In this document: positions 1-64,000 of the stretch, in pieces | Layout of the letters: every line of letters begins with the position of its first letter | How positions within the stretch are numbered: position 1 is the stretch's first letter | Source: Diplonema japonicum | Taxonomy: Eukaryota; Protista; Euglenozoa: Diplonemea | DNA length: 64,000 bases | NCBI GenBank assembly: GCA_964019335.1 | Contig: OZ025707.1 | Location: 310,001-374,000 of the forward strand | Direction: 5' to 3' | Position numbers and translations under genes: made by a program | Notes under the pieces: generated by a model | Told to the model about the DNA's origin: nothing | Database searches by the model: none | What the model saw: only the letters and a program-made list of their open reading frames with translations

Positions 1-2
1 TG

Positions 3-1841
3 ATTTTTCCGTTGTCCGACTCGCTCGATTCGATTATTTCGAATTTGACGGTACACGAGGAGCAGTACTGGGTGGACGAGCAAACGCGTGTTGTATCGCT
101 TGAGACGCTTTTTTACAATCCAGATTCGGAGCAGTTTGTCCGGACATCTTGTTTCGCAGAGTTCTTCCAAACCGGGCTTGGAATGAGCAATTGTTTCTAC
201 CAGCCTCCATACAAACTCGAAGTTTTCGACGGCTCCACCACCAGAACCGCTCTGTCGCTGATCGTTATGTTTTACATCATCCCGTTTCTGTACTGGTTGG
301 GGCAGTCCGTATACTTCCGAGCGGTTTTGAAAAAAGATTTCATCGTCGTTGGGGAAATCTACCAGATCATCCACGTTGTCGTTTTATCAATCTTCACGTA
401 CTACCAAGGCCTTATGTGGGACCTCAGCTCCGTTATGAGCAGCGGGCGTTTTTACGAGGAATATCTCACCGATGACTTCAAACGTGTTGGGGATGATGAA
501 ACGGCGGAGGGGCTTCTCATGTTCCACTACTCGTCGAGGTACGCGTTTTACGGAAGAAGGTACCACGAGTTGCTTGGGATTTTGCTGGTTGTATCGTGGC
601 TTCGGATATTCAAATTTTTGCAGCATTTTCACCAACTGAACATGCTGTCGGAAACAACGAGAATTGCTGCGATCGACGTGTTTCGGTTGGCGACGATCTT
701 CATGTACTGTGTGCTCGCGTTTTCAATGGCAGGATCGCTGGTCTTCTCGTCTCAATTAAGGGAATTCGAAACGCCTTCTCACGCCGGTTCAACACTTCTC
801 AGAATGTTTTTCATGGAACACGAGCCCGATTACATACGAATGAGGGACATGCAGCCGTTCTGGGCACCCGTATATGTGGTCAGCTTCTTTCTCTTATGCT
901 ACTTCATGTTGTTAAACATGGTTTTGGCGGTTATTGTGTCGTCCTTCACGCAGGTTCAGTCCGCACAAGAAACAGCGAAACGACAGCTTGCCGTCAGGGA
1001 GGATCAGATTCTCGATGAGGAGATTTTAATCCTGCGGAACCGTTCTAACTCGGTTGCGTTGGCCGGGGCGTCGCGGCCGTCTCGTTTTTCCCGCACGCAG
1101 AAGAAGTTCGTCAAGATGTTCGCTAGTATAAAAGACACGGCATTGCACTGGTTGACAGCAGATAATTCACAACGAGAGAAAGCTGTTCAGCTTGCAAAAG
1201 AACATTGCGCAAGAGATCTTCGAATACCCCGTTACGTCTTGAAAGAACACCCTGAGTACTACAACCGAGTCAGCATCACAAAAGAAGAGTTGAAACGGGT
1301 ATTTGCTAAACTTCTGTCTGATGCAGACTTAGAGAACATTTTCATGGGTGTGCAGAAAAAGGTGTTTACACAAGAGAACACCCACGTTCTCATTGTCCAG
1401 GCGATGTCTGAGCTAGCCGCAGATATTCAACGAAAGTTTGAAGAACAGGACATGGTCAACAAAACAGCCTTCGACGATATGTTAAAAAAGATGAACGGGA
1501 TGCAGAATGCAAGCGGGGGTGGGGAATATGACATCATGGTTACAGGTCCTTCAGGGAATACCAAGCCCGCCGCCACCATTTTACAGCTTCGGCAGCAGCT
1601 TAAAGAAGCCCTTGCGGAGAATAAGCGGCTTACGAAGTCGCAGGCTAAAGCTCAGCAGGCTCTCGCGCAAGCAACAGTCCAGCAGCAACTTGCTGACCTT
1701 AACTCAGAAAGGGAATTTTTGGTCGACCAGCTCGCTGTGTCTGAGAAAGCGTCCATAGCCAGCATGGAAAGACGGGCTTCGACAGACGGGGTGGAGACAC
1801 CTCTTCAGGCAGCAAGGAACATTTTGCGTATTCCTGTGTAG
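3..1841 (+). CDS. Polycystin/TRPP-like cation channel, C-terminal part (5' end outside window)
   Basis: Frame open from base 3. Multiple TM helices with WLRIFKFLQ, pore region AFSMAGSLVFSSQLREFET..STLLRMF and S6 FFLLCYFMLLNMVLAVIVSSF, then a coiled coil. Confidence 0.85.
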   Translation: MFPLSDSLDSIISNLTVHEEQYWVDEQTRVVSLETLFYNPDSEQFVRTSCFAEFFQTGLGMSNCFYQPPYKLEVFDGSTTRTALSLIVMFYIIPFLYWLGQSVYFRAVLKKDFIVVGEIYQIIHVVVLSIFTYYQGLMWDLSSVMSSGRFYEEYLTDDFKRVGDDETAEGLLMFHYSSRYAFYGRRYHELLGILLVVSWLRIFKFLQHFHQLNMLSETTRIAAIDVFRLATIFMYCVLAFSMAGSLVFSSQLREFETPSHAGSTLLRMFFMEHEPDYIRMRDMQPFWAPVYVVSFFLLCYFMLLNMVLAVIVSSFTQVQSAQETAKRQLAVREDQILDEEILILRNRSNSVALAGASRPSRFSRTQKKFVKMFASIKDTALHWLTADNSQREKAVQLAKEHCARDLRIPRYVLKEHPEYYNRVSITKEELKRVFAKLLSDADLENIFMGVQKKVFTQENTHVLIVQAMSELAADIQRKFEEQDMVNKTAFDDMLKKMNGMQNASGGGEYDIMVTGPSGNTKPAATILQLRQQLKEALAENKRLTKSQAKAQQALAQATVQQQLADLNSEREFLVDQLAVSEKASIASMERRASTDGVETPLQAARNILRIPV

Positions 1842-1876
1842 ATAAAAAAAAAAAAAAAAAAAAAAAGAAAATTAAA

Positions 1877-3212
1877 CGCTCCATATTCGCTAAGTGACCC
1901 GCCCTATGTCCCAAAGGGGTTATAGGGGGGCTATAGGGGGAAAAAAAAATGTCAAAAATGCCCAAAGGTTCATTGAATTTTTTTTTTTTTTTTCAAAAAA
2001 TCCATATGTCGAACATGAAAGAACGGTGAGTTCCAAGGAAGTTCCAAAAAAGAACTTTCCAAAAAAAAAATATTGGGGGCCAACCAAAATGATCTTGGAA
2101 GTCGCCATTTTGGGTTTCGGCCATTTTTGCCAAACTTTTGCAACTGGGCACTTTTCCCTTTGAAAAGCATGGTCAACAGGGTTCGATCCCAGAAGCCAGC
2201 ATCTTTCCTGACCAGTAGTTCAGCCGAAAATATTTGGCGAGGCGTAGTAGTTGGGAGGGCTTTGCCCTGTACCTAGGCGAAGCGGGTTCAAACCCCACTC
2301 CAGCGGATTTTTTTAGGCTCACCACAGGGGAGAAACGGCAGCCCAAACCGGTATTTCTGCGAAAGCTTTTCGTAAGCTTGTGTGAGTCTAGTTGAGAAAA
2401 GTGCAGTTTTGAGGGAAGGACAGCTCTTAACATTGTAAGATTGTTAGTTGTTAGTCAGTAAGCATAACAGTCCTGTCCTCTGCACTTCGGCCGTAATCAC
2501 CAAATACAAACGGGTGGAGATGACGAGAAGGTCAAAGAGGGTTCCATAGGGGAGTTTTAGTTGAAGAGACAGATGCGCGTCTACGCCGTCCACCACAGGG
2601 CAACGTACAGTCCAAATGGCATAGTCATTTGAAAGTGACGTTGCCTTTGGGGCAGAAGTTATTTCTGCTTGGAAGGTACTTATGTGGGAATTACACCGAT
2701 CACCGGTCACGTTTGCGTTGGAAGATCCTTGACCCGCGTGCCCTGGTTTGTGACCAGCCTGACGACGACCGGAGAATACTTCCTACTCCTGAGAGCACAC
2801 GGGCAACTCGAAGGGAAAGACCAAAGCAAGCCCTTCCAGCCAGCAGAGAGCCTCAGACAACGAGGACTCCAGATGGACAGGATCGCGATAGCGGAGTCAC
2901 AAGGAGCTCCACTACCGGGTCCACTACACAAAAGAGGGCAAGAAGTGAGATCTCAGAGCAGACGGAGTGGAAGTGCCATAGGAACCCCACTTGTGCCGTG
3001 TTTTTTCCACCGGAGCTGCTTCATTTTGTATAGTACAAAGTAAGGCAAATCACCAAAAAAATTTTTATTACAAAAAAAAAAAAATTCCATATGTCGAACA
3101 TTGGGCCCCGGACGCAAATAAATCCATTCCAGCCCTAGAAAAAGCAATTAGAATTTTTTTTTTAGCTCTTCAAAATGCGGGTTCTGGTGGGTCACTTAGC
3201 GAATATAGAGCG
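1877..3212. mobile_element. Non-autonomous TIR DNA transposon (piggyBac-like), TAAA TSD
   Basis: Left end cgctccatattcgctaagtgacccgcc vs reverse complement of right end ggtgggtcacttagcgaatatagagcg (2 mismatches). TAAA on both sides (1873-1876, 3213-3216). Second copy starts at 37533 after TTAA. Confidence 0.85.
2241..2314 (+). pseudogene. tRNA-derived segment (SINE head or tRNA pseudogene) inside the TIR element
   Basis: A-box-like GGCGTAGTAGTTGG, stem ttgcc/ggcga, B-box GGTTCAAACCC, then a T-run. 5' acceptor strand missing. Confidence 0.4.
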
Positions 3213-3712
3213 TAAAAGATATTTTTAATACCTCCCCCCATCCTTTAGATTTAATTGCCGTTTTTTTTTTGTTTTTGTTTTGTTTTATGGAAGAGGTTCT
3301 TTTATTTTATTATAAGCTGCGCCCTTTCACGTTCACCCAACTTTATTATTTTTTTTTTTTAAATCCAGTGAGTACACCCCACCTCCCTCCCGTATTGTAC
3401 ACTGAAATTCTTTTTTTTTTTACCGAGTTTTGTTTTGTCTCCGTGTTTATAAGGGGAGGGAGGGAAGTTTTTTTTCTTCTTTTTTTTTTTTTCATCTTTT
3501 TTTTATAAAAAATTAAGACACTGATACTGCAGGATGTTCTGCGTTGATAGATGACCTATGTACTGCCTTTCCCCCCCCCCCCCCCCGTTTTTCCTCCTTT
3601 TTCAAAAAAAATTTTTTTACTCGTTGAATCAGTTGTTACCCACAGGAGGGGGAGGGGAGACTGGGGGGAGAGGGAAAAGAAAAAAAAAAAAAACGAGAAA
3701 CTAGCAAGTAAG

Positions 3713-4283
3713 ATGCCCCCCCGGAAGAAGCAAAAGAGTGCAAAGGAAAGGGAAAAATCGGAGGAAAAAGAAGAAACGGAAGAGGAAGAGGAGGAAAATA
3801 ACAATGAAGAACTGTGTCAAACTTGTAAGAAGGTATGTGTGTCTTTTAAAAAAAAAAAAAAAAACCCTCCCCAGGTTGTTGCTAAAAATTGGGATGGAAC
3901 TTGGTGGGAGTGTAATAAATGTGCTGGGTATGGGGGAAAAAAAAAAATAAAAAAATAAAAAAACCCAGATGGCACCACACAGTATGCAGTGGCCTCCGGT
4001 CTTCTGAAATAAAGAGATTACAGAAGCAGTGTGACATTGCTGAAGCAGATGGCAGCCCAGCCCCTGTATGGAACTGCCCTGCCTGCACTAAGACCACGAA
4101 GACGAAATCTGGAAGAAAATCCACCTCAAAGAGAGATGACCACAAAGTCACCGAACCCAAGCCGTGGAAATGGACGGTGGAAGAAGAGGAGGATATGGTA
4201 TGCGTCTCGCGGTACTTTAAAAAAAAAAAAAAAAAAAAAAAAAACAGAAGCACGCATTCGAGGTTTTCTTAGACTCGCGATGA
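3713..4283 (+). CDS. PHD-finger protein, 4 exons (3713-3832, 3875-3927, 3969-4197, 4248-4283)
   Basis: Removing three GTATG..CAG introns joins CQTC..WWECNKCAGWHHTVCSGL..WNCPAC (C4HC3). Ends DMKHAFEVFLDSR*. Confidence 0.8.
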
Positions 4284-4429
4284 TTTTTTTTTTTGTAACT
4301 TTTTGTTTTTTTTTTTCTGTTTTTTTTTTGTACCCCCAGTTTTCTTTCTTTCTCCACACTTTTTTTTTTTTTTGTAACTTTTTTTTTTCCTCTAACCTCA
4401 TCACACAAAAAAAAAAGGGAGGAAACAAA

Positions 4430-5050
4430 ATGGAAGCTTTGATTTTCTCAGCCAAAGCGTTCCTCTTAGACGAGCAGCTTGAGAGGGACATGATAAGCGC
4501 CGTGACCGTCATGCAGCCAGGCGTCCCGGAGCCCTGGGTGAAAGAGGTCGGTGAGAATGAGGTTTACACAGACGTGGGAATAGGCTGCCCGGTAAACAAT
4601 ATAGTTCTTCAGGAAGAAAACTGGGTGGCCGTTACAGGGAAGCACGGAGTGGTCCTGGGCGGTGTGCCAAGGACGGCCTTCAAAAATCCCGATTCTATCA
4701 GGACAAGCACGGTTTCACTCGTTGCATCTGATGTTGAGCTTGTGGACCCTGTTGTCCAAAATCTCGCTGTTAAGTATGGCCACAAGAAAAGCCAGTGGCC
4801 CCCCAACACCCCTATCTTGGATTCTATCTGGCTCACGTACCTTGATCCCTTCAGGCGCGGTGGCGTTGCGCCGAGGTACCTCTACACATTGCTGGAAGCC
4901 TGTGAAGAAGCGGGTTATTCCACACTTTCCTCTCCCCGCAGCGATTCTGAGGAATCTTCGGTCACCTTGCCCACCGCACCCTCCTCGGATTCTGCTGACT
5001 TGATGCAGAATGATCTCACAACAACGCCTTCACCGAAGCCTGACAGGTGA
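4430..5050 (+). CDS. Hypothetical protein
   Basis: Coding-like ORF from ATG 4430 (MEALIFSAK) after a polypyrimidine tract. The upstream part of the listed ORF is homopolymer non-coding. Confidence 0.65.
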   Translation: MEALIFSAKAFLLDEQLERDMISAVTVMQPGVPEPWVKEVGENEVYTDVGIGCPVNNIVLQEENWVAVTGKHGVVLGGVPRTAFKNPDSIRTSTVSLVASDVELVDPVVQNLAVKYGHKKSQWPPNTPILDSIWLTYLDPFRRGGVAPRYLYTLLEACEEAGYSTLSSPRSDSEESSVTLPTAPSSDSADLMQNDLTTTPSPKPDR

Positions 5051-5123
5051 ATGATGAAAAATTTGAAAATACCATCTCGCATTTTTTTTTTTTTTTTTTC
5101 CTCTTTCCCACCCGATTCTCGCG

Positions 5124-5158
<35 letters not shown>

Positions 5159-5226
5159 CACAGGAGGGAGAGAGAAGAAAGAAATTTACACGGTTTTTTC
5201 TTTTTTTTGAAATAAAATAAAAAGAA

Positions 5227-5517
5227 ATGGCAGCGGCACCCCCTCCGGTCATGCCTGCAGCGGCTGCTGCCGCGCCGCCAGGCGTAGCGGGAGTACCGCC
5301 CGCTGGTGGTGTCCGAAAAGCAGCGAAAGTAGTGAAAACCGCTCCCCCTGCACCGGGAGGGTCTGGCTCTAGGCAGTACCATTATGCTGCGTCAAATGGG
5401 AAATGGACCATTGGTATGGGGAAAAAAAAAAAAAAAAAAAAAATCTTTTTTTAAAATCCAGGTGGGCTATCGAAGTCCAACGTATATTCAATAATAGTAC
5501 ATAACGGCCTTGAATGA
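5227..5517 (+). CDS. Small Ala/Pro-rich hypothetical protein, one intron (5414-5461)
   Basis: GTATGG..poly(A)..CCAG intron; splicing continues the frame GGLSKSNVYSIIVHNGLE*. Confidence 0.55.
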
Positions 5518-5529
5518 GGAGCTACACCA

Positions 5530-5560
<31 letters not shown>

Positions 5561-5834
5561 TTTTTTTTTTTTTACACGTTATCCAGTGGTGGCGGGGGCC
5601 TAAACATAAGTTCACTTTTTTTTTTTCTCCCCTCCCCCTTTAGTATTCCTTTTTCTTTACACTTCCCACCCCCGTTCTTCCCCGTTTACACACATTCTTT
5701 ATTTCTTTTTGCGTGTGTGTTTTTTTTTTTTTTTTTTTCTTCACCAAGGAATAGTGTTTTTTTTCTATTATTATTGGGTTCACCCCTTTAAAAAAGAAAA
5801 GTTTAAAAAAAAAAAACAGCATGACACACAAGAA

Positions 5835-7241
5835 ATGGATGAAGCAGACGAAGCAAGAGAAATTATGGACAGGCAGAAGGAGGAGATCGAGCGCTTGAAG
5901 TCGGCTCTAACTAACGTGAGCGACACTACGGGCTTGGAGCAGAAGTACCTCGAAGCTCTTCGGAAGGCGAAGGCGATTAATGTGAAATACGAGTGCGAAA
6001 AGGTAAAGGCTGAAAAGCTAGCCCGTAGGGTAATCGATTTAGAACAGAAGGCCACGGAGACGGAACGGGTGCAAACATGCGACGGAAGCGAGCACTCCGC
6101 CACTTCGGAGGGCAGCAAATCACCCAAACACAAGGAGAAAATCGCGGGGCTCCAAAAAACAAACGCGGACCTCAAGCAAAAAAACACGGCGCTGCGAACC
6201 GAGGTGCAAAAAATGAAGGAAATCTTCAAAAAGGAAACAGGATTAGAAACTCCCTCCGCGACCGAAGAAGGCTGGAGAGGGCGAGCGCAAACAATCTCAC
6301 TTCTCAAGGACAAGATAAAGGATCTACAAAGAACGATTCAAAATCAAAACACAATCGCTCCTTCCGACAGTGCATCTGTCGCTACCTATGCAACAGGGTA
6401 CACAGGTACCACGCGTGACTTCAACGACGCTAACAGAAGAGCTCTCTCCGAGGTGTCGGCAGCCCGTCGTGTGAAAGAAACGGAAACCCAACAAAAATGC
6501 CAGAAGATGGAGGCGAAACTGCAGGAGACCACACACAAAAACACAGCACAACAAGCCCGCATCATTGCTCTGGAGTCGGAGGTGTCCAACTTGAAAGTAA
6601 GCTTTTCCCGCGTCATCACAAAAACAGAAAACGACGACAAGCTTATCGAGGCTTACAAAGCAGAACTGTCCAAAGCTACAACGGAAGGTACAACTCCCCG
6701 TGAACCCTTTCCGGAGAACAACTCAGATTCCGTGTCCCGGCTTGAGGAACAGTTGGGAAAGAAGGACGAGCTGATCCAAGCGCTTTCAGAAGTTGTTTCA
6801 AAATTGGAAAGCCAAACGCCTATCGAAGGCGGGGTGTCTGAATACACATTGTTGCTTAAGAGCCAGCTCACGGCTGAGCGGGAGCGCTGCCAGGCATTTG
6901 AAGAGCAACTTCTCGCCGAACGTCAAAAAAAAGGTACCACGCAAGTTCCCCACGTTCCCTTTGATACGTCAGCACTTCCACAGCCTGTGATCGAGCACCT
7001 TTCCATGCTTAAAGGAGAGGCAACTTCTTTGAAGGAACGGCTGTACATAATGAAGCAGAATCACCAAGCTGAGCTGTCCGTCCTTACAGCAGAGCTCGAG
7101 GCAGCGCCGCAACAAGGAGCTGAGGTAGACGCGCACCCCACCCTCGCCTCGGAACACGAGGATTTGAAAGCCCAATACCGCGAGCTGAAGATGGCCTTCA
7201 ACAGGATCATGCAACAAGAGCAGATGCAGCAGCAAGGTTGA
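5835..7241 (+). CDS. CCDC13: CCDC13-like coiled-coil protein
   Basis: Long coiled coil with GWRGRAQTISLLKDKIKDL and KTENDDKLIEAY motifs characteristic of the CCDC13 family. Confidence 0.7.
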   Translation: MDEADEAREIMDRQKEEIERLKSALTNVSDTTGLEQKYLEALRKAKAINVKYECEKVKAEKLARRVIDLEQKATETERVQTCDGSEHSATSEGSKSPKHKEKIAGLQKTNADLKQKNTALRTEVQKMKEIFKKETGLETPSATEEGWRGRAQTISLLKDKIKDLQRTIQNQNTIAPSDSASVATYATGYTGTTRDFNDANRRALSEVSAARRVKETETQQKCQKMEAKLQETTHKNTAQQARIIALESEVSNLKVSFSRVITKTENDDKLIEAYKAELSKATTEGTTPREPFPENNSDSVSRLEEQLGKKDELIQALSEVVSKLESQTPIEGGVSEYTLLLKSQLTAERERCQAFEEQLLAERQKKGTTQVPHVPFDTSALPQPVIEHLSMLKGEATSLKERLYIMKQNHQAELSVLTAELEAAPQQGAEVDAHPTLASEHEDLKAQYRELKMAFNRIMQQEQMQQQG

Positions 7242-7378
7242 GGAGAAAAAAAAAAAAATTAGATGTTCTTTTTTCGAAAAAGTTTTAAAAGACCCCCCCC
7301 CCTTCCACCCCCTGCTTCAAAAAAGAATTGTATGTTTGCTCTTTAACCAATTCAGGAGAAAAAGAAAAGAAAAAGAAA

Positions 7379-7831
7379 ATGCCGCCCGCCATACTGTTTG
7401 TCTGCACAGGGAATACCTGCAGGAGTGTCATGGCACATTATTACATGCAGGCTGTGGTAGAGGGCACGGCTGTGGTTGAATCAGCCGGGGTGAACGCAAC
7501 TGAGGGGAGCCCTGCTGCTGAGAACGCAGTGAAGGTGCTTGAGGAGCAGGGCGTCTCTCTAGAAGGCGTGCGCAAGCACAGCTCATCGCTGGTGACAGAG
7601 GAGAAGATGGCAGCAGCTAGCCACGTGGTGTGCATGGCGGTGAAGCACAAGGAGGCAGTCTTAGCTTCCTTTCCCCACCACTCCGGCAAGGTTCACACAC
7701 TCCTCAGCGACCTGAGCACCAAGCCTGACATATCCGTGGAAGACCCTGTGAGAATGTCCATTGAAACTTACCGTGAAAGATTCCAGCAGATGGTCCCTTC
7801 ACTGAAATACTTGCTGTCGTCTGTACAGTGA
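7379..7831 (+). CDS. Low-molecular-weight protein tyrosine/arginine phosphatase
   Basis: ILFVCTGNTCRS (CX5R P-loop), VESAG, VEDP general-acid motif. Confidence 0.92.
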   Translation: MPPAILFVCTGNTCRSVMAHYYMQAVVEGTAVVESAGVNATEGSPAAENAVKVLEEQGVSLEGVRKHSSSLVTEEKMAAASHVVCMAVKHKEAVLASFPHHSGKVHTLLSDLSTKPDISVEDPVRMSIETYRERFQQMVPSLKYLLSSVQ

Positions 7832-8360
7832 ACCCCCTACACCTCCCTGCCAACGATGACCGTCGAGTAAACCTCCCTTCATTCGGTGAAAAAACATTTT
7901 TTCCACGGCCTCCTGGAAAGAATCAAGAAGGGTGGGACACAGCACGCATACAGAAGAAGGTCAGAGGCTTCCCGGCGCTCAGATCCACAGGTGCGAAGAA
8001 GAGTCTGGACAGAAGGCCAGTTTTTGCATTGGCCTTAAGAAACTGGGCAGGAAGTGGCAAGGAGAAAGAGAAGATACTTTGAGAAAGGCAACACAGCCGA
8101 AAAAGAAAGAAAAGCGCGAGGCCCCCGAAAAGGGAGAAAGGGGCTCCCTGCTACTAACCTGCCGAAGTAGCATGCCGGTCAGAAGGCGGCTGAGGCACTT
8201 CTGATTCATTCAGAATCCCGGGATCCCATCCCTGATCCCCAAACCTGTTTCTCGCAGAAACAGAGAACACTACCAACCCCCCACCACAGCAGCCGACGAG
8301 ACAGACGCAGCAGTGAAAATAAAAAAGCCCCCTGAACAAGTTTTCCCCCACCCCTATAAC

Positions 8361-8392
<32 letters not shown>

Positions 8393-8419
8393 GATACTGA
8401 GGTCCGGCACCCGCAGTAG

Positions 8420-8601
8420 CCAAAAAAAAAAAAAAAAGTGTAAAGTGCCAAACAACCAGCAAAGCTTGTGGAATGAGAACACCAGTACGGTCATGAGTAC
8501 CCGGGCAACCGGGTGAGCGTCTCGAGACACTTCCAACCCACCTAGGGTGCGGCCTTAGCAAGTCGAAAAGGAAGTGGAATTTAAAAAAAAAAAAAAAAAA
8601 A
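8420..8601 (+). repeat. Short poly(A)-flanked retroposon-like repeat (second copy about 38772-38966)
   Basis: Near-identical gtgtaaagtgccaaacaacc...ggaagtggaattt(A)n at both loci; contains a ccgg-GCAA-ccgg hairpin. Confidence 0.65.
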
Positions 8602-8717
8602 GGGGGTAGATAAGTAGACACAAAGGGGACGTTCCAAAACAGGAACCTCCTTTATCTCATCTCTTTTTTTATTACCCTCGTTCATTATTCCTCACAGGGG
8701 TTCGGTGAAACCGTTAC

Positions 8718-10669
8718 ATGCTAGTGCATGTGGTGACATGTCTTGCCACTGCCGTGACGCCTGGGACTGCGAAGTATTGTTTCCAGTTGGAGAGCCCTTG
8801 CTACTGGTGTTCGGATGCCAACACTACAGTGTGCGGTGATCCTGACACACCACCGTCGGCACCACCATGCACATCGGGGTGGGTGAGCTGGGCTGACAAG
8901 TATACACTGTGCCCCCCAGTAGAGTGCGTGACAAAGGCAGGACCCTGGTCGGACTGCACAGCGAATTGCGGAGGCGGGACACGGTCAAGGGACAAACAGA
9001 TCGTCATCCCGTCGTCGGAGAACGAAACAGCCATCTACATGCAACCGTGCGATTTGAAAGACGTGGTTCGATGCAACACCCGCCCGTGCGGCCCCGTGGG
9101 GAGGGACATCCGCGTCACCACGCTCACCGTCGACGGTGTGTCAAAGCGACCCTTGAAGTCATACTACCGAGGATGGTTCCTCCCTAAAGAGGACGACACA
9201 CAAGAACCCAGGCCGTTCTACACCACACCACTGGGAAAGAACGGAGCACTTCGCATTGCATGGTCATGGGGTGGGTACGTGTACCTCGCAAGCATTGATG
9301 CAAACGATAAATTAACAGCGGCAATCAGCAAGGTAACCGGCAAGGAAGCACGGGGTCTGACGCACGATGCGTTTCTGACTCTGGCAACGAACACCAGCAT
9401 GAAGATCTATGACACGGCACTGCCTGTTCAAGTGTGGGCAGAGATCGATACATCGATCGGCGACAGCAGGATGGCGACCGGTGCGGGCGAACATTACATA
9501 TACAGCTCTGCGTACGACCCAGCCAACCCTGTCACCAACGGCGACATCAACATGGTGTACAAGCAAGGTGTTAAGCTGTCCTCCGGGCAATGGGGTTGCG
9601 CTCCGTCATCAGGACATCAGCTGATATACAGCGAATTCGCTTCAATGGCGATTACATCCTGCATTGGGGGCGGTCTACCTGGCATCCCCAAACGGCTTTC
9701 CATCTTCCCCCAAGGCGACGCGTCAGGGAAGGGCCGGTACCAAGATGGGCTTCGCGTCCTCGACTTCCCGTCCGACAGCAGCGGGCGTGTCGGAGGCGAG
9801 GTGGGCCCCATGGTGGCCGTACCGAACGGAATCGTGTTGATATTCACAGCGTCCAATTCTGTAAAAGGACGGGAGGATGCTATCCCGTTCATAGGAACAC
9901 ACTCGAAAGGAGAGAACATGTTGCTCGGTGTGGCGGTGGCTACCTATGACAACATCACCGGCGTGTGGGCCACGCAGCCAGTGACATGGCTGGCCGTACC
10001 TCCATCCGACTCACTCACGTCTCCACAAATCGCTATCGTCGGTTCTGGACTGTCAGGAGGTTACCTTGCAGGATGGAAGGCGGCTGGGAGGTATTATGTA
10101 ATGCGGTTGGACCCCGTTTTCCAGAACGTCTCTGATGTAGAAGATGTAACATCATGGGCAGTCTGGGGAGACCGGAACAACTGGGTCACAACTCCTGAAG
10201 GAGATGTGTCGTGGGCATTCTCGTGGAGTTATAGGTGGCGGGACATAACATTGTTTCGGGACGGGAATCGATATCTGAAGGTGGCGCGGTACCAGAAGGG
10301 CCATGCTGAGGTTATCGATGCGAGCTCCGACCTTGCTTGTCAACAGCAGGCCAGCAACCCGCAAGACCCCGTGCAGTGCTCAGAGCTGTTTTCGAAAAAG
10401 CAAGCTGCGGGTTCGTCTTCCGGTCTTCCTGCTGTCGTTTACGTTCTCATGGTAGTTGTTGCGGTGGTGGGCTTGGGGGTGCTTTACTACTTCTACAGGT
10501 ATGTGGATTTTTTTTTAAAAAAAAAAGGGAGGAGAATATTCTTTTTTTTTTAACTAGACGCAGCAGGAGATTTGTTGGGAACCGTCGTCGGCCGAAAAGA
10601 CTTTACCCCTGGGATCAGGAAACTGCGAGTAATTTAGAATATCTAGAGGTTCCCAAGGAAATGGGGTGA
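8718..10669 (+). CDS. Type I membrane protein with thrombospondin type-1 repeat; intron 10499-10557
   Basis: Hydrophobic N-terminus, WSDCTANCGGGTRSR..CNTRPC TSP1 motif, C-terminal TM. Splicing GTATGT..CTAG gives a basic tail RSRRF..EMG*. Confidence 0.85.
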
Positions 10670-11068
10670 AGGATGGTGTGGGGTTCGGATGAGTACTATA
10701 GAAGGGGAAAAAAAAAAATAGAAACAAAATAACCCTGAGTCGCGTTTTGATATGTCGACGAGAAAAAAAAAAAAATGAATGGAACCAAAAAAGAAAAAGG
10801 AACAAAGAAAGTCAGAACCTGGTTAAAATCGAAAAATAGTCTTTACTTTTGGTGGTGATCTTCTTATATTTGTTTTTCTTTCGACAACACTGGCTTCCTT
10901 TACCCCGTATTCTGCTTTATCATCTGTTTCGTATGCAGTATTTATTTCTTCTTCATTTTTATTTGTTATTCTTTGCGGGCCGTTGCTAACCACTTCGTTC
11001 CTATCATAGTGAGTTCTTAATCACTTCAGCTACCTGCACAACAACAACAACAACAACAACAATAAAGT

Positions 11069-11760
11069 ATGAATCCGTCAATACTTCAGAAGTACGAGCA
11101 AGGGGTGTGCCTCAGGTCCGGCGGACAGGGTCGGTGTACAAGGCAGTGAGGAGGGTGGATGGGAGCATGTTTGCGATGAAGGTGTTGAAGGCGCACACAG
11201 AAATGGAGCACAGGAAGAACATGGAGGAGGTGCTGCACATGCTGATGCTGCAACACAAGAACCTGGTCCCCTGCCTTGACTTCTTCGAGACGACAAAGCA
11301 GCTGGCAAAGGAATCCCTGGCCAAGGTGTGGCAGCTTCACATCGTGATGCCCCTGTACGGAAAAGGGGACCTCTACTCATTCGTCAAAAAGGAGGGACCC
11401 CTCTCTCCGGCGGGGGCAGACAGGCTCTTGCAGGAGATGGGAGGTGTCCTTCAGTACATTCACAGTGAGGGCCTCATCCACAGGGACGTGAAACCCCAAA
11501 ACGTTATGGTTAACCGTTCCGCCATTCGTGGCGGCAGGGCACAGTTCGTCCTTTGTGACCTGGGACTGTCGAAGGAGGTGTCCCCCGGTGGGGTAGCGAA
11601 CTCCATTGCAGGCACAGCAGCTTCATGGCACCCGACTTCTTCAACGGAATGGACGGCTACACCAACAAAGTAGACATGTGGGCCCTCGGGGTGACTGTGT
11701 GTACCGTGGTTCTCCAACCAGACCTGAGGGATCTCTTTCTGAAGCACCTGCATTCTAAGC
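11069..11760 (+). pseudogene. Ser/Thr kinase (NEK-like), frameshifted
   Basis: SGGQG(S)VYK, FAMK, IHRDVKPQN, DLG, MAPD, DMWALG. Frameshifts near 11130 (one G fewer than paralogue) and near 11621; truncated. Confidence 0.8.
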
Positions 11761-11842
11761 GGAGCTTGTAATGAAGAAGCTTCAAACCCACCTCCCCCCT
11801 GCCCTCTGGGAGGTTGTGTTCCGCTTCTCTATTCTAACTTAA

Positions 11843-12623
11843 CCCATAACACTCCGGGGCCTATCTACATAGGGGTCCCTTTTTTGCTCCTTTTCATAAT
11901 TTGAGGGGAAAAATGGCAGCATTTAACCCCCGTTTGCAGGTAAAACGGGTTTTTTGGACCAGGAAAATCAAAAAAAAAGTTCAAAAATTAATAAGAATAC
12001 AAAGGGGATGAAGAGTTGAATGGCCGTAGGGTGCTCAAAAACGACCATGTCAAAATGGGTTGTGCACGGGGGGGTGTAGATTGAGCATCTTGGGGCAAAA
12101 AAGGCAGCATCAGGACCCCTCAGATGTCTCAGACCGAGAGAAGTGCCTTTTTGCGGGTGGAATATCGGCCTCGAAATCGTCAAGAAGCCTTTTTGGGGTT
12201 ACGGAAGAGTGGTACGAAAAAAAGCACTTATTTGGACAGAGGTGTTGGTCACAGGTGCAGCACTTGTAGATTGTGCGTTTTGTGCATCCTTTCAACCTGC
12301 AGACCCTGGAGGTGCCCCCTTTGAGTGGCTGGTGGTCGCGTTTGGTGTAATCTGGGGTTTCGGGGGTGTCGGGAGTGTGTGCACCACTAGTTGGGGTGCC
12401 TGGGTTGGTGTTTTCTGCAACGCCACCGGGTTGTGCAATGCTGGACCCATCAATTAGGCTCTCTAGCAAGCGCTCTTTAAAAGCAGCCAGGGTTTTGTAT
12501 CTCTCTGGCATCTCTATCTATATCTGAACCATATTTTACTTGAAGTGCATGGCAGTTAACTATTATCACTTCTAGAGCCCACCAGAAGAGTTTCATGTAC
12601 CCCTTGTGCTCTCTGAAGTCTGC
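11843..12623 (-). mobile_element. piggyBac transposon 3' relic
   Basis: TTAA|CCCATAAC terminus. Minus strand encodes KLFWWALEVIIVNCHAL and the Cys-rich domain CRLKGCTKRTIYKCCTCDQHLCPNKCFFSYH. Confidence 0.85.
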
Positions 12624-12624
12624 G

Positions 12625-13465
12625 AGAGATGCGGCAAAGCTCGAACGACTGGTCAAAGAGATCCACGATGTGGTGTGCCCTTCTTCGGGGAAAACGCTGA
12701 ATTCTCTCGTGTCGTGTCCTCGAAGGCAACCAACAAAGAGGGAGAATGTCGCCTTGTTCTCCACAACAACTGTGTTCTGTACCAAAGGATTCCTATGCTC
12801 GGGGAACGAGGGGGCATACAGTTTCCTGTGAATGTTGGTTGGCTGCTTGGTAGGTCTTCTGAGGCACGGAAGGCTGACACCTGGTGCACTGACAGAGTTG
12901 CTCAGGAAAAGTGAGACAACAGACAACAAGAAGGCTGTGGGCGCATTGCTGAAGCCTGTGGGCGATGAGAAGGCTCAAGTAGTACGGCACAGGGCGGTAT
13001 TTACCAGTTGTAAAGTGATTGAGAGTAGGTTTCTTGGCAGTGGGTTGTCAGACTGGATTACCTGCGAAGTACTGGACACAGTGAGGAGCGACGTGGAGGC
13101 ACAGTCACTTGTTGAGCAAATGGAGACCTTCGAGCACACGAAGTACTATTTGAACATCACACTGAAGGAAAGATACATCAGTTACAAAGTCGACAATGTG
13201 CACCTGTTGAAGGAGGTGACGAAACACCCAGACCAGTTGGGCATATTGCAAGCAATTGCAGAGAGGTACGAATGCAGCTTAGCTGTGCTTGCAGCAATGG
13301 CACGGCCAAGACCCAGGGCCAGCAGCTCCATTCGTGGGAAGGGCGCTTCACGAAACACGAGACATAATGTCATTCCTCATGAAGTTGGAAAATAGGGCGA
13401 AAGCAGCGGCACATTGCACAATGGCAAAGGAGAGACTTGCGAAGTTGCAAACCTTTGTGAAGTGG
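12625..13465 (+). pseudogene. Fragment of the NLR-like giant gene family
   Basis: Near-identical to about 14368-15285 with several short deletions and frameshifts. Confidence 0.9.
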
Positions 13466-13687
13466 GCTTGGCAAGCGTGTCTGATTTAAAAAAAAAAAGG
13501 TACAAAAAAGAAATTAGAAATCTTTTTAGCCCGTCAACATGCAGGCTGTGATGGGTCACTTAGGATATGAAGCGATAGGGTTTTCTTCCGAAAGCGGGAA
13601 TTTCCGAGCCAGATCTTATGTTTTGAGTTTTATTTTCGTATCTTATAAACACCACTTATTCCCCTCTCGAACCACACACAGGACAGG

Positions 13688-16600
13688 ATGATGGACTTCG
13701 TGTTCTTCAGGTGGGCAGGGGCACCGGAACCACAGGACGCCACACATGACGTGCCAGCCTTCCTCATGGAGCTGGGTGACTGGACGAAGCGTGCGAGGCG
13801 AGGTGCAATAGGAGAGTTCATTGAATGGTTCCAACTGAACGAGGTGAGGCTCTCGGCACTGCTCGACGTGAACCAACAGCCCGACCAGTGGGCGGGAATG
13901 CGGGAGTCCATTCTGGCCTCTGTGTGTGAGCTGCTGGAGCTACTGGTGCTACAAAAAGAAGGTAGCCCGAGCAACATACACCTGTACCGTGTGGTGGCCT
14001 CTTTGGTGGGACAGCTCGTCATACACGACAAGAGCTGCATTGCTGCTGATCAGCTGGTGGACTTCCGGCAGGTACTCGTAAACATGCTGAAAGACGAGGA
14101 GAAGCACAAGAAGCACCCTGAGTTCTTAGCATACCACACTATCATCACTGGTGGATGCGTCCTCGGGGAGAGTCCCCTTGGCGACCTTGCTGCTGTGGTG
14201 AAGGACATGACAGCTCTCATGACAACGTGGCCATCTGTTGAAAGCTTGTTCACTGGGACTGGGGAGGTGGGGGCACTGCGCAGTGCTGCAACACACAGCG
14301 TTCTTGTTCAGCGTCTGAAATACCTGCTTATGGCGGGCTTCATGTCTCACGGCCATGCGGGGAGCAAGAGAGATGCGGCAGAGCTCGAACGACTGGTCAA
14401 AGAGATCCACGATGTGGTGTGCCCTTCTGGGGAAAACGCTGAATGGGAGGTTCTCCCTGTGTCGCTGTGGGCGGGGACCCTTTCTGAGCTGTTGACATTC
14501 TCTCGTGTCGTGTCCTCGAAGGCAACCAACAAAGAGGGAGAATGTCGCCTTGTTCTCCACAACAACTGTGTTCTGTACCAAAGGATTCCTATGCTCGGGG
14601 AACGAGGGGCCATACAGTTTCCTGTGAATGTTAAGAAGGTGGTGGTTGGCTGCTTGGTGGGTCTTCTGAGGCACGGAAGGCTGACACCTGGTGCACTGAC
14701 AGAGTTGCTCAGGAAAAGTGAGACAACAGACAACAAGAAGGCTGTGGGCGCATTGCTGAAGACTGTGGGCGATGAGAAGGCTCAAGTAGTACGGCACAGG
14801 GCGGTATTTACCAGTTGTAAAGTGATTGAGAGTGGGTTTCTTGGCAGTGGGTTGTCAGACTGGATTACCTGCGAAGTACTGGACACAGTGAGGAGCGACG
14901 TGGAGGCACAGTCACTTGTTGAGCAAATGGAGACCTTCGAGCACACGAAGTACTATTTGAACATCACACTGAAGGAAAGATACATCAGTTACAAAGTCGA
15001 CAATGTGCACCTGTTGAAGGAGGTGACGAAACACCCAGACCAGTTGGGCATATTGCAAGCAATTGCAGAGAGGTACGAATGCAGCTTAGCTGTGCTTGCT
15101 GAAGCAATGGCACGGCAAAGCCCTTCGGCACCAGCCCCAATCGTGGGAAGAGCGCTCCACGAAACACAAGACTTCACAAAGGACACAATGTCATTCCTCA
15201 TGAACTTAGAAAATAGGGCGAAAGCAGCGGCACATTGCACAATGGCAAAGGAGAGACTTGCGAAGTTGCAAACCTTTGTGAAGTGGTTCAAGCTGAACGA
15301 AACAAAACTCGGGTCACTGGTTGAGGTTCAAGACACTAGCGAGCCTGCAGAACGTGTGCTGACCGCTGTGTGCGTGCTGCTGAAGGTGTTGCGGCAGTCA
15401 CTGGAGGACAGCGCACATTGCAAGGCGGGCGACACGGAGCACCTTGTAACCTTGAACAACATACACCTGTACCGTGTGGTGGCCACCTTGGTGTTGCAGC
15501 TCGTGACCTTCGGCAATGACAGCACTGCTTCGGATCAACTGCCAAACCTCCAGACTCTCGTCACAAGTTTGAAAGGAGAGAACAAAGCGTTCATGCACCC
15601 GGCATCGGCAGCGGACCACGAGGTCATCACCAAAGGGGGCGGCATACTCTCAAAAGCTTCTGTTTTGGGTGATCTTGTTTCCGTGGCAGGTGGTGCTTTA
15701 GCTGTCACGACATCGCAATTCAATTTGAAGGTAATGACTGCAGCCTGGCATGGGGTTGTGTCCTTATCTTCTAGATTCTTGTCCACAAGTGACGAACTTA
15801 AGATCGCAGCAACCTTCAACGCTCAATCTCAGCACCTGAAGCACCTGCTTCTGGTGAGGCCTCATGAAGCCACGGAGGCAGTACTTAACTTCGTTAACCT
15901 CGTGCACTCGGATATCTGCCCACAGAACAAGAGGAACTGGAAGGTGCTTCCTGCACAGCTGTGGGCAGGGACCCTTGCCGAGCTCCTTGTGTTCTCTCGT
16001 TTCGTGTCCTCTGAGCAAAGCAAGGAGGGGGAAGAAAAGTATATCCACAAAACTGGTGCCCTTTACCACAGGTTTCCTGTGTTGGGAGAAGACGAAGGAA
16101 TCATACAGTTCTCTCTCATTGCGAAAGACTGCATGGTGCAGTGCTTGATAGATCTTCTGAAACACGAACGCCAGCTGCCAAGTATGCTGCGGAAGTGTCT
16201 TCAACAGGCGACTGTGCTTCTGGGTGAAGTTCAGGAAAAGGCCAAAACGATCTTGAAAGATGAAGTGATAACAGAGGTGGGGAAGATGTTTAACGTGGTG
16301 AAGATCAAAGACTTGAAGAACATCAGAACTGAAGTGACTGATGCGGTGAAGGAACTGACGGCTGGAAAAGACAAACAAGAACAGGCTGATCCTGAAACCA
16401 ACGAACAGGTTGAAACTGAGGACACGTTGTATGGCGATGTGGGGATCAGCGACTTGGACGACATCGGCACTGGAGTGGTAAAGGGACTGACGGCTCTTTC
16501 TGGAATGGACGAGGGGACGACGGTACGGCACAGGGCAGTTCTTGCCTGCCTCGAAGTGATCGAGAGCAGGGTGCTGGACAACAGGATGTTGAAAACGATG

Positions 16601-19600
16601 AACAGCGAGGTGCTGAACACAATGAGGAGCGACAGAGAGAGAGAGCAATTGGAGAAGCAAGGACAGGTGTTCAAGAAGGCACAGCACTACCTGAGGATGA
16701 CACTACAGACGGAGGCGGAAAGTTACAAGAAGGACATGGAGGGGTTGATTGACGAGGTGGAGAGGCTTCTGGATCTGCGCGAGGTGGTTACCAGCAAAGA
16801 AGCTGTGCAGCACGTTGACGGGATACTGAAAGAGGCGCAGAAGGCTGTGAAGGTGTACGCAAGGAACCTTGAGGGGATGAACGCGATAGCAGGGACGACC
16901 CTGCTGCTCACGACAAGCATCTTCGAAAGGGTGACAGGGATCGACAAGCAGCTTCAGGACATGAAGAAGGAGGTGAGCGACATCCACACCTACCTCCAGC
17001 TGCACAGGAAGCTGAAGGAGAACATCGACCTCCTGCAACAAGCTCGTGTGGAGTCTTGCAGCAGCGACCTCCATGGGTGTGAGAGGTACTCGTTCATGCA
17101 GGTTGAGAAGGATGTCCCCGAAAATAGCGACGACAACCTTGAAAGTTTCAACCCCTTGGAATTTGCGACCCACTTGTTGAAGACCTGCTCTGCCGGGAGG
17201 AGCATTGTGTTCAAAGGCAGTTGTTGGGGTGCGGAGTTCCTGTCACTGCTGGAGAAGGAGCTATGGAACACCTATGATACTGATTTAAGAGAAAAAAAGA
17301 AAAATACCGCAGGAAGTACTACTCAAAGCAAAAAAAAAAAAAGCATTCTCCCCGTTCACGTGTTCCTGCCAAAGATGAAGAATCCGACGACACGCCTTGT
17401 GGAAGAGGCCCTGGAGGAGCAGCATGGGTTCACGAAGGGGAATGTGCAACGGCTTCAGGAAAAGACGAGGGCAAAGAAGGCACACCTGGCATTGATACTC
17501 GTGGGGTACTCGTTCCTCGACAAGGAGTTCCTTTTGGATTCCATGAGAGAGAAGAACAAGCTGAGTGAGTGGGGTGACCCCATCATCTTGGTGGAAGCAG
17601 ACACCACCATCCTGGAGTACACTGCGGACAAGCTGTTCGGACGCAACTCGAGTGTGTGCATGGATCACGTTGGTGCGAATGGTCCACCACCTCAGGGTGA
17701 GGGAACCTGTGAAGTGTACAGAATGAAGGAAATGAAGGACGAGGCCATCCAGAACATGATCGGCAGAGAGGAGGCTTCCATCGGGGCAGTGCTGAAGTGC
17801 GCTCTGCATTACAGAAAGTTCTCTACATTCATTGAAGTGAAAGAAGAACAGCACATGACATTCCGCATGCTTCGTGCCTTCATTCGTACCATTTGCAAGG
17901 AGGAGTTGTTGTATTATCGCAAGATTGACGGAAAATGGGAAAAGCGTCCCTTTTCAACCATACTCACAACATACCCCAATTCTGACAAAAGTACACTTCT
18001 GATGAAAACGATGTTGATGAAGATGGTAACAACAACTATGTGCGAATTGGAGGAAAAAGCATCACACAAGGAGGTGATGTGCGAGCTGGTGAAGCATATC
18101 ATGGAAAAGGTTCAAACCCACGGGGAGTTTACTATCCTTGATGAGCTGCATTCTTGCATGAAGGTGCATAAAGTTGAAAATGCATGGTCCGTCCGCCAGC
18201 TAACCGAAGAGATGAACATGGCCTTCTTGAGGACCTGCCTTGAGGAGTACCTCCGGCTGCCGTTGAGGTCACTGAGTACAAAGCACCCCTCCATCACCGA
18301 CGAGGAACTCGTGAAGCTTCTGATGGACTACAACTCGCGCCTCGCACTTGACATGACACGGGACCACGCGAGGCAGGCACCTTATGAGAACAGGTGTCGT
18401 GGCTTTCTGAGGGCACAGCGCACAGGAGGACACGATGTCGGCAAGCTGGACCAGCAGATGGTGCGGGACCTGTTTGCGGCCTCTCCTGTGGAGGTCTCGA
18501 GGGACCAAGACGGGAAGAAACAGGAGAGGGTGTACAGCTTCAGCTCCGAGTGGCAGCAGGAGATCTTCACCGCCATTGCTGTCCACGACAAGCTGATGAG
18601 GTTCCCTCTGAACCGTATCTGTACGAAGTTCTTTGTGAGTGTCTTTTCTCACACCTATGTCTGCAAGGATGACATAGCCGACCAGGCTGAGCAGGACGAG
18701 CACAGATGGGCACACTTCAGGGAGCAGAAAGACCTGATGGTGAGGAAGGTCAGAGAGGCAAATCCTGACTTCACCAAGGAGAAGGCCTCCAAGTATCTGG
18801 TTCTGGCGTGCAAAGCGGCGTGCGCTAGGGAGGCAACATGGGACGTGCTGATGGAAGATCTGATGAACTACCCTGGTGTGCTGAGGAACTACTTGGCGAA
18901 GATGGTGTTGAAGAAGAAAAGTTTAAACTCTGAGGATAAGCTGCTGATCTGGTTCAGGGACACACTGCTCTCGCTGGTGGAGCTGTCGAAGCTACCGTGG
19001 TGCAGCGCTCCTGCCGCCGTGGCGATCACGATCCTGTCGGCTGCGAACGACAGCTTTGCTGGGATGGACTTCAGAGGGATCCAAATACCGGGGGCGTCCC
19101 TTGAAGACAGCACCTTTGACAGGACAGACACTGCTGGTGTGGAGATGAAAGGAATAAACTTCATTCGGACCTACCTGCACGACGGCAAGGACAGCATCAA
19201 AAGTTCCCTGACGAAGGGCCTCCTTTCATTTGCGGCCTTCACTGATGACAAGGGCAAGGATACTGTTGCAGAGGTGTATGCGGACAAGGTGTTGTTCAGT
19301 GGGAAGGAAGTAAAACTGCCGGAAGAGATAATGAACCTGAAGAATCCGAAGATCCTGAGCAAGATAGTGCAAAGGGGGAAACACTGTGTTCTTGTCGTTG
19401 CTTACGAAGTGGACGCAATTGCTGAGTGTCAACAGGAAGAGGTTTCTGTGGAGGTGGTGAGCTCGCCGATGGAACTTATGTTCATTGCAGACGACAGTAA
19501 AGTGTGGTGTGTGAATCGAGGTGAAGGGGGAATCGTGAGGGAGGACGGGAGGGAGGAGCATAAAGTTCTATGCGAACCTGTGTTAGTGAAATGTGATGAA

Positions 19601-20727
19601 AAAGTGAGGATGGAGTTAGCACCAGTTGTGGAGAGGCTCACACCAGTTGGGGTGGATAGGTTCCTCACTTTGAACAGGAATGAAGATGGACTGTCGTGGG
19701 AGTGCATTGTGTACAGTGCAAAAGAGACAAAAATGGACAAAGAAAACTATCGCTTCCCGATCCCCGCAAGCAAAGAAGGACCACTGCGACATGTGGTGTG
19801 TGGCGATACGCTGCTCGTGCAGGGAGGGGACAAAGACAGCAACTGGCTGCTGAAGGAGGACAAGGCAGTGCGTCTGTACACAAAGAGCTTTTTTGACGAG
19901 GAGCGAAAGAGGTTGAAACTTCTCAATGTTTACGCTTCTGCGGCGCGTACTTACTACCACCTTGAGGGCGACTTGTTGGTGGAAATGGAGCCCCCGAAGA
20001 GAGAATTAGTCCTGGGTGGCCCTGTGTTTGAGATAACTGTCTCGGGTGACGGCAGGGTTGGGACGTTGGTGCGGTGTGGGGACACCAAGATAGATGTTGT
20101 AACGTACTGCAGGGGGAGGAACACTGTGAGCCGTCTCAAGGAGCCGGTGGACATGAACTTGGCTGAGATCAAGTGGGACTACCGTAAACAAGTGTTCAAG
20201 GTGAGGTCTGAGGGCAACGAAAAGGGGGGAGGGAAATGGTATAGAGCAGAAGAACTAGGCCCTGAGATGATAGTGTTGGTGGAAACAAGCCCGTTGGGAA
20301 ATGATGATGTAGACCCCCCTGCTGTCCTGTCCTGTCCGGATCAAGAATACAAAGAGGGAACCGAGACCTGCGATCAGCTGGTGTACGAGGACACCAACCC
20401 CCCTGCAGATGATGTTGCCACCATAAGACACAGTTCACACCAGGCATGGATAGAGAGGCCGCCACAGCAGTTGCAGGCACTCGTGGTGAAGACAGGTGAC
20501 GTGACGAAAGTTCTTCTGAAGGCAGACTTTATAAACACAGTTCAGTTACTTAAGAACAACCTTGTCGCCGTTGTTGGCGGGAACGTGTACTTCTGGGGCT
20601 GGAAGTGCAGCATCAATGCTCAGTACGGCTACACACCAGCAGGGTCCACAGGTGAGTGGTACGTGAACAAGCAGCTCACTGATACCAACATCGTGAAGGT
20701 CATGTCATGTATGCATTGCAATCAGAA

Positions 20728-20763
<36 letters not shown>

Positions 20764-21277
20764 CGGAGTAGAAGGTAACGAGAAGGCAGATGAACTCGCC
20801 GAGCAAGGTAGGGATAAGGAAGCGACGCAGGGGATAAGCCTGAACGCGGCGAAGAACTACCTGCAGAAGACGACGAAGGCGGAGATAAGAGCAGGACTCG
20901 ATAAAAATCGAGAATACAACAAGTGGACGAAGGGGAGAGAGGCACCGAAGCGGATGGAAGGGCTCAGCAGACGCGAAGAAGTAAACCAGCTAAAGACTGG
21001 TCATCACCACCTGCTCAAAGAGGAGTACGCAACCCAACGCACCTGCGAAAAATGCGACGGCACAACACAGAGAACACTACAACACCTCCTCCTAGAGTGC
21101 CCAGCGACCAAGGCGGCCAGAGACAAGCACTACGACTCCTCATCCTCATCAAAGACGCGAAGAGGGCAATCAGGTTCCTCGAGGACACCGAAGAGACAAC
21201 CTACAAGCCCACTGGCAAGCCCCCCGACGAGCCCACCGACTAACCCCCACCGACTAGCCGTATACCTAGCAAGCTAA
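13688..21277 (+). CDS. Giant NLR-like protein copy 1 (2x helical domain, degenerate NACHT, pentapeptide repeats, beta-rich C-terminus); native sequence ends about 20728, remainder is LINE insert
   Basis: LPVHVFLPKMKNP, LALILVGYS, YSFSSEWQQEIFTA and AAVAITILSAANDSFAGMDFRGIQIPGASL match, in order and spacing, NACHT-pentapeptide-WD40 proteins. Paralogues at 49257 and 58746. Confidence 0.75.
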
Positions 21278-21572
21278 TCAAAAGGCGGCAGGAAGAAAAC
21301 AAATCAAGTGTAAACAAATAGAAAGAAAAAAAAAAAAGAATCCCGAGGACTGGCAACCAAAGGAGAAAAAAAAAAAAAAAAAAAAGAAAAAGCCATTAGC
21401 CAACTGTGGAAAGAGAATACCCATGTCACAAAGGTGCTAGAACAATAACACAGGCCGACACGAAAGCACGAACGTCTCAACACACTTCCGTTGGCTCCAC
21501 ACAGCCCAGCTGGGTGGGGTCGGTCTGGCTAGACCAAGAGGAGGTGGAATTTAAAAAAAAAAAAAAAAGAAC
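20729..21572 (+). mobile_element. Composite non-LTR retrotransposon (Ingi/I-group-like) 3' fragments inserted in the end of copy 1
   Basis: SGVEGNEKADELA (RNase H C-terminal motif), LSRREE..QLKTGH, CEKC..TLQHLLLECP zinc knuckle, poly(A) tracts. Host sequence resumes at acaacacctattcagg as in copy 2. Confidence 0.8.
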
Positions 21573-22715
21573 GAGCACAACACCTATTCAGGAGGAGGTA
21601 CAGGTGAGCAATTGTGCACAGAATTCACGGAAGAAGCAGCCAGCCCCACAGCTGACTAACCCGCCGGCGAAGCTCAACAAAATGAAAGAAGAAAAAAGAG
21701 TAGTGGTAGCGTTGTATTCTTCTAGGTTAACCCCCGCCTGTGCACAAAACAACAATCAACCGACTCTTTTTTTTTATCAATCACTATATATGACATGTGG
21801 GTTAAAATACCTTTCTTCTGACGGACAACTTAGAAGCTCAGACCAACGTGTGCGTGTTTAGCAGTTTTTTGGCACGTTGGCGATGGCTGTGGTCGTTGCA
21901 AGAGCGCCGTTCCAAAGGCTCTTGTTTTTGTTTCAAAAGCCACTGAATGGCACAGGGGCAGGGTGGACACGATAGTAGTTGTCCTGTACTTGATTTTTTA
22001 TTCAGAGCGGTCTTTGTGAGCAGACCGTCTCCTTTAACAACATCTGCAGCAGCAACATATTTTCTCTCTCTCTCTCTCACCTTAGCTCAGTGATTGAAAG
22101 TATGATTAAGGATTAACCTCTTTCAAAAAAAGTGGGGGGGGGGGGGGGGGGCGACCGCAACCAGAATGACGACCGAGTAGTGTGTGTTTCTTTATTTTGT
22201 AACAGTGAGCACAGATCTTTTTTTTTGATTCAAGCTACAGGTTCTGTACTTTATTGGTGGTGGGGATATGGAAATATAAGAAGTACATCAGATGTGTTGT
22301 TCGCTGTTGACCTCCACGTCGGTCATCACCGGTAGCGTGGAAGAACGTATCGCAGATGCTCAGGGTGACGAACAGGCAGCAAACTGCGGTTTGTCCGGTT
22401 CGCCCTCATCCTCGACTTCGACAACACGTGGATCATGGCCAAGCTTGACTCGGAAGGCTGGAAGGCGAAGGGGGACGTCGATAGACAGCAACAGTACACG
22501 CGGCATGGAGATAGGAGAGCCTTAAAAGATCACTACTCCATGGCGACTGACTGGCTGTTCTTCTCGACGCTGCAATGGCACAACATCAGGCAGCGCCACC
22601 CCCCAAAGAACACGAAGACCTTACGCAAGTAAGAGTGCTGGCCCGGCGAGCTACGAGGGCAAAAACCTCTTTTTCTTCTAGAAGATGAGAAATATATTAT
22701 AATGCGACATGATCA

Positions 22716-24920
22716 GACTGGAACGGCCGCCCCGGGGCATCCGCTGCTCAACTAGTTGCGTAAGAAAAATATTCTTCCTTCTATGGACAGGACAGAAGGA
22801 TTTCGGTGTGCGGGTGGGTACTCATTCTTGCTTCCTTCTGTTTTCTCTTTTGGTATCCTTCTTTTAAAAGAAAGATGTGAGAATAGTATCCACTTTGCCG
22901 AAGGACTATCCATGAGGATGATAGTCTTGGGAGTAGAAAAAAAGAACACGAAGACCTTACGCAAGTAAGAGTGCTGGCCCGGCGAGCTACGAGGGCAAAA
23001 GCCTCTTTTTCTTCTAGAAGATGAGAAATATATTATAATGCGACATGATCAGACTGGAACGGCCGCCCCGGGGCATCCTCTGCTCAACCCGGCGGACGTG
23101 GGAGGCCCTTCTTCGGAAGGTGCCAGTCGCTTGATCAGTGTCGTCGAATGCGCGCTATATATATTTTATAAGTACATATAACAATCGATTGAAAGAAAAA
23201 GAACGCATACCAAGGGTTTATATACTTTTTGTATTTTTTGTCATTGTATTTTTCTCTCTCTCTCTCTCTTTTCTCTTTAGTGTAAAGAAAGAAAACCCTA
23301 ATAACATTATATTATACGGGGGGGAAAAAGAAGTGTACAGTGCTACAGCAACAAGCATGAACTGATGATCCCTAACGCGAGAAGGCTGCCAGTGTCGTCG
23401 AATGCGCGCTATATTTTATAAGTACATATAACAATCGATTGAAAGAAAAAGAACGCATACCAAGGGTGACGAACAGGCAGCAACACGGGCTCAGAATCTT
23501 GGTTACCAGGGGCACCATGGCTGGGGTTGAGTTGCACACCGCACGCATTAAGGACACGACGCGGAACGCAAAAGAAGCTACAACTAGGCCGAGGCGCGCC
23601 CCCTGTAATCAAGTAGACGATACTTGTGCAGGGCGCCCTGCCACATACTGCAGGCACCCTTAAATAGTCTCTCTTTTTTTTTTTTGGCGGGCTGTTGCTA
23701 ACCACTTCGTTCCTATCATAGTGAATTTTTTTTTTTCAACCACCCTGCCAAGAAACGAAAAGATGAAAGCTCCGCTCCCATTTTCCTTCTTTTTCCTTTC
23801 CTTTTCCTTCTTTTTTCGTATACCCGTGATAATAAAAAGAGTAAAAAAAAAAGGGGGGGGGGGGGAATCGATGACACAAAAAACAAGAAAAATAAGCGCA
23901 GGTGTTGCCCCGGGAGCTGCACAAAATCCAGGTGTGGCACACCACCCTACTCCGCTTCTGCGACAGAAGACTGCACGTGAAACACTTGAGAGCTTGAAAG
24001 ACTGCGGAAGAAGGTGAAAGGAAGGAGGGCCTTCCCTGCTGAACCATGCAAGAGAGTACACACGGTGCGTAGAAGAGCAATCTTTGCATCAACGAAGACC
24101 AAAATACAACCTAGAAGAGTTGGGGAAGCAGTGGGCAATGGAAAGAAGAGAAAAAGCACCCAAGCTTTCCGCGGCCTCCTTCTGGAAGATGAGCGACATG
24201 ATCAGACTGGAACGGCCGCCCCGGGGCATCCTCTGCTCAACCCGGCGGACGTGGGAGGCCCTTCTTCCGACAGTCATTTGATCAGTGTCGTCGAATGCGC
24301 GCTATATCTTATAATTATATAACAATCGATCGAAAACGGAAGAACGCAAACCCGACCAATACCAAAGGAGTTTCCACGGCCTCTTGGAAAGAACCCAAGA
24401 AGGGTGGGACACAGCATGCATTCAGAAGAAGGTTAGAGGCAAGCGAATCTTCCCGCAGAGAGCCAGAAGAACCACGCATGAAACAGAAGGCCAGTTTTTG
24501 CATCAGAGAAAACCAAGAAGGATCTTAAGAAACTGGGCAGGACGTAGCCGAAGAAGAAAGGCCGAGGCCCCCGAAAAAAGAGAAAGGGGTAATTAAGTAG
24601 ACAAGGGGGACGTTTCAAAACAGGAACCTCCTGTATCTCATCTCTTTTATTTCAGTTTCATCTGTTTCGTGTGTTTTATTTATACCTCTTCAATATTTTA
24701 TATTTGCTTCTTCTCCTTAATCACTTCAGGCAACACCAACAAAGTATGTCTTCAACCAGCAGCGTCAGCGACGGTGACGTGCTCCCACCTGGGTGTGAAG
24801 AACCGCTTGAAGCCTCCATTTCTTCAGCCGTCAGTAGTAGCGACATGCCCCCACCTGGGTATGAAGAACCGCTTGCAGCCACTACTTCTTCAGCCGTCAG
24901 TGGTGGTGACATGCCCCCAC
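22716..24920 (+). repeat. Segmental duplication of mosaic repeat block (copy at about 39977-41930)
   Basis: Colinear near-identical sequence over about 2 kb; the second copy lacks about 23160-23400. Confidence 0.9.
23040..23156 (+). repeat. Dispersed structured-RNA-like module
   Basis: Copies at 24192, 40301, 41207; partial copies at 22704, 39971, 45677, 57250. Nested complementary arms and a cUUCGg hairpin. Confidence 0.7.
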
Positions 24921-25951
24921 CCCTTGCAGCCGCTATTACTTCAGCTGTCAGTGGTGGTGACATGCCCCCACCCCTTGCAGCCGCTATTACTTCAGCTGTC
25001 AGTGGTGGTGACATGCCCCCACCTGGGTATGAAGTACCCCTTGCGGCCGCTGCCGTCAGTAGTGGTGACATGCCCCCACCTGGGTACGAAGAACCGCTTG
25101 CAGCCACTACTTCTTCAACCACCCTCACAAAAGAGGAGGGGAGGCTTGCCTTGGTGAGCGCTGTTTCAAAAAAGGACCATAAGGAGATGGAGCGTCTAAT
25201 AGTGGAGCGGGGTGTCGACCCTGGTGCAACGGACAGCGATGGTTTCACAGCCCTACACTATGCAGCTCGCGAAAACTATTACACAGCCGTGGCTGCTCTC
25301 GTCTCTACTCACAACCAGGACCCTGGTGTGAAAAGCAATGAGGGCTGGACACCGCTTCATCAAGCAGCAGAGAATGGAAACCTCGATATTGTTAAATGTC
25401 TCGTTGAACACCCGGCTTGCGAGCAAGATGCAGGTGTCGAAAACCACAACGGTAGGACACCGGTTCATCAAGCATCACTGAACGGCCACCTCGAGACAGT
25501 TAAATATCTCGTCGAAACTTGTGATCAAAACTCTGGTGTCGAAAGTAAAAGTGCTCTGACCAAAAGTAAAAGCGGTCTGACTCCAGTTCATCTAGCATCA
25601 CTGAACGGCCACCTCGAGACAGTTAAATATCTCGTTGGAACTCTCAGCCCTGAAGATCACGACACAAGTGCGTGCAGCTACGGTCGGACACCGATTCATC
25701 TAGCATCAGAACGCGGCCACCTCGAGACAGTTCAATTTCTCGTTGAAACTTGCGGTCTAGACTTCTCAGCCCAAAGCAGCCACGAAATCCGACCAATTGA
25801 CCTAGCGAAGCGGAACAAACATACGAAGGTTGTTGATTATCTTGAACGCCCCGGGAAGAAAATCGAAGGGGGGATAGAAAAAGGGGCCACGCGGAAAGCC
25901 GTGAAGAAGGGAGGTGGTTTTCCATCTTCGTTTACAAACTCTGTGAAGTAG
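24746..25951 (+). CDS. Ankyrin-repeat protein with N-terminal Pro-rich tandem repeats (PPGY)
   Basis: GFTALHYAA, GWTPLHQAA, GRTPVHQAS, GLTPVHLAS, GRTPIHLAS; N-terminal DMPPP(GYEEP)LAA repeats. Confidence 0.9.
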   Translation: MSSTSSVSDGDVLPPGCEEPLEASISSAVSSSDMPPPGYEEPLAATTSSAVSGGDMPPPLAAAITSAVSGGDMPPPLAAAITSAVSGGDMPPPGYEVPLAAAAVSSGDMPPPGYEEPLAATTSSTTLTKEEGRLALVSAVSKKDHKEMERLIVERGVDPGATDSDGFTALHYAARENYYTAVAALVSTHNQDPGVKSNEGWTPLHQAAENGNLDIVKCLVEHPACEQDAGVENHNGRTPVHQASLNGHLETVKYLVETCDQNSGVESKSALTKSKSGLTPVHLASLNGHLETVKYLVGTLSPEDHDTSACSYGRTPIHLASERGHLETVQFLVETCGLDFSAQSSHEIRPIDLAKRNKHTKVVDYLERPGKKIEGGIEKGATRKAVKKGGGFPSSFTNSVK

Positions 25952-26029
25952 TATAGCGATCAGAAGGCGGCTGAGAAGCTTTTGATTTTTTTTTTTTCTT
26001 TTTTTTTTCTTTTTTTTTTTTGTTACAAA

Positions 26030-26155
26030 TATTTATCTTTCAAAAAATGATTTTATAACTATATGCAACTTGTGCCGAGCAAAAAACTTTCGCAGCTTTT
26101 TAAAAATCTTTTTTGCTCGTGCGAACAACAAAGACATATAGTCATAAAGAATTAT
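26030..26155. mobile_element. Fold-back MITE-like element (empty form); expanded copy about 27085-27710
   Basis: cgagcaaaaaa/ttttttgctcg and outer imperfect inverted arms. The same ends flank about 450 bp of extra DNA at 27180-27635. Confidence 0.55.
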
Positions 26156-27142
26156 TTTTTTTTTTTTTAACACGAATCCCCCGAGACCCACATCCCTGAT
26201 CCCCCAAAAAAGTGTTAAGACAGTGTTAAAAGAAGAGAAGAGAAAAAAAAAAAAAAAAAACTACAAAAACACGGCAAACAACCGTTTTTGAGCCAAACCC
26301 GAGTTCTTCATTTTTTTTTTTCTCCCGTATACCAGTCAAAGTCTTTCCTTTGAAACCTAAAATTTCGAATTTCCACAAGTTCCCGGTGAACAACGGAGAA
26401 ATATTTCGAGTTACCGTGGGACAACGGGTAAAAAACAGGGTACAGAGTTTGGTGGAAAATCCAAGGGCGTGTCGTGATTGTAGTTTTCCGCAAAAAAAAA
26501 AAAAAAAAAAAAAAGGGAAAAAAAGAGGGAAGGTCCACCCCATGTTCTTTATGATACACTTGGGCCCTGGGGTGTGGTTGAGCTGTACACCGCACGCATT
26601 AAGTACACGACGCGGAACGCGGAAGAAGCTACAACTCGGCCGCGGTGCGCCCCCTGTAATCAAGTAGACAGTTCATGCTTCGTTGCACACTTACCGCCAC
26701 TTGGTGTTGCAATCAAAGCCCCCATTTCTTTTTTGTAGTGTGGCGACACCTGCCACATGGCGCCCTTAAATGTCTCTTTTTTTTTTAATTTATTTCTTAA
26801 TTCAAACCTCGTTTTCCTGTTCGCAAACCCGGGGGGGGGGGGGGGCGACATATGGATATGTCAGACGACCTTTCTTTTCTGTATCTGTTTTTTACCGTTT
26901 TCCCTTTTTTATTCCCACTTGCAGTATAATTTCTGCTACCTTTCAGTTAACATTTCAGCTACCTAGATGTTATCTATCTCGTAGTGCCGAAGGGCTTCAT
27001 GCCTGACGGCGGACTGTTGCAGAGGGGTTGACGGCATAACCGAGATATGTCACCTTACAAAGCTCTTATTATTTTTGTTGCAATTATTTATCTTCAAAAA
27101 AATGATTTTTTATAACCATATGCAACTTGTGCCGAGCGAGGG

Positions 27143-27177
<35 letters not shown>

Positions 27178-28500
27178 TTTCGAATCTGGGGGACCAATGT
27201 TTCCAACCTCCCTGTGGTGGTTCCTGGTAATTGTGGTTTGGAGAAACACAAGCGAAAGGGAAACTCTCGTTCTAAAGCCGTACACGTGGGGAAACCTAGA
27301 CGGGGGTGGAGAGCCCACCCTACGCGTGGCGCCAGTTAGCATCGCCCTCAACGGAGAGTCCCTTATCCCATTACATCGAACAAGGAGGTGGCTTCACCAG
27401 GTCAGGCAAGTAGCCTCCCCGCGGCATCGTGCCAGTGAAGCAAGCCTCCCACAACTCTCCAGTTGGTGTTTAATTGCTTCTGTAGCCCCTCTCCCTATTT
27501 CAATTTCCAAGCTTTCTTTACCTCTCCACTTTTACTTTCTACGGGACCACAGGGGACTTGGGAGGCTTCGGGGCGAAGTTTCACAAGGGTGGCCGCTGTG
27601 TCACATACTGCATGGCACCACTAAAATCGAGACAACTTTTTTTTTTTTTTTTTTTTTTTTGCTCGCGCGATCAACATAAGACATATCGTCAATAAGAATT
27701 TATTTTTCTTTCTTTCCCCAAACACGTGTTTCACCCGCTGTCCGGAAGAGAAGAATACCGGAGTGACAAACTCGCGGAAGCGAAAAAAGCGGATATTTTT
27801 CTCTAGTCGGCATTATCGGCTTGGGGGGGAGGACCCTTGCTTATTTCCCAATCTTCACCTTGGTGTTACTAGTGGTGTCGACCAATGTGTGCTTCACGAA
27901 TCACTTAAGGTACCTGCTCCGAGTTGGAGGAGAAAAAAAAAAGAAAAAGAAGAAATGTCGTCACCCACAGCATCACGGCGGGTTATTTTGCTGGGAGGGG
28001 GAACAATATCCAGTGGCCAGTTTCTTGCCCTTGGCAAACAGGCACTTTTGCTGTGTCCTTTTCTCGCCTCCGCAGCTGAAATACAAAGGTAAGACTGAGT
28101 CCCCCATGTGGACAACAGTGCCCACGTGCTGTCCCGAGGGTGGCACACACCCCCTGCAGACTGGAGCCTTACGGTTTCCCTCAAACACAAGGCAAAAATG
28201 GATACACTCAAGATTTGGGTTCAGGACATTATACAACGGACCCCTTCTTTGAGATACTGTTCTTCCTCCCATAAGCCCTCAGCTAAAAAAAGATTCCGGG
28301 GGGAGAAAAATGTCGGAAGAGAAAAATGCCGGAATGACAAGCTCCCGGGGAGAAAAAAAAAACCCGGATTTTTTTTTTGTGGTTTTACATTATTTGTTGG
28401 TTATTTTCATTTATTTTTTCACGTTTATTATCTTATTATTTTATTATTTTTTTTTTTTTTTAGTGGCGAAATAAGAAACTATACCCCTCAGGAAGAGCAC

Positions 28501-29889
28501 ATGGACATCTTTGTAACGATCCCGAATGGCGCGGTGTCTGTGGAACTGAAGGAACAGGACCTTGTGTCCGATCTGAAGGTAAAGATACGAGACGCTGCCG
28601 AAATGGATGCAGGGGTCCCCCTGGAGGTGACGAGGGAAGGCGCGGTGCTGCACGACGGGGAGCTCTTGAGCGGGCTGGGGGTCGTCGGGGGCGACACCCT
28701 TGAAGCCGACATCGGCAAGAAACAGAAGTCCATCTTGCGGCTCAGGGAACTAGGCTTCGAGGCAAACCACGAGACGCTGAAGACATCTGTATTGTCTTTA
28801 AACAGGGAGCTCGCGTGGCTCGTGGTGGAGGCAGGAGTTGACCCCAACGAGGACTATAAACCTGCTGAGAACACCGAACAGGGGTTCTGGAGTACTGTCT
28901 TGTACTGTAAGAACGCCGAGAACAGGATCAAGCTAGCCCTGGAGATCGGGGCTGACCCCAACGAGATGAACTGTATCTACGACAATGTCACAATGAGCGC
29001 ACTGTGCTACTTAATCCACGAAACAGCGTTGTTCGAAGCAGGTGCCGATCCGAACGTCCGCTGGGGCAGTCTTAACTTCATCCACCACGCCGTCGAAAAG
29101 TACAACGATTGGAGACCGGAAGCTGAATTCGACGCAATGCTGAAATCCTTCATATCCCACAAGGGGGACATCAATGCCCGTGACAGCAAGGGCCGCACAC
29201 CCCTCATCCTTGCCTGCATCCACAGAAGCCCACAAGGAGCAATGTTGCTGTTGGACCACGGGGCCGATCCGAGCATAAAGGAAAAGTCCGGAAGATCGTG
29301 CCTCTACTATGCTGTCAGGAGGGGGCTCTTATTCGATGATGTTGTGAAGCGGCTGATTTCAATGGGCCTTGGTCTGAACGATGTCTGGAGTGTTGGGCTG
29401 ACGTTTCTTCACTACGTTGCCTTGAAGCATGAAAGGAAGACAATATGCGAGTATCTGGTTTTGAAGGGTGCGGACCCCATGATTCGCAGTCACGAAGGTG
29501 CCACGCCCCTTCATCTTGCGGCCCGTAGGGGTTCTCCAGAAGTGGTGGAGTACCTAGGGCCCCTCAGCGATGTGAACGCGAAGGACAAGTTTGGTAGAAC
29601 ACCGCTTCACTATGCCGCTTTGCATCGTAAGTGGCGTGGGGCACTGCTCCTGATGCTAATTGGTGCAGAGCCTCTCCCTGATGATGAGGGGAATACCCCT
29701 CTGCACCTTGCTTCTTTGAGCGGCTGCAATGTGCTGCTTTACCATTGGCTTCGCAGCGTACACAAGTGTAGTGAAGAGGTACGCACAGCACGCAACGCAA
29801 ATGGAGAAGTGGCGAAGCAGGGTGACCTTGGCTCTAAAAAGATGCGACTTTATAAAATGATGCTGGTGAAGCACCGGTTCGGACAGTGA
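28501..29889 (+). CDS. Ubiquitin-like domain + ankyrin repeat protein, copy A
   Basis: MDIFVTIPNG..VSDLKVKI..GAVLHDGELLSGLGVVGGDTL (Ubl) followed by GRTPLILA, GATPLHLAA, GRTPLHYAA, GNTPLHLA. Confidence 0.9.
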   Translation: MDIFVTIPNGAVSVELKEQDLVSDLKVKIRDAAEMDAGVPLEVTREGAVLHDGELLSGLGVVGGDTLEADIGKKQKSILRLRELGFEANHETLKTSVLSLNRELAWLVVEAGVDPNEDYKPAENTEQGFWSTVLYCKNAENRIKLALEIGADPNEMNCIYDNVTMSALCYLIHETALFEAGADPNVRWGSLNFIHHAVEKYNDWRPEAEFDAMLKSFISHKGDINARDSKGRTPLILACIHRSPQGAMLLLDHGADPSIKEKSGRSCLYYAVRRGLLFDDVVKRLISMGLGLNDVWSVGLTFLHYVALKHERKTICEYLVLKGADPMIRSHEGATPLHLAARRGSPEVVEYLGPLSDVNAKDKFGRTPLHYAALHRKWRGALLLMLIGAEPLPDDEGNTPLHLASLSGCNVLLYHWLRSVHKCSEEVRTARNANGEVAKQGDLGSKKMRLYKMMLVKHRFGQ

Positions 29890-30717
29890 AGAGAAGGGGG
29901 GCGGGGGACGGAAATGTGAGGGGGGAAAAAAAAAGAAAACCCCCCCATAATTTTAACTCTCGTTATAGTTTTTATTTCTCCCCCTCCCGGATGAAGAATG
30001 CATGAACAGGGCAGCTGGTTTTTATTTTATTCTAACCAAAAATATCAAAAAAAGCAAAACAGCCCCTCCCATTATCTCCCATCGAACAAAGGAAAGTAGA
30101 ATTTCACCGGCTCTCTGGCGTGTAGCTTCTCCACGACCTCTTCGTGCCCAGTGGAACACGCCTCCCGGTGGTATAATCTCCTTTTTTCTTCTTCTTTTTC
30201 TCTTTTCTTCTTCGCCCTCCATAGTTTAACTCTCGTTGTAATTTATGTTTTCTCCCTCAAGGGAAAAAAAAAAATGTGTTTGATTTTTCTTTTTCTTAAA
30301 AAAAGATTTTTTTAGCCACAATATATAATTAAAAAAAAAGGAAAAGCTCCTCCCATTATTCTCCCATCGAACAAAAAAAAAAAGGTAGAATTTCACCGGC
30401 TCTCTGGCGTGCAGCTTCTCCACGGTCTTTTAGTGCCCAGTGGAGCATGCCTTCCCGTGACATACCCTCCTTTTTTTTCTCCCTATCTTTTCTCTCCTTT
30501 CTTCGACCTCCATCACAACGATGGAACTTGTGCGTGACCTACATGGTGACCAACCTAGACGGCCATTCTGCGCGCAAAGTGGGGTCGGGCTGCTTATAGT
30601 AGTTTAACGGGGCCCTTGCCATCACGTAACTCATATATTAAACAAGTCTCGTTTTACGAGTCGCATCCAATTAATCCCCAACACAGTCCCCTCTACCTAA
30701 CAACAACAAAGAATAGA

Positions 30718-31352
30718 TGAGTACGAGCAAGGGGAGCGCCTCGGGTCCGGCGGACAGGGGTCGGTGTACAAGGCAGTGAGGAGGGTGGATGGGAAGAACA
30801 TGGAGGAGGTGCGGCACATGCTGAAGCTGAAGCACAGGAACCTGGTCCCCTGCCTTGACTTCTTCGAGACGACAAAGCAGCTGGCAAAGGAATCCCTGGC
30901 CAAGGTGTGGCAGCTTCACATCGTGATGCCCCTGTACGGAAAAGGGGACCTCTACTCATACGTCGAAAAGGAGGGACCCCTCTCTCCGGAGAATGCGGAC
31001 AGGCTCTTGCGGGAGATGGGAGGTGTCCTCCGATGGGGTAGCGACTACAAAAACAGGCACACCGGCTTACATTCACAGTAAGGGCTTCATCCACATGGAC
31101 GTGAAACCCCAAAACATCATGGTGTCCATTGGCGGCGGTGAGGAAGAAGCAGAGTTCATCCTGGCAGACCTGGGACTGTCGAAGGAGGTGTCCTCCGATG
31201 GGGTAGCGACTACAAAAACAGGCACACCGGCTTACATGGCACCTGACTTCGAGGAGGACAGCTACACCAACATGTGGGCCCTCGGGGTGACTGTGTACCG
31301 TGGTTCTCCAAGCAGACCTGAGGGATCTCTTTCTGAAATACTTGCATTCTAA
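30718..31352 (+). pseudogene. Second NEK-like kinase pseudogene
   Basis: Near-identical to the 11069 copy in the N-lobe but lacks the VAIK-lysine segment. HMD replaces HRD. Ectopic duplicate of gatggggtagcgactacaaaaacaggcacaccggcttacat. Confidence 0.8.
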
Positions 31353-31744
31353 CCGGGAGCTTGTGATGGGGACTCTTCAGACCCACGTATAGTGCCTAAA
31401 ACCGCGGAGGAGCTTGGGGAACACAGGAGGTTTAACACATGAGGTTTAACACATGAGGTTTGCCCGAATCGTCCTCATCCTCGACTTCGATAAGTCGTAG
31501 GTCATGTCAGGCGTTACACGGAAGGCTTGGAAGGGGGCCGATCACACGGTGACATGAGAGTCTTGAAAGATGACCACCTCTTGGCTTCTCACTGGCTGTT
31601 CTTCAGTGGCACAATGTGAGGCAGCCACACCAAGAGTTCTTCCTTCTTCTAGAAGATGGAAATTAAAATTATATTATAGTAAAAGAAGAAGCGATGATCA
31701 ATCAGCTGATGTCCGGGCATCACGAGCTGTTGAAGAAAGACTTC

Positions 31745-31945
31745 AAGCAACGCACTTGCGAAATATGTGCGGACCCGCAACAGAGAGAACGCTCGAACAC
31801 CTCCTCCTGAAATGCCCTGCAACCAAAGCGGCCAAGGCGAAACACTTCGACACCCTGACGCTAAAACACATCCTTGGGAAAGACCCCCGAAAAGCGATCC
31901 TATTCCTTGAAGAGACCGAAAACCTACCCCCCAAACCCACCACAG
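31745..31945 (+). mobile_element. Ingi-like LINE zinc-knuckle fragment
   Basis: RTLEHLLLKCPATKAAKAKHF..KAILFLEETE, homologous to 21035-21210. Confidence 0.7.
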
Positions 31946-32289
31946 CAACCGACTATTCGCAGGGCACATGAAGTTACAACTCCCTCGTTATGAGAGACTG
32001 GCGTCTACCAGCTACTGGGCTACTCACAGGTATGGTGAAAGTTGAACATGGCGGGGGGGTTGTGATACCTTTGGTCTCGGCCAGGGGAAATTGTATGCGA
32101 GCCGGTGTCCCAGGAGCGCTCCGGAGCATCTGCTGCTCATGTTGGTGGCGAATGTGGTTGTTTCACCTTAGTGGTTTTTTCCTTTGTTACCAGGGTTTTT
32201 TCTGAAACTCGAGCTTATGACAAATTACGTATTTATTGTATTTCACTCTTTTCCTTCTCAAAAAGACACTGCCCCCTCAGGAAGAGCAC

Positions 32290-33684
32290 ATGGACATCTT
32301 TGTAACGATCCCGAATGACTCAACGGTGTCTGTGGAACTGAAGGAACAGGACCTTGTGTCCGATCTGAAGGCAAAGATACGAGAAGCTGCCGAAATGGAT
32401 GCAGGGGTCCCCCTGGAGGTGACGAGGGAAGGCGCGGTGCTGCACGACGGGGAGCTCTTGAGCGGGCTGGGGATCGTCGGGGGCGACACCCTTGAAGCCG
32501 ACATCGGCAAGAAACAGAAGTCCATCTTGCGGCTCAGGGAACTAGGCTTCGAGGCAAACCACGAGACGCTGAAGACATCTGTATCGTCTTTAAACAGGGA
32601 GCTCGCGTGGCTCGTGGTGGAGGCAGGAGTTGACCCCAACGAGGACTATGAACTTGCGTACAACGAACAGGGGTTCTGGAGAACTGTCTTGTACTGTAAG
32701 AACGCCGAGAACAGCATCAAGCTAGCCCTGGAGATCGGGGCTGACCCCAACGAGATGAACTGCTTCAACTACAGCGATATCACAATGAGCGCACTGTGCT
32801 ACTTAATCCACGAAACAGCGTTGTTCGAAGCAGGTGCCGATCCGAACGTCCGCTGGGGCAGTCTTAACTTCATCCACCACGCCGTCGAAAAGTACAACGA
32901 TTGGAGACCGGAAGCTGAATTCGACGCAATACTGAAATCCTTCATATCCCACAAGGGGGACATCAATGCCCGTGACAGCAAGGGCCGCACACCCCTCATC
33001 CTTGCCTGCATCCACAGAAGCCCACAAGGAGCAATGTTGCTGTTGGACTACGGGGCCGATCCGAGCATAAAGGAAAAGTCCGGAAGATCGTGCCTCTACT
33101 ATGCTGTCAGGAGGGGGCTCTTATTCGATGATGTTGTGAAGCGGCTGCTTTCTATGGGCCTTGGTCTGAACGATGCAGGGGGTATCGGGCTGGCACCTCT
33201 TCACTTCGTTACCTTGAAGCATGCAAAAAGGACAATGTGCGAGTATCTGGTTTTGAAGGGTGCGGACCCCATGATTCGCAGTCACGAAGGTGCCACGCCC
33301 CTTCATCTTGCGGCCCGTAGGGGTTCTCCAGAAGTGGTGGAGTACCTAGGGCCCCTCAGCGATGTGAACGCGAAGGACAAGTTTGGTAGAACACCGCTTC
33401 ACTATGCCGCTTTGCATCGTAAGTGGCGTGGGGCACTGCTCCTGATGCTAATTGGTGCAGAGCCTCTCCCTGATGATGAGGGGAATACCCCTCTGCACCT
33501 TGCTTCTTTGAGCGGCTGCAATGTGCTGCTTTACCATTGGCTTCGCAGCGTACACAAGTGTAGTGAAGAGGTACGCACAGCACGCAACGCAAATGGAGAA
33601 GTGGCGAAGCGAAAGGGTGACCTTGACTGTAAAAAGATGCGTGCTTATAAAATGATGCTGGTGAAGCACCGGTTCGGACAGTGA
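32290..33684 (+). CDS. Ubiquitin-like domain + ankyrin repeat protein, copy B
   Basis: Near-identical paralogue of 28501-29889 with shared ccctcag-gaagagcac-ATG leader and related 3' flank. Confidence 0.9.
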   Translation: MDIFVTIPNDSTVSVELKEQDLVSDLKAKIREAAEMDAGVPLEVTREGAVLHDGELLSGLGIVGGDTLEADIGKKQKSILRLRELGFEANHETLKTSVSSLNRELAWLVVEAGVDPNEDYELAYNEQGFWRTVLYCKNAENSIKLALEIGADPNEMNCFNYSDITMSALCYLIHETALFEAGADPNVRWGSLNFIHHAVEKYNDWRPEAEFDAILKSFISHKGDINARDSKGRTPLILACIHRSPQGAMLLLDYGADPSIKEKSGRSCLYYAVRRGLLFDDVVKRLLSMGLGLNDAGGIGLAPLHFVTLKHAKRTMCEYLVLKGADPMIRSHEGATPLHLAARRGSPEVVEYLGPLSDVNAKDKFGRTPLHYAALHRKWRGALLLMLIGAEPLPDDEGNTPLHLASLSGCNVLLYHWLRSVHKCSEEVRTARNANGEVAKRKGDLDCKKMRAYKMMLVKHRFGQ

Positions 33685-34400
33685 AGAGAAGGGGGGCGGG
33701 GGGGGGGGGGGGGTAAAGAAAGAAATGTGTGAAAGAAGGGCAATTGATTTTTATTTTATTCTAACCAAAATATTAAAAAAACAAAACAGCCCCTCCCATT
33801 ATTCTCCCATCGAACAAAGGAAAGTTGAATTTCACCGGCTCTCTGGCGTGTAGCTTCTCCACGGTCTTTTAGTACCCAGTGGAGCGCACCTTACCGTGAC
33901 TTTCTCTCCTTTTTCTTTTTTTCTTTTTTAAGGTGGTGGAAATATAAGAAGTACATCAGATGTATTGTTCGCTGTTGACCACCTCGTCGGTCATCACCGG
34001 TAGCGCCCGAGCGAAAAAACGTATTGCAGATGCTCAGGGTACGAACAGGCAGCAAACTGCACGAGCGCAGAATCTTGGTTACTCGGGTCGCCCCGGCTGG
34101 AGTTGAGTTGCTCACCGCACGCATTAAGGACACGACACGGAACGCAGAAGAAAAGCTACTCGGCTGCGGTGCGCCCCCTGTAATCAAGTAGACGGTTCAT
34201 GCTTCGTTGCACACTTAACGCTACTTGTTGTTGCAATCAAAGCCCCCATTTCTTTTTTCCCCCCACCCTTTTCCCTCGCCAATCTTTTTTTTAAAAAGAA
34301 TATTTGACATCGTTCTGCGTACAAATACACTACTAGTAAGGGAGGGGGAAAAGAAAATAACTCGCCTATTCAGAAAAAGGGAAAGGCCACCACACACAAA

Positions 34401-36033
34401 ATGGACCTCCTGCAGAGAATAAAACAAGCAGCAGACATACCAGGGTTTGAGAAGGAGGTAGCATGCGAAGCCACGGCCACATGGGACTCAAACACGTCAC
34501 GAGGGCAGCTGGAGGTGCTGCTGCAACAGGCCCAACAGGAGCTGAAGGTAAAGGAGGAAAGGTACGACGACCTACGCAAAGAAAGCGAGGAGCTGCGGAA
34601 AGAGCACGGCGGTTACCGGGCAAAGGTGCAAGCGTGGAGGGCGCAAAGCAAAGCCGACAGAGAGTCCGCAAATAAAATGATAGTAGCGCTCCGCGGCACA
34701 GAAGGTTCCAAAGAAGACGCATACGCAGAAGGCCTCCAGGAACAAGTAAAACTGTTAAAAGAAAACTTTAGACAAGCCACGGAAAACGCGGAACGGCTAG
34801 AAGTAGACAAAGCCGCTATCGAACGCCAGTGGAAACAAGACTTCGAGGACTACAACATCAAAGTCGAACAGTGGAAAGCTCGACAGGCCACAGCAGGCAC
34901 CGCTACAGGAGGGACCGAAATGTCCTTGAAGCTACTACAATCCGAGAACGAGGTGGAGCTCTTGAAGAAGAACATCGAAGAGCTCGATAGACGGCACGCG
35001 GAAGCCGTTGGGAAAACAGAGGAACTAACAGAGAAAACGGTTCTCGACGCGGAGAAACTACGGAAATTAATTGAAACCCACGAAAAAGAAGTGAACGAGG
35101 TAAGGGGTGAATGCGAACGTGCCATGGAAAAGCTGCAAGATGGGTCGCATGTGCAATACGTCAAGGACTTGGAAAACGAGTTGAAAGGATGGCGGCAGAA
35201 GAAGAGCGAGGCTGAGGTGCCCATAACACAAAGCAGCGAAGTGGATTCAACTCAGCTTCCATCTGATCTCGGCGAGCTTCGGAAAACCCATGAAACGGAG
35301 CTGAAAAGTCTCCAAGCAGAACTGGACTCCACAATGGCGCGGCACGCTCACCTAGACGTAGCCGCTGATGAGCGCGAAGTAGCGATTCAAGAGCTGTATG
35401 ATGAAAACCTTTCTTTGAGGACCGAGATGGCAGTTACAAAGAAGGACATTGGGGGGATGGAGGTGCAACAAGCCGAATTGAAAGCGGAGTTGGAGAAGTT
35501 CAGAGAGATAAAGTGTGGTTTTTTTTTTTTTTTTTTCTTTTCCCACCCCCAAACACAATGACACAGTAAAACCCTCGAAACCCGTATTGAACTCATGGAT
35601 ACAAATGTTGCAAAGTTCAACAAAACAAATCTGAACCTTCAGAAGGAGATATCTACCCGGAATGAGGTATGTTGAGGGGTGGAAGAAAGAGGAAAAAAAA
35701 GTATAAAAAAAAAAAAAACAGACCGTGAGAAAAATGAGAATCGAGCTATCGAAGTACAAATCTGATAGCGCCGCCTTGCCCCAGCCTGATTCCAAGGCTG
35801 CCTTGCAGTACCCCACCAAGAACAGCCTGCAGAGAGGGGGGTCGGCAGACGTTTCCGCGTTGCTTCCTAAATGGAGGCAGATGAGGGTGTACCTAGGTCT
35901 TGCCTTCATCTTGCTCTTCCTCACCTTCTCGGTGTACAGCACGAAGACAATTACACAAGAAAATGAATTGCAGGAGAAGCTTGCACAGTGCATAAGGGCT
36001 AGCAAAGATGCCAACCTTGTGCGGAGCAAGTGA
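34401..36033 (+). CDS. Coiled-coil protein with C-terminal TM anchor (golgin-like); introns 35513-35566 and 35667-35721
   Basis: Two GT-AG introns join three in-frame exons (EIN-KTLETRIE..STRNE-TVRKMRIEL); TM VYLGLAFILLFLTFSVY. Confidence 0.8.
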
Positions 36034-36189
36034 GAAAAGAGTTTTCGAAGTGTGTTTTTATATTACTATTATTATCTCCAGCAAAGTTTTCTTGTGGGAG
36101 AGAACATCAGAATTCATCTTTATTTCACTGGGGCCTAATTTCAGCAAAACCCTAAAACACCTACCAAGGCTCCTTTGGGATGGGCAAGA

Positions 36190-36560
36190 CCCAACTGCAA
36201 GAGGCGGTGGACGTAGCGGACGATGCCATACCTCGGTGCTAAAGATCATCATTTGCTCTTGGGTAAAGATGTTCGCCTTTTTTGTTGACTCGCCTTCTTG
36301 GAACCTCTTGAGGTGGACCTTTAGTCGGGGGTGGTCTTGCAACTGCTTTGTTGTAATTCCTCTTCACAACCGAGTTTAGCCTTGAATAAGCTGTCCGGAC
36401 TGAACTGGCAGCAGGCCTTGTTTGTTCATGTCGTTGAAATAGAGAACGGAATCCTCTTCTTTCGGACAGATCCTTCTCTTCTTTCCTATAATTATGAAAC
36501 ACACAAAAGCGTGCCCACTCCTTTTCGTATGGCTCTTGGAAGGGGGTGAACCCTGCTGCA
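36190..36560 (-). pseudogene. Tyrosine-recombinase (Crypton-like) N-terminal relic
   Basis: YEKEWARF..SVLYFND..SSVRTAYSRLN..QDHPRLKVHLKRF..KKANIFT across frameshifts; homologous to 42800-43050. Confidence 0.65.
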
Positions 36561-36865
36561 TCCGCCTCTTGTGCAGTCGGGTTCTTGCCAAGCCTGAAGA
36601 AGGGCATCAACCGTCTGCGAAAGACACTGGTATCTGCCATCGGAACGAAAGCGAGGCTCCAAAAAGGAAGCATCAAAAGATCCCTAAGGGTGGTCCTCAA
36701 GTGGGATTTGCCCTTAAACATCGTCTTTTTTTTTCTCTAGCCAATTTTATTTAAATTTTCGAACACACGCCCTTTCATTTTTTTTTCTTTTTTCTTTTTT
36801 CATTCTTGACAAGGGGGGAAAAAAAAGAAGGAAAAAAAAGAAGAAGAAGAAAGGAAAAAATATAA

Positions 36866-37528
36866 ATGTCGACACCACCTGAAGCTATCATAGAGAAGCT
36901 GACACAGTGCATTCTGCAGTGCAAAGATATTGCCATGCAACACCCTGACGGACCTGAGAACATACCTGATGAAACATGGGACACGCTGCCGGACGACTTG
37001 AAAAAGATAGCAACAGACGCAATAAGCGCAGTAAGGGAGGCCTGCACGACCGAGAAACCACCTCCAGAGGAGGAGGAGGAGGGAGGAGGGAGGGCACGAA
37101 CCAACATCGGAAGCCCCGATAGAGTACCACCTACGCGGGGAACTCGAAATGTATACAAATGTTGATGTGGTGAATGAAAAAAGCTGAACCCCTTGAAGAA
37201 GAAGATGAAGTTCGCCTACATAAAGATGAATGGGGACAAGTATGAGGTTTGCGCATACCGGAACTACTACAAAGAATTCTGGAGGGCAGCCTGACACCGG
37301 CGCAAACTAATTTTTGTGAACGGCTTAAGAAGATTCAAGAAGCAGTAGCGAGCTTTGGGGTGGGGGACAAAGTCGAAAACCCGAATGAGATGCACGCCAA
37401 GCACACCCGAAGTATGGTCTATGCAGCAGTGTTTTGCTATAATGATGAAGGTAAAGACCACACTGCCGTTTACGTAGGGGAGTCGGGGGACAATGAATGC
37501 CAGCGATGGGACCATTTTGTCCTCTTTT
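36866..37528 (+). pseudogene. Frameshifted ORF ending in a GIY-YIG-like nuclease motif, truncated by TIR element
   Basis: MVYAAVFC..AVYVGESGDNECQRWDH immediately before the TTAA insertion site. Confidence 0.45.
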
Positions 37529-37532
37529 TTAA

Positions 37533-38763
37533 CGCTCCATATTCGCTAAGTGACCCGCCCTATGTCCCAAAGGGGTTATAGGGGGGCTATAGGGGAAAAA
37601 ATGTCAAAAATGCCCAAAGGTTCATTGAATTTTTTTTTCAAAAAATCCATATGTCGAACATGAAAGAACGGTGAGTTCCAAGGAAGTTCCAAAAAGTTTT
37701 TCCAAAAAAAAAATATTGGGGGCCAACCAAAATGACCTTGGAAGTCGCCATTTTGAGTTTTGGCCATTTTTGCCAAACTTTTGCAACTGGGCACTTTTCC
37801 CTTTGAAAAACATGGTTAACAGGGTTCGATCCCAGAAGCCATCATCTTCCTGACCAGTAGTTCAGCCGAAAATATTTTCGAAGGCGTAGTCTAGTTGGGG
37901 GGGCTTTGCCCTGTACCTGGGCATGTCCAGGGCACTCACTTCTTGGGTGAGGCCCCCCTGGTCGCGGTCCCCCTCGACACACGGGTTGCGATCCCGTGCC
38001 TACTGGTCTGTCACGGCTCGACGTGGCACTACGCATCCCGCCAGGAACAGGGCTTTCTGCTGCAAACCCAAGGGTTCGGGGACAAGTCCTACTCGACCGT
38101 GGCAGCCCTGCTTGCTGACTTTGTAGGGGCCGGGACCCTCTATTACAACGAATCGCAGTGGTCGACTGTCCTGCATTCCTACAACTAGGGACAATCGGAA
38201 ACAACCCTACACAATGTAGGAGTGCCGGCCCGGCGTGCTACGAGGGCGATAGGCTATGCAAGGTTTCACAGACCTCGCACCCTATTATTTAGTTTCCACC
38301 CTTTCCATTTTCTTTCCAATTTTAAGCTTGTTATTATCCTTTCTGCTTTTTCCTTTTCCTACATGTTTTCGGTCCCGGGTATGACGTTAAACTGCGTCCG
38401 CCGACGCGTCTGAACCAGCACTTCCTGGCGACCAGGCCGTCTTTTCTCTTTTCCTACTTCACTTCGTTCCGTTATTTTCATTATTCTTTTTGGTGATAGA
38501 CTGATACGGGCCATGGAAGCAACCTCTGCTTAATTCCTGGTACGTGGGAGGCTTCTCTTGAGGATGTCAGTCACCTTTTTCCCTTTATATTCGACTCTCT
38601 GTTTTCGTATGCAGTATTTATTCTTTTCCACCCCTTTTTATCTATTTCTTCGCTTCTCTATTCTAACTTAAAATCATTTCAGTACCTAGGCGAAGCGGGT
38701 TCAAGCCCCACTCCAGCGGATTTTTTTAGGCTCACCACAGGGGAGAAACGGCAGCCTGAACCG
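37533..38763. mobile_element. Second copy (left part) of the 1877-3212 TIR element with nested insert 37919-38687
   Basis: TTAA|cgctccatattcgc start. Homology breaks at gtacct and resumes at gtacctaggcgaagcggg. No right TIR seen. Confidence 0.8.
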
Positions 38764-38936
38764 ATAATAACAAAAAAAAAAAAAAAAAAAAAAAAAGTGT
38801 AAAGTGCCAAACAACCAGCAAAGCTTGTGGAATGAGAACACCAGTACGGTCATGAGTACCCGGGCAACCGGGTGAGCGTCTCGACACCTAGTGGGTGCGG
38901 CCTTAGCAAGTCGAAAAGGAAGTGGAATTTGAAAAG

Positions 38937-38969
<33 letters not shown>

Positions 38970-39231
38970 ACGGTTTCTTTTAATCCTCAAAGCATCTGCT
39001 TGTTCCTCTCCACTTCTCTATTCTAACTTAAATCATTTCAGCCACCTCTCACTGCCCTCCATTTTGTCCTCTTCTTTAACGATTTAACTAAAACGGACGG
39101 GTGGGCTTTCTTGATGGTAACATCTAAGAATCGCCAATCGATGCTTTTTCTGAAGACTTGCTTACTTTATTCGCTTGCCCCGCTTTCATCCCTGTAATAT
39201 AAGCCCCCCCCTTTTTTTCTTTATTTCTTAA

Positions 39232-39880
39232 CCCATAACACTCCGGGGCCTATCTACCGAGGGGTCCCTTTTTTGCTCCTTTTCATAATTTGAGGGGGAA
39301 AATGGCAGCATTTAACCCCCGTTTGCAGGTAAAACGGGTTTTTTGGACCAGGAAAATTAAAGAAAAAGTTCAAAGATTTTATTAATAAAATACAAAGGGG
39401 ATGAAGAGTTGAATGGCCGTAGGGTGCTCAAAAACGACCATGTCAAAATGGGTTGTGCACGGGGTGTAGATTGAGCATCTTGGGACAAAAAAAAGCAGCA
39501 TCAGGACCCCTCAGTGGCTGGTGGTCACGTTTGGTGTAATCTGGGGTATCGGGGGTGTCACTAGTTGGGTGCCGGGAGTGGTGTTTTTGCAACGCTGGAC
39601 CATATTTTATTTGAAGTGCATCAGTTAACTTTTGTCACTTCTAGAGCCCACCAGAAGAGTCCAACTGAAATGCAAGCCCCTCACAGTTTTTTCACAGGGC
39701 TTCGGCCAGACCCACAGTCGAAAAGTAGCTATCGCAAACTACCGTGTTGACGTTACCCGGAAAGGCCCCGTTAACCCCAGCACCTTTTCCACAACACTGA
39801 AATCTTCAAGTGCGTGCCCCTCGATTTTGGTGCTCTTCTGTGTGAGTGAAGTGGCCTCTTCTTGGATGACGAAGTGCTAG
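39232..39880 (-). mobile_element. piggyBac relic with catalytic-domain fragment
   Basis: TTAA|CCCATAAC end shared with 11843. Minus strand TVVCDSYFSTVGLAEA resembles the DN(F/Y)F(T/S)S motif. Confidence 0.8.
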
Positions 39881-41748
39881 ATAACTTTAATCTTTGTGCA
39901 AAGGCATTGTTTAAGTGTTACCCCACCATATTCTTGCACGGAAGAACGCCAGTAAGATTATATCATAGTACGACATGACTGGAACGGCCGCCCCGGGGCA
40001 TCCGCTGCTCAACCAGTTGCGTAAGAAAAATATTCTTCCTTCTATGGACAGGACAGAAGGATTTCGGTGTGCGGGTGGGTACTCATTCTTGCTTCCTTCT
40101 GTTTTCTCTTTTGGTATCCTTCTTTTAAAAGAAAGATGTGAGAATAGTATCCACTTTGCCGAAGGACTATCCATGAGGATGATAATCTTGGGAGTAGAAA
40201 AAAAGAACACGAAGACCTTACGCAAGTAAGAGTGCTGGCCCGGCGAGCTACGAGGGCAAAAACCTCTTTTTCTTCTAGAAGATGAGAAATATATTATAAT
40301 GCGACATGATCAGACTGGAACGGCCGCCCCGGGGCATCCTCTGCTCAACCCGGCGGACGTGGGAGGCCCTTCTTCGGAAGGTGCCAGTCGCTTGATCAGT
40401 GCCGTCGAATGCGCGCTATATTTTATAAGTACATATAGCAAAATCGATTGAAAGAAAAAGAACGCATACCAAGGGTGACGAATAGGCAGCAACACGGGCT
40501 CAGAATCTTGGTTACCAGGGGCACCATGGCTGGGGTTGAGTTGCACACCGCACGCATTAAGGACACGACGCGGAACGCAAAAGAAGCTACAACTAGGCCG
40601 AGGCGCGCCCCCTGTAATCAAGTAGACAATACTTGTGCAGGGAGCCCTGCCACATACTGCAGGCACCCTTAAGTAGTCTCTTTTTTTTTTTTTTTTTTGG
40701 CGGGCCGTTGCTAACCACTTCGTTCCTATCATAGTGAATTTTTTTTTTTCAACCACCCTGCCGAGAAACGAAAAGATGAAAGCTCCGCTCCCGTTTTCCT
40801 TCTTTTTCCTTTCCTTTTCCTTCTTTTTTCGTATACCCGTGATAATAAAAAGAGTAAAAAAAAGGGGGGGGGGGAGAATCGATGACACAAAAAACAAGAA
40901 AAATAAGCGCAGGTGTTGCCCCTGGAGCTGCACAAAATCCAGGTGTGGCACACCACCCTACTCCGCTTCTGCGACAGAAGACTGCACGTGAAACACTTGA
41001 GAGCTTGAAGAAAGACTGCGGAAGAAGGTGAAAGGAAGGAGGGCCTTCCCTGCTGAACCACGCAAGAGAGTACATACGGTGCGTAGAAGAGCAATCTTTG
41101 CATCAACGAAGACCAAAATACAACCTAGAAGAGTTGGGGAAGCAATGGGCAATGGAAAGAATAGAAAAAGCACCCAAGCTTTCCACGGCCTCCTTCTGGA
41201 AGATGAGCGACATGATCAGACTGGAACGGCCGCCCCGGGGCATCCTCTGCTCAACCGGCGGACGTGGGAGGCCCTTCTTCGGAAGGTGCCAGTCATTTGA
41301 TCAGTGTCGTCGAATGCGCGCTATATCTTATAATTATATAACAATCGATCGAAAACGGAAGAACGTATACCAAAGGAGTTTCCACGGCCTCTTGGAAAGA
41401 ACCCAAGAAGGGTGGGACACAGCATGCATTCAGAAGAAGGTTAGAGGCAAGCGAATCTTCCCGCGGAGAGCCAGAAGAACCGCGCATGGAACAGAAGGCC
41501 AGTTTTTGCATCAGAGAAAACCAAGAAGGATCTTAAGAAACTGACGTAGCCGAAGAAGAAAGGCCGAGGCCCCCGAAAAAAGAGAAAGGGGTAATTAAGT
41601 AGACAAGGGGGACGTTTCAAAACAGGAACCTCCTGTATCTCATCTCTTTTATTTCAGTTTCATCTGTTTCGTGTGTTTTATTTATACCTCTTCAATATTT
41701 TATATTTGTTTTCTTATCCTTAATCACTTCAGGCAACACCAACAAAGT

Positions 41749-42200
41749 ATGTCTACAACCAGCAGCGTCAGCGACGGTGACGTGCTCCCACCTGGGTGTG
41801 AAGAACCGCTTGAAGCCTCCATTTCTTCAGCCGTCAGTAGTAGCGACATGCCCCCACCTGGGTATGAAGAACCGCTTGCAGCCACTACTTCTTCAGCCGT
41901 CAGTGGTGGTGACATGCCCCCACCTGGGTATGAAGTACCCCTTGCGGCCACTACTTCTTTAGCCGTCAGTGGTGGCGACATGCCCCCACCTGGGTATGAA
42001 GTACCCCTTGCGGCCACTACTTCTTTAGCCGTCAGTGGTGGTGACATGCCCCCACCTGGGTATGAAGTACCCCTTGCAGCCACTACTTCTTTAGCCGTCA
42101 GTGGTGGCGACATGCCCCCACCTGGGTATGAAGAACCGCTCCCAGCCGGCAGCAGCGAAGTGCCCTCATTCGGGTATGAAGAAGCTCCCAACCGGCAGCA
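41749..42200 (+). pseudogene. Orphan Pro-rich leader ORF (66-bp PPGY tandem repeats) truncated by recombinase relic
   Basis: Same start as the 24746 gene; AVSGGDMPPPGYEVPLAATTSL units then GYEEPLPAGSSEVPS. Read-through into antisense YR sequence. Confidence 0.75.
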
Positions 42201-42210
42201 GATTTGTACT

Positions 42211-43098
42211 TTATTGCTTAACTACATAGTATCCAGGGGAACTGATCACCTCGGGTTTGGTCTTTCCCTTTATAAGATCCACAGATGCCTGAGACTGTTC
42301 AATGTAGCGCCTTGCCATTGCCTCGCTGGTCCATCCGAAGTGTGTCGCTAATTGAGCCGAAGTCACCCCATTTGCAGAGGCAGTAGTTGCACAGCTTCGG
42401 CGAAAAGTGTGTGATGTATACTGCCTTGGGTTCTCGAGGTTCAGCTTCTCAGCAAGGAAAACACCATTGTAAAAGGTAGTTTTCCCAAGTGGTTGGTTAA
42501 CAGGCTTGTTGTCTCGGCATTGCAAAAACAACCTGCTTGCCTTGATTGCACACGCTCAACCACTTGCTTAGGGCATCTGCAAATTGTTCGCATACAGCGA
42601 ACTTTGTTTTCATGTTGTTCTTGGTCCTGTGAACACTTACGTCATAGCCAGTGCTCGTCTTTTGTATATCACTTCGCTGCAACAGGCAGCATTCTCCGGC
42701 ATACATGAGGGAAACCGCAGCCTGCTTTGCAATCCCCCCCAAAGCTAGGAAGTCCAGGGTTTGACGTTATGTCAAGACAGGGGCTTGCTTGCACTAATCA
42801 TCTATGGCGGTCAACCTGGGCCAGTCTTGCAATTTTGTGCTGTGCTTAAGCTTCATGGTATGGTTCAGGCGGCTATAAAGGGACCAGAGGCTCGACGGCT
42901 TAAGCCCTTTGTACCGGGCATCAAAGTACGTTATCACGTCGCCTCCTTGGGCTTTCTGGTGCGGATACGGCTGAACTCGGTGAACTAGTCCCACTCTTTT
43001 TTATAGGTTTCACTGCTTTTTACTATGCTGAACACATCCTCAAGGATTTCGTCAACTTTTTTTGTTGATTTTTTAGCCTCTTTTCTTTGACGCCCCAT
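42211..43098 (-). mobile_element. Tyrosine recombinase pseudogene (Crypton-like DNA transposon)
   Basis: YTSHTFRRSCAT (HxxR), HFGW, AMARRY catalytic Tyr; N-terminal TYKKEW..ITYFD..KPSSLWSLYSRLN. Stops and frameshifts. Confidence 0.85.
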
Positions 43099-43228
43099 TT
43101 TCACAATCTGCTTAAAACATGAGGAAAAAAATAAAGTACTTTATTTTCCCTAGGGAAATAATGAAAATTTTATTTTCCCCTCTTGCCAAAATTCCTTTAG
43201 AGGGAATCCAGAAAATAAATAAAATAAC

Positions 43229-45925
43229 GTTATTTAATTCGATATGAGCTCGTCCGAAAAAAAATGTCAACACTTTTTTGGGTACCTCCGAAAATTTCTT
43301 GTTTTGATATTTGAGCAAAAAAAGGGCGGCATGCAACCATAGGAAGATGACATATATGGTGTACCTGTTGCCGTTCTTTCAATTGCGATGCTTGTTTTGC
43401 CATGAGGGTGGCAGGCTTTGCAACCGGCTGCCCCCGGGAAACGAAAAACAGAGGTCAGAAAAACGACGAAAAATGTTTAAAATGCAGTTTAAAAGCTTGA
43501 AATGCAGCACCTAGGGTGCATAAAAGTGGTGAACACACACCGTTGTGACCCCTGGGTACAACCCAGGGTCAGGTTACTGTTAAGAGTACTTAGCGAAAAA
43601 TATATGGTGTTGCATAGCCCCCCAAAAACCGGTTTTTTTAGCCCTGTTTTTGCTTTTTCGAGGGGTTCCTAAGGGAATTGGCCTAAAAGGCCCATTTTCC
43701 TGAAAACCCAATTCTTAACACTTGCCTGCTCAACATCGGTATCTTTGGGGCCAAATATGCATTCTCTACCCATCTGCTGAGGTTTGTCATTTTTTTTCTT
43801 ACTAATGACATGGTGTAAAAAAAAAAAAAAAAAAAAAAAAACTAATGACAAATTAAAATTGAGAAGTTTGCTTTTAAAGGGCCCTTAAGGGATTTTAGCC
43901 TAAAATGGGCATTGTAGCCTAAAATAGGCCAAAATGGCAGTATTTTCCTCACCCCATTTTAATAGTGATAAAGAGCCGAAACCACCCAAAATGACCCCTT
44001 AAGTTTCACAGATTTCCCATCTGCGTCCATTTCTTCTCGCTTTTCATTGAAGAAAACAAAAATAAATATGGAGCCAGGGTCAATTTACAATTTCCGGATG
44101 CCAAAAACTAAAAAAAAACCATTCTAAAAAGCATGTTTTTGCACGCGCGTTTTAGAAATGAAACCAACGGCGAGCATTGTGACCAATATGGTGAACACAC
44201 TTAGACTGCAATTCTGCACACAAAGTGGTGTCGGACTACCCTTCGTCCTGGGTATCACCGAGGAAAACTGGGCTAAGGCAAAGACGCTCAGAGAGCTAAA
44301 CCGCGGAAAGCGTTCGACATCCACGCTACCTACATCTGACCCTGTCTCCATCACGGATCTAGTCCCCACGGTCGACCAAGTCGCAAACCCGGTCCATGTC
44401 ACGGGCACAATCCCCGCAACTAACCCGGTCGCTGTCTCGGTCCCCGTCACGAACTCGGTCCCCGCAGCTAATCCGATCGCAGACCTGGTCCCCGTCACGG
44501 ACGCAGTCCCCGCAACTAGCCCGATCGCTGTCTCGGTCCCCGCAGCCAACCCGATCTTTGTCTCGGTCCTCGTCATGGACCCAGTCCCTACAGCTAGCCC
44601 GGTTGCAGACCCGGTCCCCGTCACGGACGCAGTCTTGGCAGCTGACCCAGGCGATGTCTTGGTCCTCGTTGCAGACCCGGTCCCCGAAACTAGCCCGGTC
44701 GCAGACCCGGCCCCCGTCACGAACCCAGTCCCCGCGACTAACCTGGTAGCTGTCTCAATCCTCGTCACGGACCCAATGCCTACATCCAACGCGGTCCCCG
44801 TCGGCCTCGATAGTCCCTGCTGACCCAGTCACCACAACTGGCCCAGACCCGATACCCGCAGCTGATCCGCTCCCCGTTACGGACCCCGTCCCGCAGATGG
44901 ACAGGCCTGAGCCTCTGGGACGACACGGATCGACAACATGGATGCAGCCCACGCCTTCGACGGGAGACCCCTCCACCACCCCTCTTGACGACGATAGCCC
45001 TGGGTGCCGTTAGCTTTGACGACGATGTCGGAACGACAGGCGCAAAACAGTAGCAGGACTACATCAGGGCGGGGCACCTCTTTTTCTTGCACGCGAACGA
45101 CAACGACTGTCCATCAAAGTCTTCTGTGGACCGATATCCAGGGACACCCGTGGGGTCGGGGGGGCATCACGAGAGGCCGCACGTCAAGCCCCGTCACCAC
45201 CGAGGCGCGCACACAGCGCAATGTTTCCCTCGCACCCCGGAACGGTTCTCACCCCTGGCCAGTCTGTCGACTATTTCCCGGACGACATGTACATGCCAGA
45301 GTTGACGCGGCACAGCCACAGCCTACTCTACTGCAACGGAACCTCCCCACAGGAAGCGGGGATACATGTACATGTTGGAACCACCACCCACGGAGGTGAC
45401 ACAAGCAAACGGCGACCCCTGTCCTCAATCAGCGGGACCTGCGCCACAGGGAACCAATGAGGCGCAAGGAAATGTGAGGGAGGTTAGACCTGACCGGCGA
45501 CGACACCGAGGCCCCGATCTCGACCCCACCATCGGTAAAGACAGAACAAGGAACCGATGAGACACAGAGTCAATGAGAGGGTAGTCATTGACTTGACCGG
45601 CGACGACGAGGAGGCCTCTGCCCCGACCTCGGCCCCTCCATCGGAAACGGCAGAACCTGCGCCACGGACGGAGGAGGGGCATCCTCTGCTCAACCCGGCG
45701 GACGTGGGAGGCCCTTCTTCGGAAGGTGCCAGTCGCTTGATCAGTGTCGTCGAGTGCGCGCTATATTTTATAAGTACATATAACAATCGATTGAAAGAAA
45801 AAGAACGCATACCAAAGTGGTGTCGGACTACTTTTGTACTTAGAAATTTTCCAAGGATTTTTCGTTGCAAAAGAGGGTCATTTGTTGACATTTCTTTCCG
45901 GACGAGCTCATATCGTTAAAATAAC
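43229..45925. mobile_element. About 2.7-kb non-autonomous TIR element carrying captured or mosaic sequence
   Basis: cgatatgagctcgtccgaaaaaaaatgtcaaca (43240) vs reverse complement of tgttgacatttctttccggacgagctcatatcg (ends 45915), extendable to gttatt/aataac. TSD unresolved. Confidence 0.75.
44337..44895 (+). repeat. Degenerate 18-bp coding-like minisatellite (DPVPVT/NPVPAT units) in ORF 44158-44823
   Basis: Recurrent gacccggtccccgtcacg-like units. Confidence 0.75.
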
Positions 45926-45995
45926 AGGTACATAACAAGATGATGGGCCTTTTTTTGCGTTATGGTATTTGATACCGGGTATTTTAATAACTATT

Positions 45996-46194
45996 TATTA
46001 AATGAAAATAAGATTGCATTATTTCACGCGTGGTGGCAGGGGGTTTAACGAGAGAGGCTCTTACTTCACGAGCGAAGCGAGTGTAGTAAGATCCGAATTA
46101 CTTCACGAGCGTAGCGAGTGTAGTAATAATTTCGAGTTAAACCCGCCACCACAAGTGAAATAATGCACTTATTTTCATTTAATATGTTGTTTTA
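45996..46194. repeat. Long inverted repeat enclosing two direct-repeat hairpins
   Basis: About 55-bp arms tattaaatgaaaataag..gtttaac / gttaaac..cttattttcatttaata; inner 2x ttacttcacgagcg(a/t)agcgagtgtagtaa. Confidence 0.85.
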
Positions 46195-46202
46195 TTTAAT
46201 AA

Positions 46203-46702
46203 GAGCCGGGTTTGAAAGGGTGGGAGGTTACAGGTGCAGGGCACAGGTAACGAAGAAATCAAAACTGAGAGGCTGCAAAAAAGGTTGGGTATTACAAGCT
46301 GCAAGGGATTTCAAGTTACCAGTTCTCGTCAGTCTTAACATTAATGTTGATGTCGAGGCTTACCTGTGCATCGCTACCGCTGGAACCATCTGAGGTTGCA
46401 TGTATGGTGGATGCGGGGGCCCACTGCAGAATCTTGATTCTGGGATGGGTTGAGCAGACTGACTAGCACCCCCGAGACGTGTAACCCTCCCCATCGCCTT
46501 AGGCTTTCTTCCCATTGTTTTCTGTGTTTCTAGGGAGTTTGGCTTAAAATAGGTGCAAGAGTGACATAATGTAACATTATATCACTCCTGTACATTATGT
46601 CACTCCTGGGCCTTATTTCTCTATAAGCTAGGAGTGAATATAATGTTGAGCGTGATATAAAGTGAAATCTTATTTTCACTCCCACCCTTGAAAACCCGGC
46701 TC
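46203..46702. repeat. 24-bp inverted-repeat-bounded segment with agtgacataatgt palindromic sub-repeats
   Basis: gagccgggtttgaaagggtgggag vs ctcccacccttgaaaacccggctc; sub-repeats at 46558-46680. Confidence 0.7.
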
Positions 46703-46961
46703 ACAATTAAATATCAATTTGATAACGTTATGCTTGCGTTATAACGTGCAGGCTATGAAGCCCGCCAAAAAAAGCGAAAAAATAGCTTTTCGGGAAAATA
46801 ATCCTTTTCTAAGTCGTTTTGATGCTCCCAGGGGTCGGCTTTGTGTATCTGGGGGGCCGGGATACGAATATAAGGGTTTTAAGCATGGTTGCATGCTCGC
46901 CTTTCATTTGACGTCAATTTAAAACCCGATTGTAATTAAAAACCCGCCGGTGATCGGTTAA

Positions 46962-47912
46962 CCCTGGATACTATGTAACTATATAAACAGGACACCCAGT
47001 AGTGAGCTGACACACGAACGCAAAGAGATCCTTAGCGGGAAGCTGCAGAAGCAAACAGAGTACAATCCTGACCACAAAGACGTTATTGAGGAGGTATTCC
47101 TGGAGGCACTTAAGAAGAACTTCATCGGGTGTGAAGAACTGAGCATTGGTGAGGTCCTGTCATGGTGTACCCCTGAGGTGATGGCTGCATATAAGGAGGT
47201 ATCAAGTAAGAAGAAGGATGCAATGATCAAGAAGAATGTGGGCTTTTCAAGGAGGGCGGAGAGGATGGGCGAGAAGGCACTCCATTTGTCAAGAGGGGTG
47301 TTGAAAGCTATGCTTGTCTGCACCGATTGGAACTGGGTCACTGCTACGTGGTATTCAATGACAACAAAGAAGGGACACACTTACTACCTTGGGACAGAGA
47401 TTGCGTTCTGCCCAGAAGCGCTCCCTGGCCTGTGTGAGGGGATCATGTTTGAGGTGGCGATGCAAACACCTGAAGACAAGGACCTTGCCTACGTGGCCCG
47501 CCTCTCAGACCTAGATGTTGGTTTGAGGAGCAATTATGAAGTCTTTTACGGAGTGGACCCTGACACTCGTGAGTATGAACTTAAGACTTCTGGCAAAGAG
47601 TCGGTTGATGACATAAATCTATACAAGAAAGATATGTTCCAGATTGAGGCTTGGCTGGGAGAGTTGAAGGGGCTACTTGTGCGCACAACAGGGAACGGGA
47701 TCCAAAAGTTACCAAGCAAAAAGCCTACCAAGGAGCAGTTGGACAACCTCTCAAGGTATTTGAAGAGCTTGGAAAAGCTGCAAAAGGTAGACTGCGTTCA
47801 AAGGTTCGAGCTCAAGAGAGGCAGGTTGCGGTGCACAGTACCCGAAGAACTTCCTGAGCACATCCAAGAAAAAATGATGAAGATTTATGCGGAGATTGCT
47901 GACGGGAATTGA
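46962..47912 (+). CDS. Hypothetical protein; frame open about 72 codons upstream of listed start, no family recognised
   Basis: Stop-free, coding-like frame from 46962 to 47912; first in-frame ATG at 47181. Confidence 0.5.
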   Translation, partial: PWILCNYINRTPSSELTHERKEILSGKLQKQTEYNPDHKDVIEEVFLEALKKNFIGCEELSIGEVLSWCTPEVMAAYKEVSSKKKDAMIKKNVGFSRRAERMGEKALHLSRGVLKAMLVCTDWNWVTATWYSMTTKKGHTYYLGTEIAFCPEALPGLCEGIMFEVAMQTPEDKDLAYVARLSDLDVGLRSNYEVFYGVDPDTREYELKTSGKESVDDINLYKKDMFQIEAWLGELKGLLVRTTGNGIQKLPSKKPTKEQLDNLSRYLKSLEKLQKVDCVQRFELKRGRLRCTVPEELPEHIQEKMMKIYAEIADGN

Positions 47913-48354
47913 AAACGAAGTTAGTTCACCTCATTTTTACTTTATTTCAATTTTTGCCTCATAGTGTTGACTCATTAATAGTGTCTTTTTTGTTTTTGGG
48001 CCCAGGTCTCAAACCTGGGACCTGGACTCACAGACAGCCACCCTTCAGGTGAGGACCGGTAGATGCAACTCTGCATTGGGAATGTGTGATAAGTACTTTA
48101 AAGGTTCTTTACCTTTCTGTAACTTTGAGGCCTTTCTGTGTTCCACACATTGCTTTGTCGCTTCCACTTCCTCACTTTTTTTACTCAACACTCAGACACA
48201 AAACAAAGTGTCCCACCCCCCTTTTTTTTCTTCTACCCTCACCACTTGAACTCCTTCCCTCTTTTTTGATTTTGATTCTTCAAGCCCAAGTCGAATTAGG
48301 CTCTTTTAAAAAGAAAATAAAAAAGAAAACTCGATGATTTAAAGGAAACCGCAA

Positions 48355-49086
48355 GTGGAACAAAAACAATCCATAGCCCTCACTGAAATGAACAAACAGC
48401 AACAACAAAACCTACTGGAGTGGCAACAGAAGCAAGAGGCAAGTCACGGGATCTTGCCGAGGGGGCACGGATTTGCACACCTGGAGAGGTTGCAGAGGTA
48501 CCTGGCGATGATAGTAGCAAAACGTGATGAGGAACTGATCCAAGTAGAGGATTTTGGAGGAGAACTGCCGTGGGAACGGAAAGTGGTGGGAGTAAAGCAC
48601 TTGACGCCGACGTTGGAGCAGCTCGGGACGACAAGTGGGATACTGCGGATGTACGCGGAGTCGCTGTTGAAATGGATGTCGGAGCTAAGATGGGTTAAAG
48701 AAGACACGACGTCGGAGGTGACGGCGGTGGAGTTAGCCCTAGACTTCGAAGCGACGACACGAAGATCGCTGGGAATGACGCAGGAGGAAAAGGCGCGAAG
48801 GATCAAGAAACTGATCCAAAAGATGAACGACAGGTGCGCATTACAAGGAAAGAAGAAGCCTTTCCCGGCGAAGAACAAAACGAGAGTGAAGTCCCTCATG
48901 GCAATAAGTGGGAAGGCGGCGATAGGCTTTGCAAGGAGACCGATCTTCGCCTCACGAGAAACCCAGGACAGGCTAAAAGAGCTGAAGACCAACCTGAAGA
49001 AGGACCGCATCAACCGTCTGCGAAAGACACTGGTATCCGCCATCGGAACGAAAGCGAGGCTCCAAAAAAGAAGCATCAAGAGATAG
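48355..49086 (+). mobile_element. Possible C-terminal fragment of a non-LTR retrotransposon ORF
   Basis: HGILP..LLKWMSELRW..VTAVELALDFE resembles post-zinc-knuckle regions of protist LINE ORFs (recalled, unverified). Last 80 bp belong to a repeat shared with 36605-36730. Confidence 0.35.
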
Positions 49087-49256
49087 ACCCCCACCCCCCT
49101 AAGGGTGGTCCTCGAGTGGGATTTGCCCTTAAACATCGCCTTTTCTTTATGTTCTTCCGAAAGCGGGAATTTCCGAGCCAGATCTTATGTTTTGAGTTTT
49201 ATTTTCGTATCTTATAAACACCACTTATTCCCCTCTCGAACCACACACAGGACAGG

Positions 49257-52200
49257 ATGATGGACCTCGTGTTCTTCAAGTGGGCAGGTGCACCGGAACC
49301 ACGAGACGCCACACATGACGTGCCAGCCTTCCTCGAGGAGCTGGGTGACTGGACGAAGCGTGTGAGGCGAGATGCAATAGGAGAATTCATTGAATGGTTC
49401 CAACTGAACGAGGTGAGGCTCTCGGCACTGCTCGACGTGAACCAACAGCCCGACCAGTGGGCGGGAATGCGGGAGTCCATACTGGCCTCTGTGTGTGTGC
49501 TGCTGGAGCTACTGGTGCTACTACAAATAGAAGGTAGCCCGAGCAACATACACCTGTACCGTGTGGTGGCCTCTTTGGTGGGACAGCTCGTCATACACGA
49601 CAAGAGCTGCATTGCTGCTGATCAGCTGGTGGACTTCCAGAAACTCGTAAACAGGCTGAAAGACGAGGAGAAGCACAAGAAGCACCCTGAGTTCTTAGCA
49701 TACCACACTATCATCACTGGTGGATGCGTCCTCGGGGTGAGTCCCTTTGGCGACCTTGCTGCTGTGGTGAAGGACATGACAGCTTTCACGACAACGCGGC
49801 CCTCTGTTGAAGGCTTGTTCACTGGGACTGGGGAGGTAGAAGCACTGCGCAGTGCTGCAACACACAGCGTTCTTGTTCAGCGTCTGAAGTACCTGCTTAT
49901 GGCGGGCTTCATGTCTCACGGCCATGCGGGGAGCGAGGGAGACGCGGCAGAGCTCGAACAACTGGTCAAAGAGATCCACGATGTGGTGTGCCCTTCTGGG
50001 GAAAACGCTGAATGGAAGGTTCTCCCTGTGTCGCTGTGGGCGGGGACCCTTTCTGAGCTGTTGACATTCTCTCGTGTCGTGTCCTCGAAGGCAACCAACA
50101 AAGAGGGAGAATGTCGCCTTGTTCTCCACAACAACTGTGTTCTGTACCAAAGGATTCCTATGCTCGGGGAACGAGGGGCCATACAGTTTCCTGTGAATGT
50201 TAAGAAGGTGGTGGTTGGCTGCTTGGTATGTCTTCTGAGGCACGGAAGGCTGACACCTGGTGCACTGACAGAGTTGCTCAGGAAAAGTGAGACAACAGAC
50301 AACAAGAAGGCTGTGGGCGCATTGCTGAAGCCTGTGAGCGATGAGAAGGCTCAAGTAGTACGGCACAGGGCGGTATTTACCAGTTATGAAGTGATTGAGA
50401 GTGGGTTTCTTGGCAGTGGGTTGTCAGACTGGATTACCTGCGAAGTACTGGACACAGTGAGGAGCGACGTGGAGGCACAGTCACTTGTTGAGCAGATGGA
50501 GACCTTCGAGCACACGAAGTACTATTTGAACATCACGCTGAAGGAAAGATACGACAGTTTCAAAAAAGACAATGAGCACCTGCTGAATGAGGTGACGAAC
50601 CACCCAGACCAGTTTGGCATATTGCAAGCAATTGCAGAGAGGTACGAATGCAGCTTAGCTGTGCTTGCTGAAGCAATGGCACGGCCAATACCCCCGGCAC
50701 CAGCCCCAATCGTGCTTCACGGAACACAACACTTCACAAAGGACATCATGTCATTCCTCATGAACTTGGAAAATAGGGCGAAAGCAGCGGCACAGTGCAC
50801 AGTGGCAAAGGAGAGACCTGCGAAGTTGCAAACCTTTGTGAAGTGGTTCAAGCTGAACGAAACAAAACTCGGGTCACTGGTTGAGGTTCAGGACATCAGC
50901 AAGCCTATAGAGCGTGTGCTGACCGCTGTGTGCGTGCTGCTGAAGGTGCTGCAGCAGTCACTGGAGGACAGCGCACATTGCGAGGCGGGCGACACTGAGC
51001 ATGTAACCTTGAACAACATACACCTGTACCGTGTGGTGGCCACCTTGGTGTTGCAGCTCGTGACCTTCGACACTGGTTGCACTGCTTCGGATCAACTGTC
51101 GAAATTCCAGACACTCGCCACAAGTTTGAGCAAAGGAGAGAACAAGGCGTTCATGCACCCGGCATCGGCAGCGGACCACGAGGTCATCACCAAAGGGGGT
51201 GACATTCTCTCAAAAGCTTCTGTTTGGTATGATTCCTTTTCCGTTGCAGCTGGTGCTTTTGCGTTCGCGACATCGCACTTCAATTTGATCGTGATGTCTG
51301 CAGCCTGGCGTGGGGCTGTGTCCTTATCTTCTAGACTCAAAGGTATTTTGTTCCCAAGTGACGAACTTAAGATCGCAGCAATTTTCAACGCTCAATCTCA
51401 GCACCTGAAGCACCTGCTTCTGGTGAGGCCTCATGAAGCCACGGAGGCAGTACATGAGTTCGTTGACCTCGTGCACTCGGATATCTGCCCACAGAACAAG
51501 AGGAACTGGAAAGTGCTTCCTGCACAGCTGTGGGCAGGGACCCTTGCCGAGCTACTGGTGTTCTCTCGCGTCGTGTCCTCTGAGCAAAGCAAGGAGGAGG
51601 GGGAAGAAAAGTATATCCACAAAACTGGTGCCCTTTACCACAGGTTTCCTGTGTTGGGAGAAGACAAGGGACTCATACAGTTCTCTCTCATTGCGAAAGG
51701 CCGCATGGTGCAGTGCTTGATAGATCTTCTGAAATACGAACGCCAGCTGCCAAGTGTGCTGCAGGAGGGTCTTCGACAGGCGACTGAACTTCTGAGTGAT
51801 GTTCAGGAAAAGGCCAAAACGATCTTGAAAGATGAAGTGATAACAGAGGTGAGGAAGATGTTTGACGTGAAGAAGATAGAAGACTTGAAGAAAATCGAAA
51901 CTAAAGTGAAGAAACTGATGGCTGGAAAAGACATACAGGAACAGGTTGAAACTGAGGAACCTGACATGTTTTTAGGCGATGTGGAGATCGGCGACTTGGA
52001 GGTCATCGGCACTGGAGTGGTAAGGGAACTGGCTCTTTCTGGAATTAACGAGGGGACGATGGTACGGCACAGGGCAGTCCTTGCCTGCCTCGAAGTGATC
52101 GAGAGCAGGGTGCTGGACGACAGGATGTTGAAAACGATGAACAGCGAGGTGCTGAACACAATGAGGAGCGACAGAGAGAGAGAGCAATTGGAGAAGCAAG

Positions 52201-55200
52201 GACAGGTGTTCAAGAAGGCACAGCACTACCTGAGGATGACACTACAGACAGAGGCGGAAAGTTACAAGAAGGACATGGAGGGGTTGCTTGGGAAGGTGGA
52301 GAGGCTTCTGGAGCTCCGCAAGGTGGTTACCAGCGAGGAAGCTGTGCGGCACGTTGACGGGATACTGAAAGAGGCGCAGAAGGCTGTGAAGGTGTACGCA
52401 AGGAACCTTGAGGGGATGAACGCGATAGCTGGGGCGACCCTGCTGCTCACGACAAGCATCTCCGAAAGGGTGACAGGGATCGACAAGCAGCTTCAGGACA
52501 TGAAGAAGGAGGTGAGCGACATCCACAAATACCTCCAGCTGCACAGGGAGCTGAACGAGGACATCAGCCTCCTGCGACAAGCTCGTGTGGAGTCTTGCAA
52601 CAGCGACCTCCATGGGTGTGAGAGGTACTCGTACATGCAGGTTGAGAAGGTCCCCAAGAATAGTGACGACAACCTTGAAAGTTTCGACCCCACGGAATTT
52701 GCGGCCCACTTGTTGAAGCCCTGCTCTGCCGGGAGGAGCATTGTGTTCAAAGGCAGTTGTTGGGGTGCGGAGTTCTTGTCACTGGTGGAGGAGAAGCTAT
52801 GGAGCACCTACACCAACGACGATACTCAAAGCCTTCTCCCTGTTCACGTGTTCCTGCCAAAGATAAATAATCCGACGACACGCCTTGTGGAAGAGGCCCT
52901 GGAGGAGCAGCATGGGTTCACGAAGAGGAATGTGGAACGGCTTCAGGAAAAGACGAGGGTACAGAAGGCACACCTGGCACTGATACTCGTGGGGTACTCG
53001 TTCCTCGACAAGGAGTTCCTTTTGGATTCCATGAGAGAGAAGAGCAAGCTGAGTGAGTGGGGTGACCCCATCATCTTGGTGGAAGCAGACACCACCATCC
53101 TGGAGTACACTGCGGACAAGCTGTTCGGACGCAACTCGAGTGTGTGCATGGATCACGTTGGTGCGAATGGTAAAAAAAAAAAAAAAAATGGTCCACCACC
53201 TCAGGGTGAGGGAAATTTAAAGAAAACCTGTGAAGTGTACAGAATGAAGGAAATGAAGGACGAAGCCATCCAGAACATAATCGGCAGAGAGGAGGCTTCC
53301 ATCGGGGCAGTGCTGAAGTGCGCTCTGCATTACAGAAGGTTCTCTACATTCATTGAAGTGAAAGAAGAACAGCACATGACATTCCGCATGCTTCGTGCCT
53401 TCATTCGTACCATTTGCAATGAGGAGTGGGGGTTGTATGATCGCAAGATTGACGGAAAATGGCAAAAGCGTCCCTTTTCAACCATACTTACAAGTTTCCC
53501 CAGTTCTGACAAAAGTACGCTTCTGATGAAAACTATGTTGACGAAGATGGGGGAGGAAAAGGTGGAGGAAAAGGTGATGTGCGGGTGGGTGAGGTATATC
53601 ATGGAAAAGGTTCAAACCCACGGGGTGTTCACTATCCTTGATGATCTGAATACTGGTATGAATGATGAAGATGAAGATGCAAGGTCCGTCTATCGTCTAA
53701 CCAAAGAGATGAACATGGCCTTCTTGAGGACCTGCCTTGAGGAGTACCTCCGGCTGCCGTTGAGGTCACTGAGTACAAAGCACCCCTCCATCACCGACAA
53801 GGAACTCGTGAAGCTTCTGATGGACTACAACTCGCGCCTCGCACTTGACATGACACGGGACCACACGAGGCAGGCACCTTATGAGGACAGATGCCATGGC
53901 TTTCTGAGGGCACAGCACACAGGAGGGCACGATGTCGGCAAGCTGGACCAGCAGATGGTGCGGGACCTGTTTGCAGCCTCTCCTGTGGAGGTCTCGAGGG
54001 ACCAAGACGGGAAGAAACAGGAGAGGGTGTACAGCTTCAGCTCCGAGTGGCTGCAGGAGATCTTCACCGCCATTGCTGTCCATGACAAGCTGATGAGGTT
54101 CCCTCTGAACCGTATCTGTACGAAGTTCTTTGTGAGTGTCTTTTCTCACACCTATGTCTGCAAGGATGACACAGCCGACCAGGCTGAGCAGGACGAGCAC
54201 AGATGGGCACACTTCAGGAAGCAGAAAGACCTGATGGTGAGGAAGGTCAGAGAGGCAAAACCTGATTTCACCAAGGAGAAGGCCTCCAAGTACCTGGTTC
54301 TGGCGTGCAAGGCGGCGTGCGCTAGGACGGCAACATGGGACGTGCTGATGGAAGATCTGATGAACTACCCTGGTGTGCTGAGGAACTACTTGGCGAAGAT
54401 GGTGTTGAAGAAGAAAAGTTTAAACTCTGAGGATAAGCTGCTGATCTGGTTCAGGGACACACTGCTCTCGCTGGTGGAGCTGTCGAAGCTGCCGTGGTGC
54501 GATGCTCCTGCCGCCGTGGCGATCACGATCCTGTCGGCTGCGAACGAAAGCTTTGCTGGGATGGACTTCAGAGGGATCCGAATACCGGGGGCGTCCCTTG
54601 AAGACAGCACCTTTGACAGGACAGACACTGATGGTGTGGAGATGAAAGGAATCATTCGGACCTACCTGCACGGCAAGGACAAAATCAAAAGTTCCCTGAG
54701 GAAGGGCCTCCTTTCATTTGCGGCCTTCACTGATGACAAGGGCAAGGATACTGTTGCAGAGGTGTATGCGGACAAGGTGTTGTTCAGTAGGAAAGAAGTA
54801 AAACTGCCGGAAGAGATAATGAACCTGAAGAATCCGAAGATCCTGAGCAAGATAGTGCAAAGGGGAAAACAGTGTGTTCTTGTCGTTGCTTACGAAGTGG
54901 ACGGGGTTGTGACAATCGCTGAGTGTCAACAGGAAGAGGTTTCTGTGGAGGTGGTGAGCACGCCGATGGAACTTATGTTCATTGCAGACGACAGTAAAGT
55001 GTGGTGTGTGAATCGAGGTGAAGGGGGAATCGTGAGGGACGCAAAGGCAACGACAGGGGCTCAAGTTGGAGAGGAAGGGGGGAAGGAGCATAAAGTTCAA
55101 TGCGAACCTGTGTTAGTGAATAAAAAAAGTGATGAAAAAGTGAGGATGGAGTTAGCACAAGTTGTGGAGGGGCTCACACCAGTTGGGGTGGACAGGTTCC

Positions 55201-56354
55201 TCACTTTGAACAGGAGTGCAGATGGACTGTCGTGGGAGTGCATTGTGTACAGTGTAAAAAAGACAAAAATGGACAAGGAAAACTATCGCTTCCCGATCCC
55301 CGCAAGCAAAGAAGAAGGACCACTGCGACATGTGGTGTGTGGCGACACGCTGCTCGTGCTGGGAGGGGACAAGGACAGCAACTGGCTGCTGAAGGAGGAC
55401 AAGGCAGTGCGTCTGTACACAAAGAGCTTTTTTGACGAAAAGGAGCGAAAGAGGTTGAAACTTCTCAATGTTTACGCTTCTGCGGCGCGTACGTACTACC
55501 ACCTTGAGGGCGACTTGTTGGTGGAAATGGAGCCCCCAAAGGGGGAGTTAGTACTGGGTGGCCCTGTGTTTGAGATAGCTATCTCGGGTAAAGGCAAGGT
55601 TGGGACGTTGGTGCGGTGTGGGGACACCAAGATAGATGTTGTAACGTACTGCAAGGGGAGGAACACTGTGAGCCGTCTCAAGGAGCCGGTGGAGATGAGC
55701 TTGGCTGAGATCAAGTGGGACAACCATCAAAAAGTGTTCAAGGTGAGGTCTGACAAAAAAGAACAAGAAGAAGAAAAATGGTATAGAGCAGAAGAACTAG
55801 GCCCTGAGATGATAGTGTTGGTGAAAACAAGCCCGTCGGGAAATGATGATGTAGACCCCCCTGCTGTCCTGTCCTGTCCGGATCAAGAATACAAAGAGAG
55901 AACCCAGACCTGCGATCAGCTGGTGTACGAGGACACCAACCCCCCTGCAGATGATGTTGCCACCATACGTAACGGTCCACACCAGGCATGGATAGAGAGG
56001 CCGCCACAGCAGCAGCAGCAGGCACTCGTGGTGAAGACAGGTGACGTGACGAAAGTTCTTCTGAAGGCAGACTTTATAAACACAGTTCAGTTACTTTACG
56101 ACAACCTTGTCGCCGTTGTTGGCGGGAACGTGTACTTCTGGGGCTGGAAGTGCAGCATCAATGCTCAGTACGGTTACACACCAGCAGGGTCCACAGGTGA
56201 GTGGTACGTGAACAAGCAGCTCACTGATACCAACATCGTGAAGGTCGCAGCACCATGTCATGTATGCATTGCAATCAGAAATGAGAACAACACCTATTCA
56301 GGAGGAGGTACAGGCGAGAACCAATCAGCCGAGCCGTGCAAACCGAACCAATAG
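49257..56354 (+). CDS. Giant NLR-like protein copy 2 (intact, 2365 aa)
   Basis: Full-length paralogue of 13688 with the same 5' flank (49152-49256 matches 13583-13687) and a native C-terminus. Confidence 0.8.
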   Translation: MMDLVFFKWAGAPEPRDATHDVPAFLEELGDWTKRVRRDAIGEFIEWFQLNEVRLSALLDVNQQPDQWAGMRESILASVCVLLELLVLLQIEGSPSNIHLYRVVASLVGQLVIHDKSCIAADQLVDFQKLVNRLKDEEKHKKHPEFLAYHTIITGGCVLGVSPFGDLAAVVKDMTAFTTTRPSVEGLFTGTGEVEALRSAATHSVLVQRLKYLLMAGFMSHGHAGSEGDAAELEQLVKEIHDVVCPSGENAEWKVLPVSLWAGTLSELLTFSRVVSSKATNKEGECRLVLHNNCVLYQRIPMLGERGAIQFPVNVKKVVVGCLVCLLRHGRLTPGALTELLRKSETTDNKKAVGALLKPVSDEKAQVVRHRAVFTSYEVIESGFLGSGLSDWITCEVLDTVRSDVEAQSLVEQMETFEHTKYYLNITLKERYDSFKKDNEHLLNEVTNHPDQFGILQAIAERYECSLAVLAEAMARPIPPAPAPIVLHGTQHFTKDIMSFLMNLENRAKAAAQCTVAKERPAKLQTFVKWFKLNETKLGSLVEVQDISKPIERVLTAVCVLLKVLQQSLEDSAHCEAGDTEHVTLNNIHLYRVVATLVLQLVTFDTGCTASDQLSKFQTLATSLSKGENKAFMHPASAADHEVITKGGDILSKASVWYDSFSVAAGAFAFATSHFNLIVMSAAWRGAVSLSSRLKGILFPSDELKIAAIFNAQSQHLKHLLLVRPHEATEAVHEFVDLVHSDICPQNKRNWKVLPAQLWAGTLAELLVFSRVVSSEQSKEEGEEKYIHKTGALYHRFPVLGEDKGLIQFSLIAKGRMVQCLIDLLKYERQLPSVLQEGLRQATELLSDVQEKAKTILKDEVITEVRKMFDVKKIEDLKKIETKVKKLMAGKDIQEQVETEEPDMFLGDVEIGDLEVIGTGVVRELALSGINEGTMVRHRAVLACLEVIESRVLDDRMLKTMNSEVLNTMRSDREREQLEKQGQVFKKAQHYLRMTLQTEAESYKKDMEGLLGKVERLLELRKVVTSEEAVRHVDGILKEAQKAVKVYARNLEGMNAIAGATLLLTTSISERVTGIDKQLQDMKKEVSDIHKYLQLHRELNEDISLLRQARVESCNSDLHGCERYSYMQVEKVPKNSDDNLESFDPTEFAAHLLKPCSAGRSIVFKGSCWGAEFLSLVEEKLWSTYTNDDTQSLLPVHVFLPKINNPTTRLVEEALEEQHGFTKRNVERLQEKTRVQKAHLALILVGYSFLDKEFLLDSMREKSKLSEWGDPIILVEADTTILEYTADKLFGRNSSVCMDHVGANGKKKKKNGPPPQGEGNLKKTCEVYRMKEMKDEAIQNIIGREEASIGAVLKCALHYRRFSTFIEVKEEQHMTFRMLRAFIRTICNEEWGLYDRKIDGKWQKRPFSTILTSFPSSDKSTLLMKTMLTKMGEEKVEEKVMCGWVRYIMEKVQTHGVFTILDDLNTGMNDEDEDARSVYRLTKEMNMAFLRTCLEEYLRLPLRSLSTKHPSITDKELVKLLMDYNSRLALDMTRDHTRQAPYEDRCHGFLRAQHTGGHDVGKLDQQMVRDLFAASPVEVSRDQDGKKQERVYSFSSEWLQEIFTAIAVHDKLMRFPLNRICTKFFVSVFSHTYVCKDDTADQAEQDEHRWAHFRKQKDLMVRKVREAKPDFTKEKASKYLVLACKAACARTATWDVLMEDLMNYPGVLRNYLAKMVLKKKSLNSEDKLLIWFRDTLLSLVELSKLPWCDAPAAVAITILSAANESFAGMDFRGIRIPGASLEDSTFDRTDTDGVEMKGIIRTYLHGKDKIKSSLRKGLLSFAAFTDDKGKDTVAEVYADKVLFSRKEVKLPEEIMNLKNPKILSKIVQRGKQCVLVVAYEVDGVVTIAECQQEEVSVEVVSTPMELMFIADDSKVWCVNRGEGGIVRDAKATTGAQVGEEGGKEHKVQCEPVLVNKKSDEKVRMELAQVVEGLTPVGVDRFLTLNRSADGLSWECIVYSVKKTKMDKENYRFPIPASKEEGPLRHVVCGDTLLVLGGDKDSNWLLKEDKAVRLYTKSFFDEKERKRLKLLNVYASAARTYYHLEGDLLVEMEPPKGELVLGGPVFEIAISGKGKVGTLVRCGDTKIDVVTYCKGRNTVSRLKEPVEMSLAEIKWDNHQKVFKVRSDKKEQEEEKWYRAEELGPEMIVLVKTSPSGNDDVDPPAVLSCPDQEYKERTQTCDQLVYEDTNPPADDVATIRNGPHQAWIERPPQQQQQALVVKTGDVTKVLLKADFINTVQLLYDNLVAVVGGNVYFWGWKCSINAQYGYTPAGSTGEWYVNKQLTDTNIVKVAAPCHVCIAIRNENNTYSGGGTGENQSAEPCKPNQ

Positions 56355-57923
56355 CTGACGATACCGGGGGGGACGTGGCGGGGGTGATTGTATGAGTTCT
56401 TTACTTTGTAGAAATTGTTCACAGAATTCACGGAGAAGAAGCCAGATGCTGGCTGGTGGTGCTGACTTGTCCGCCGACGGAGCTGACAAATAACGAATCG
56501 ACAGCAATGGAATAAAATAAAAAACGCTGAACATTCGATGAACGTTTAGAAAAAATACAAAGAAAAAAGACGTGGTGAGGCCAAAAATAAAAAAATAAAA
56601 AAATGGGTGTGGCACGCCATGTCTGAAACTAAAAAAAAAAAATTATTCCCACTTTTAATGGCCGGAATGGCCTTAGATGTCCAAAAAAATAGTCAAAAAA
56701 AAACCCACCCCAAGGTTTTTTTCAAGGGGTTGGGTACATTTTTTTCACGACAAGACCCATTTTTTTCACCCTAAAGCCCATAATTTAACTCCAAAATCTC
56801 AGAATTTAACTAGTTAAATTATGGCCATTTCGCGTTATGTTATGAGGCCCCTAGTGAGTGAAGAAAATGACGAAGAGTGAAATAGAAACAAAAAGAACCA
56901 CGATTTCTTAATCCTCTTAATCCTCAAAGCATCTGCTTGTTCCTCCACCTCTCACTGCCCTCCATTTTGTCCTATTCTTTAACGATTTAACTAAAACGGA
57001 CGGGTGGGCTTTCTTGATGGTAACATCTAAGAATCGCTAATCGATTCTTTTTCTGAAGACTTTATTTGCTCTCTTTGTTCGCTTGCTCTCCGCTTTCACT
57101 CCTTTAATATAAAACCCTCTCTTTTTCTTTGTTTCTTAACCATTAAAGGACGAAGTGCCAGATAACTTTAATTTTGTGCAAAGGCATTGTTTAAGTGTTA
57201 CCCCACCATATTCTTGCACGGAAGAACGCCAGTAAGATTATATAATAATGCGACATGACTGGGACGCAAGCATCCTCTGCTCAACCCGACGGAAAGAAGG
57301 AGTAGAAGTACCAAAGGAAGAACAAGATTCTTGTTGATCTTCCTTCTACGGTAAGACCGAAGGAAGGTTTGATAAGTTTTCGGTGTGCGGGTGGACTCAT
57401 CCTTGCTTCTTGCTCCTTTCTGTTTTCTCTTTTGGTATCCTTCTTTTAAAAGAAAGATGTGAGAATAGTATCCACTTTGCCGAAGGACTATCCATGAGGA
57501 TGATAACTTTGGGAGTAGAAAAAAGTCGACGATTGAGCCCCCCCTTTTTTTTTTGCCAGAAGCTCCTTTAATGGTTTAACAAAGAAAAAAGGGAAAGAAA
57601 ACACGTTTTATCTTTCCTTCGAATCTCAGCCTGCACTCCTCTATTAGACTCCGCAAGACGCTCAGGGCCTCGATTGGGACAAAAGCAATACTCCAGAAGG
57701 GGAGTATAAATAGACAGCCCTCCCCAACCCACCCAAGGGCGGCCCTCCATGAGGGGGTTTGTCCTGCACTTTGAGTTTTTTTTTTTTTTTTTTTTTTGGG
57801 CGTCTTCGGGCCTGAGTCTCGGGTATATACTTGTATTTTCTTTTGTCTTTGAGTGTTTTTTTCTTTTTTTTTTTTCTCGCATTTCTTTTTCTCTTTTAGT
57901 GTAAAGAAAGAAAACCCTAATAA

Positions 57924-58410
57924 CCCCTAAACGCCCGGAGCCTATCTACGGTACCCCCCATTTTCGTTGTTGCTTTAAATACTCAAAAAAAGGGTCAGCA
58001 TGCAACCATAGGAAGGTGCAAGGAAAGGGTAAACGGTACTAAAATTTTCAATTCCAGGTGCCAGATTCAGATGAGAACACTTAACTATGTGTGTAAGAGG
58101 GGGATTGAAGGTGTACTTTTTATGTCCGATTTTGGGGGGTCTTGTCGTGGGGGGTCCGTGGAGTTATGGCTGGGGTAAAAAGGGCAGCATTCAGCCCTAT
58201 TTGGTGCCCTGAACTCTAGGATTGAGGTCAGTCTGGAGACCTTTTGGGGCTGTGGGATGAAAAAAGCAACTTGTGAGTTTTTTTTCCAGCTGGGGTACAT
58301 GCAAGGGTAAAAAACACGTTTTGCATAAGGGGGTTTTGCAACAGGGGCACCACGTTTGCACCTTCTTCCCGCACCCAGGAACAGCGCAGAGCACCCTCCT
58401 CACCACAATG
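57924..58410 (-). mobile_element. piggyBac relic, second family
   Basis: ATAA|CCCCTAAACGCCCGGAGCCTATCT end resembling the 11843 terminus; Cys-rich CAVPGCGKKVQTWCPCCKTPLCKTCFLPLH. Confidence 0.75.
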
Positions 58411-58478
58411 GAACGTGGGCGTCGAGCCGATCGCGGGGAAGAAGGGTGATCTGGCCATGATACAGAAAAAGCACGGAG

Positions 58479-58748
58479 CAGAAGGCCAGTTTTTGCATCA
58501 GAGAAAACCAAAGGACCTTAAGAAACTGGGCAGGCGGAAGTGGCAAGAAGAAAGAGTAGATACTTTGAGAAAGGCAGCACGGCCGAAAAAGGAGGAAGGC
58601 CGAAGCCCCAAAAGGGAGAAAGGGTAGATAAGTAGAGACAAGGGGGACGTTCCAAAACAGGAACCTCCTTTATCTCATCTCTTTTCTTTTCTTTTCACCA
58701 TTCTTAATCAATTCAGCTATATGCACAATAAAACAACAACAAAGTATG
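58479..58748 (+). promoter_or_regulatory. Dispersed leader cassette with putative trans-splice acceptor and start context
   Basis: cagaaggccagtttttgcat..ggacgttccaaaacaggaacctcc(t)tatctcatctc..ttaatca(c/a)ttcag..caacaaagtATG. Also at 24485-24748 and 41492-41751, split at 8010-8143/8601-8700, 3' part at 10918-11071. Confidence 0.6.
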
Positions 58749-61700
58749 TATTCAAGCTCCAGTGGCAGCGAACAGCCCTCATCCGGGTATGAAGAACCGC
58801 TCCCAGCCGGCAGCAGCGAAGTGCCCTCATCTGGGTATGAAGAACCGCTCCCAGCCGGCAGCAGCGAAGTGCCCTCATCTGGGTATGAAGAACCGCTCCC
58901 AGCCGGCAGCAGCGAAGTGCCCTCATCTGGGTATGAAGAACCGCTCCCAGCCGGCAGCAGCGAAGTGCCCTCATCTGGGTATGAAGAACCGCTCCCAGCC
59001 GGCAGCAGCGAAGTGCCCTCATCCGGGTATGAAGAACCGCTCCCAACCACCACCGCTCCTTCAACCACCAGTAGCAGCGAAGTGCCCACATCCGCTACAT
59101 ATGACGTGCCAGCCTTCCTCAGGGAGCTGGGTGACTGGACGAAGCGTGTGAGGCGAGGTGCAATAGGAGAATTCATTGAATGGTTCCAACTGAACGAGGT
59201 GAGACTCTCGGCACTGCTCGACGTGAACGAACAGCCCGACCAGTGGGCCCCCCTGGAGGCAATGCGGGAGTCCATACTGGCCTCTGTGTGTGAGCTGCTG
59301 AAGGTGCTACTAAGAGAAGGTAGCTCGACGCACATTGCCATGAACAACATACATCTGTATCGTGTGGTGGCCTCTTTGGTGGGACAGCTCGTCATACACG
59401 ACAAGAGCTGCATTGCTGCTGATCAGCTGGTGGACTTCCGGGTACTCGTAAACATGCTGAAAGACGAGAAGCAGCACAAGAAGCACCCTGAGTTCTTAGC
59501 ATACCACACTATCATCACTGGTGGATGCGTCCTCGGGGTGAGTCCCTTTGGCGACCTTGCTGCTGTGGTGAAGGCCATGACAGCTTTCATGACAACGTGG
59601 CCCTCTGTTGAAGGTTTGTTCACTGGGACTGGGGAGGCGGGGGCACTGCGCAGTGCTGCAACACACAGCGTTCTTGTTCAGCGCCTGAAGTACCTGCTTA
59701 TGGCGGGCTTCATGTCTCACGGCCATGCGGGGAGCAAGAGAGATGCGGCAAAGCTCGAACAACTGGTCAAAGAGATCCACGATGTGGTGTGCCCTTCTGG
59801 GGAAAACGCTGAATGGGAGGTTCTCCCTGTGTCGCTGTGGGCGGGGACCCTTTCTGAGCTGTTAACATTCTCTCGTGTCGTGTCCTCGAAGGCAACCAAC
59901 AAAGAGGGAGAATGTCGCCTTGTTCTCCACAACAACTGTGTTCTGTACCAAAGGATTCCTATGCTCGGGGAACGAGGGGCCATACAGTTTCCTGTGAATG
60001 TTAAGGAAGTGGTGGTTGGCTGCTTGGTGGATCTTCTGAGGCACGGAAGGCTGACACCTGGTGCACTGACAGAGTTGCTCAAGAAAAGGGAGACGACAGC
60101 CAACAAGAAGGCTGTGGGCGCATTGCTGAAGACTGTGGGCGATGAGAAGGCTCAAGTAGTACGGCACAGGGCGGTATTTACCAGTTATGAAGTGATTGAG
60201 AGTGGGTTTCTTGGCAGTGGGTTGTCAGATAGGATTGCCTGCGAAGTACTGGACACAGTGAGGAGCGACGTGGAGGCACAGTCACTAGTTGAGCAGATGG
60301 AGACCTTCGAGCACACGAAGTACTATTTGAACATCACACTGAAGGAAAGATATATCAGTTACAAAGTCGACAATGAACACCTGTTGAATGAGGTGACGAA
60401 CCACCCAGACCAGTTTGGCATATTGCAAGCAATTGCAGAGAGGTACAAATGCAGCTTAGCTGTGCTTACTGTGCTTGCTGAAGCAATGGCACGGCCAATA
60501 CCCCCGGCACCAGCCCCAATCTGCTTCAGAACACAAGACTTCACAAAGGACATCATGTCATTCCTCATGAACTTGGAAAATAGGGCGAAAGCAGCGGCAC
60601 AGTGCACAATGGCAAAGGAGAGACCTGCGAAGTTGCAAACCTTTGTGAAGTGGTTCAAGCTGAACGAAATAAAACTCGGGTCACTGGTTGAGGTTCAGGA
60701 CATCAGCAAGCTTACAGAGGGTGTGCTGACCGCTGTGTGCGTGCTGCTGAAGGTGCTGCAGCAGTCACTGGAGGACAATGCACATTGCGAGGCTGAGGAG
60801 CACCTTGTAACCTTGAACAACATACACCTGTACCGTGTGGTGGCCACCTTGGTGTTGCAGCTCGTGACCTTCGACACTGGTTGCACTGCTTCGGATCAAT
60901 TGTCGAAATTACGGACTCTCGTCACAAGTTTGAGCAAAGGAGAGAACAAAGCGTTTATGCACCCGGCATCGGCAGCGGACCACGAGGTCATCACCAAAGG
61001 GGGCGACATTCTCTCAAAGACTTCTGTTTGGTATGATTCCTTTTCCTTGGCAGCTGGTGCTTTAGCTACATCGCACTTCAATTTGACCGTAATGACTAAA
61101 GGGGGCGGCATTCTCTCAAAAGCTTCTGTTTGGGGTGATCTTGTTTCCACATCGCACTTCAATTTGGAGGTAATGACTGCAGCCTGGCATTGGATTACGT
61201 CCTTATCCTCCAGACTCAAAGGCTCCTTGTTGTCCACAAGTGACGAACTTAAGATCGCAGCAATCTTCAACTCTCAATCTCAGCACCTGAAGCACCTGCT
61301 TCTGGTGAGGCCTCATGAAGCCACGGAGGCAGTACATGAGTTCGTTGACCTCGTGCACTCGGATATCTGCCCACAGAACAAGAGGAACTGGAAAGTGCTT
61401 CCTGCACAGCTGTGGGCAGGGACCCTTGCCGAGCTACTGGTGTTCTCTCGCGTCGTGTCCTCTGAGCAAAGCAAGGAGGAGGGGGAAGAAAAGTATATCC
61501 ACAAAACTGGTGCCCTTTACCACAGGTTTCCTGTGTTGGGAGAAGACGAGGGAATCATACAGTTCTCTCCCATAGCGAAAGGCCGTATGGTGCAGTGCTT
61601 GATAGATCTTCTGAAATACGAACGCCAGCTGCCAAGTATGCTGATGAAGTGTCTTCGACAGGCGACTGTTCTTTTGAGTGATGTTCAGGAAAAGGCCAAA

Positions 61701-64000
61701 ACGATCTTGAAAGATGAAGTGATAACAGAGGTGGGGAAGATGTTTGACGTGAAGAAAATCAGAGACTTGAAGAACATCAAAACTGAAGTGGCTGATGCGG
61801 TGAAGGGACTGACGGCTGGAAAAGACAAACAGGAACTGGAACAGGCTGATCACAAGGGGACGATGGTACGGCACAGGGCAGTCCTTGCCTGCCTCGAAGT
61901 GATCGAGAGCAGGGTGCTGGACGACAGGATGTTGAAAACGATGAACAGCGAGGTGCTGAACACAATGAGGAGCGACAGAGAGAGAGAGCAATTGGAGAAG
62001 CAAGGACAGGTGTTCAAGAAGGCACAGCACTACCTGAGGATAACACTACAGACGGAGGCGGAAAGTTACAAGAAGGACATGGAGGGGTTGATTGACAAGA
62101 TGGAGAAGCTTCTGGAGCTCCGCAAGGTGGTTACCAGCAAGGAAGCTGTGCGGCACGTTGACGGGATACTGAAAGAGGCGCAGAAGGCAGTGAAGGTGTA
62201 CGCAAGGAACCTTGAGGGGATGAACGCGATAGCTGGGGCGACCCTGCTGCTCACGACAAGCATCTCCGAAAGGGTGACAGGGATCGACAAGCAGCTTCAG
62301 GACATGAAGAAGGAGGTGAGCGACATCCACAAATACCTCCAGCTGCACAGGAAGCTGAAGGAGAACATCAGCCTCCTGCAACAAGCTCGTGTGGAGTCTT
62401 GCAGCAGCGACCTCCATGGGTGTGAGAGGTACTCGTTCATGCAGGTTGAGAAGGATGTCCCCAAGAATAGTGACGACAACCTTGAAAGGAAAGAGAATAC
62501 CCATGTCACAGAAGGTGCTAGAACAATTGCTCAGGCCGACACGAAAGCACGAACGTCTCACCACACTTCCGTTAGCTCCACTAAAGGATTTAAAAAAAAA
62601 AAAGAAAAAGGTTTCAACCCCTTGGAATTTGCAACCCACTTGTTGAAGCCCTGCTCTGCCGGGAGGAGCATTATATTCGAGGGCTGTTGTTGGGGTACGG
62701 AGTTCCTGTCACTGGTGGAGAAGGAGCTATGGAGCACCTACACCTATGACGATACTCAAAGCCTTCTCCCTATTCACGTGTTCCTGCGAAAGATGAAGAA
62801 TCCGACGACACGCCTTGTGGAAGAGGCCCTGGAGGAGCAGCATGGGTTCACGCCGAGGAATGTGGAACGGCTTCAGGAGAAGACGAGGGCAAAGAAGGCA
62901 CACCTGGCACTGATACTCGTGGGGTACTCGTTCCTCGACAAGGAGTTCCTTTTGGATTCCATGAGAGAGAAGAGCAAGCTGAGTGAGTGGGGTGACCCCA
63001 TCATCTTGGTGGAAGCAGACACCACCATCCTGGAGTACACTGCGGACAAGCTTCAGGGTGAGGGAAATTTAAAGGAAGCCTTTGAAGTGTACAGAATGAA
63101 GGAAATGAAGGACGAGGCCATCCAGAACATAATCGGCAGAGAGGAGGCTTCCATCGGGGCAGTGCTGAAGTGCGCTCTGCATTACAGAAGGTTCTCTACA
63201 TTCATTGAAGTGAAAGAAGAACAGCACATGACATTCCGCATGCTTCGTGCCTTCATTCGTACCATTTGCAATGAAAAATGGGGGTTGTATTATCGCTGGA
63301 TTGACAAGAAATGGCAAAAGCGTCCTTATTCAACCATACTCACAACATACCCCAGTTCTGACAAAAGTACGCTTCTGATGAAAACGATGTTGACTCAGAT
63401 GGTACCAAAAACTACGAGCGAAGTGGAGGAAAAGGCATCACACAAGGATGTGATGTGCGGGTGGGTGAAGTATATCATGGAAAAGGTTCAAACCGACGGG
63501 GTGTTCACTATCCTTGATGATCTGCATACTGGCATGATGGATGAAGATGAAGATGCACGGTCCGTCTACCATCTAACCAAAGAGATGAACATGGCCTTCT
63601 TGAGGACCTGCCTTGAGGAGTACCTCCGGCTGCCGTTGAGGTCGCTGAGTACAAAGCACCCCTCCATCACCGACAAGGAACTCGTGAAGCTTCTGATGGA
63701 CTACAACTCGCGCCTCGCACTTGACATGACACGGGACCACGCGAGGCAGGCACCTTATGAGAACAGGTGTCGTGGCTTTCTGAGGGCACAGCACACAGGA
63801 GGGCACGATGTCGGCAAGCTGGACCAGCAGATGGTGCGGGACCTGTTTGCGGCCTCTCCGGTGGAGGTCTCGAGGGACCAAGACGGGAAGAAACAGGAGA
63901 GGGTGTACAGCTTCAGCTCCGAGTGGCTGCAGGAGATCTTCACCGCCATTGCTGTCCACGACAAGCTGATGAGGTTCCCTCTGAACCGTATCTGTACGAA
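58746..64000 (+). CDS. Giant NLR-like protein copy 3 (runs off window) with swapped repeat N-terminus
   Basis: ATG 58746 MYSSSSGSEQ..; joins the family sequence at ATYDVPAFL (about 59095). No stop-terminated ORF in this frame in the track, consistent with an open frame to 64000. Confidence 0.8.
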   Translation, partial: MYSSSSGSEQPSSGYEEPLPAGSSEVPSSGYEEPLPAGSSEVPSSGYEEPLPAGSSEVPSSGYEEPLPAGSSEVPSSGYEEPLPAGSSEVPSSGYEEPLPTTTAPSTTSSSEVPTSATYDVPAFLRELGDWTKRVRRGAIGEFIEWFQLNEVRLSALLDVNEQPDQWAPLEAMRESILASVCELLKVLLREGSSTHIAMNNIHLYRVVASLVGQLVIHDKSCIAADQLVDFRVLVNMLKDEKQHKKHPEFLAYHTIITGGCVLGVSPFGDLAAVVKAMTAFMTTWPSVEGLFTGTGEAGALRSAATHSVLVQRLKYLLMAGFMSHGHAGSKRDAAKLEQLVKEIHDVVCPSGENAEWEVLPVSLWAGTLSELLTFSRVVSSKATNKEGECRLVLHNNCVLYQRIPMLGERGAIQFPVNVKEVVVGCLVDLLRHGRLTPGALTELLKKRETTANKKAVGALLKTVGDEKAQVVRHRAVFTSYEVIESGFLGSGLSDRIACEVLDTVRSDVEAQSLVEQMETFEHTKYYLNITLKERYISYKVDNEHLLNEVTNHPDQFGILQAIAERYKCSLAVLTVLAEAMARPIPPAPAPICFRTQDFTKDIMSFLMNLENRAKAAAQCTMAKERPAKLQTFVKWFKLNEIKLGSLVEVQDISKLTEGVLTAVCVLLKVLQQSLEDNAHCEAEEHLVTLNNIHLYRVVATLVLQLVTFDTGCTASDQLSKLRTLVTSLSKGENKAFMHPASAADHEVITKGGDILSKTSVWYDSFSLAAGALATSHFNLTVMTKGGGILSKASVWGDLVSTSHFNLEVMTAAWHWITSLSSRLKGSLLSTSDELKIAAIFNSQSQHLKHLLLVRPHEATEAVHEFVDLVHSDICPQNKRNWKVLPAQLWAGTLAELLVFSRVVSSEQSKEEGEEKYIHKTGALYHRFPVLGEDEGIIQFSPIAKGRMVQCLIDLLKYERQLPSMLMKCLRQATVLLSDVQEKAKTILKDEVITEVGKMFDVKKIRDLKNIKTEVADAVKGLTAGKDKQELEQADHKGTMVRHRAVLACLEVIESRVLDDRMLKTMNSEVLNTMRSDREREQLEKQGQVFKKAQHYLRITLQTEAESYKKDMEGLIDKMEKLLELRKVVTSKEAVRHVDGILKEAQKAVKVYARNLEGMNAIAGATLLLTTSISERVTGIDKQLQDMKKEVSDIHKYLQLHRKLKENISLLQQARVESCSSDLHGCERYSFMQVEKDVPKNSDDNLERKENTHVTEGARTIAQADTKARTSHHTSVSSTKGFKKKKEKGFNPLEFATHLLKPCSAGRSIIFEGCCWGTEFLSLVEKELWSTYTYDDTQSLLPIHVFLRKMKNPTTRLVEEALEEQHGFTPRNVERLQEKTRAKKAHLALILVGYSFLDKEFLLDSMREKSKLSEWGDPIILVEADTTILEYTADKLQGEGNLKEAFEVYRMKEMKDEAIQNIIGREEASIGAVLKCALHYRRFSTFIEVKEEQHMTFRMLRAFIRTICNEKWGLYYRWIDKKWQKRPYSTILTTYPSSDKSTLLMKTMLTQMVPKTTSEVEEKASHKDVMCGWVKYIMEKVQTDGVFTILDDLHTGMMDEDEDARSVYHLTKEMNMAFLRTCLEEYLRLPLRSLSTKHPSITDKELVKLLMDYNSRLALDMTRDHARQAPYENRCRGFLRAQHTGGHDVGKLDQQMVRDLFAASPVEVSRDQDGKKQERVYSFSSEWLQEIFTAIAVHDKLMRFPLNRICT
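58785..59045 (+). repeat. 48-bp coding tandem repeat, 5 full units + partial (GYEEPLPAGSSEVPSS)
   Basis: Units start 58785, 58833, 58881, 58929, 58977, 59025. Confidence 0.95.

What the first reader, a model, noticed from the sequence alone, without database searches (positions are those of the whole stretch)
13688..64000. Expanded family of giant NLR-like proteins with an apparently catalytically dead NACHT domain
Seen: three large paralogues (13688, 49257, 58746) plus a fragment (12625). Known: NACHT-pentapeptide-WD40 proteins (Mortierellaceae fungi, ciliates, some endosymbiotic bacteria) have G-x-x-G-x-GKS, PLFI-x-LP, hhhhDGYDE, Y-x-F-x-H and AANAITIL..F-x-GADLRGIRIPGA in that order. Here the order is retained, but Walker A reads FKGSCWGAEF or FEGCCWGTEF (no Lys; 17201-17240), Walker B reads LILVGYSF (no Asp; 17486-17515) and the winged-helix His is lost, in all three copies. 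Inference: a pseudo-ATPase STAND receptor or scaffold family, a candidate undescribed protist immune or recognition system.
Basis: partly seen in the sequence, partly recalled or inferred. Interest (0 to 1): 0.85.

Follow-up and report, generated by a model that had tools for sequence, protein, structure and literature searches.

The report
Expanded dead-NACHT NLR-like gene family
The marine protist Diplonema japonicum carries at least eleven intact, transcribed genes for giant NLR-like proteins whose NACHT "switch" domain has lost every nucleotide-binding motif, so a whole receptor-like family seems to work without the ATP switch that such proteins normally depend on.

Summary
The window (Diplonema japonicum, contig C60) has three paralogous intronless ORFs of 2,365 to about 2,550 aa and one frameshifted fragment. 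Genome-wide there are 11 intact copies on five contigs.

Pfam does not recognise them. A profile built only from these copies still finds hundreds of NACHT-pentapeptide-WD40 proteins. Of 152 matched NACHT cores, 148 carry GxxxxGK[ST]. Three canonical paralogues in the same genome align column for column.

At those columns all 11 copies lack four motifs:
- the Walker A Lys-Ser/Thr;
- the Walker B Asp;
- the sensor-1 Arg;
- the winged-helix His.

The dead clade is monophyletic and old, since synonymous sites are saturated between its subclades. It is under purifying selection (dN/dS 0.42-0.48). It has no stop codon, whereas neutral drift would give 11 or more per copy. It is also present in a Trinity transcriptome.

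The C-terminus is beta-propeller-like only in a weak model. The duplicated N-terminal module has no known relative.

Function is inferred, not shown: a nucleotide-independent STAND scaffold or sensor, analogous to P-loop-less plant NLRs such as rice Pb1. I class it as a new variant of a known kind. The scan had noted canonical NACHT-WD40 genes elsewhere in this genome, but not this dead family.

The parts
13688..21277 (+). ORF1, dead-NACHT paralogue (2,529 aa). The family-conserved part ends near 20703. The tail 20704-21277 reads through an A36 run into a retroelement fragment.
17210..17239 (+). ORF1 Walker A site, FKGSCWGAEF (no Lys-Ser/Thr)
17492..17515 (+). ORF1 Walker B site, LILVGYSF (Asp replaced by Val)
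17579..17602 (+). ORF1 sensor-1 site, PIILVEAD (Arg lost; live copies read V(T/S)(S/C)R)
18530..18553 (+). ORF1 winged-helix site, VYSFSSEW (His lost; live copies read Y-x-F-I-H)
19013..19081 (+). ORF1 junction and pentapeptide motif, AAVAITILSAAN..FAGMDFRGI. This is the stretch best conserved with live NACHT-pentapeptide proteins.
49257..56354 (+). ORF2, dead-NACHT paralogue (2,365 aa), the reference copy for all analyses
49371..50294 (+). ORF2 N-terminal module, copy A (family-specific, no known relative)
50820..51788 (+). ORF2 N-terminal module, copy B (43% identical to copy A)
52626..54731 (+). ORF2 NACHT module (NBD, helical and winged-helix parts) up to the pentapeptide junction. Walker A site 52746-52775, Walker B site 52980-53003, sensor-1 site 53067-53090, WH site 54027-54050, junction 54510-54578.
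54693..56354 (+). ORF2 C-terminal all-beta region. Propeller-like in a low-confidence model; no sequence match to WD40.
58746..64000 (+). ORF3, dead-NACHT paralogue, cut by the window end (the open frame continues 2,383 bases past the window end, to C60:376383). Different N-terminal leader with six 15-aa repeats. Walker A site 62676-62705, Walker B site 62910-62933, sensor-1 site 62997-63020, WH site 63903-63926.
12619..13465 (+). Frameshifted fragment of a fourth copy (residues about 239-543, N-terminal modules), followed by an A-rich run

Best explanation
These genes descend from NACHT-pentapeptide-beta-propeller STAND NTPases and have become pseudo-NTPases. One ancestral gene in the Diplonema japonicum lineage lost the Walker A Lys-Ser/Thr, the Walker B Asp, the sensor-1 Arg and the winged-helix His. 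It kept the structural core of the NACHT module and the junction into the pentapeptide repeats. It carries a family-specific, tandemly duplicated N-terminal module and a strongly diverged beta-rich C-terminus. It then expanded by tandem duplication to at least 11 intact genes on five contigs. These steps are shown by homology, motif state, tree, selection and transcripts. The next step is inferred. The proteins cannot use ADP/ATP exchange as a switch, so they most likely act as nucleotide-independent scaffolds or sensors. The C-terminal domain would bind a ligand. The conserved NACHT, winged-helix and junction core would serve as a fixed oligomerisation or docking platform, either alone or together with the canonical paralogues. 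The N-terminal modules would be the output. The birth-and-death pattern, with ankyrin genes interleaved, fits a recognition or conflict role.
For: Homology:
- BLASTP of the ORF2 centre against a Pfam-positive NACHT paralogue gives E 1e-25 and 2e-7.
- A dead-clade-only profile finds 789 proteins in 1.84 billion.
- A 150-aa core HMM built from dead copies only matches 149 of the 150 best hits. Of 152 matched cores, 148 have GxxxxGK[ST] and 149 have hhhD[GASE].

Motif loss: all four motifs are absent in all 11 copies and present in the live paralogues and outside relatives.

Fold: the VIA-align top rows are nearly all NLRs. The best is NLRC4 with Z 9.8, 147 residues, rmsd 4.9. The NBD part matches ORC/AAA+ at Z about 6.5.

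Single origin: the dead clade has SH-aLRT 100 and a stem of 1.73 changes per site. It sits next to the D. japonicum live clade.

Selection:
- Deep pairs give dN/dS 0.42-0.48 (95% CI below 0.55). The NACHT module alone gives 0.39-0.42.
- The live clade gives 0.25-0.37.
- No copy has a stop codon. Random substitution at 4% of sites already gives 11 stops on average, and 0 of 300 trials had none.

Transcription: EukProt Trinity proteins P0002 and P0151 match the C91 group (P0002 98.8% to one C91 copy; P0151 is an isoform of the same Trinity gene, not compared to the genome). P0001 is a mosaic of exact 30-aa stretches unique to ORF1, ORF2 and ORF3. P0155 and P0156 cover the 5' ends.

Census: 11 intact copies and 2 fragments, against 5 loci that pass Pfam NACHT.
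Against: - Pfam gives no NACHT, Pentapeptide or WD40 hit on the window proteins.
- Both structure models are poor (pLDDT 54.6 and 45.5). Foldseek found no match at E <= 0.001.
- Among recent duplicates dN/dS is 0.7-0.9, and about 1 in the NACHT module, so the youngest copies may be under relaxed constraint.
- Nothing here measures nucleotide binding. One copy (C62) reads WGKEF at the P-loop site.
- No evidence bears on ligand, partners or phenotype.
- No dead copy lies next to a live copy.
- Transcript evidence is an assembled transcriptome only. Diplonemids transcribe long polycistrons (my background knowledge, not tested here), so transcription alone is weak evidence of function.
Confidence: 0.75

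Rival explanations
1. The NACHT domain still binds or hydrolyses a nucleotide through non-canonical residues, as WNK kinases place their catalytic lysine elsewhere. On this reading the family is an unusual active STAND, not a pseudo-enzyme.
For: The strand and helix pattern of the NBD is kept. Helix alpha-1 after the P-loop site (EFLSLVEKELW) is nearly invariant. C62 has a Lys at the P-loop site (WGKEF). The module is under purifying selection.
Against: Four separate nucleotide-contacting motifs are lost together in all 11 copies. No Lys or Arg is invariant in the NBD of the dead clade: the invariant columns are hydrophobic residues, Gly, Pro, Glu, Ser, Thr, Asn and Trp. The residue before the conserved Gly varies among K, N, E and D.
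Confidence: 0.1
2. The family is decaying. The genes are recent, transcribed but functionless duplicates of a broken NLR gene, spread by segmental duplication and retroelement activity.
For: Recent pairs give dN/dS 0.7-0.9. There are frameshifted fragments at 12619-13465 and at C81:274276-274871. The ORF1 tail is replaced by retroelement sequence. Retroelement ends flank the genes.
Against: Eleven ORFs of 1,790-3,000 aa have no stop, although synonymous divergence runs from 0.03 to saturation. Neutral drift at 4% would give about 11 stops per copy. Deep pairs have dN/dS 0.42-0.48 with confidence intervals far below 1.
Confidence: 0.08
3. The central region is not NACHT-derived, and the motif order is a chance or convergent resemblance.
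For: No Pfam hit. No PDB NLR hit by sequence profile. Foldseek E >= 0.02.
Against: BLASTP E 1e-25 and 2e-7 to a Pfam-positive paralogue. The dead-only core HMM hits NACHT cores at up to 74 bits. The alignment is column-exact over about 700 residues. The structural neighbours are NLRs.
Confidence: 0.02

Closest known systems
NACHT-pentapeptide-WD40 STAND NTPases (Mortierellaceae such as Modicella, Linnemannia and Mortierella; Candidatus Neptunochlamydia; Cymbomonas; Pelomyxa; and the D. japonicum paralogues on C103 and C95)
   Same: Same order of NACHT NBD, helical and winged-helix region, the junction motif LSLVELSKLP..A..I(T/S)IL and pentapeptide turns, then a beta-rich C-terminus. Homology is significant over about 700 residues.
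   Different: All four nucleotide motifs are lost. The C-terminus is no longer recognisable as WD40 (hhalign probability 0.4%). Only two or three pentapeptide turns remain and Pfam does not detect them. There is a new, duplicated N-terminal module of about 310-450 aa with no relative outside this species.
P-loop-less or P-loop-independent plant NLRs (rice Pb1; the ADR1 family), as reviewed in PMC3782705
   Same: An NLR-type protein that works without a conventional nucleotide-binding motif. [quoted passage not shown] This is the best functional analogy.
   Different: Those proteins have NB-ARC domains and LRRs, not NACHT, pentapeptide and propeller. They are single genes inside large canonical repertoires. 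Here a whole old clade is dead and it outnumbers the detectable canonical NACHT genes (11 against 5 loci). This is an analogy only, not membership.
Animal NLRs (NLRC4, NAIP5, NLRP3, NLRP7, NLRP9, NOD2)
   Same: They are the best structural neighbours of the model, over the winged-helix and HD2 part (Z 8-9.8) and, more loosely, over the whole NACHT module.
   Different: Sequence identity is only 11-20%. They have LRR sensors and CARD, PYD or BIR effector domains, and intact Walker motifs.

Membership tests
NACHT domain (Pfam PF05729) | Match to the Pfam model above its gathering score (26.7 bits) | tested here: not met
   ORF1 and ORF2 give no hit at E <= 0.1, and neither do C62 and C96. The live paralogues score 33.4 and 28.9 bits.
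NACHT domain (homology) | Significant sequence homology of the NBD core to proteins with an accepted NACHT domain | tested here: met
   BLASTP E 2e-7 over the NBD and 1e-25 over the WH-to-junction part. The dead-only 150-aa core HMM hits 149 of 150 proteins, with single-domain scores up to 74 bits.
STAND/NACHT NTPase (activity) | Walker A GxxxxGK[ST] | tested here: not met
   All 11 copies read xGxxWG(A/T/R/K)(E/G)F or xGxxxGCEEF at the aligned columns. 148 of 152 outside cores have the motif.
STAND/NACHT NTPase (activity) | Walker B hhhhD[GAS]xDE | tested here: not met
   LILVGYSF in 8 copies and LILEGYS(H/Q) in the 3 C91 copies, against LDSY(N/D)E or LDGYDE in live and outside proteins.
STAND/NACHT NTPase (activity) | Sensor-1 Arg at the end of strand beta-4 | tested here: not met
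   LVEAD, LVAAD or LVSAN, against (T/S)(S/C)R in live and outside proteins.
STAND/NACHT NTPase (activity) | Winged-helix His that contacts ADP | tested here: not met
   F-S-S, F-T-S, F-Y-N, F-M-Y, F-V-D or F-L-D, against F-I-H, F-T-H or F-M-H in the live paralogues and in P0004 and P0010.
STAND/NACHT NTPase (fold) | NBD, helical domain, winged helix and HD2 fold | tested here: inconclusive
   The AF2 model has pLDDT 54.6 (80-90 over the WH part). The strand and helix order of a P-loop NBD is present. VIA-align top rows are nearly all NLRs (Z up to 9.8), but Foldseek gives E >= 0.02.
NACHT-pentapeptide-WD40 architecture | Pentapeptide repeats directly after the NACHT module | tested here: met
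   The junction and first turns are the best conserved stretch shared with live paralogues. A profile that includes live copies matches pentapeptide proteins in the PDB at E 1.5e-6. Pfam PF00805 alone does not reach threshold on the dead copies.
NACHT-pentapeptide-WD40 architecture | C-terminal WD40 beta-propeller | tested here: inconclusive
   No WD40 Pfam hit (one weak WD40_RLD hit at E 0.014). hhalign against the live WD40 region gives probability 0.4%. The dead C-terminal HMM finds no WD40 region in 150 relatives, with one exception. The low-confidence model is all-beta and its top 50 neighbours are almost all propellers, Z 8-10.6.
Sensor/helper-type P-loop-independent NLR | Function depends on a partner NLR with an intact P-loop | not testable with these tools
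   Live paralogues exist but none lies next to a dead copy. There are no interaction data.

The most novel reading that the evidence does not exclude
A nucleotide-independent NLR-like system. An old clade of pseudo-NACHT proteins would act as pre-formed, ligand-gated scaffolds whose novel duplicated N-terminal modules are a new kind of output domain. It would form the main intracellular recognition repertoire of a protist that lives with bacterial endosymbionts, for example for surveillance of symbionts or viruses. That would show that STAND receptors can give up the ATP switch altogether.
Probability: 0.2. Interest if true: 0.8.

Novelty: new variant of a known kind. Interest (0 to 1): 0.58.

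Why it matters
STAND and NLR receptors are understood as ADP/ATP-driven switches. Single P-loop-less NLRs are known in plants. Here an entire multigene clade has lost all four nucleotide motifs and has kept giant ORFs under selection through long divergence. It also outnumbers the detectable canonical NACHT genes of its genome. That makes a concrete question testable: what does the NACHT scaffold do when the switch is gone? It also gives the first described NLR-like repertoire of a diplonemid, one of the most abundant groups of marine heterotrophs. A full-text search found no paper that links diplonemids with NACHT, and the genome note is unannotated. Finally, it shows that standard domain annotation would miss this family completely.

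Tried and rejected
- Pfam on the window proteins found nothing useful.
- A sequence profile against the PDB found only pentapeptide proteins and no NLR. The C-terminal and N-module profiles found nothing.
- ESM Atlas on the N-module and on the pre-NACHT region gave no usable hit.
- The search for homologous proteins on the centre and on the N-module returned only D. japonicum transcripts.
- A metagenome scan with the dead-clade alignment matched 186 patterns, none of them a relative.
- Sequencing runs: no RNA run is on record. The four runs I laid are contigs, and three look like DNA assemblies (longest records 26-102 kb). They say nothing about transcription.
- hhalign of the dead C-terminus against the live WD40 region showed no similarity.
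Because of this, the C86 stand-alone N-module ORFs and the canonical NACHT loci on C56, C102 and C77 were not read.
- I rejected the idea that dead and live genes are genetically paired, because they lie on different contigs.
Full report
**What is in the window.** The window is G000:C60:310001-374000.

It holds two complete + strand ORFs without internal stops, 13688-21277 (2,529 aa) and 49257-56354 (2,365 aa). A third starts at 58746 and runs off the end. Its open frame continues to C60:376383 (2,584 codons). In the central 700 residues the three are 89-91% identical.

A frameshifted piece of a fourth copy lies at 12619-13465. It corresponds to residues about 239-543.

- FKGSCWGAEF at 17210-17239 (ORF1);
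- LILVGYSF at 17492-17515 (ORF1);
- FEGCCWGTEF at 62676-62705 (ORF3).

**Organism.** A Trinity transcript protein from the EukProt set EP01064, Diplonema japonicum (P0003), is 99.8% identical over 2,481 residues to a paralogue on contig C103. The genome size of 62.5 Mb fits the published D. japonicum YPF1604 assembly (62.30 Mb, PMC13598402). That paper gives no gene annotation and does not mention NACHT. Earlier scan notes had already named a diplonemid. I checked this independently.

**Is it NACHT?** Pfam finds nothing on the window proteins. A six-frame search of the genome itself found paralogues at falling identity:
- C81, three copies, 71-79%;
- C96, 53%;
- C62, 50%;
- C91, three copies, 42-45%;
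- C103 (two copies) and C95, 25-29%.

The two C103 proteins pass Pfam NACHT (33.4 and 28.9 bits, cut-off 26.7). They also carry Pentapeptide and WD40 domains, and one has an OTU domain. C95 falls just short of the NACHT cut-off.

BLASTP of the ORF2 centre against the C103 protein gives E 1e-25 (26% identity over 428 residues, winged helix to pentapeptide) and E 2e-7 (strand beta-2 to Walker B).

A profile built from the 11 dead copies alone was run against 1.84 billion representative proteins. It found 789 proteins at E <= 0.001. Only four scored below 1e-30: two D. japonicum transcripts of the dead clade, the live D. japonicum paralogue, and one metagenome protein that groups with the canonical proteins in BLAST and the tree and has intact motifs.

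A 150-residue HMM of the NBD core, again from dead copies only, matched 149 of the 150 best hits. Of 152 matched cores, 148 have GxxxxGK[ST] and 149 have hhhD[GASE], mostly LDGYDE.

The hits with names that I looked up come from Mortierellaceae (Modicella, Linnemannia, Mortierella), Candidatus Neptunochlamydia, Cymbomonas and Pelomyxa. Ciliates were not checked.

**Motif state.** At the aligned columns:

| Motif | Live and outside proteins | The 11 dead copies |
|---|---|---|
| Walker A | G-x4-GK[ST] | FKGSCWGAEF, FNGSYWGAEF, CDGTCWGRGF, FGMHWGKEF, FDGNQSGCEEF |
| Walker B | hhhhD(G/S)Y(D/N)E | LILVGYSF (8 copies), LILEGYS(H/Q) (3 C91 copies) |
| Sensor 1 | (T/S)(S/C)R | VEAD, VAAD, VSAN |
| Winged-helix | F-x-H | F-S-S, F-T-S, F-Y-N, F-M-Y, F-V-D, F-L-D |

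So four independent nucleotide-contacting motifs are gone in every copy. The hydrophobic strand pattern, helix alpha-1 (EFLSLVEKELW), LLPVHVFLPK, SEWGDP and the junction LSLVELSKLP..AAVAITILSAAN..F(A/S)GMD(F/L)RGI are kept.

**Fold.**
- *Central region.* With only 14 sequences in the alignment, the AlphaFold2 model of the central 702 residues is poor (mean pLDDT 54.6). It is 80-90 over the winged-helix part. It shows the strand, helix, strand order of a P-loop NBD. Foldseek gave no match at E <= 0.001, although nine of its first ten rows are NLRs. VIA-align on Foldseek's candidates gave Z 9.8 for NLRC4 (147 residues, rmsd 4.9). About 24 of the first 26 rows are NLRs or NLRP-containing complexes (NLRC4, NAIP5, NLRP1, NLRP3, NLRP7, NLRP9, NOD2). 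The NBD part matched ORC and other AAA+ proteins at Z about 6.5. I read this as consistent support, not proof.
- *C-terminal region.* The model of the C-terminal 628 residues is worse (pLDDT 45.5), but it is all-beta. In a search that does not lean on Foldseek, nearly all of its 50 best neighbours are beta-propellers, with Z 8-10.6. By sequence the C-terminus has no detectable link to WD40.

**N-terminus.** Residues 1 to about 950 are two tandem copies of a module of about 310-450 aa (43% identity between copies). C62 appears to have an extra copy. In the genome the module occurs only in this family and in two stand-alone ORFs on C86. It has no relative in Pfam, the PDB, the ESM Atlas or the 5.8-billion-protein set, apart from D. 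japonicum transcripts.

**Evolution.** In a maximum-likelihood tree of 59 NACHT-to-junction segments, the 11 dead copies form one group (SH-aLRT 100) on a stem of 1.73 changes per site. They lie beside the D. japonicum live clade and two metagenome proteins (set support 98). One loss event therefore suffices.

Selection estimates:

| Comparison | dN/dS |
|---|---|
| Dead clade, deep pairs, whole length | 0.42-0.48 (bootstrap 95% CI 0.37-0.54) |
| Dead clade, deep pairs, NACHT module only | 0.39-0.42 |
| Live clade, whole length | 0.25-0.37 |
| Live clade, NACHT module only | 0.15-0.30 |
| Dead clade, recent duplicates | 0.7-0.9 |
| Dead clade, recent duplicates, NACHT module only | CI includes 1 |

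Synonymous sites between the dead subclades are saturated.

None of the 11 ORFs has a stop. Random substitution of 4% of sites in ORF2 gives 11 stops on average, and 0 of 300 trials had none. The dead state is therefore old and the proteins are maintained by selection. The pattern of young tandem copies, fragments and uneven divergence along the genes is typical of birth-and-death families.

**Transcription.** No RNA run could be used. The listed runs are contigs, and the three best holders look like DNA assemblies. The EukProt Trinity transcriptome does contain the family:
- P0002 is 98.8% identical to one C91 copy. P0151, another isoform of the same Trinity gene, hits the ORF2 centre equally well.
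- P0001 is a mosaic of exact 30-residue stretches that are unique to ORF1, ORF2 or ORF3. This is what an assembler makes from reads of close paralogues.
- P0155 and P0156 cover the 5' ends.

The caveat is that this is an assembled transcriptome.

**Surroundings.** Ankyrin-repeat genes lie between the copies, at 24671, 28108 and 32236. A polycystin-type channel gene and a TSP1-domain gene lie upstream. An ankyrin ORF also sits inside the C91 cluster. Retroelement ends flank ORF2 and replace the ORF1 tail.

**Mechanism.** What is shown: a NACHT-derived family without nucleotide motifs, selected and transcribed. What is inferred: since ADP/ATP exchange cannot gate these proteins, they most likely act as nucleotide-independent scaffolds or sensors. 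The diverged beta-rich C-terminus would be the binding part and the new N-terminal modules the output. They might work together with the canonical paralogues.

The nearest functional precedent is the P-loop-less rice NLR Pb1 and other P-loop-independent plant NLRs (PMC3782705). That is an analogy, not membership.

Rival readings and my probabilities:
- non-canonical nucleotide binding, 0.1;
- decay, 0.08;
- no NACHT ancestry, 0.02.

**Verdict.** Observation confirmed. Interpretation supported as to ancestry and motif loss. The immune or recognition role is unproven. This is a new variant of a known kind.

Noticed in passing
window 20704-21277: After the conserved ...NIVKV, the ORF1 tail is replaced by a short insert, an A36 run (20728-20763) and an in-frame fragment of a non-LTR retroelement (RNase H motif GNEKADELA, zinc-knuckle end). 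The ORF therefore reads about 190 foreign residues before its stop.
   Followed up: partly
window 58746-59050; also 24791-25099 and 41603-42183: ORF3 begins with six 15-aa repeats (SGYEEPLPAGSSEVP) instead of the MMDxVFF leader of ORF1 and ORF2. The same S/E/P-rich cassette is found at the N-terminus of an ankyrin gene and in an ORF at 41.6-42.2 kb, so it looks like a shared leader cassette.
   Followed up: partly
window 24671-25951, 28108-29889, 32236-33684; C91:72537-76619: Ankyrin-repeat genes are interleaved with the dead-NACHT genes on C60 and also on C91. One (32236) has a weak ubiquitin-like N-terminus.
   Followed up: partly
window 49102-49148 (and 48400-49200): Very high contig depth in DNA runs, with many different flanks joining at 49102 and 49148. 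This looks like the 3' end of an abundant repeated element directly upstream of ORF2.
   Followed up: no
G000:C86:410591-412817: Two stand-alone ORFs (479 and 495 aa) carry only the family's N-terminal module, at 26-30% identity.
   Followed up: no
L030:3102-9998 (C103:71101-78561): The canonical NACHT-pentapeptide-WD40 paralogue has an OTU cysteine-protease domain (Pfam 28.4 bits) about 100 residues upstream of its NACHT domain.
   Followed up: no
window 13580-13687 and 49150-49256: ORF1 and ORF2 share about 120 nearly identical bases upstream of the ATG, so the duplication unit includes the 5' flank. ORF3 has a different upstream sequence.
   Followed up: no
window 12-1841 and 8718-10553: Upstream neighbours are a polycystin-type cation channel gene and a secreted or membrane protein with a thrombospondin type 1 domain.
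   Followed up: no

Follow-up and report, generated by a model that had tools for sequence, protein, structure and literature searches.

The 64-kb stretch of Diplonema japonicum DNA analyzed here (the window) raises the question of why one upstream module stands before several apparently different genes. A sequence-only reading had placed this module before an ankyrin gene (start codon at 24746), an orphan open reading frame (ORF; 41749), the third of three NLR-like copies (NLR3; 58746), and, in part, a kinase (11069). A motif scan of the window confirmed the sharing: exact copies of TTAATCAMTTCAG lie at 11017, 24717, 41720, and 58704, all on the + strand. With one single-mismatch site included, there were 5 matches against 0.30 expected, and none of 100 shuffles gave 5; the mismatched site, at 7343, was taken as probably a chance match. 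At every exact site, a pyrimidine-rich tract followed by AG lies shortly upstream of the start codon, and AAAGT-ATG follows the motif after 16 to 39 nt, with a CAA-rich stretch in between. We found that this "cassette" consists of three layers, namely, a LINE tail, the leader of a kinase-ankyrin gene family, and expanded linker repeats. At NLR3, the layers and the gene body are arranged as follows.

58413-58695, + strand: LINE 3′ end, 5′ truncated and internally deleted (LINE positions 6276-6343 and 6487-6708: last ORF2 codons, 3′ untranslated region [3′UTR], T-rich tail)
58696-58745, + strand: leader of the kinase-ankyrin family type, with the pyrimidine-rich remainder, TTAATCAATTCAG (58704-58716), CAA-rich 5′UTR, and AAAGT
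58746-59087, + strand: new N-terminal module (start codon, repeats, and a degenerate final unit), derived from the kinase-ankyrin linker
59088-64000, + strand: junction (59088-59093) and NLR3 body, an open frame of 2584 amino acids (aa) that continues beyond the window end

The first layer derives from an element of about 6.7 kb with APE and reverse transcriptase (RT) functions, present in the genome in hundreds of copies. The coding sequence of a full copy specifies an endonuclease (Exo_endo_phos, 1.2e-12) as well as a reverse transcriptase (RVT_1, 1.6e-23). Copies of the young family are 97 to 99% alike and have a common 3′ end followed by a T run (not an A run), while their 5′ truncation varies; an endonuclease/RT ORF together with many 5′-truncated copies that have one 3′ end identifies an APE-type LINE. 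The segment at 58413-58695 is about 90% identical to this family, and its portion from 58479 to 58695 matched at least 40 scored places in the genome, of 339 candidates. Within the window, further copies of 58475-58695 lie at 24367-24652 and 41375-41654 and, in two pieces (7900-8143 and 8599-8670), upstream of a TSP1 gene. Two of these loci read as follows.

7900-8670, + strand: LINE 3′ fragment at the TSP1 gene (LINE positions 6344-6702), split by an A-tailed nested insertion of about 455 bp (8144-8598)
24367-24745, + strand: LINE 3′ fragment (24367-24652) and flank of the ankyrin gene, with a T-rich flank and a leader containing TTAATCACTTCAG (24717-24729)

That the 5′ portion of the module also precedes the TSP1 gene, as had been claimed, is correct, but this portion is a dispersed LINE 3′ end that is not specific to these genes. 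The fragment there stops 48 nt short of the start codon at 8718, and the kinase-type leader is absent. A degenerate LINE tail considered upstream of the kinase pseudogene was not significant, as 17 of 500 shuffles gave the observed score. The fragment of NLR3 differs from those of the ankyrin gene and the orphan in its internal deletions and in its spacing to the leader (about 8 nt versus about 64 nt); these fragments could therefore stem from separate insertions and not from a single inherited copy.

The second layer is the native acceptor-like flank and 5′UTR of a Pkinase-linker-ankyrin family that numbers more than 20 copies in the genome and whose leader-bearing genes match Pkinase (1.9e-45) and Ank in Pfam. 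The NLR3 leader aligns with the kinase type, and the NLR1 leader does not. Throughout the 62.5-Mb genome, exact TTAATCAMTTCAG occurs 18 times and the 5′UTR core, CTACCTGCACAACAAC, 21 times, with none in either control. Eleven of the 18 sites precede kinase genes (MDPS...), intact or broken, or derivatives in the window, and the remaining sites have unrelated flanks; the LINE tail and the leader occur together solely at three loci, all in the window. These genome searches suggest that the leader is restricted to the front of kinase-ankyrin family members and their derivatives, a distribution that runs against a portable cassette. The length of the CAA run downstream of the AG varies among family members, as expected for untranslated sequence. 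In the window, the kinase member itself is broken.

11017-11830, + strand: leader (11017-11068), then a kinase pseudogene of this family with a frameshift

The frame that begins at its ATG (11069) is just 26 codons long, and the pseudogene has in common with the other loci only the leader and some of the T-rich flank. As paralogues within one Pkinase-linker-ankyrin family, the kinase, ankyrin, and orphan genes have their leader in common by descent. In short, what repeats as a "leader cassette" is a jumping-gene tail followed by the native front end of this family.

The third layer is the repeat peptide. A linker of the form FEAPLPTT..SGGSNMHPPA..TTLTKEEGR is present in the kinase-ankyrin proteins, and one of them (L061) already has two units of it. 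The repeat DNA of the ankyrin gene, the orphan, and NLR3 matched the family linker with E values of 1e-5 to 8e-10. The codons after the ATG of all three align to the same linker position, and for the ankyrin gene and for NLR3, each assessed separately, 1 of 1,000 shuffles matched the observed score. Judged from these alignments, the repeat peptide is the family's own linker, tandemly expanded. The family contains two independent kinase-less derivatives, with the junctions MDPS/AAANN and M/SSTSS. Since the ankyrin gene, the orphan, and the NLR3 front have one ATG-to-linker junction in common, they apparently descend from one kinase-less derivative. The first two are laid out as follows.

24746-25951, + strand: ankyrin gene, a kinase-less family member whose ATG is joined to expanded linker repeats (24776-25105)
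41375-42200, + strand: orphan locus, in which a LINE fragment and leader precede the ATG (41749), 66-bp repeats follow, and about 1.5 of the 48-bp units seen in NLR3 come last
42201-42531, both strands: sequence that cuts the orphan ORF, comprising the next two features
42201-42216, + strand: 15-nt relic resembling the 3′ end of a spliced leader
42211-42531, − strand: C-terminal fragment of a tyrosine recombinase

The repeat array of the ankyrin gene has units of 66, 51, and 57 bp. Its ankyrin body begins at TTLTKEEGR, and residues 425 to 491 of the kinase protein are 67% identical to that body. The orphan is a duplicate of the 5′ region of the ankyrin gene (93% identity over 40397-42147), with an array of 5.4 copies of a 66-bp unit at 41779-42137. 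The orphan ORF is a truncated pseudogene.

NLR3 has a different history from these family members, as comparison with its two paralogues in the window makes clear.

13583-21277, + strand: NLR-like copy 1 (NLR1), with native flank (13583-13687) and native start MMDFVFF
49152-56354, + strand: NLR-like copy 2 (NLR2), with native flank and start MMDLVFF

The sequence-only reading held that copies 1 and 2 start with MMD(F/L)VFF, have a shared flank of their own, and converge with copy 3, and the alignments bear this out: 13583-13737 matches 49152-49306, and the three copies converge at 59093, 13738, and 49307. Directly before copy 2 is the 3′ end of a LINE from another family (48445-49150). Among six close NLR-like paralogues, five, including three on contig C81, retain the native M(M)DLVFF start and flank. 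NLR3 has lost this flank and its first ~17 codons, and a foreign leader, start codon, and repeat peptide stand in their place, with an array of 5.9 copies of a 48-bp unit at 58765-59045 (98% matches). Homology to the linker stops near 59086 and homology to the NLR copies sets in at 59088-59093, with microhomology of at most about 4 nt; the join is sharp and in frame, and each parental family still exists with its native ends. Thus, the proposal that these genes gained new N-termini fits NLR3 but not the kinase, ankyrin, and orphan genes, which hold their leader by descent. On this sequence comparison, NLR3 is the only true chimera and the sole gene with a foreign front end. The NLR3 leader also contains an upstream ATG, created by mutation at 58721, that opens a 23-codon out-of-frame upstream ORF and may blunt translation of NLR3. 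The ratio dN/dS is 0.64 to 0.69 in pairs with NLR3 and 0.78 for NLR1-NLR2; by this measure, NLR3 evolves in the manner of its paralogues. An NLR or STAND NTPase identity for the giant protein was rejected, and the label "NLR-like" drew no support: there was no match in Pfam, NCBIfam, or PDB sequences and no Walker A motif (GxxxxGK[ST]). Language-model look-alikes with NACHT, pentapeptide, or WD40 domains, at 0.80 to 0.85, are leads only.

The similarity between NLR3 and the orphan reaches further upstream. In a local flank comparison that began at 56620, the NLR3 flank at 56861-57524 was collinear with the orphan flank at 38934-40203 (75 to 79% identity). This collinearity is patchy, covers about 2 kb, and could come in part from shared dispersed repeats. 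Divergence between the flanks of NLR3 and the orphan is 10 to 25%, but at synonymous sites the NLR bodies are only about 9% apart, a mismatch in timing that calls for either gene conversion or an older donor.

Collectively, these data make it probable that the module is a layered product of ordinary processes (LINE remnant, family leader, kinase loss, linker expansion, duplication, and a single fusion), with no mobile unit. We infer the following order of events. An old 5′-truncated copy of the abundant LINE would have come to lie in the pyrimidine-rich tract upstream of a gene, and its T-rich tail would now form part of that tract. The next 50 to 90 nt (TTAATCAMTTCAG, the CAA-rich 5′UTR, and AAAGT-ATG) are the native 5′ flank of the multicopy Pkinase-linker-ankyrin family. 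One member probably lost its kinase domain, which would have joined the ATG directly to a Ser/Thr/Pro-rich linker, and tandem expansion of this linker would then have produced the "repeat peptide." Local duplication of the kinase-less gene would have yielded the ankyrin gene, the now broken orphan, and a third copy. The upstream flank, LINE remnant, leader, ATG, and linker repeats of that third copy would finally have been joined to about codon 18 of a giant NLR-like paralogue, giving NLR3. This joining is best pictured as a single nonhomologous in-frame event, either at a duplication breakpoint or, as we presume, through a deletion that fused two neighboring same-strand genes.

Such a fusion has precedent. 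Chimeric genes of Drosophila arise by segmental duplication or illegitimate recombination, and NLR3 resembles them in taking its 5′ flank and initial codons from one parent and its body from the other, across a sharp in-frame junction, while the parental families persist. Unlike in Drosophila, the NLR3 donor gives a presumed trans-splice acceptor region and no promoter, in a one-strand diplonemid array. The family background recalls the multigene families of trypanosomatids (MASP and mucins of T. cruzi, VSG mosaics), which have conserved 5′ ends and mosaic bodies. Common to both are a family-specific leader or N terminus, repeat-rich variable regions, pseudogenes and fragments, intergenic transposable elements, and same-strand arrays. 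The family here differs in being an intracellular-looking kinase-linker-ankyrin family, conserved by descent with domain loss and with no indication of a surface-antigen role.

A more active role for the LINE can also be considered. The T-tailed 3′ ends of diplonemid LINEs might be recruited again and again as pyrimidine tracts in spliced-leader addition, so that LINE tail, acceptor, ATG, and expandable disordered linker form a recombination-prone gene starter, reused more than once for duplicated or promoterless bodies. This idea is tentative, and we regard it as unlikely. Candidate examples are NLR3 and the two kinase-less ankyrin lineages that arose independently. Of 29 LINE copies, 8 have an ORF of 120 aa or more beginning within 300 nt downstream, no more than the 8 to 12 of shifted windows but above the 3.3 on the opposite strand, the control being imperfect. 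The SIRE/VIPER element of Trypanosoma cruzi supplies trans-splice acceptor sites to neighboring genes. SIRE is listed as a non-autonomous element (PMC5994713). As in T. cruzi, a retroelement end here stands right before genes of a trans-splicing genome, and its pyrimidine-rich tail may aid the acceptor region; the window differs in that the AG and 5′UTR come from the gene family and not from the element.

Alternatively, a LINE located upstream of a kinase-less family member could itself have moved the module, by 3′ transduction past the LINE end, with a 5′-truncated copy carrying leader, ATG, and repeats into the 5′ ends of other genes, or by RT template switching. The LINE family is young and abundant, a 5′-truncated LINE 3′ end stands directly before the leader at three loci, and retrocopies of other kinds also occur in the genome, among them spliced-leader-like relics at 22219-22256 and 42201-42216. 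The arrangement of a truncated LINE 3′ end directly before non-LINE sequence with a start codon and coding repeats is also what L1 3′ transduction or exon shuffling produces. The defining features of such transduction are missing, however: the distal junctions (59046-59093 and 25090-25110) have no A or T run that could be a second tail, nothing marks a discrete insertion, and the collinearity of NLR3 with the orphan also takes in DNA upstream of the LINE fragment. Moreover, the native NLR flank and first 17 codons were replaced rather than displaced, the fragments differ in internal deletions and leader spacing, and the module is not dispersed in the genome. We consider LINE transport very unlikely.

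The proposal of the sequence-only reading, a dedicated portable cassette of acceptor, start codon, and repeat peptide that is recurrently captured before duplicated genes, activates them, and gives them new N-termini, is highly improbable. Its appeal is that a same-orientation module stands directly before four ORFs in one window, that the 5′ end was clearly exchanged in NLR3, and that the family holds two independent kinase-less derivatives. Three of the four "cargoes," however, belong to the one family that owns the leader and have a single ancestral junction, and the sharing with TSP1 is the LINE tail alone. No discrete ends are common to all copies; the left and right limits of the shared sequence differ among TSP1, the kinase, the ankyrin gene and orphan, and NLR3. 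Dispersed copies of the repeat module in unrelated contexts were absent across the 62.5-Mb assembly, and the full module is confined to the window. Because just NLR3 received a foreign front end, the locus is a case of ordinary evolution within gene families, with no dedicated gene-shuffling system. That the NLR3 junction is an assembly chimera of an orphan-like locus and a third NLR-like copy is extremely improbable: the region is rich in paralogous segments of 90 to 97% identity and in tandem repeats, but the 5.9-copy array of 48 bp and the NLR3-type leader are absent elsewhere in the assembly, so that no second locus could supply them, the join is in frame within the long open frame, and 55 to 70% of sampled words of 56400-60400 are present in five sequencing runs from two studies.

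Gene expression in diplonemids is polycistronic and spliced-leader dependent (PMC10161547); in a related diplonemid, essentially all mRNAs are reported to carry a spliced leader (PMC10161547). TTCAG is the putative trans-splice acceptor, and the T tail of the LINE may play a part in the acceptor region. When retrocopies joining the spliced leader to the kinase 5′UTR were sought with a sequence pattern, none turned up. In one-strand gene arrays, an acceptor-like flank and an ATG may be sufficient for a new 5′ end.

The locus reveals no new mechanism. For annotation, it is a warning that look-alike "cassettes" in a repeat-rich genome can be a LINE tail plus a family-specific leader. It shows domain loss in a kinase-ankyrin gene, growth of a linker into a new N terminus, and one in-frame replacement of the 5′ end of a giant gene, and it thereby provides a clean, datable case of new-gene formation in a trans-splicing, polycistronic protist.

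The exact motif TTAATCAMTTCAG occurs on the + strand at 11017, 24717, 41720, and 58704, each time with AAAGT-ATG 16 to 39 nt downstream; none of 100 shuffles gave as high a count. These sites precede a kinase pseudogene, an ankyrin gene (start, 24746; ank24746), an orphan open reading frame (ORF), and the third copy of a giant "NLR-like" protein (NLR3), confirming the shared upstream module that the sequence-only reading had described and taken for a portable gene-shuffling cassette of acceptor, start codon, and repeat peptide. Genome-wide (62.5 Mb), the 13-mer has 18 sites and the 5' untranslated region (UTR) core CTACCTGCACAACAAC has 21, versus 0 for each control. Eleven of the 18 precede MDPS(I/T)LQKYEQGE... 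genes (intact or broken) or their derivatives in the window, and the remaining sites have unrelated flanks. In the proteins of the MDPS... genes, a Ser/Thr/Pro-rich linker connects a protein kinase domain to ankyrin repeats. In alignments, the NLR3 leader clusters with the kinase type, a few substitutions apart, and the native leader of NLR1, the first giant copy, is unrelated to it; the leader belongs to the kinase-ankyrin family. One NLR3 substitution, CTACCTGCAC to CTATATGCAC, creates an upstream ATG at 58721 that opens a 23-codon ORF (58721 to 58792), which spans the main start codon in another reading frame. The family 5'UTR contains a CAA run whose length among paralogues varies between about 4 and over 20 units (L032 to L037, L047 to L061, and window positions 11030 to 11068) and exceeds 50 units in L049, and the L047 linker contains a run of 18 Asn codons; there is microsatellite growth at both the 5'UTR CAA run and the linker.

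The peptide repeats that follow the leader are as follows.

Orphan: 66 bp, 5.4 units
NLR3: 48 bp, 5.9 units, 98% matches
ank24746: units of 66, 51, and 57 bp

The repeat DNA of all three genes matches linker DNA from four members of the family (E values of 1e-5 to 8e-10), and their post-ATG codons align in phase to one common linker position. Only 1 of 1,000 shuffles reached the linker-alignment score, for ank24746 and for NLR3 separately. The family linker reads FEAPLPTT..TSGGSNMHPPA.., with two units already present in family member L061, and the last NLR3 unit is closer to this wording than ank24746 is. From TTLTKEEGR on, the body of ank24746 is the ankyrin portion of the kinase-ankyrin proteins (67% identity). 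By these comparisons, the repeat peptide is the linker of this family. Given the common linker position, a single ancestral deletion of the kinase domain would have been inherited by ank24746, the orphan, and the NLR3 front, with tandem expansion of the linker afterwards. An ankyrin-only family (L051 to L059), at 30 to 200 kb on the contig that also holds the window (C60), shares the kinase-ankyrin 5'UTR; its members start MDPS/AAANNTTLTKEEGR, with the first four kinase-gene codons joined to the linker end. The family lost its kinase domain twice, with differing junctions (L051 to L059 versus L032, L036, L047, and L061): MDPS/AAANNTTLTK founded the tandem ankyrin-only family, and M/SSTSS..., in which the linker is retained, gave the window genes.

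Over 40397 to 42147, the orphan locus duplicates the ank24746 5' region (23390 to 25105) at 93% identity, and the orphan's end carries about 1.5 NLR3-type units. It is interrupted at 42201 and is a broken gene; it is also the nearest surviving relative of the donor of the NLR3 front end. The interruption and a related sequence elsewhere comprise the following.

42201 to 42216: spliced-leader-like relic, 15 nt, heading the inserted sequence that cuts the orphan ORF
42211 to 42531, - strand: antisense tyrosine-recombinase fragment (C-terminal, catalytic; Phage_integrase, 2.7e-6), directly after the relic
22219 to 22256: spliced-leader-like relic, about 30 nt, heading an inserted sequence

Both relics resemble the spliced leader of Euglenozoa over its conserved 3' portion (leader sequences in PMC3795323), ending ...TGTACTTTATTG; two matches were found in 0 of 100 shuffles.

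The 5' portion of the proposed cassette has a different source. The segment directly 5' of the NLR3 leader (58475 to 58695) recurs before ank24746, the orphan, and, as had been claimed, the TSP1 gene, there as a common LINE tail only. A genome search with 58479 to 58745 gave 339 candidates, and all 40 that were scored cover only about positions 1 to 217 of the query; the LINE part of the cassette is dispersed, and the peptide-repeat front has no further occurrence in the assembly outside the window. The fetched LINE copies are 97 to 99% identical to one another and share a 3' end, and their truncation points lie at distances of 219 bp to over 1.7 kb from it; a T run of 5 to 37 nt closes each copy, and beyond it the flanks are unrelated. 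A full copy (L062, reverse strand, 3193 to 9935, about 6.7 kb) encodes a 583-aa ORF1 and, in the same frame across a single stop codon, a 1,640-aa ORF2 with endonuclease and reverse-transcriptase domains. Its 5' end starts ACTC, followed by a T run; at the 3' end, the variable T run sits on the coding strand in place of an A run (L002 to L030, around locus position 1700). Such a poly(T)-tailed APE LINE appears unusual. The window copies span only the final 360 to 430 nt of the element, with internal deletions that differ copy by copy.

7900 to 8143 and 8599 to 8670: before TSP1, split by an A-tailed nested insertion
24367 to 24652: before ank24746
41375 to 41654: before the orphan
58413 to 58478 and 58475 to 58695: before NLR3

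Directly 5' of the last of these lies another dispersed repeat (57920 to 58405), 96.5% identical to part of L017 on contig C54. A 3' end from another LINE family (48445 to 49150) abuts the flank of NLR2, the second giant copy. Since the TSP1 flank past the LINE end is unrelated to those of the other loci, TSP1 shares nothing but the common repeat. At TSP1, ank24746/orphan, and NLR3, the pyrimidine tract leading to the first AG begins with the T-rich LINE tail, which may therefore contribute to putative acceptor function.

Besides the three window copies, the giant protein family has three close copies on contig C81, and five of these six retain the native start and flank. NLR1 and NLR2 have a common flank unlike that of NLR3, start MMD(F/L)VFF, and converge with NLR3 at 59093, as originally observed. 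In NLR3, linker homology stops at about 59086 and NLR1/NLR2 homology begins at 59093; the join lacks A or T runs, and any microhomology there is limited to a few bases. The NLR3 locus lacks both the native flank and native codons 1 to 17, and the 5' change is thus a replacement rather than an insertion. Farther upstream, 56861 to 57524 is collinear with the orphan flank (38934 to 40203; 75 to 79% identity), so the unit that arrived with the NLR3 5' end was far larger than the 270-bp cassette. NLR3 is the one true 5'-end swap among the cassette-bearing genes. The uniqueness of the peptide-repeat front argues against NLR3 being a misjoin of two loci.

The window paralogues (13688 to 21277, 49257 to 56354, and 58746 to 64000) have intact frames of 2,400 to 2,600 aa, a dS of about 0.09, and dN/dS of 0.64 to 0.78, with some stretches near or above 1. 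The NLR3 frame is open over 2,584 aa, and its evolution is like that of the other copies (dN/dS, 0.64 to 0.69, versus 0.78 for NLR1-NLR2; dS, 0.08 to 0.095). The N-terminal region of about 500 aa is internally duplicated, and a partial copy of it lies just upstream of NLR1 (12619 to 13465). Searches of the giant protein found no NACHT or NB-ARC domain, Walker A motif, or PDB relative; a language-model comparison pointed, at lead-level scores only, to proteins of NACHT, pentapeptide, or WD40 architecture, and "NLR-like" is used here as a name rather than an identity.

The window is a mosaic of segments 75 to 97% identical to one another, with almost all long ORFs on the + strand; in a related diplonemid, genes lie in one-strand arrays and essentially all mRNAs carry a spliced leader (PMC10161547). 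A degenerate tandem array of 48/96/126 bp (44381 to 44775) is open on both strands, with a 221-aa ORF on each, for which no family match was found.

The best fit to these data is descent within a family plus a single nonhomologous in-frame fusion: kinase loss, linker expansion, and local duplication would have proceeded within the kinase-ankyrin family, and one such fusion would then have given NLR3. The window has two further cases of a family member upstream of an NLR-like gene, namely the kinase pseudogene (upstream of NLR1) and the orphan (upstream of NLR2), so a deletion joining two neighboring same-strand genes would be an economical route. The gene-shuffling interpretation is partly supported, in that the NLR3 front was replaced; the leader and linker belong to the family, the TSP1 share is a LINE repeat, and a discrete mobile cassette failed its defining tests. 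LINE 3' transduction likewise failed the tests that define it. The locus is not a new shuffling system; it adds one more case to a known class of events, the formation of a chimeric gene in a fast-evolving, repeat-rich gene cluster.
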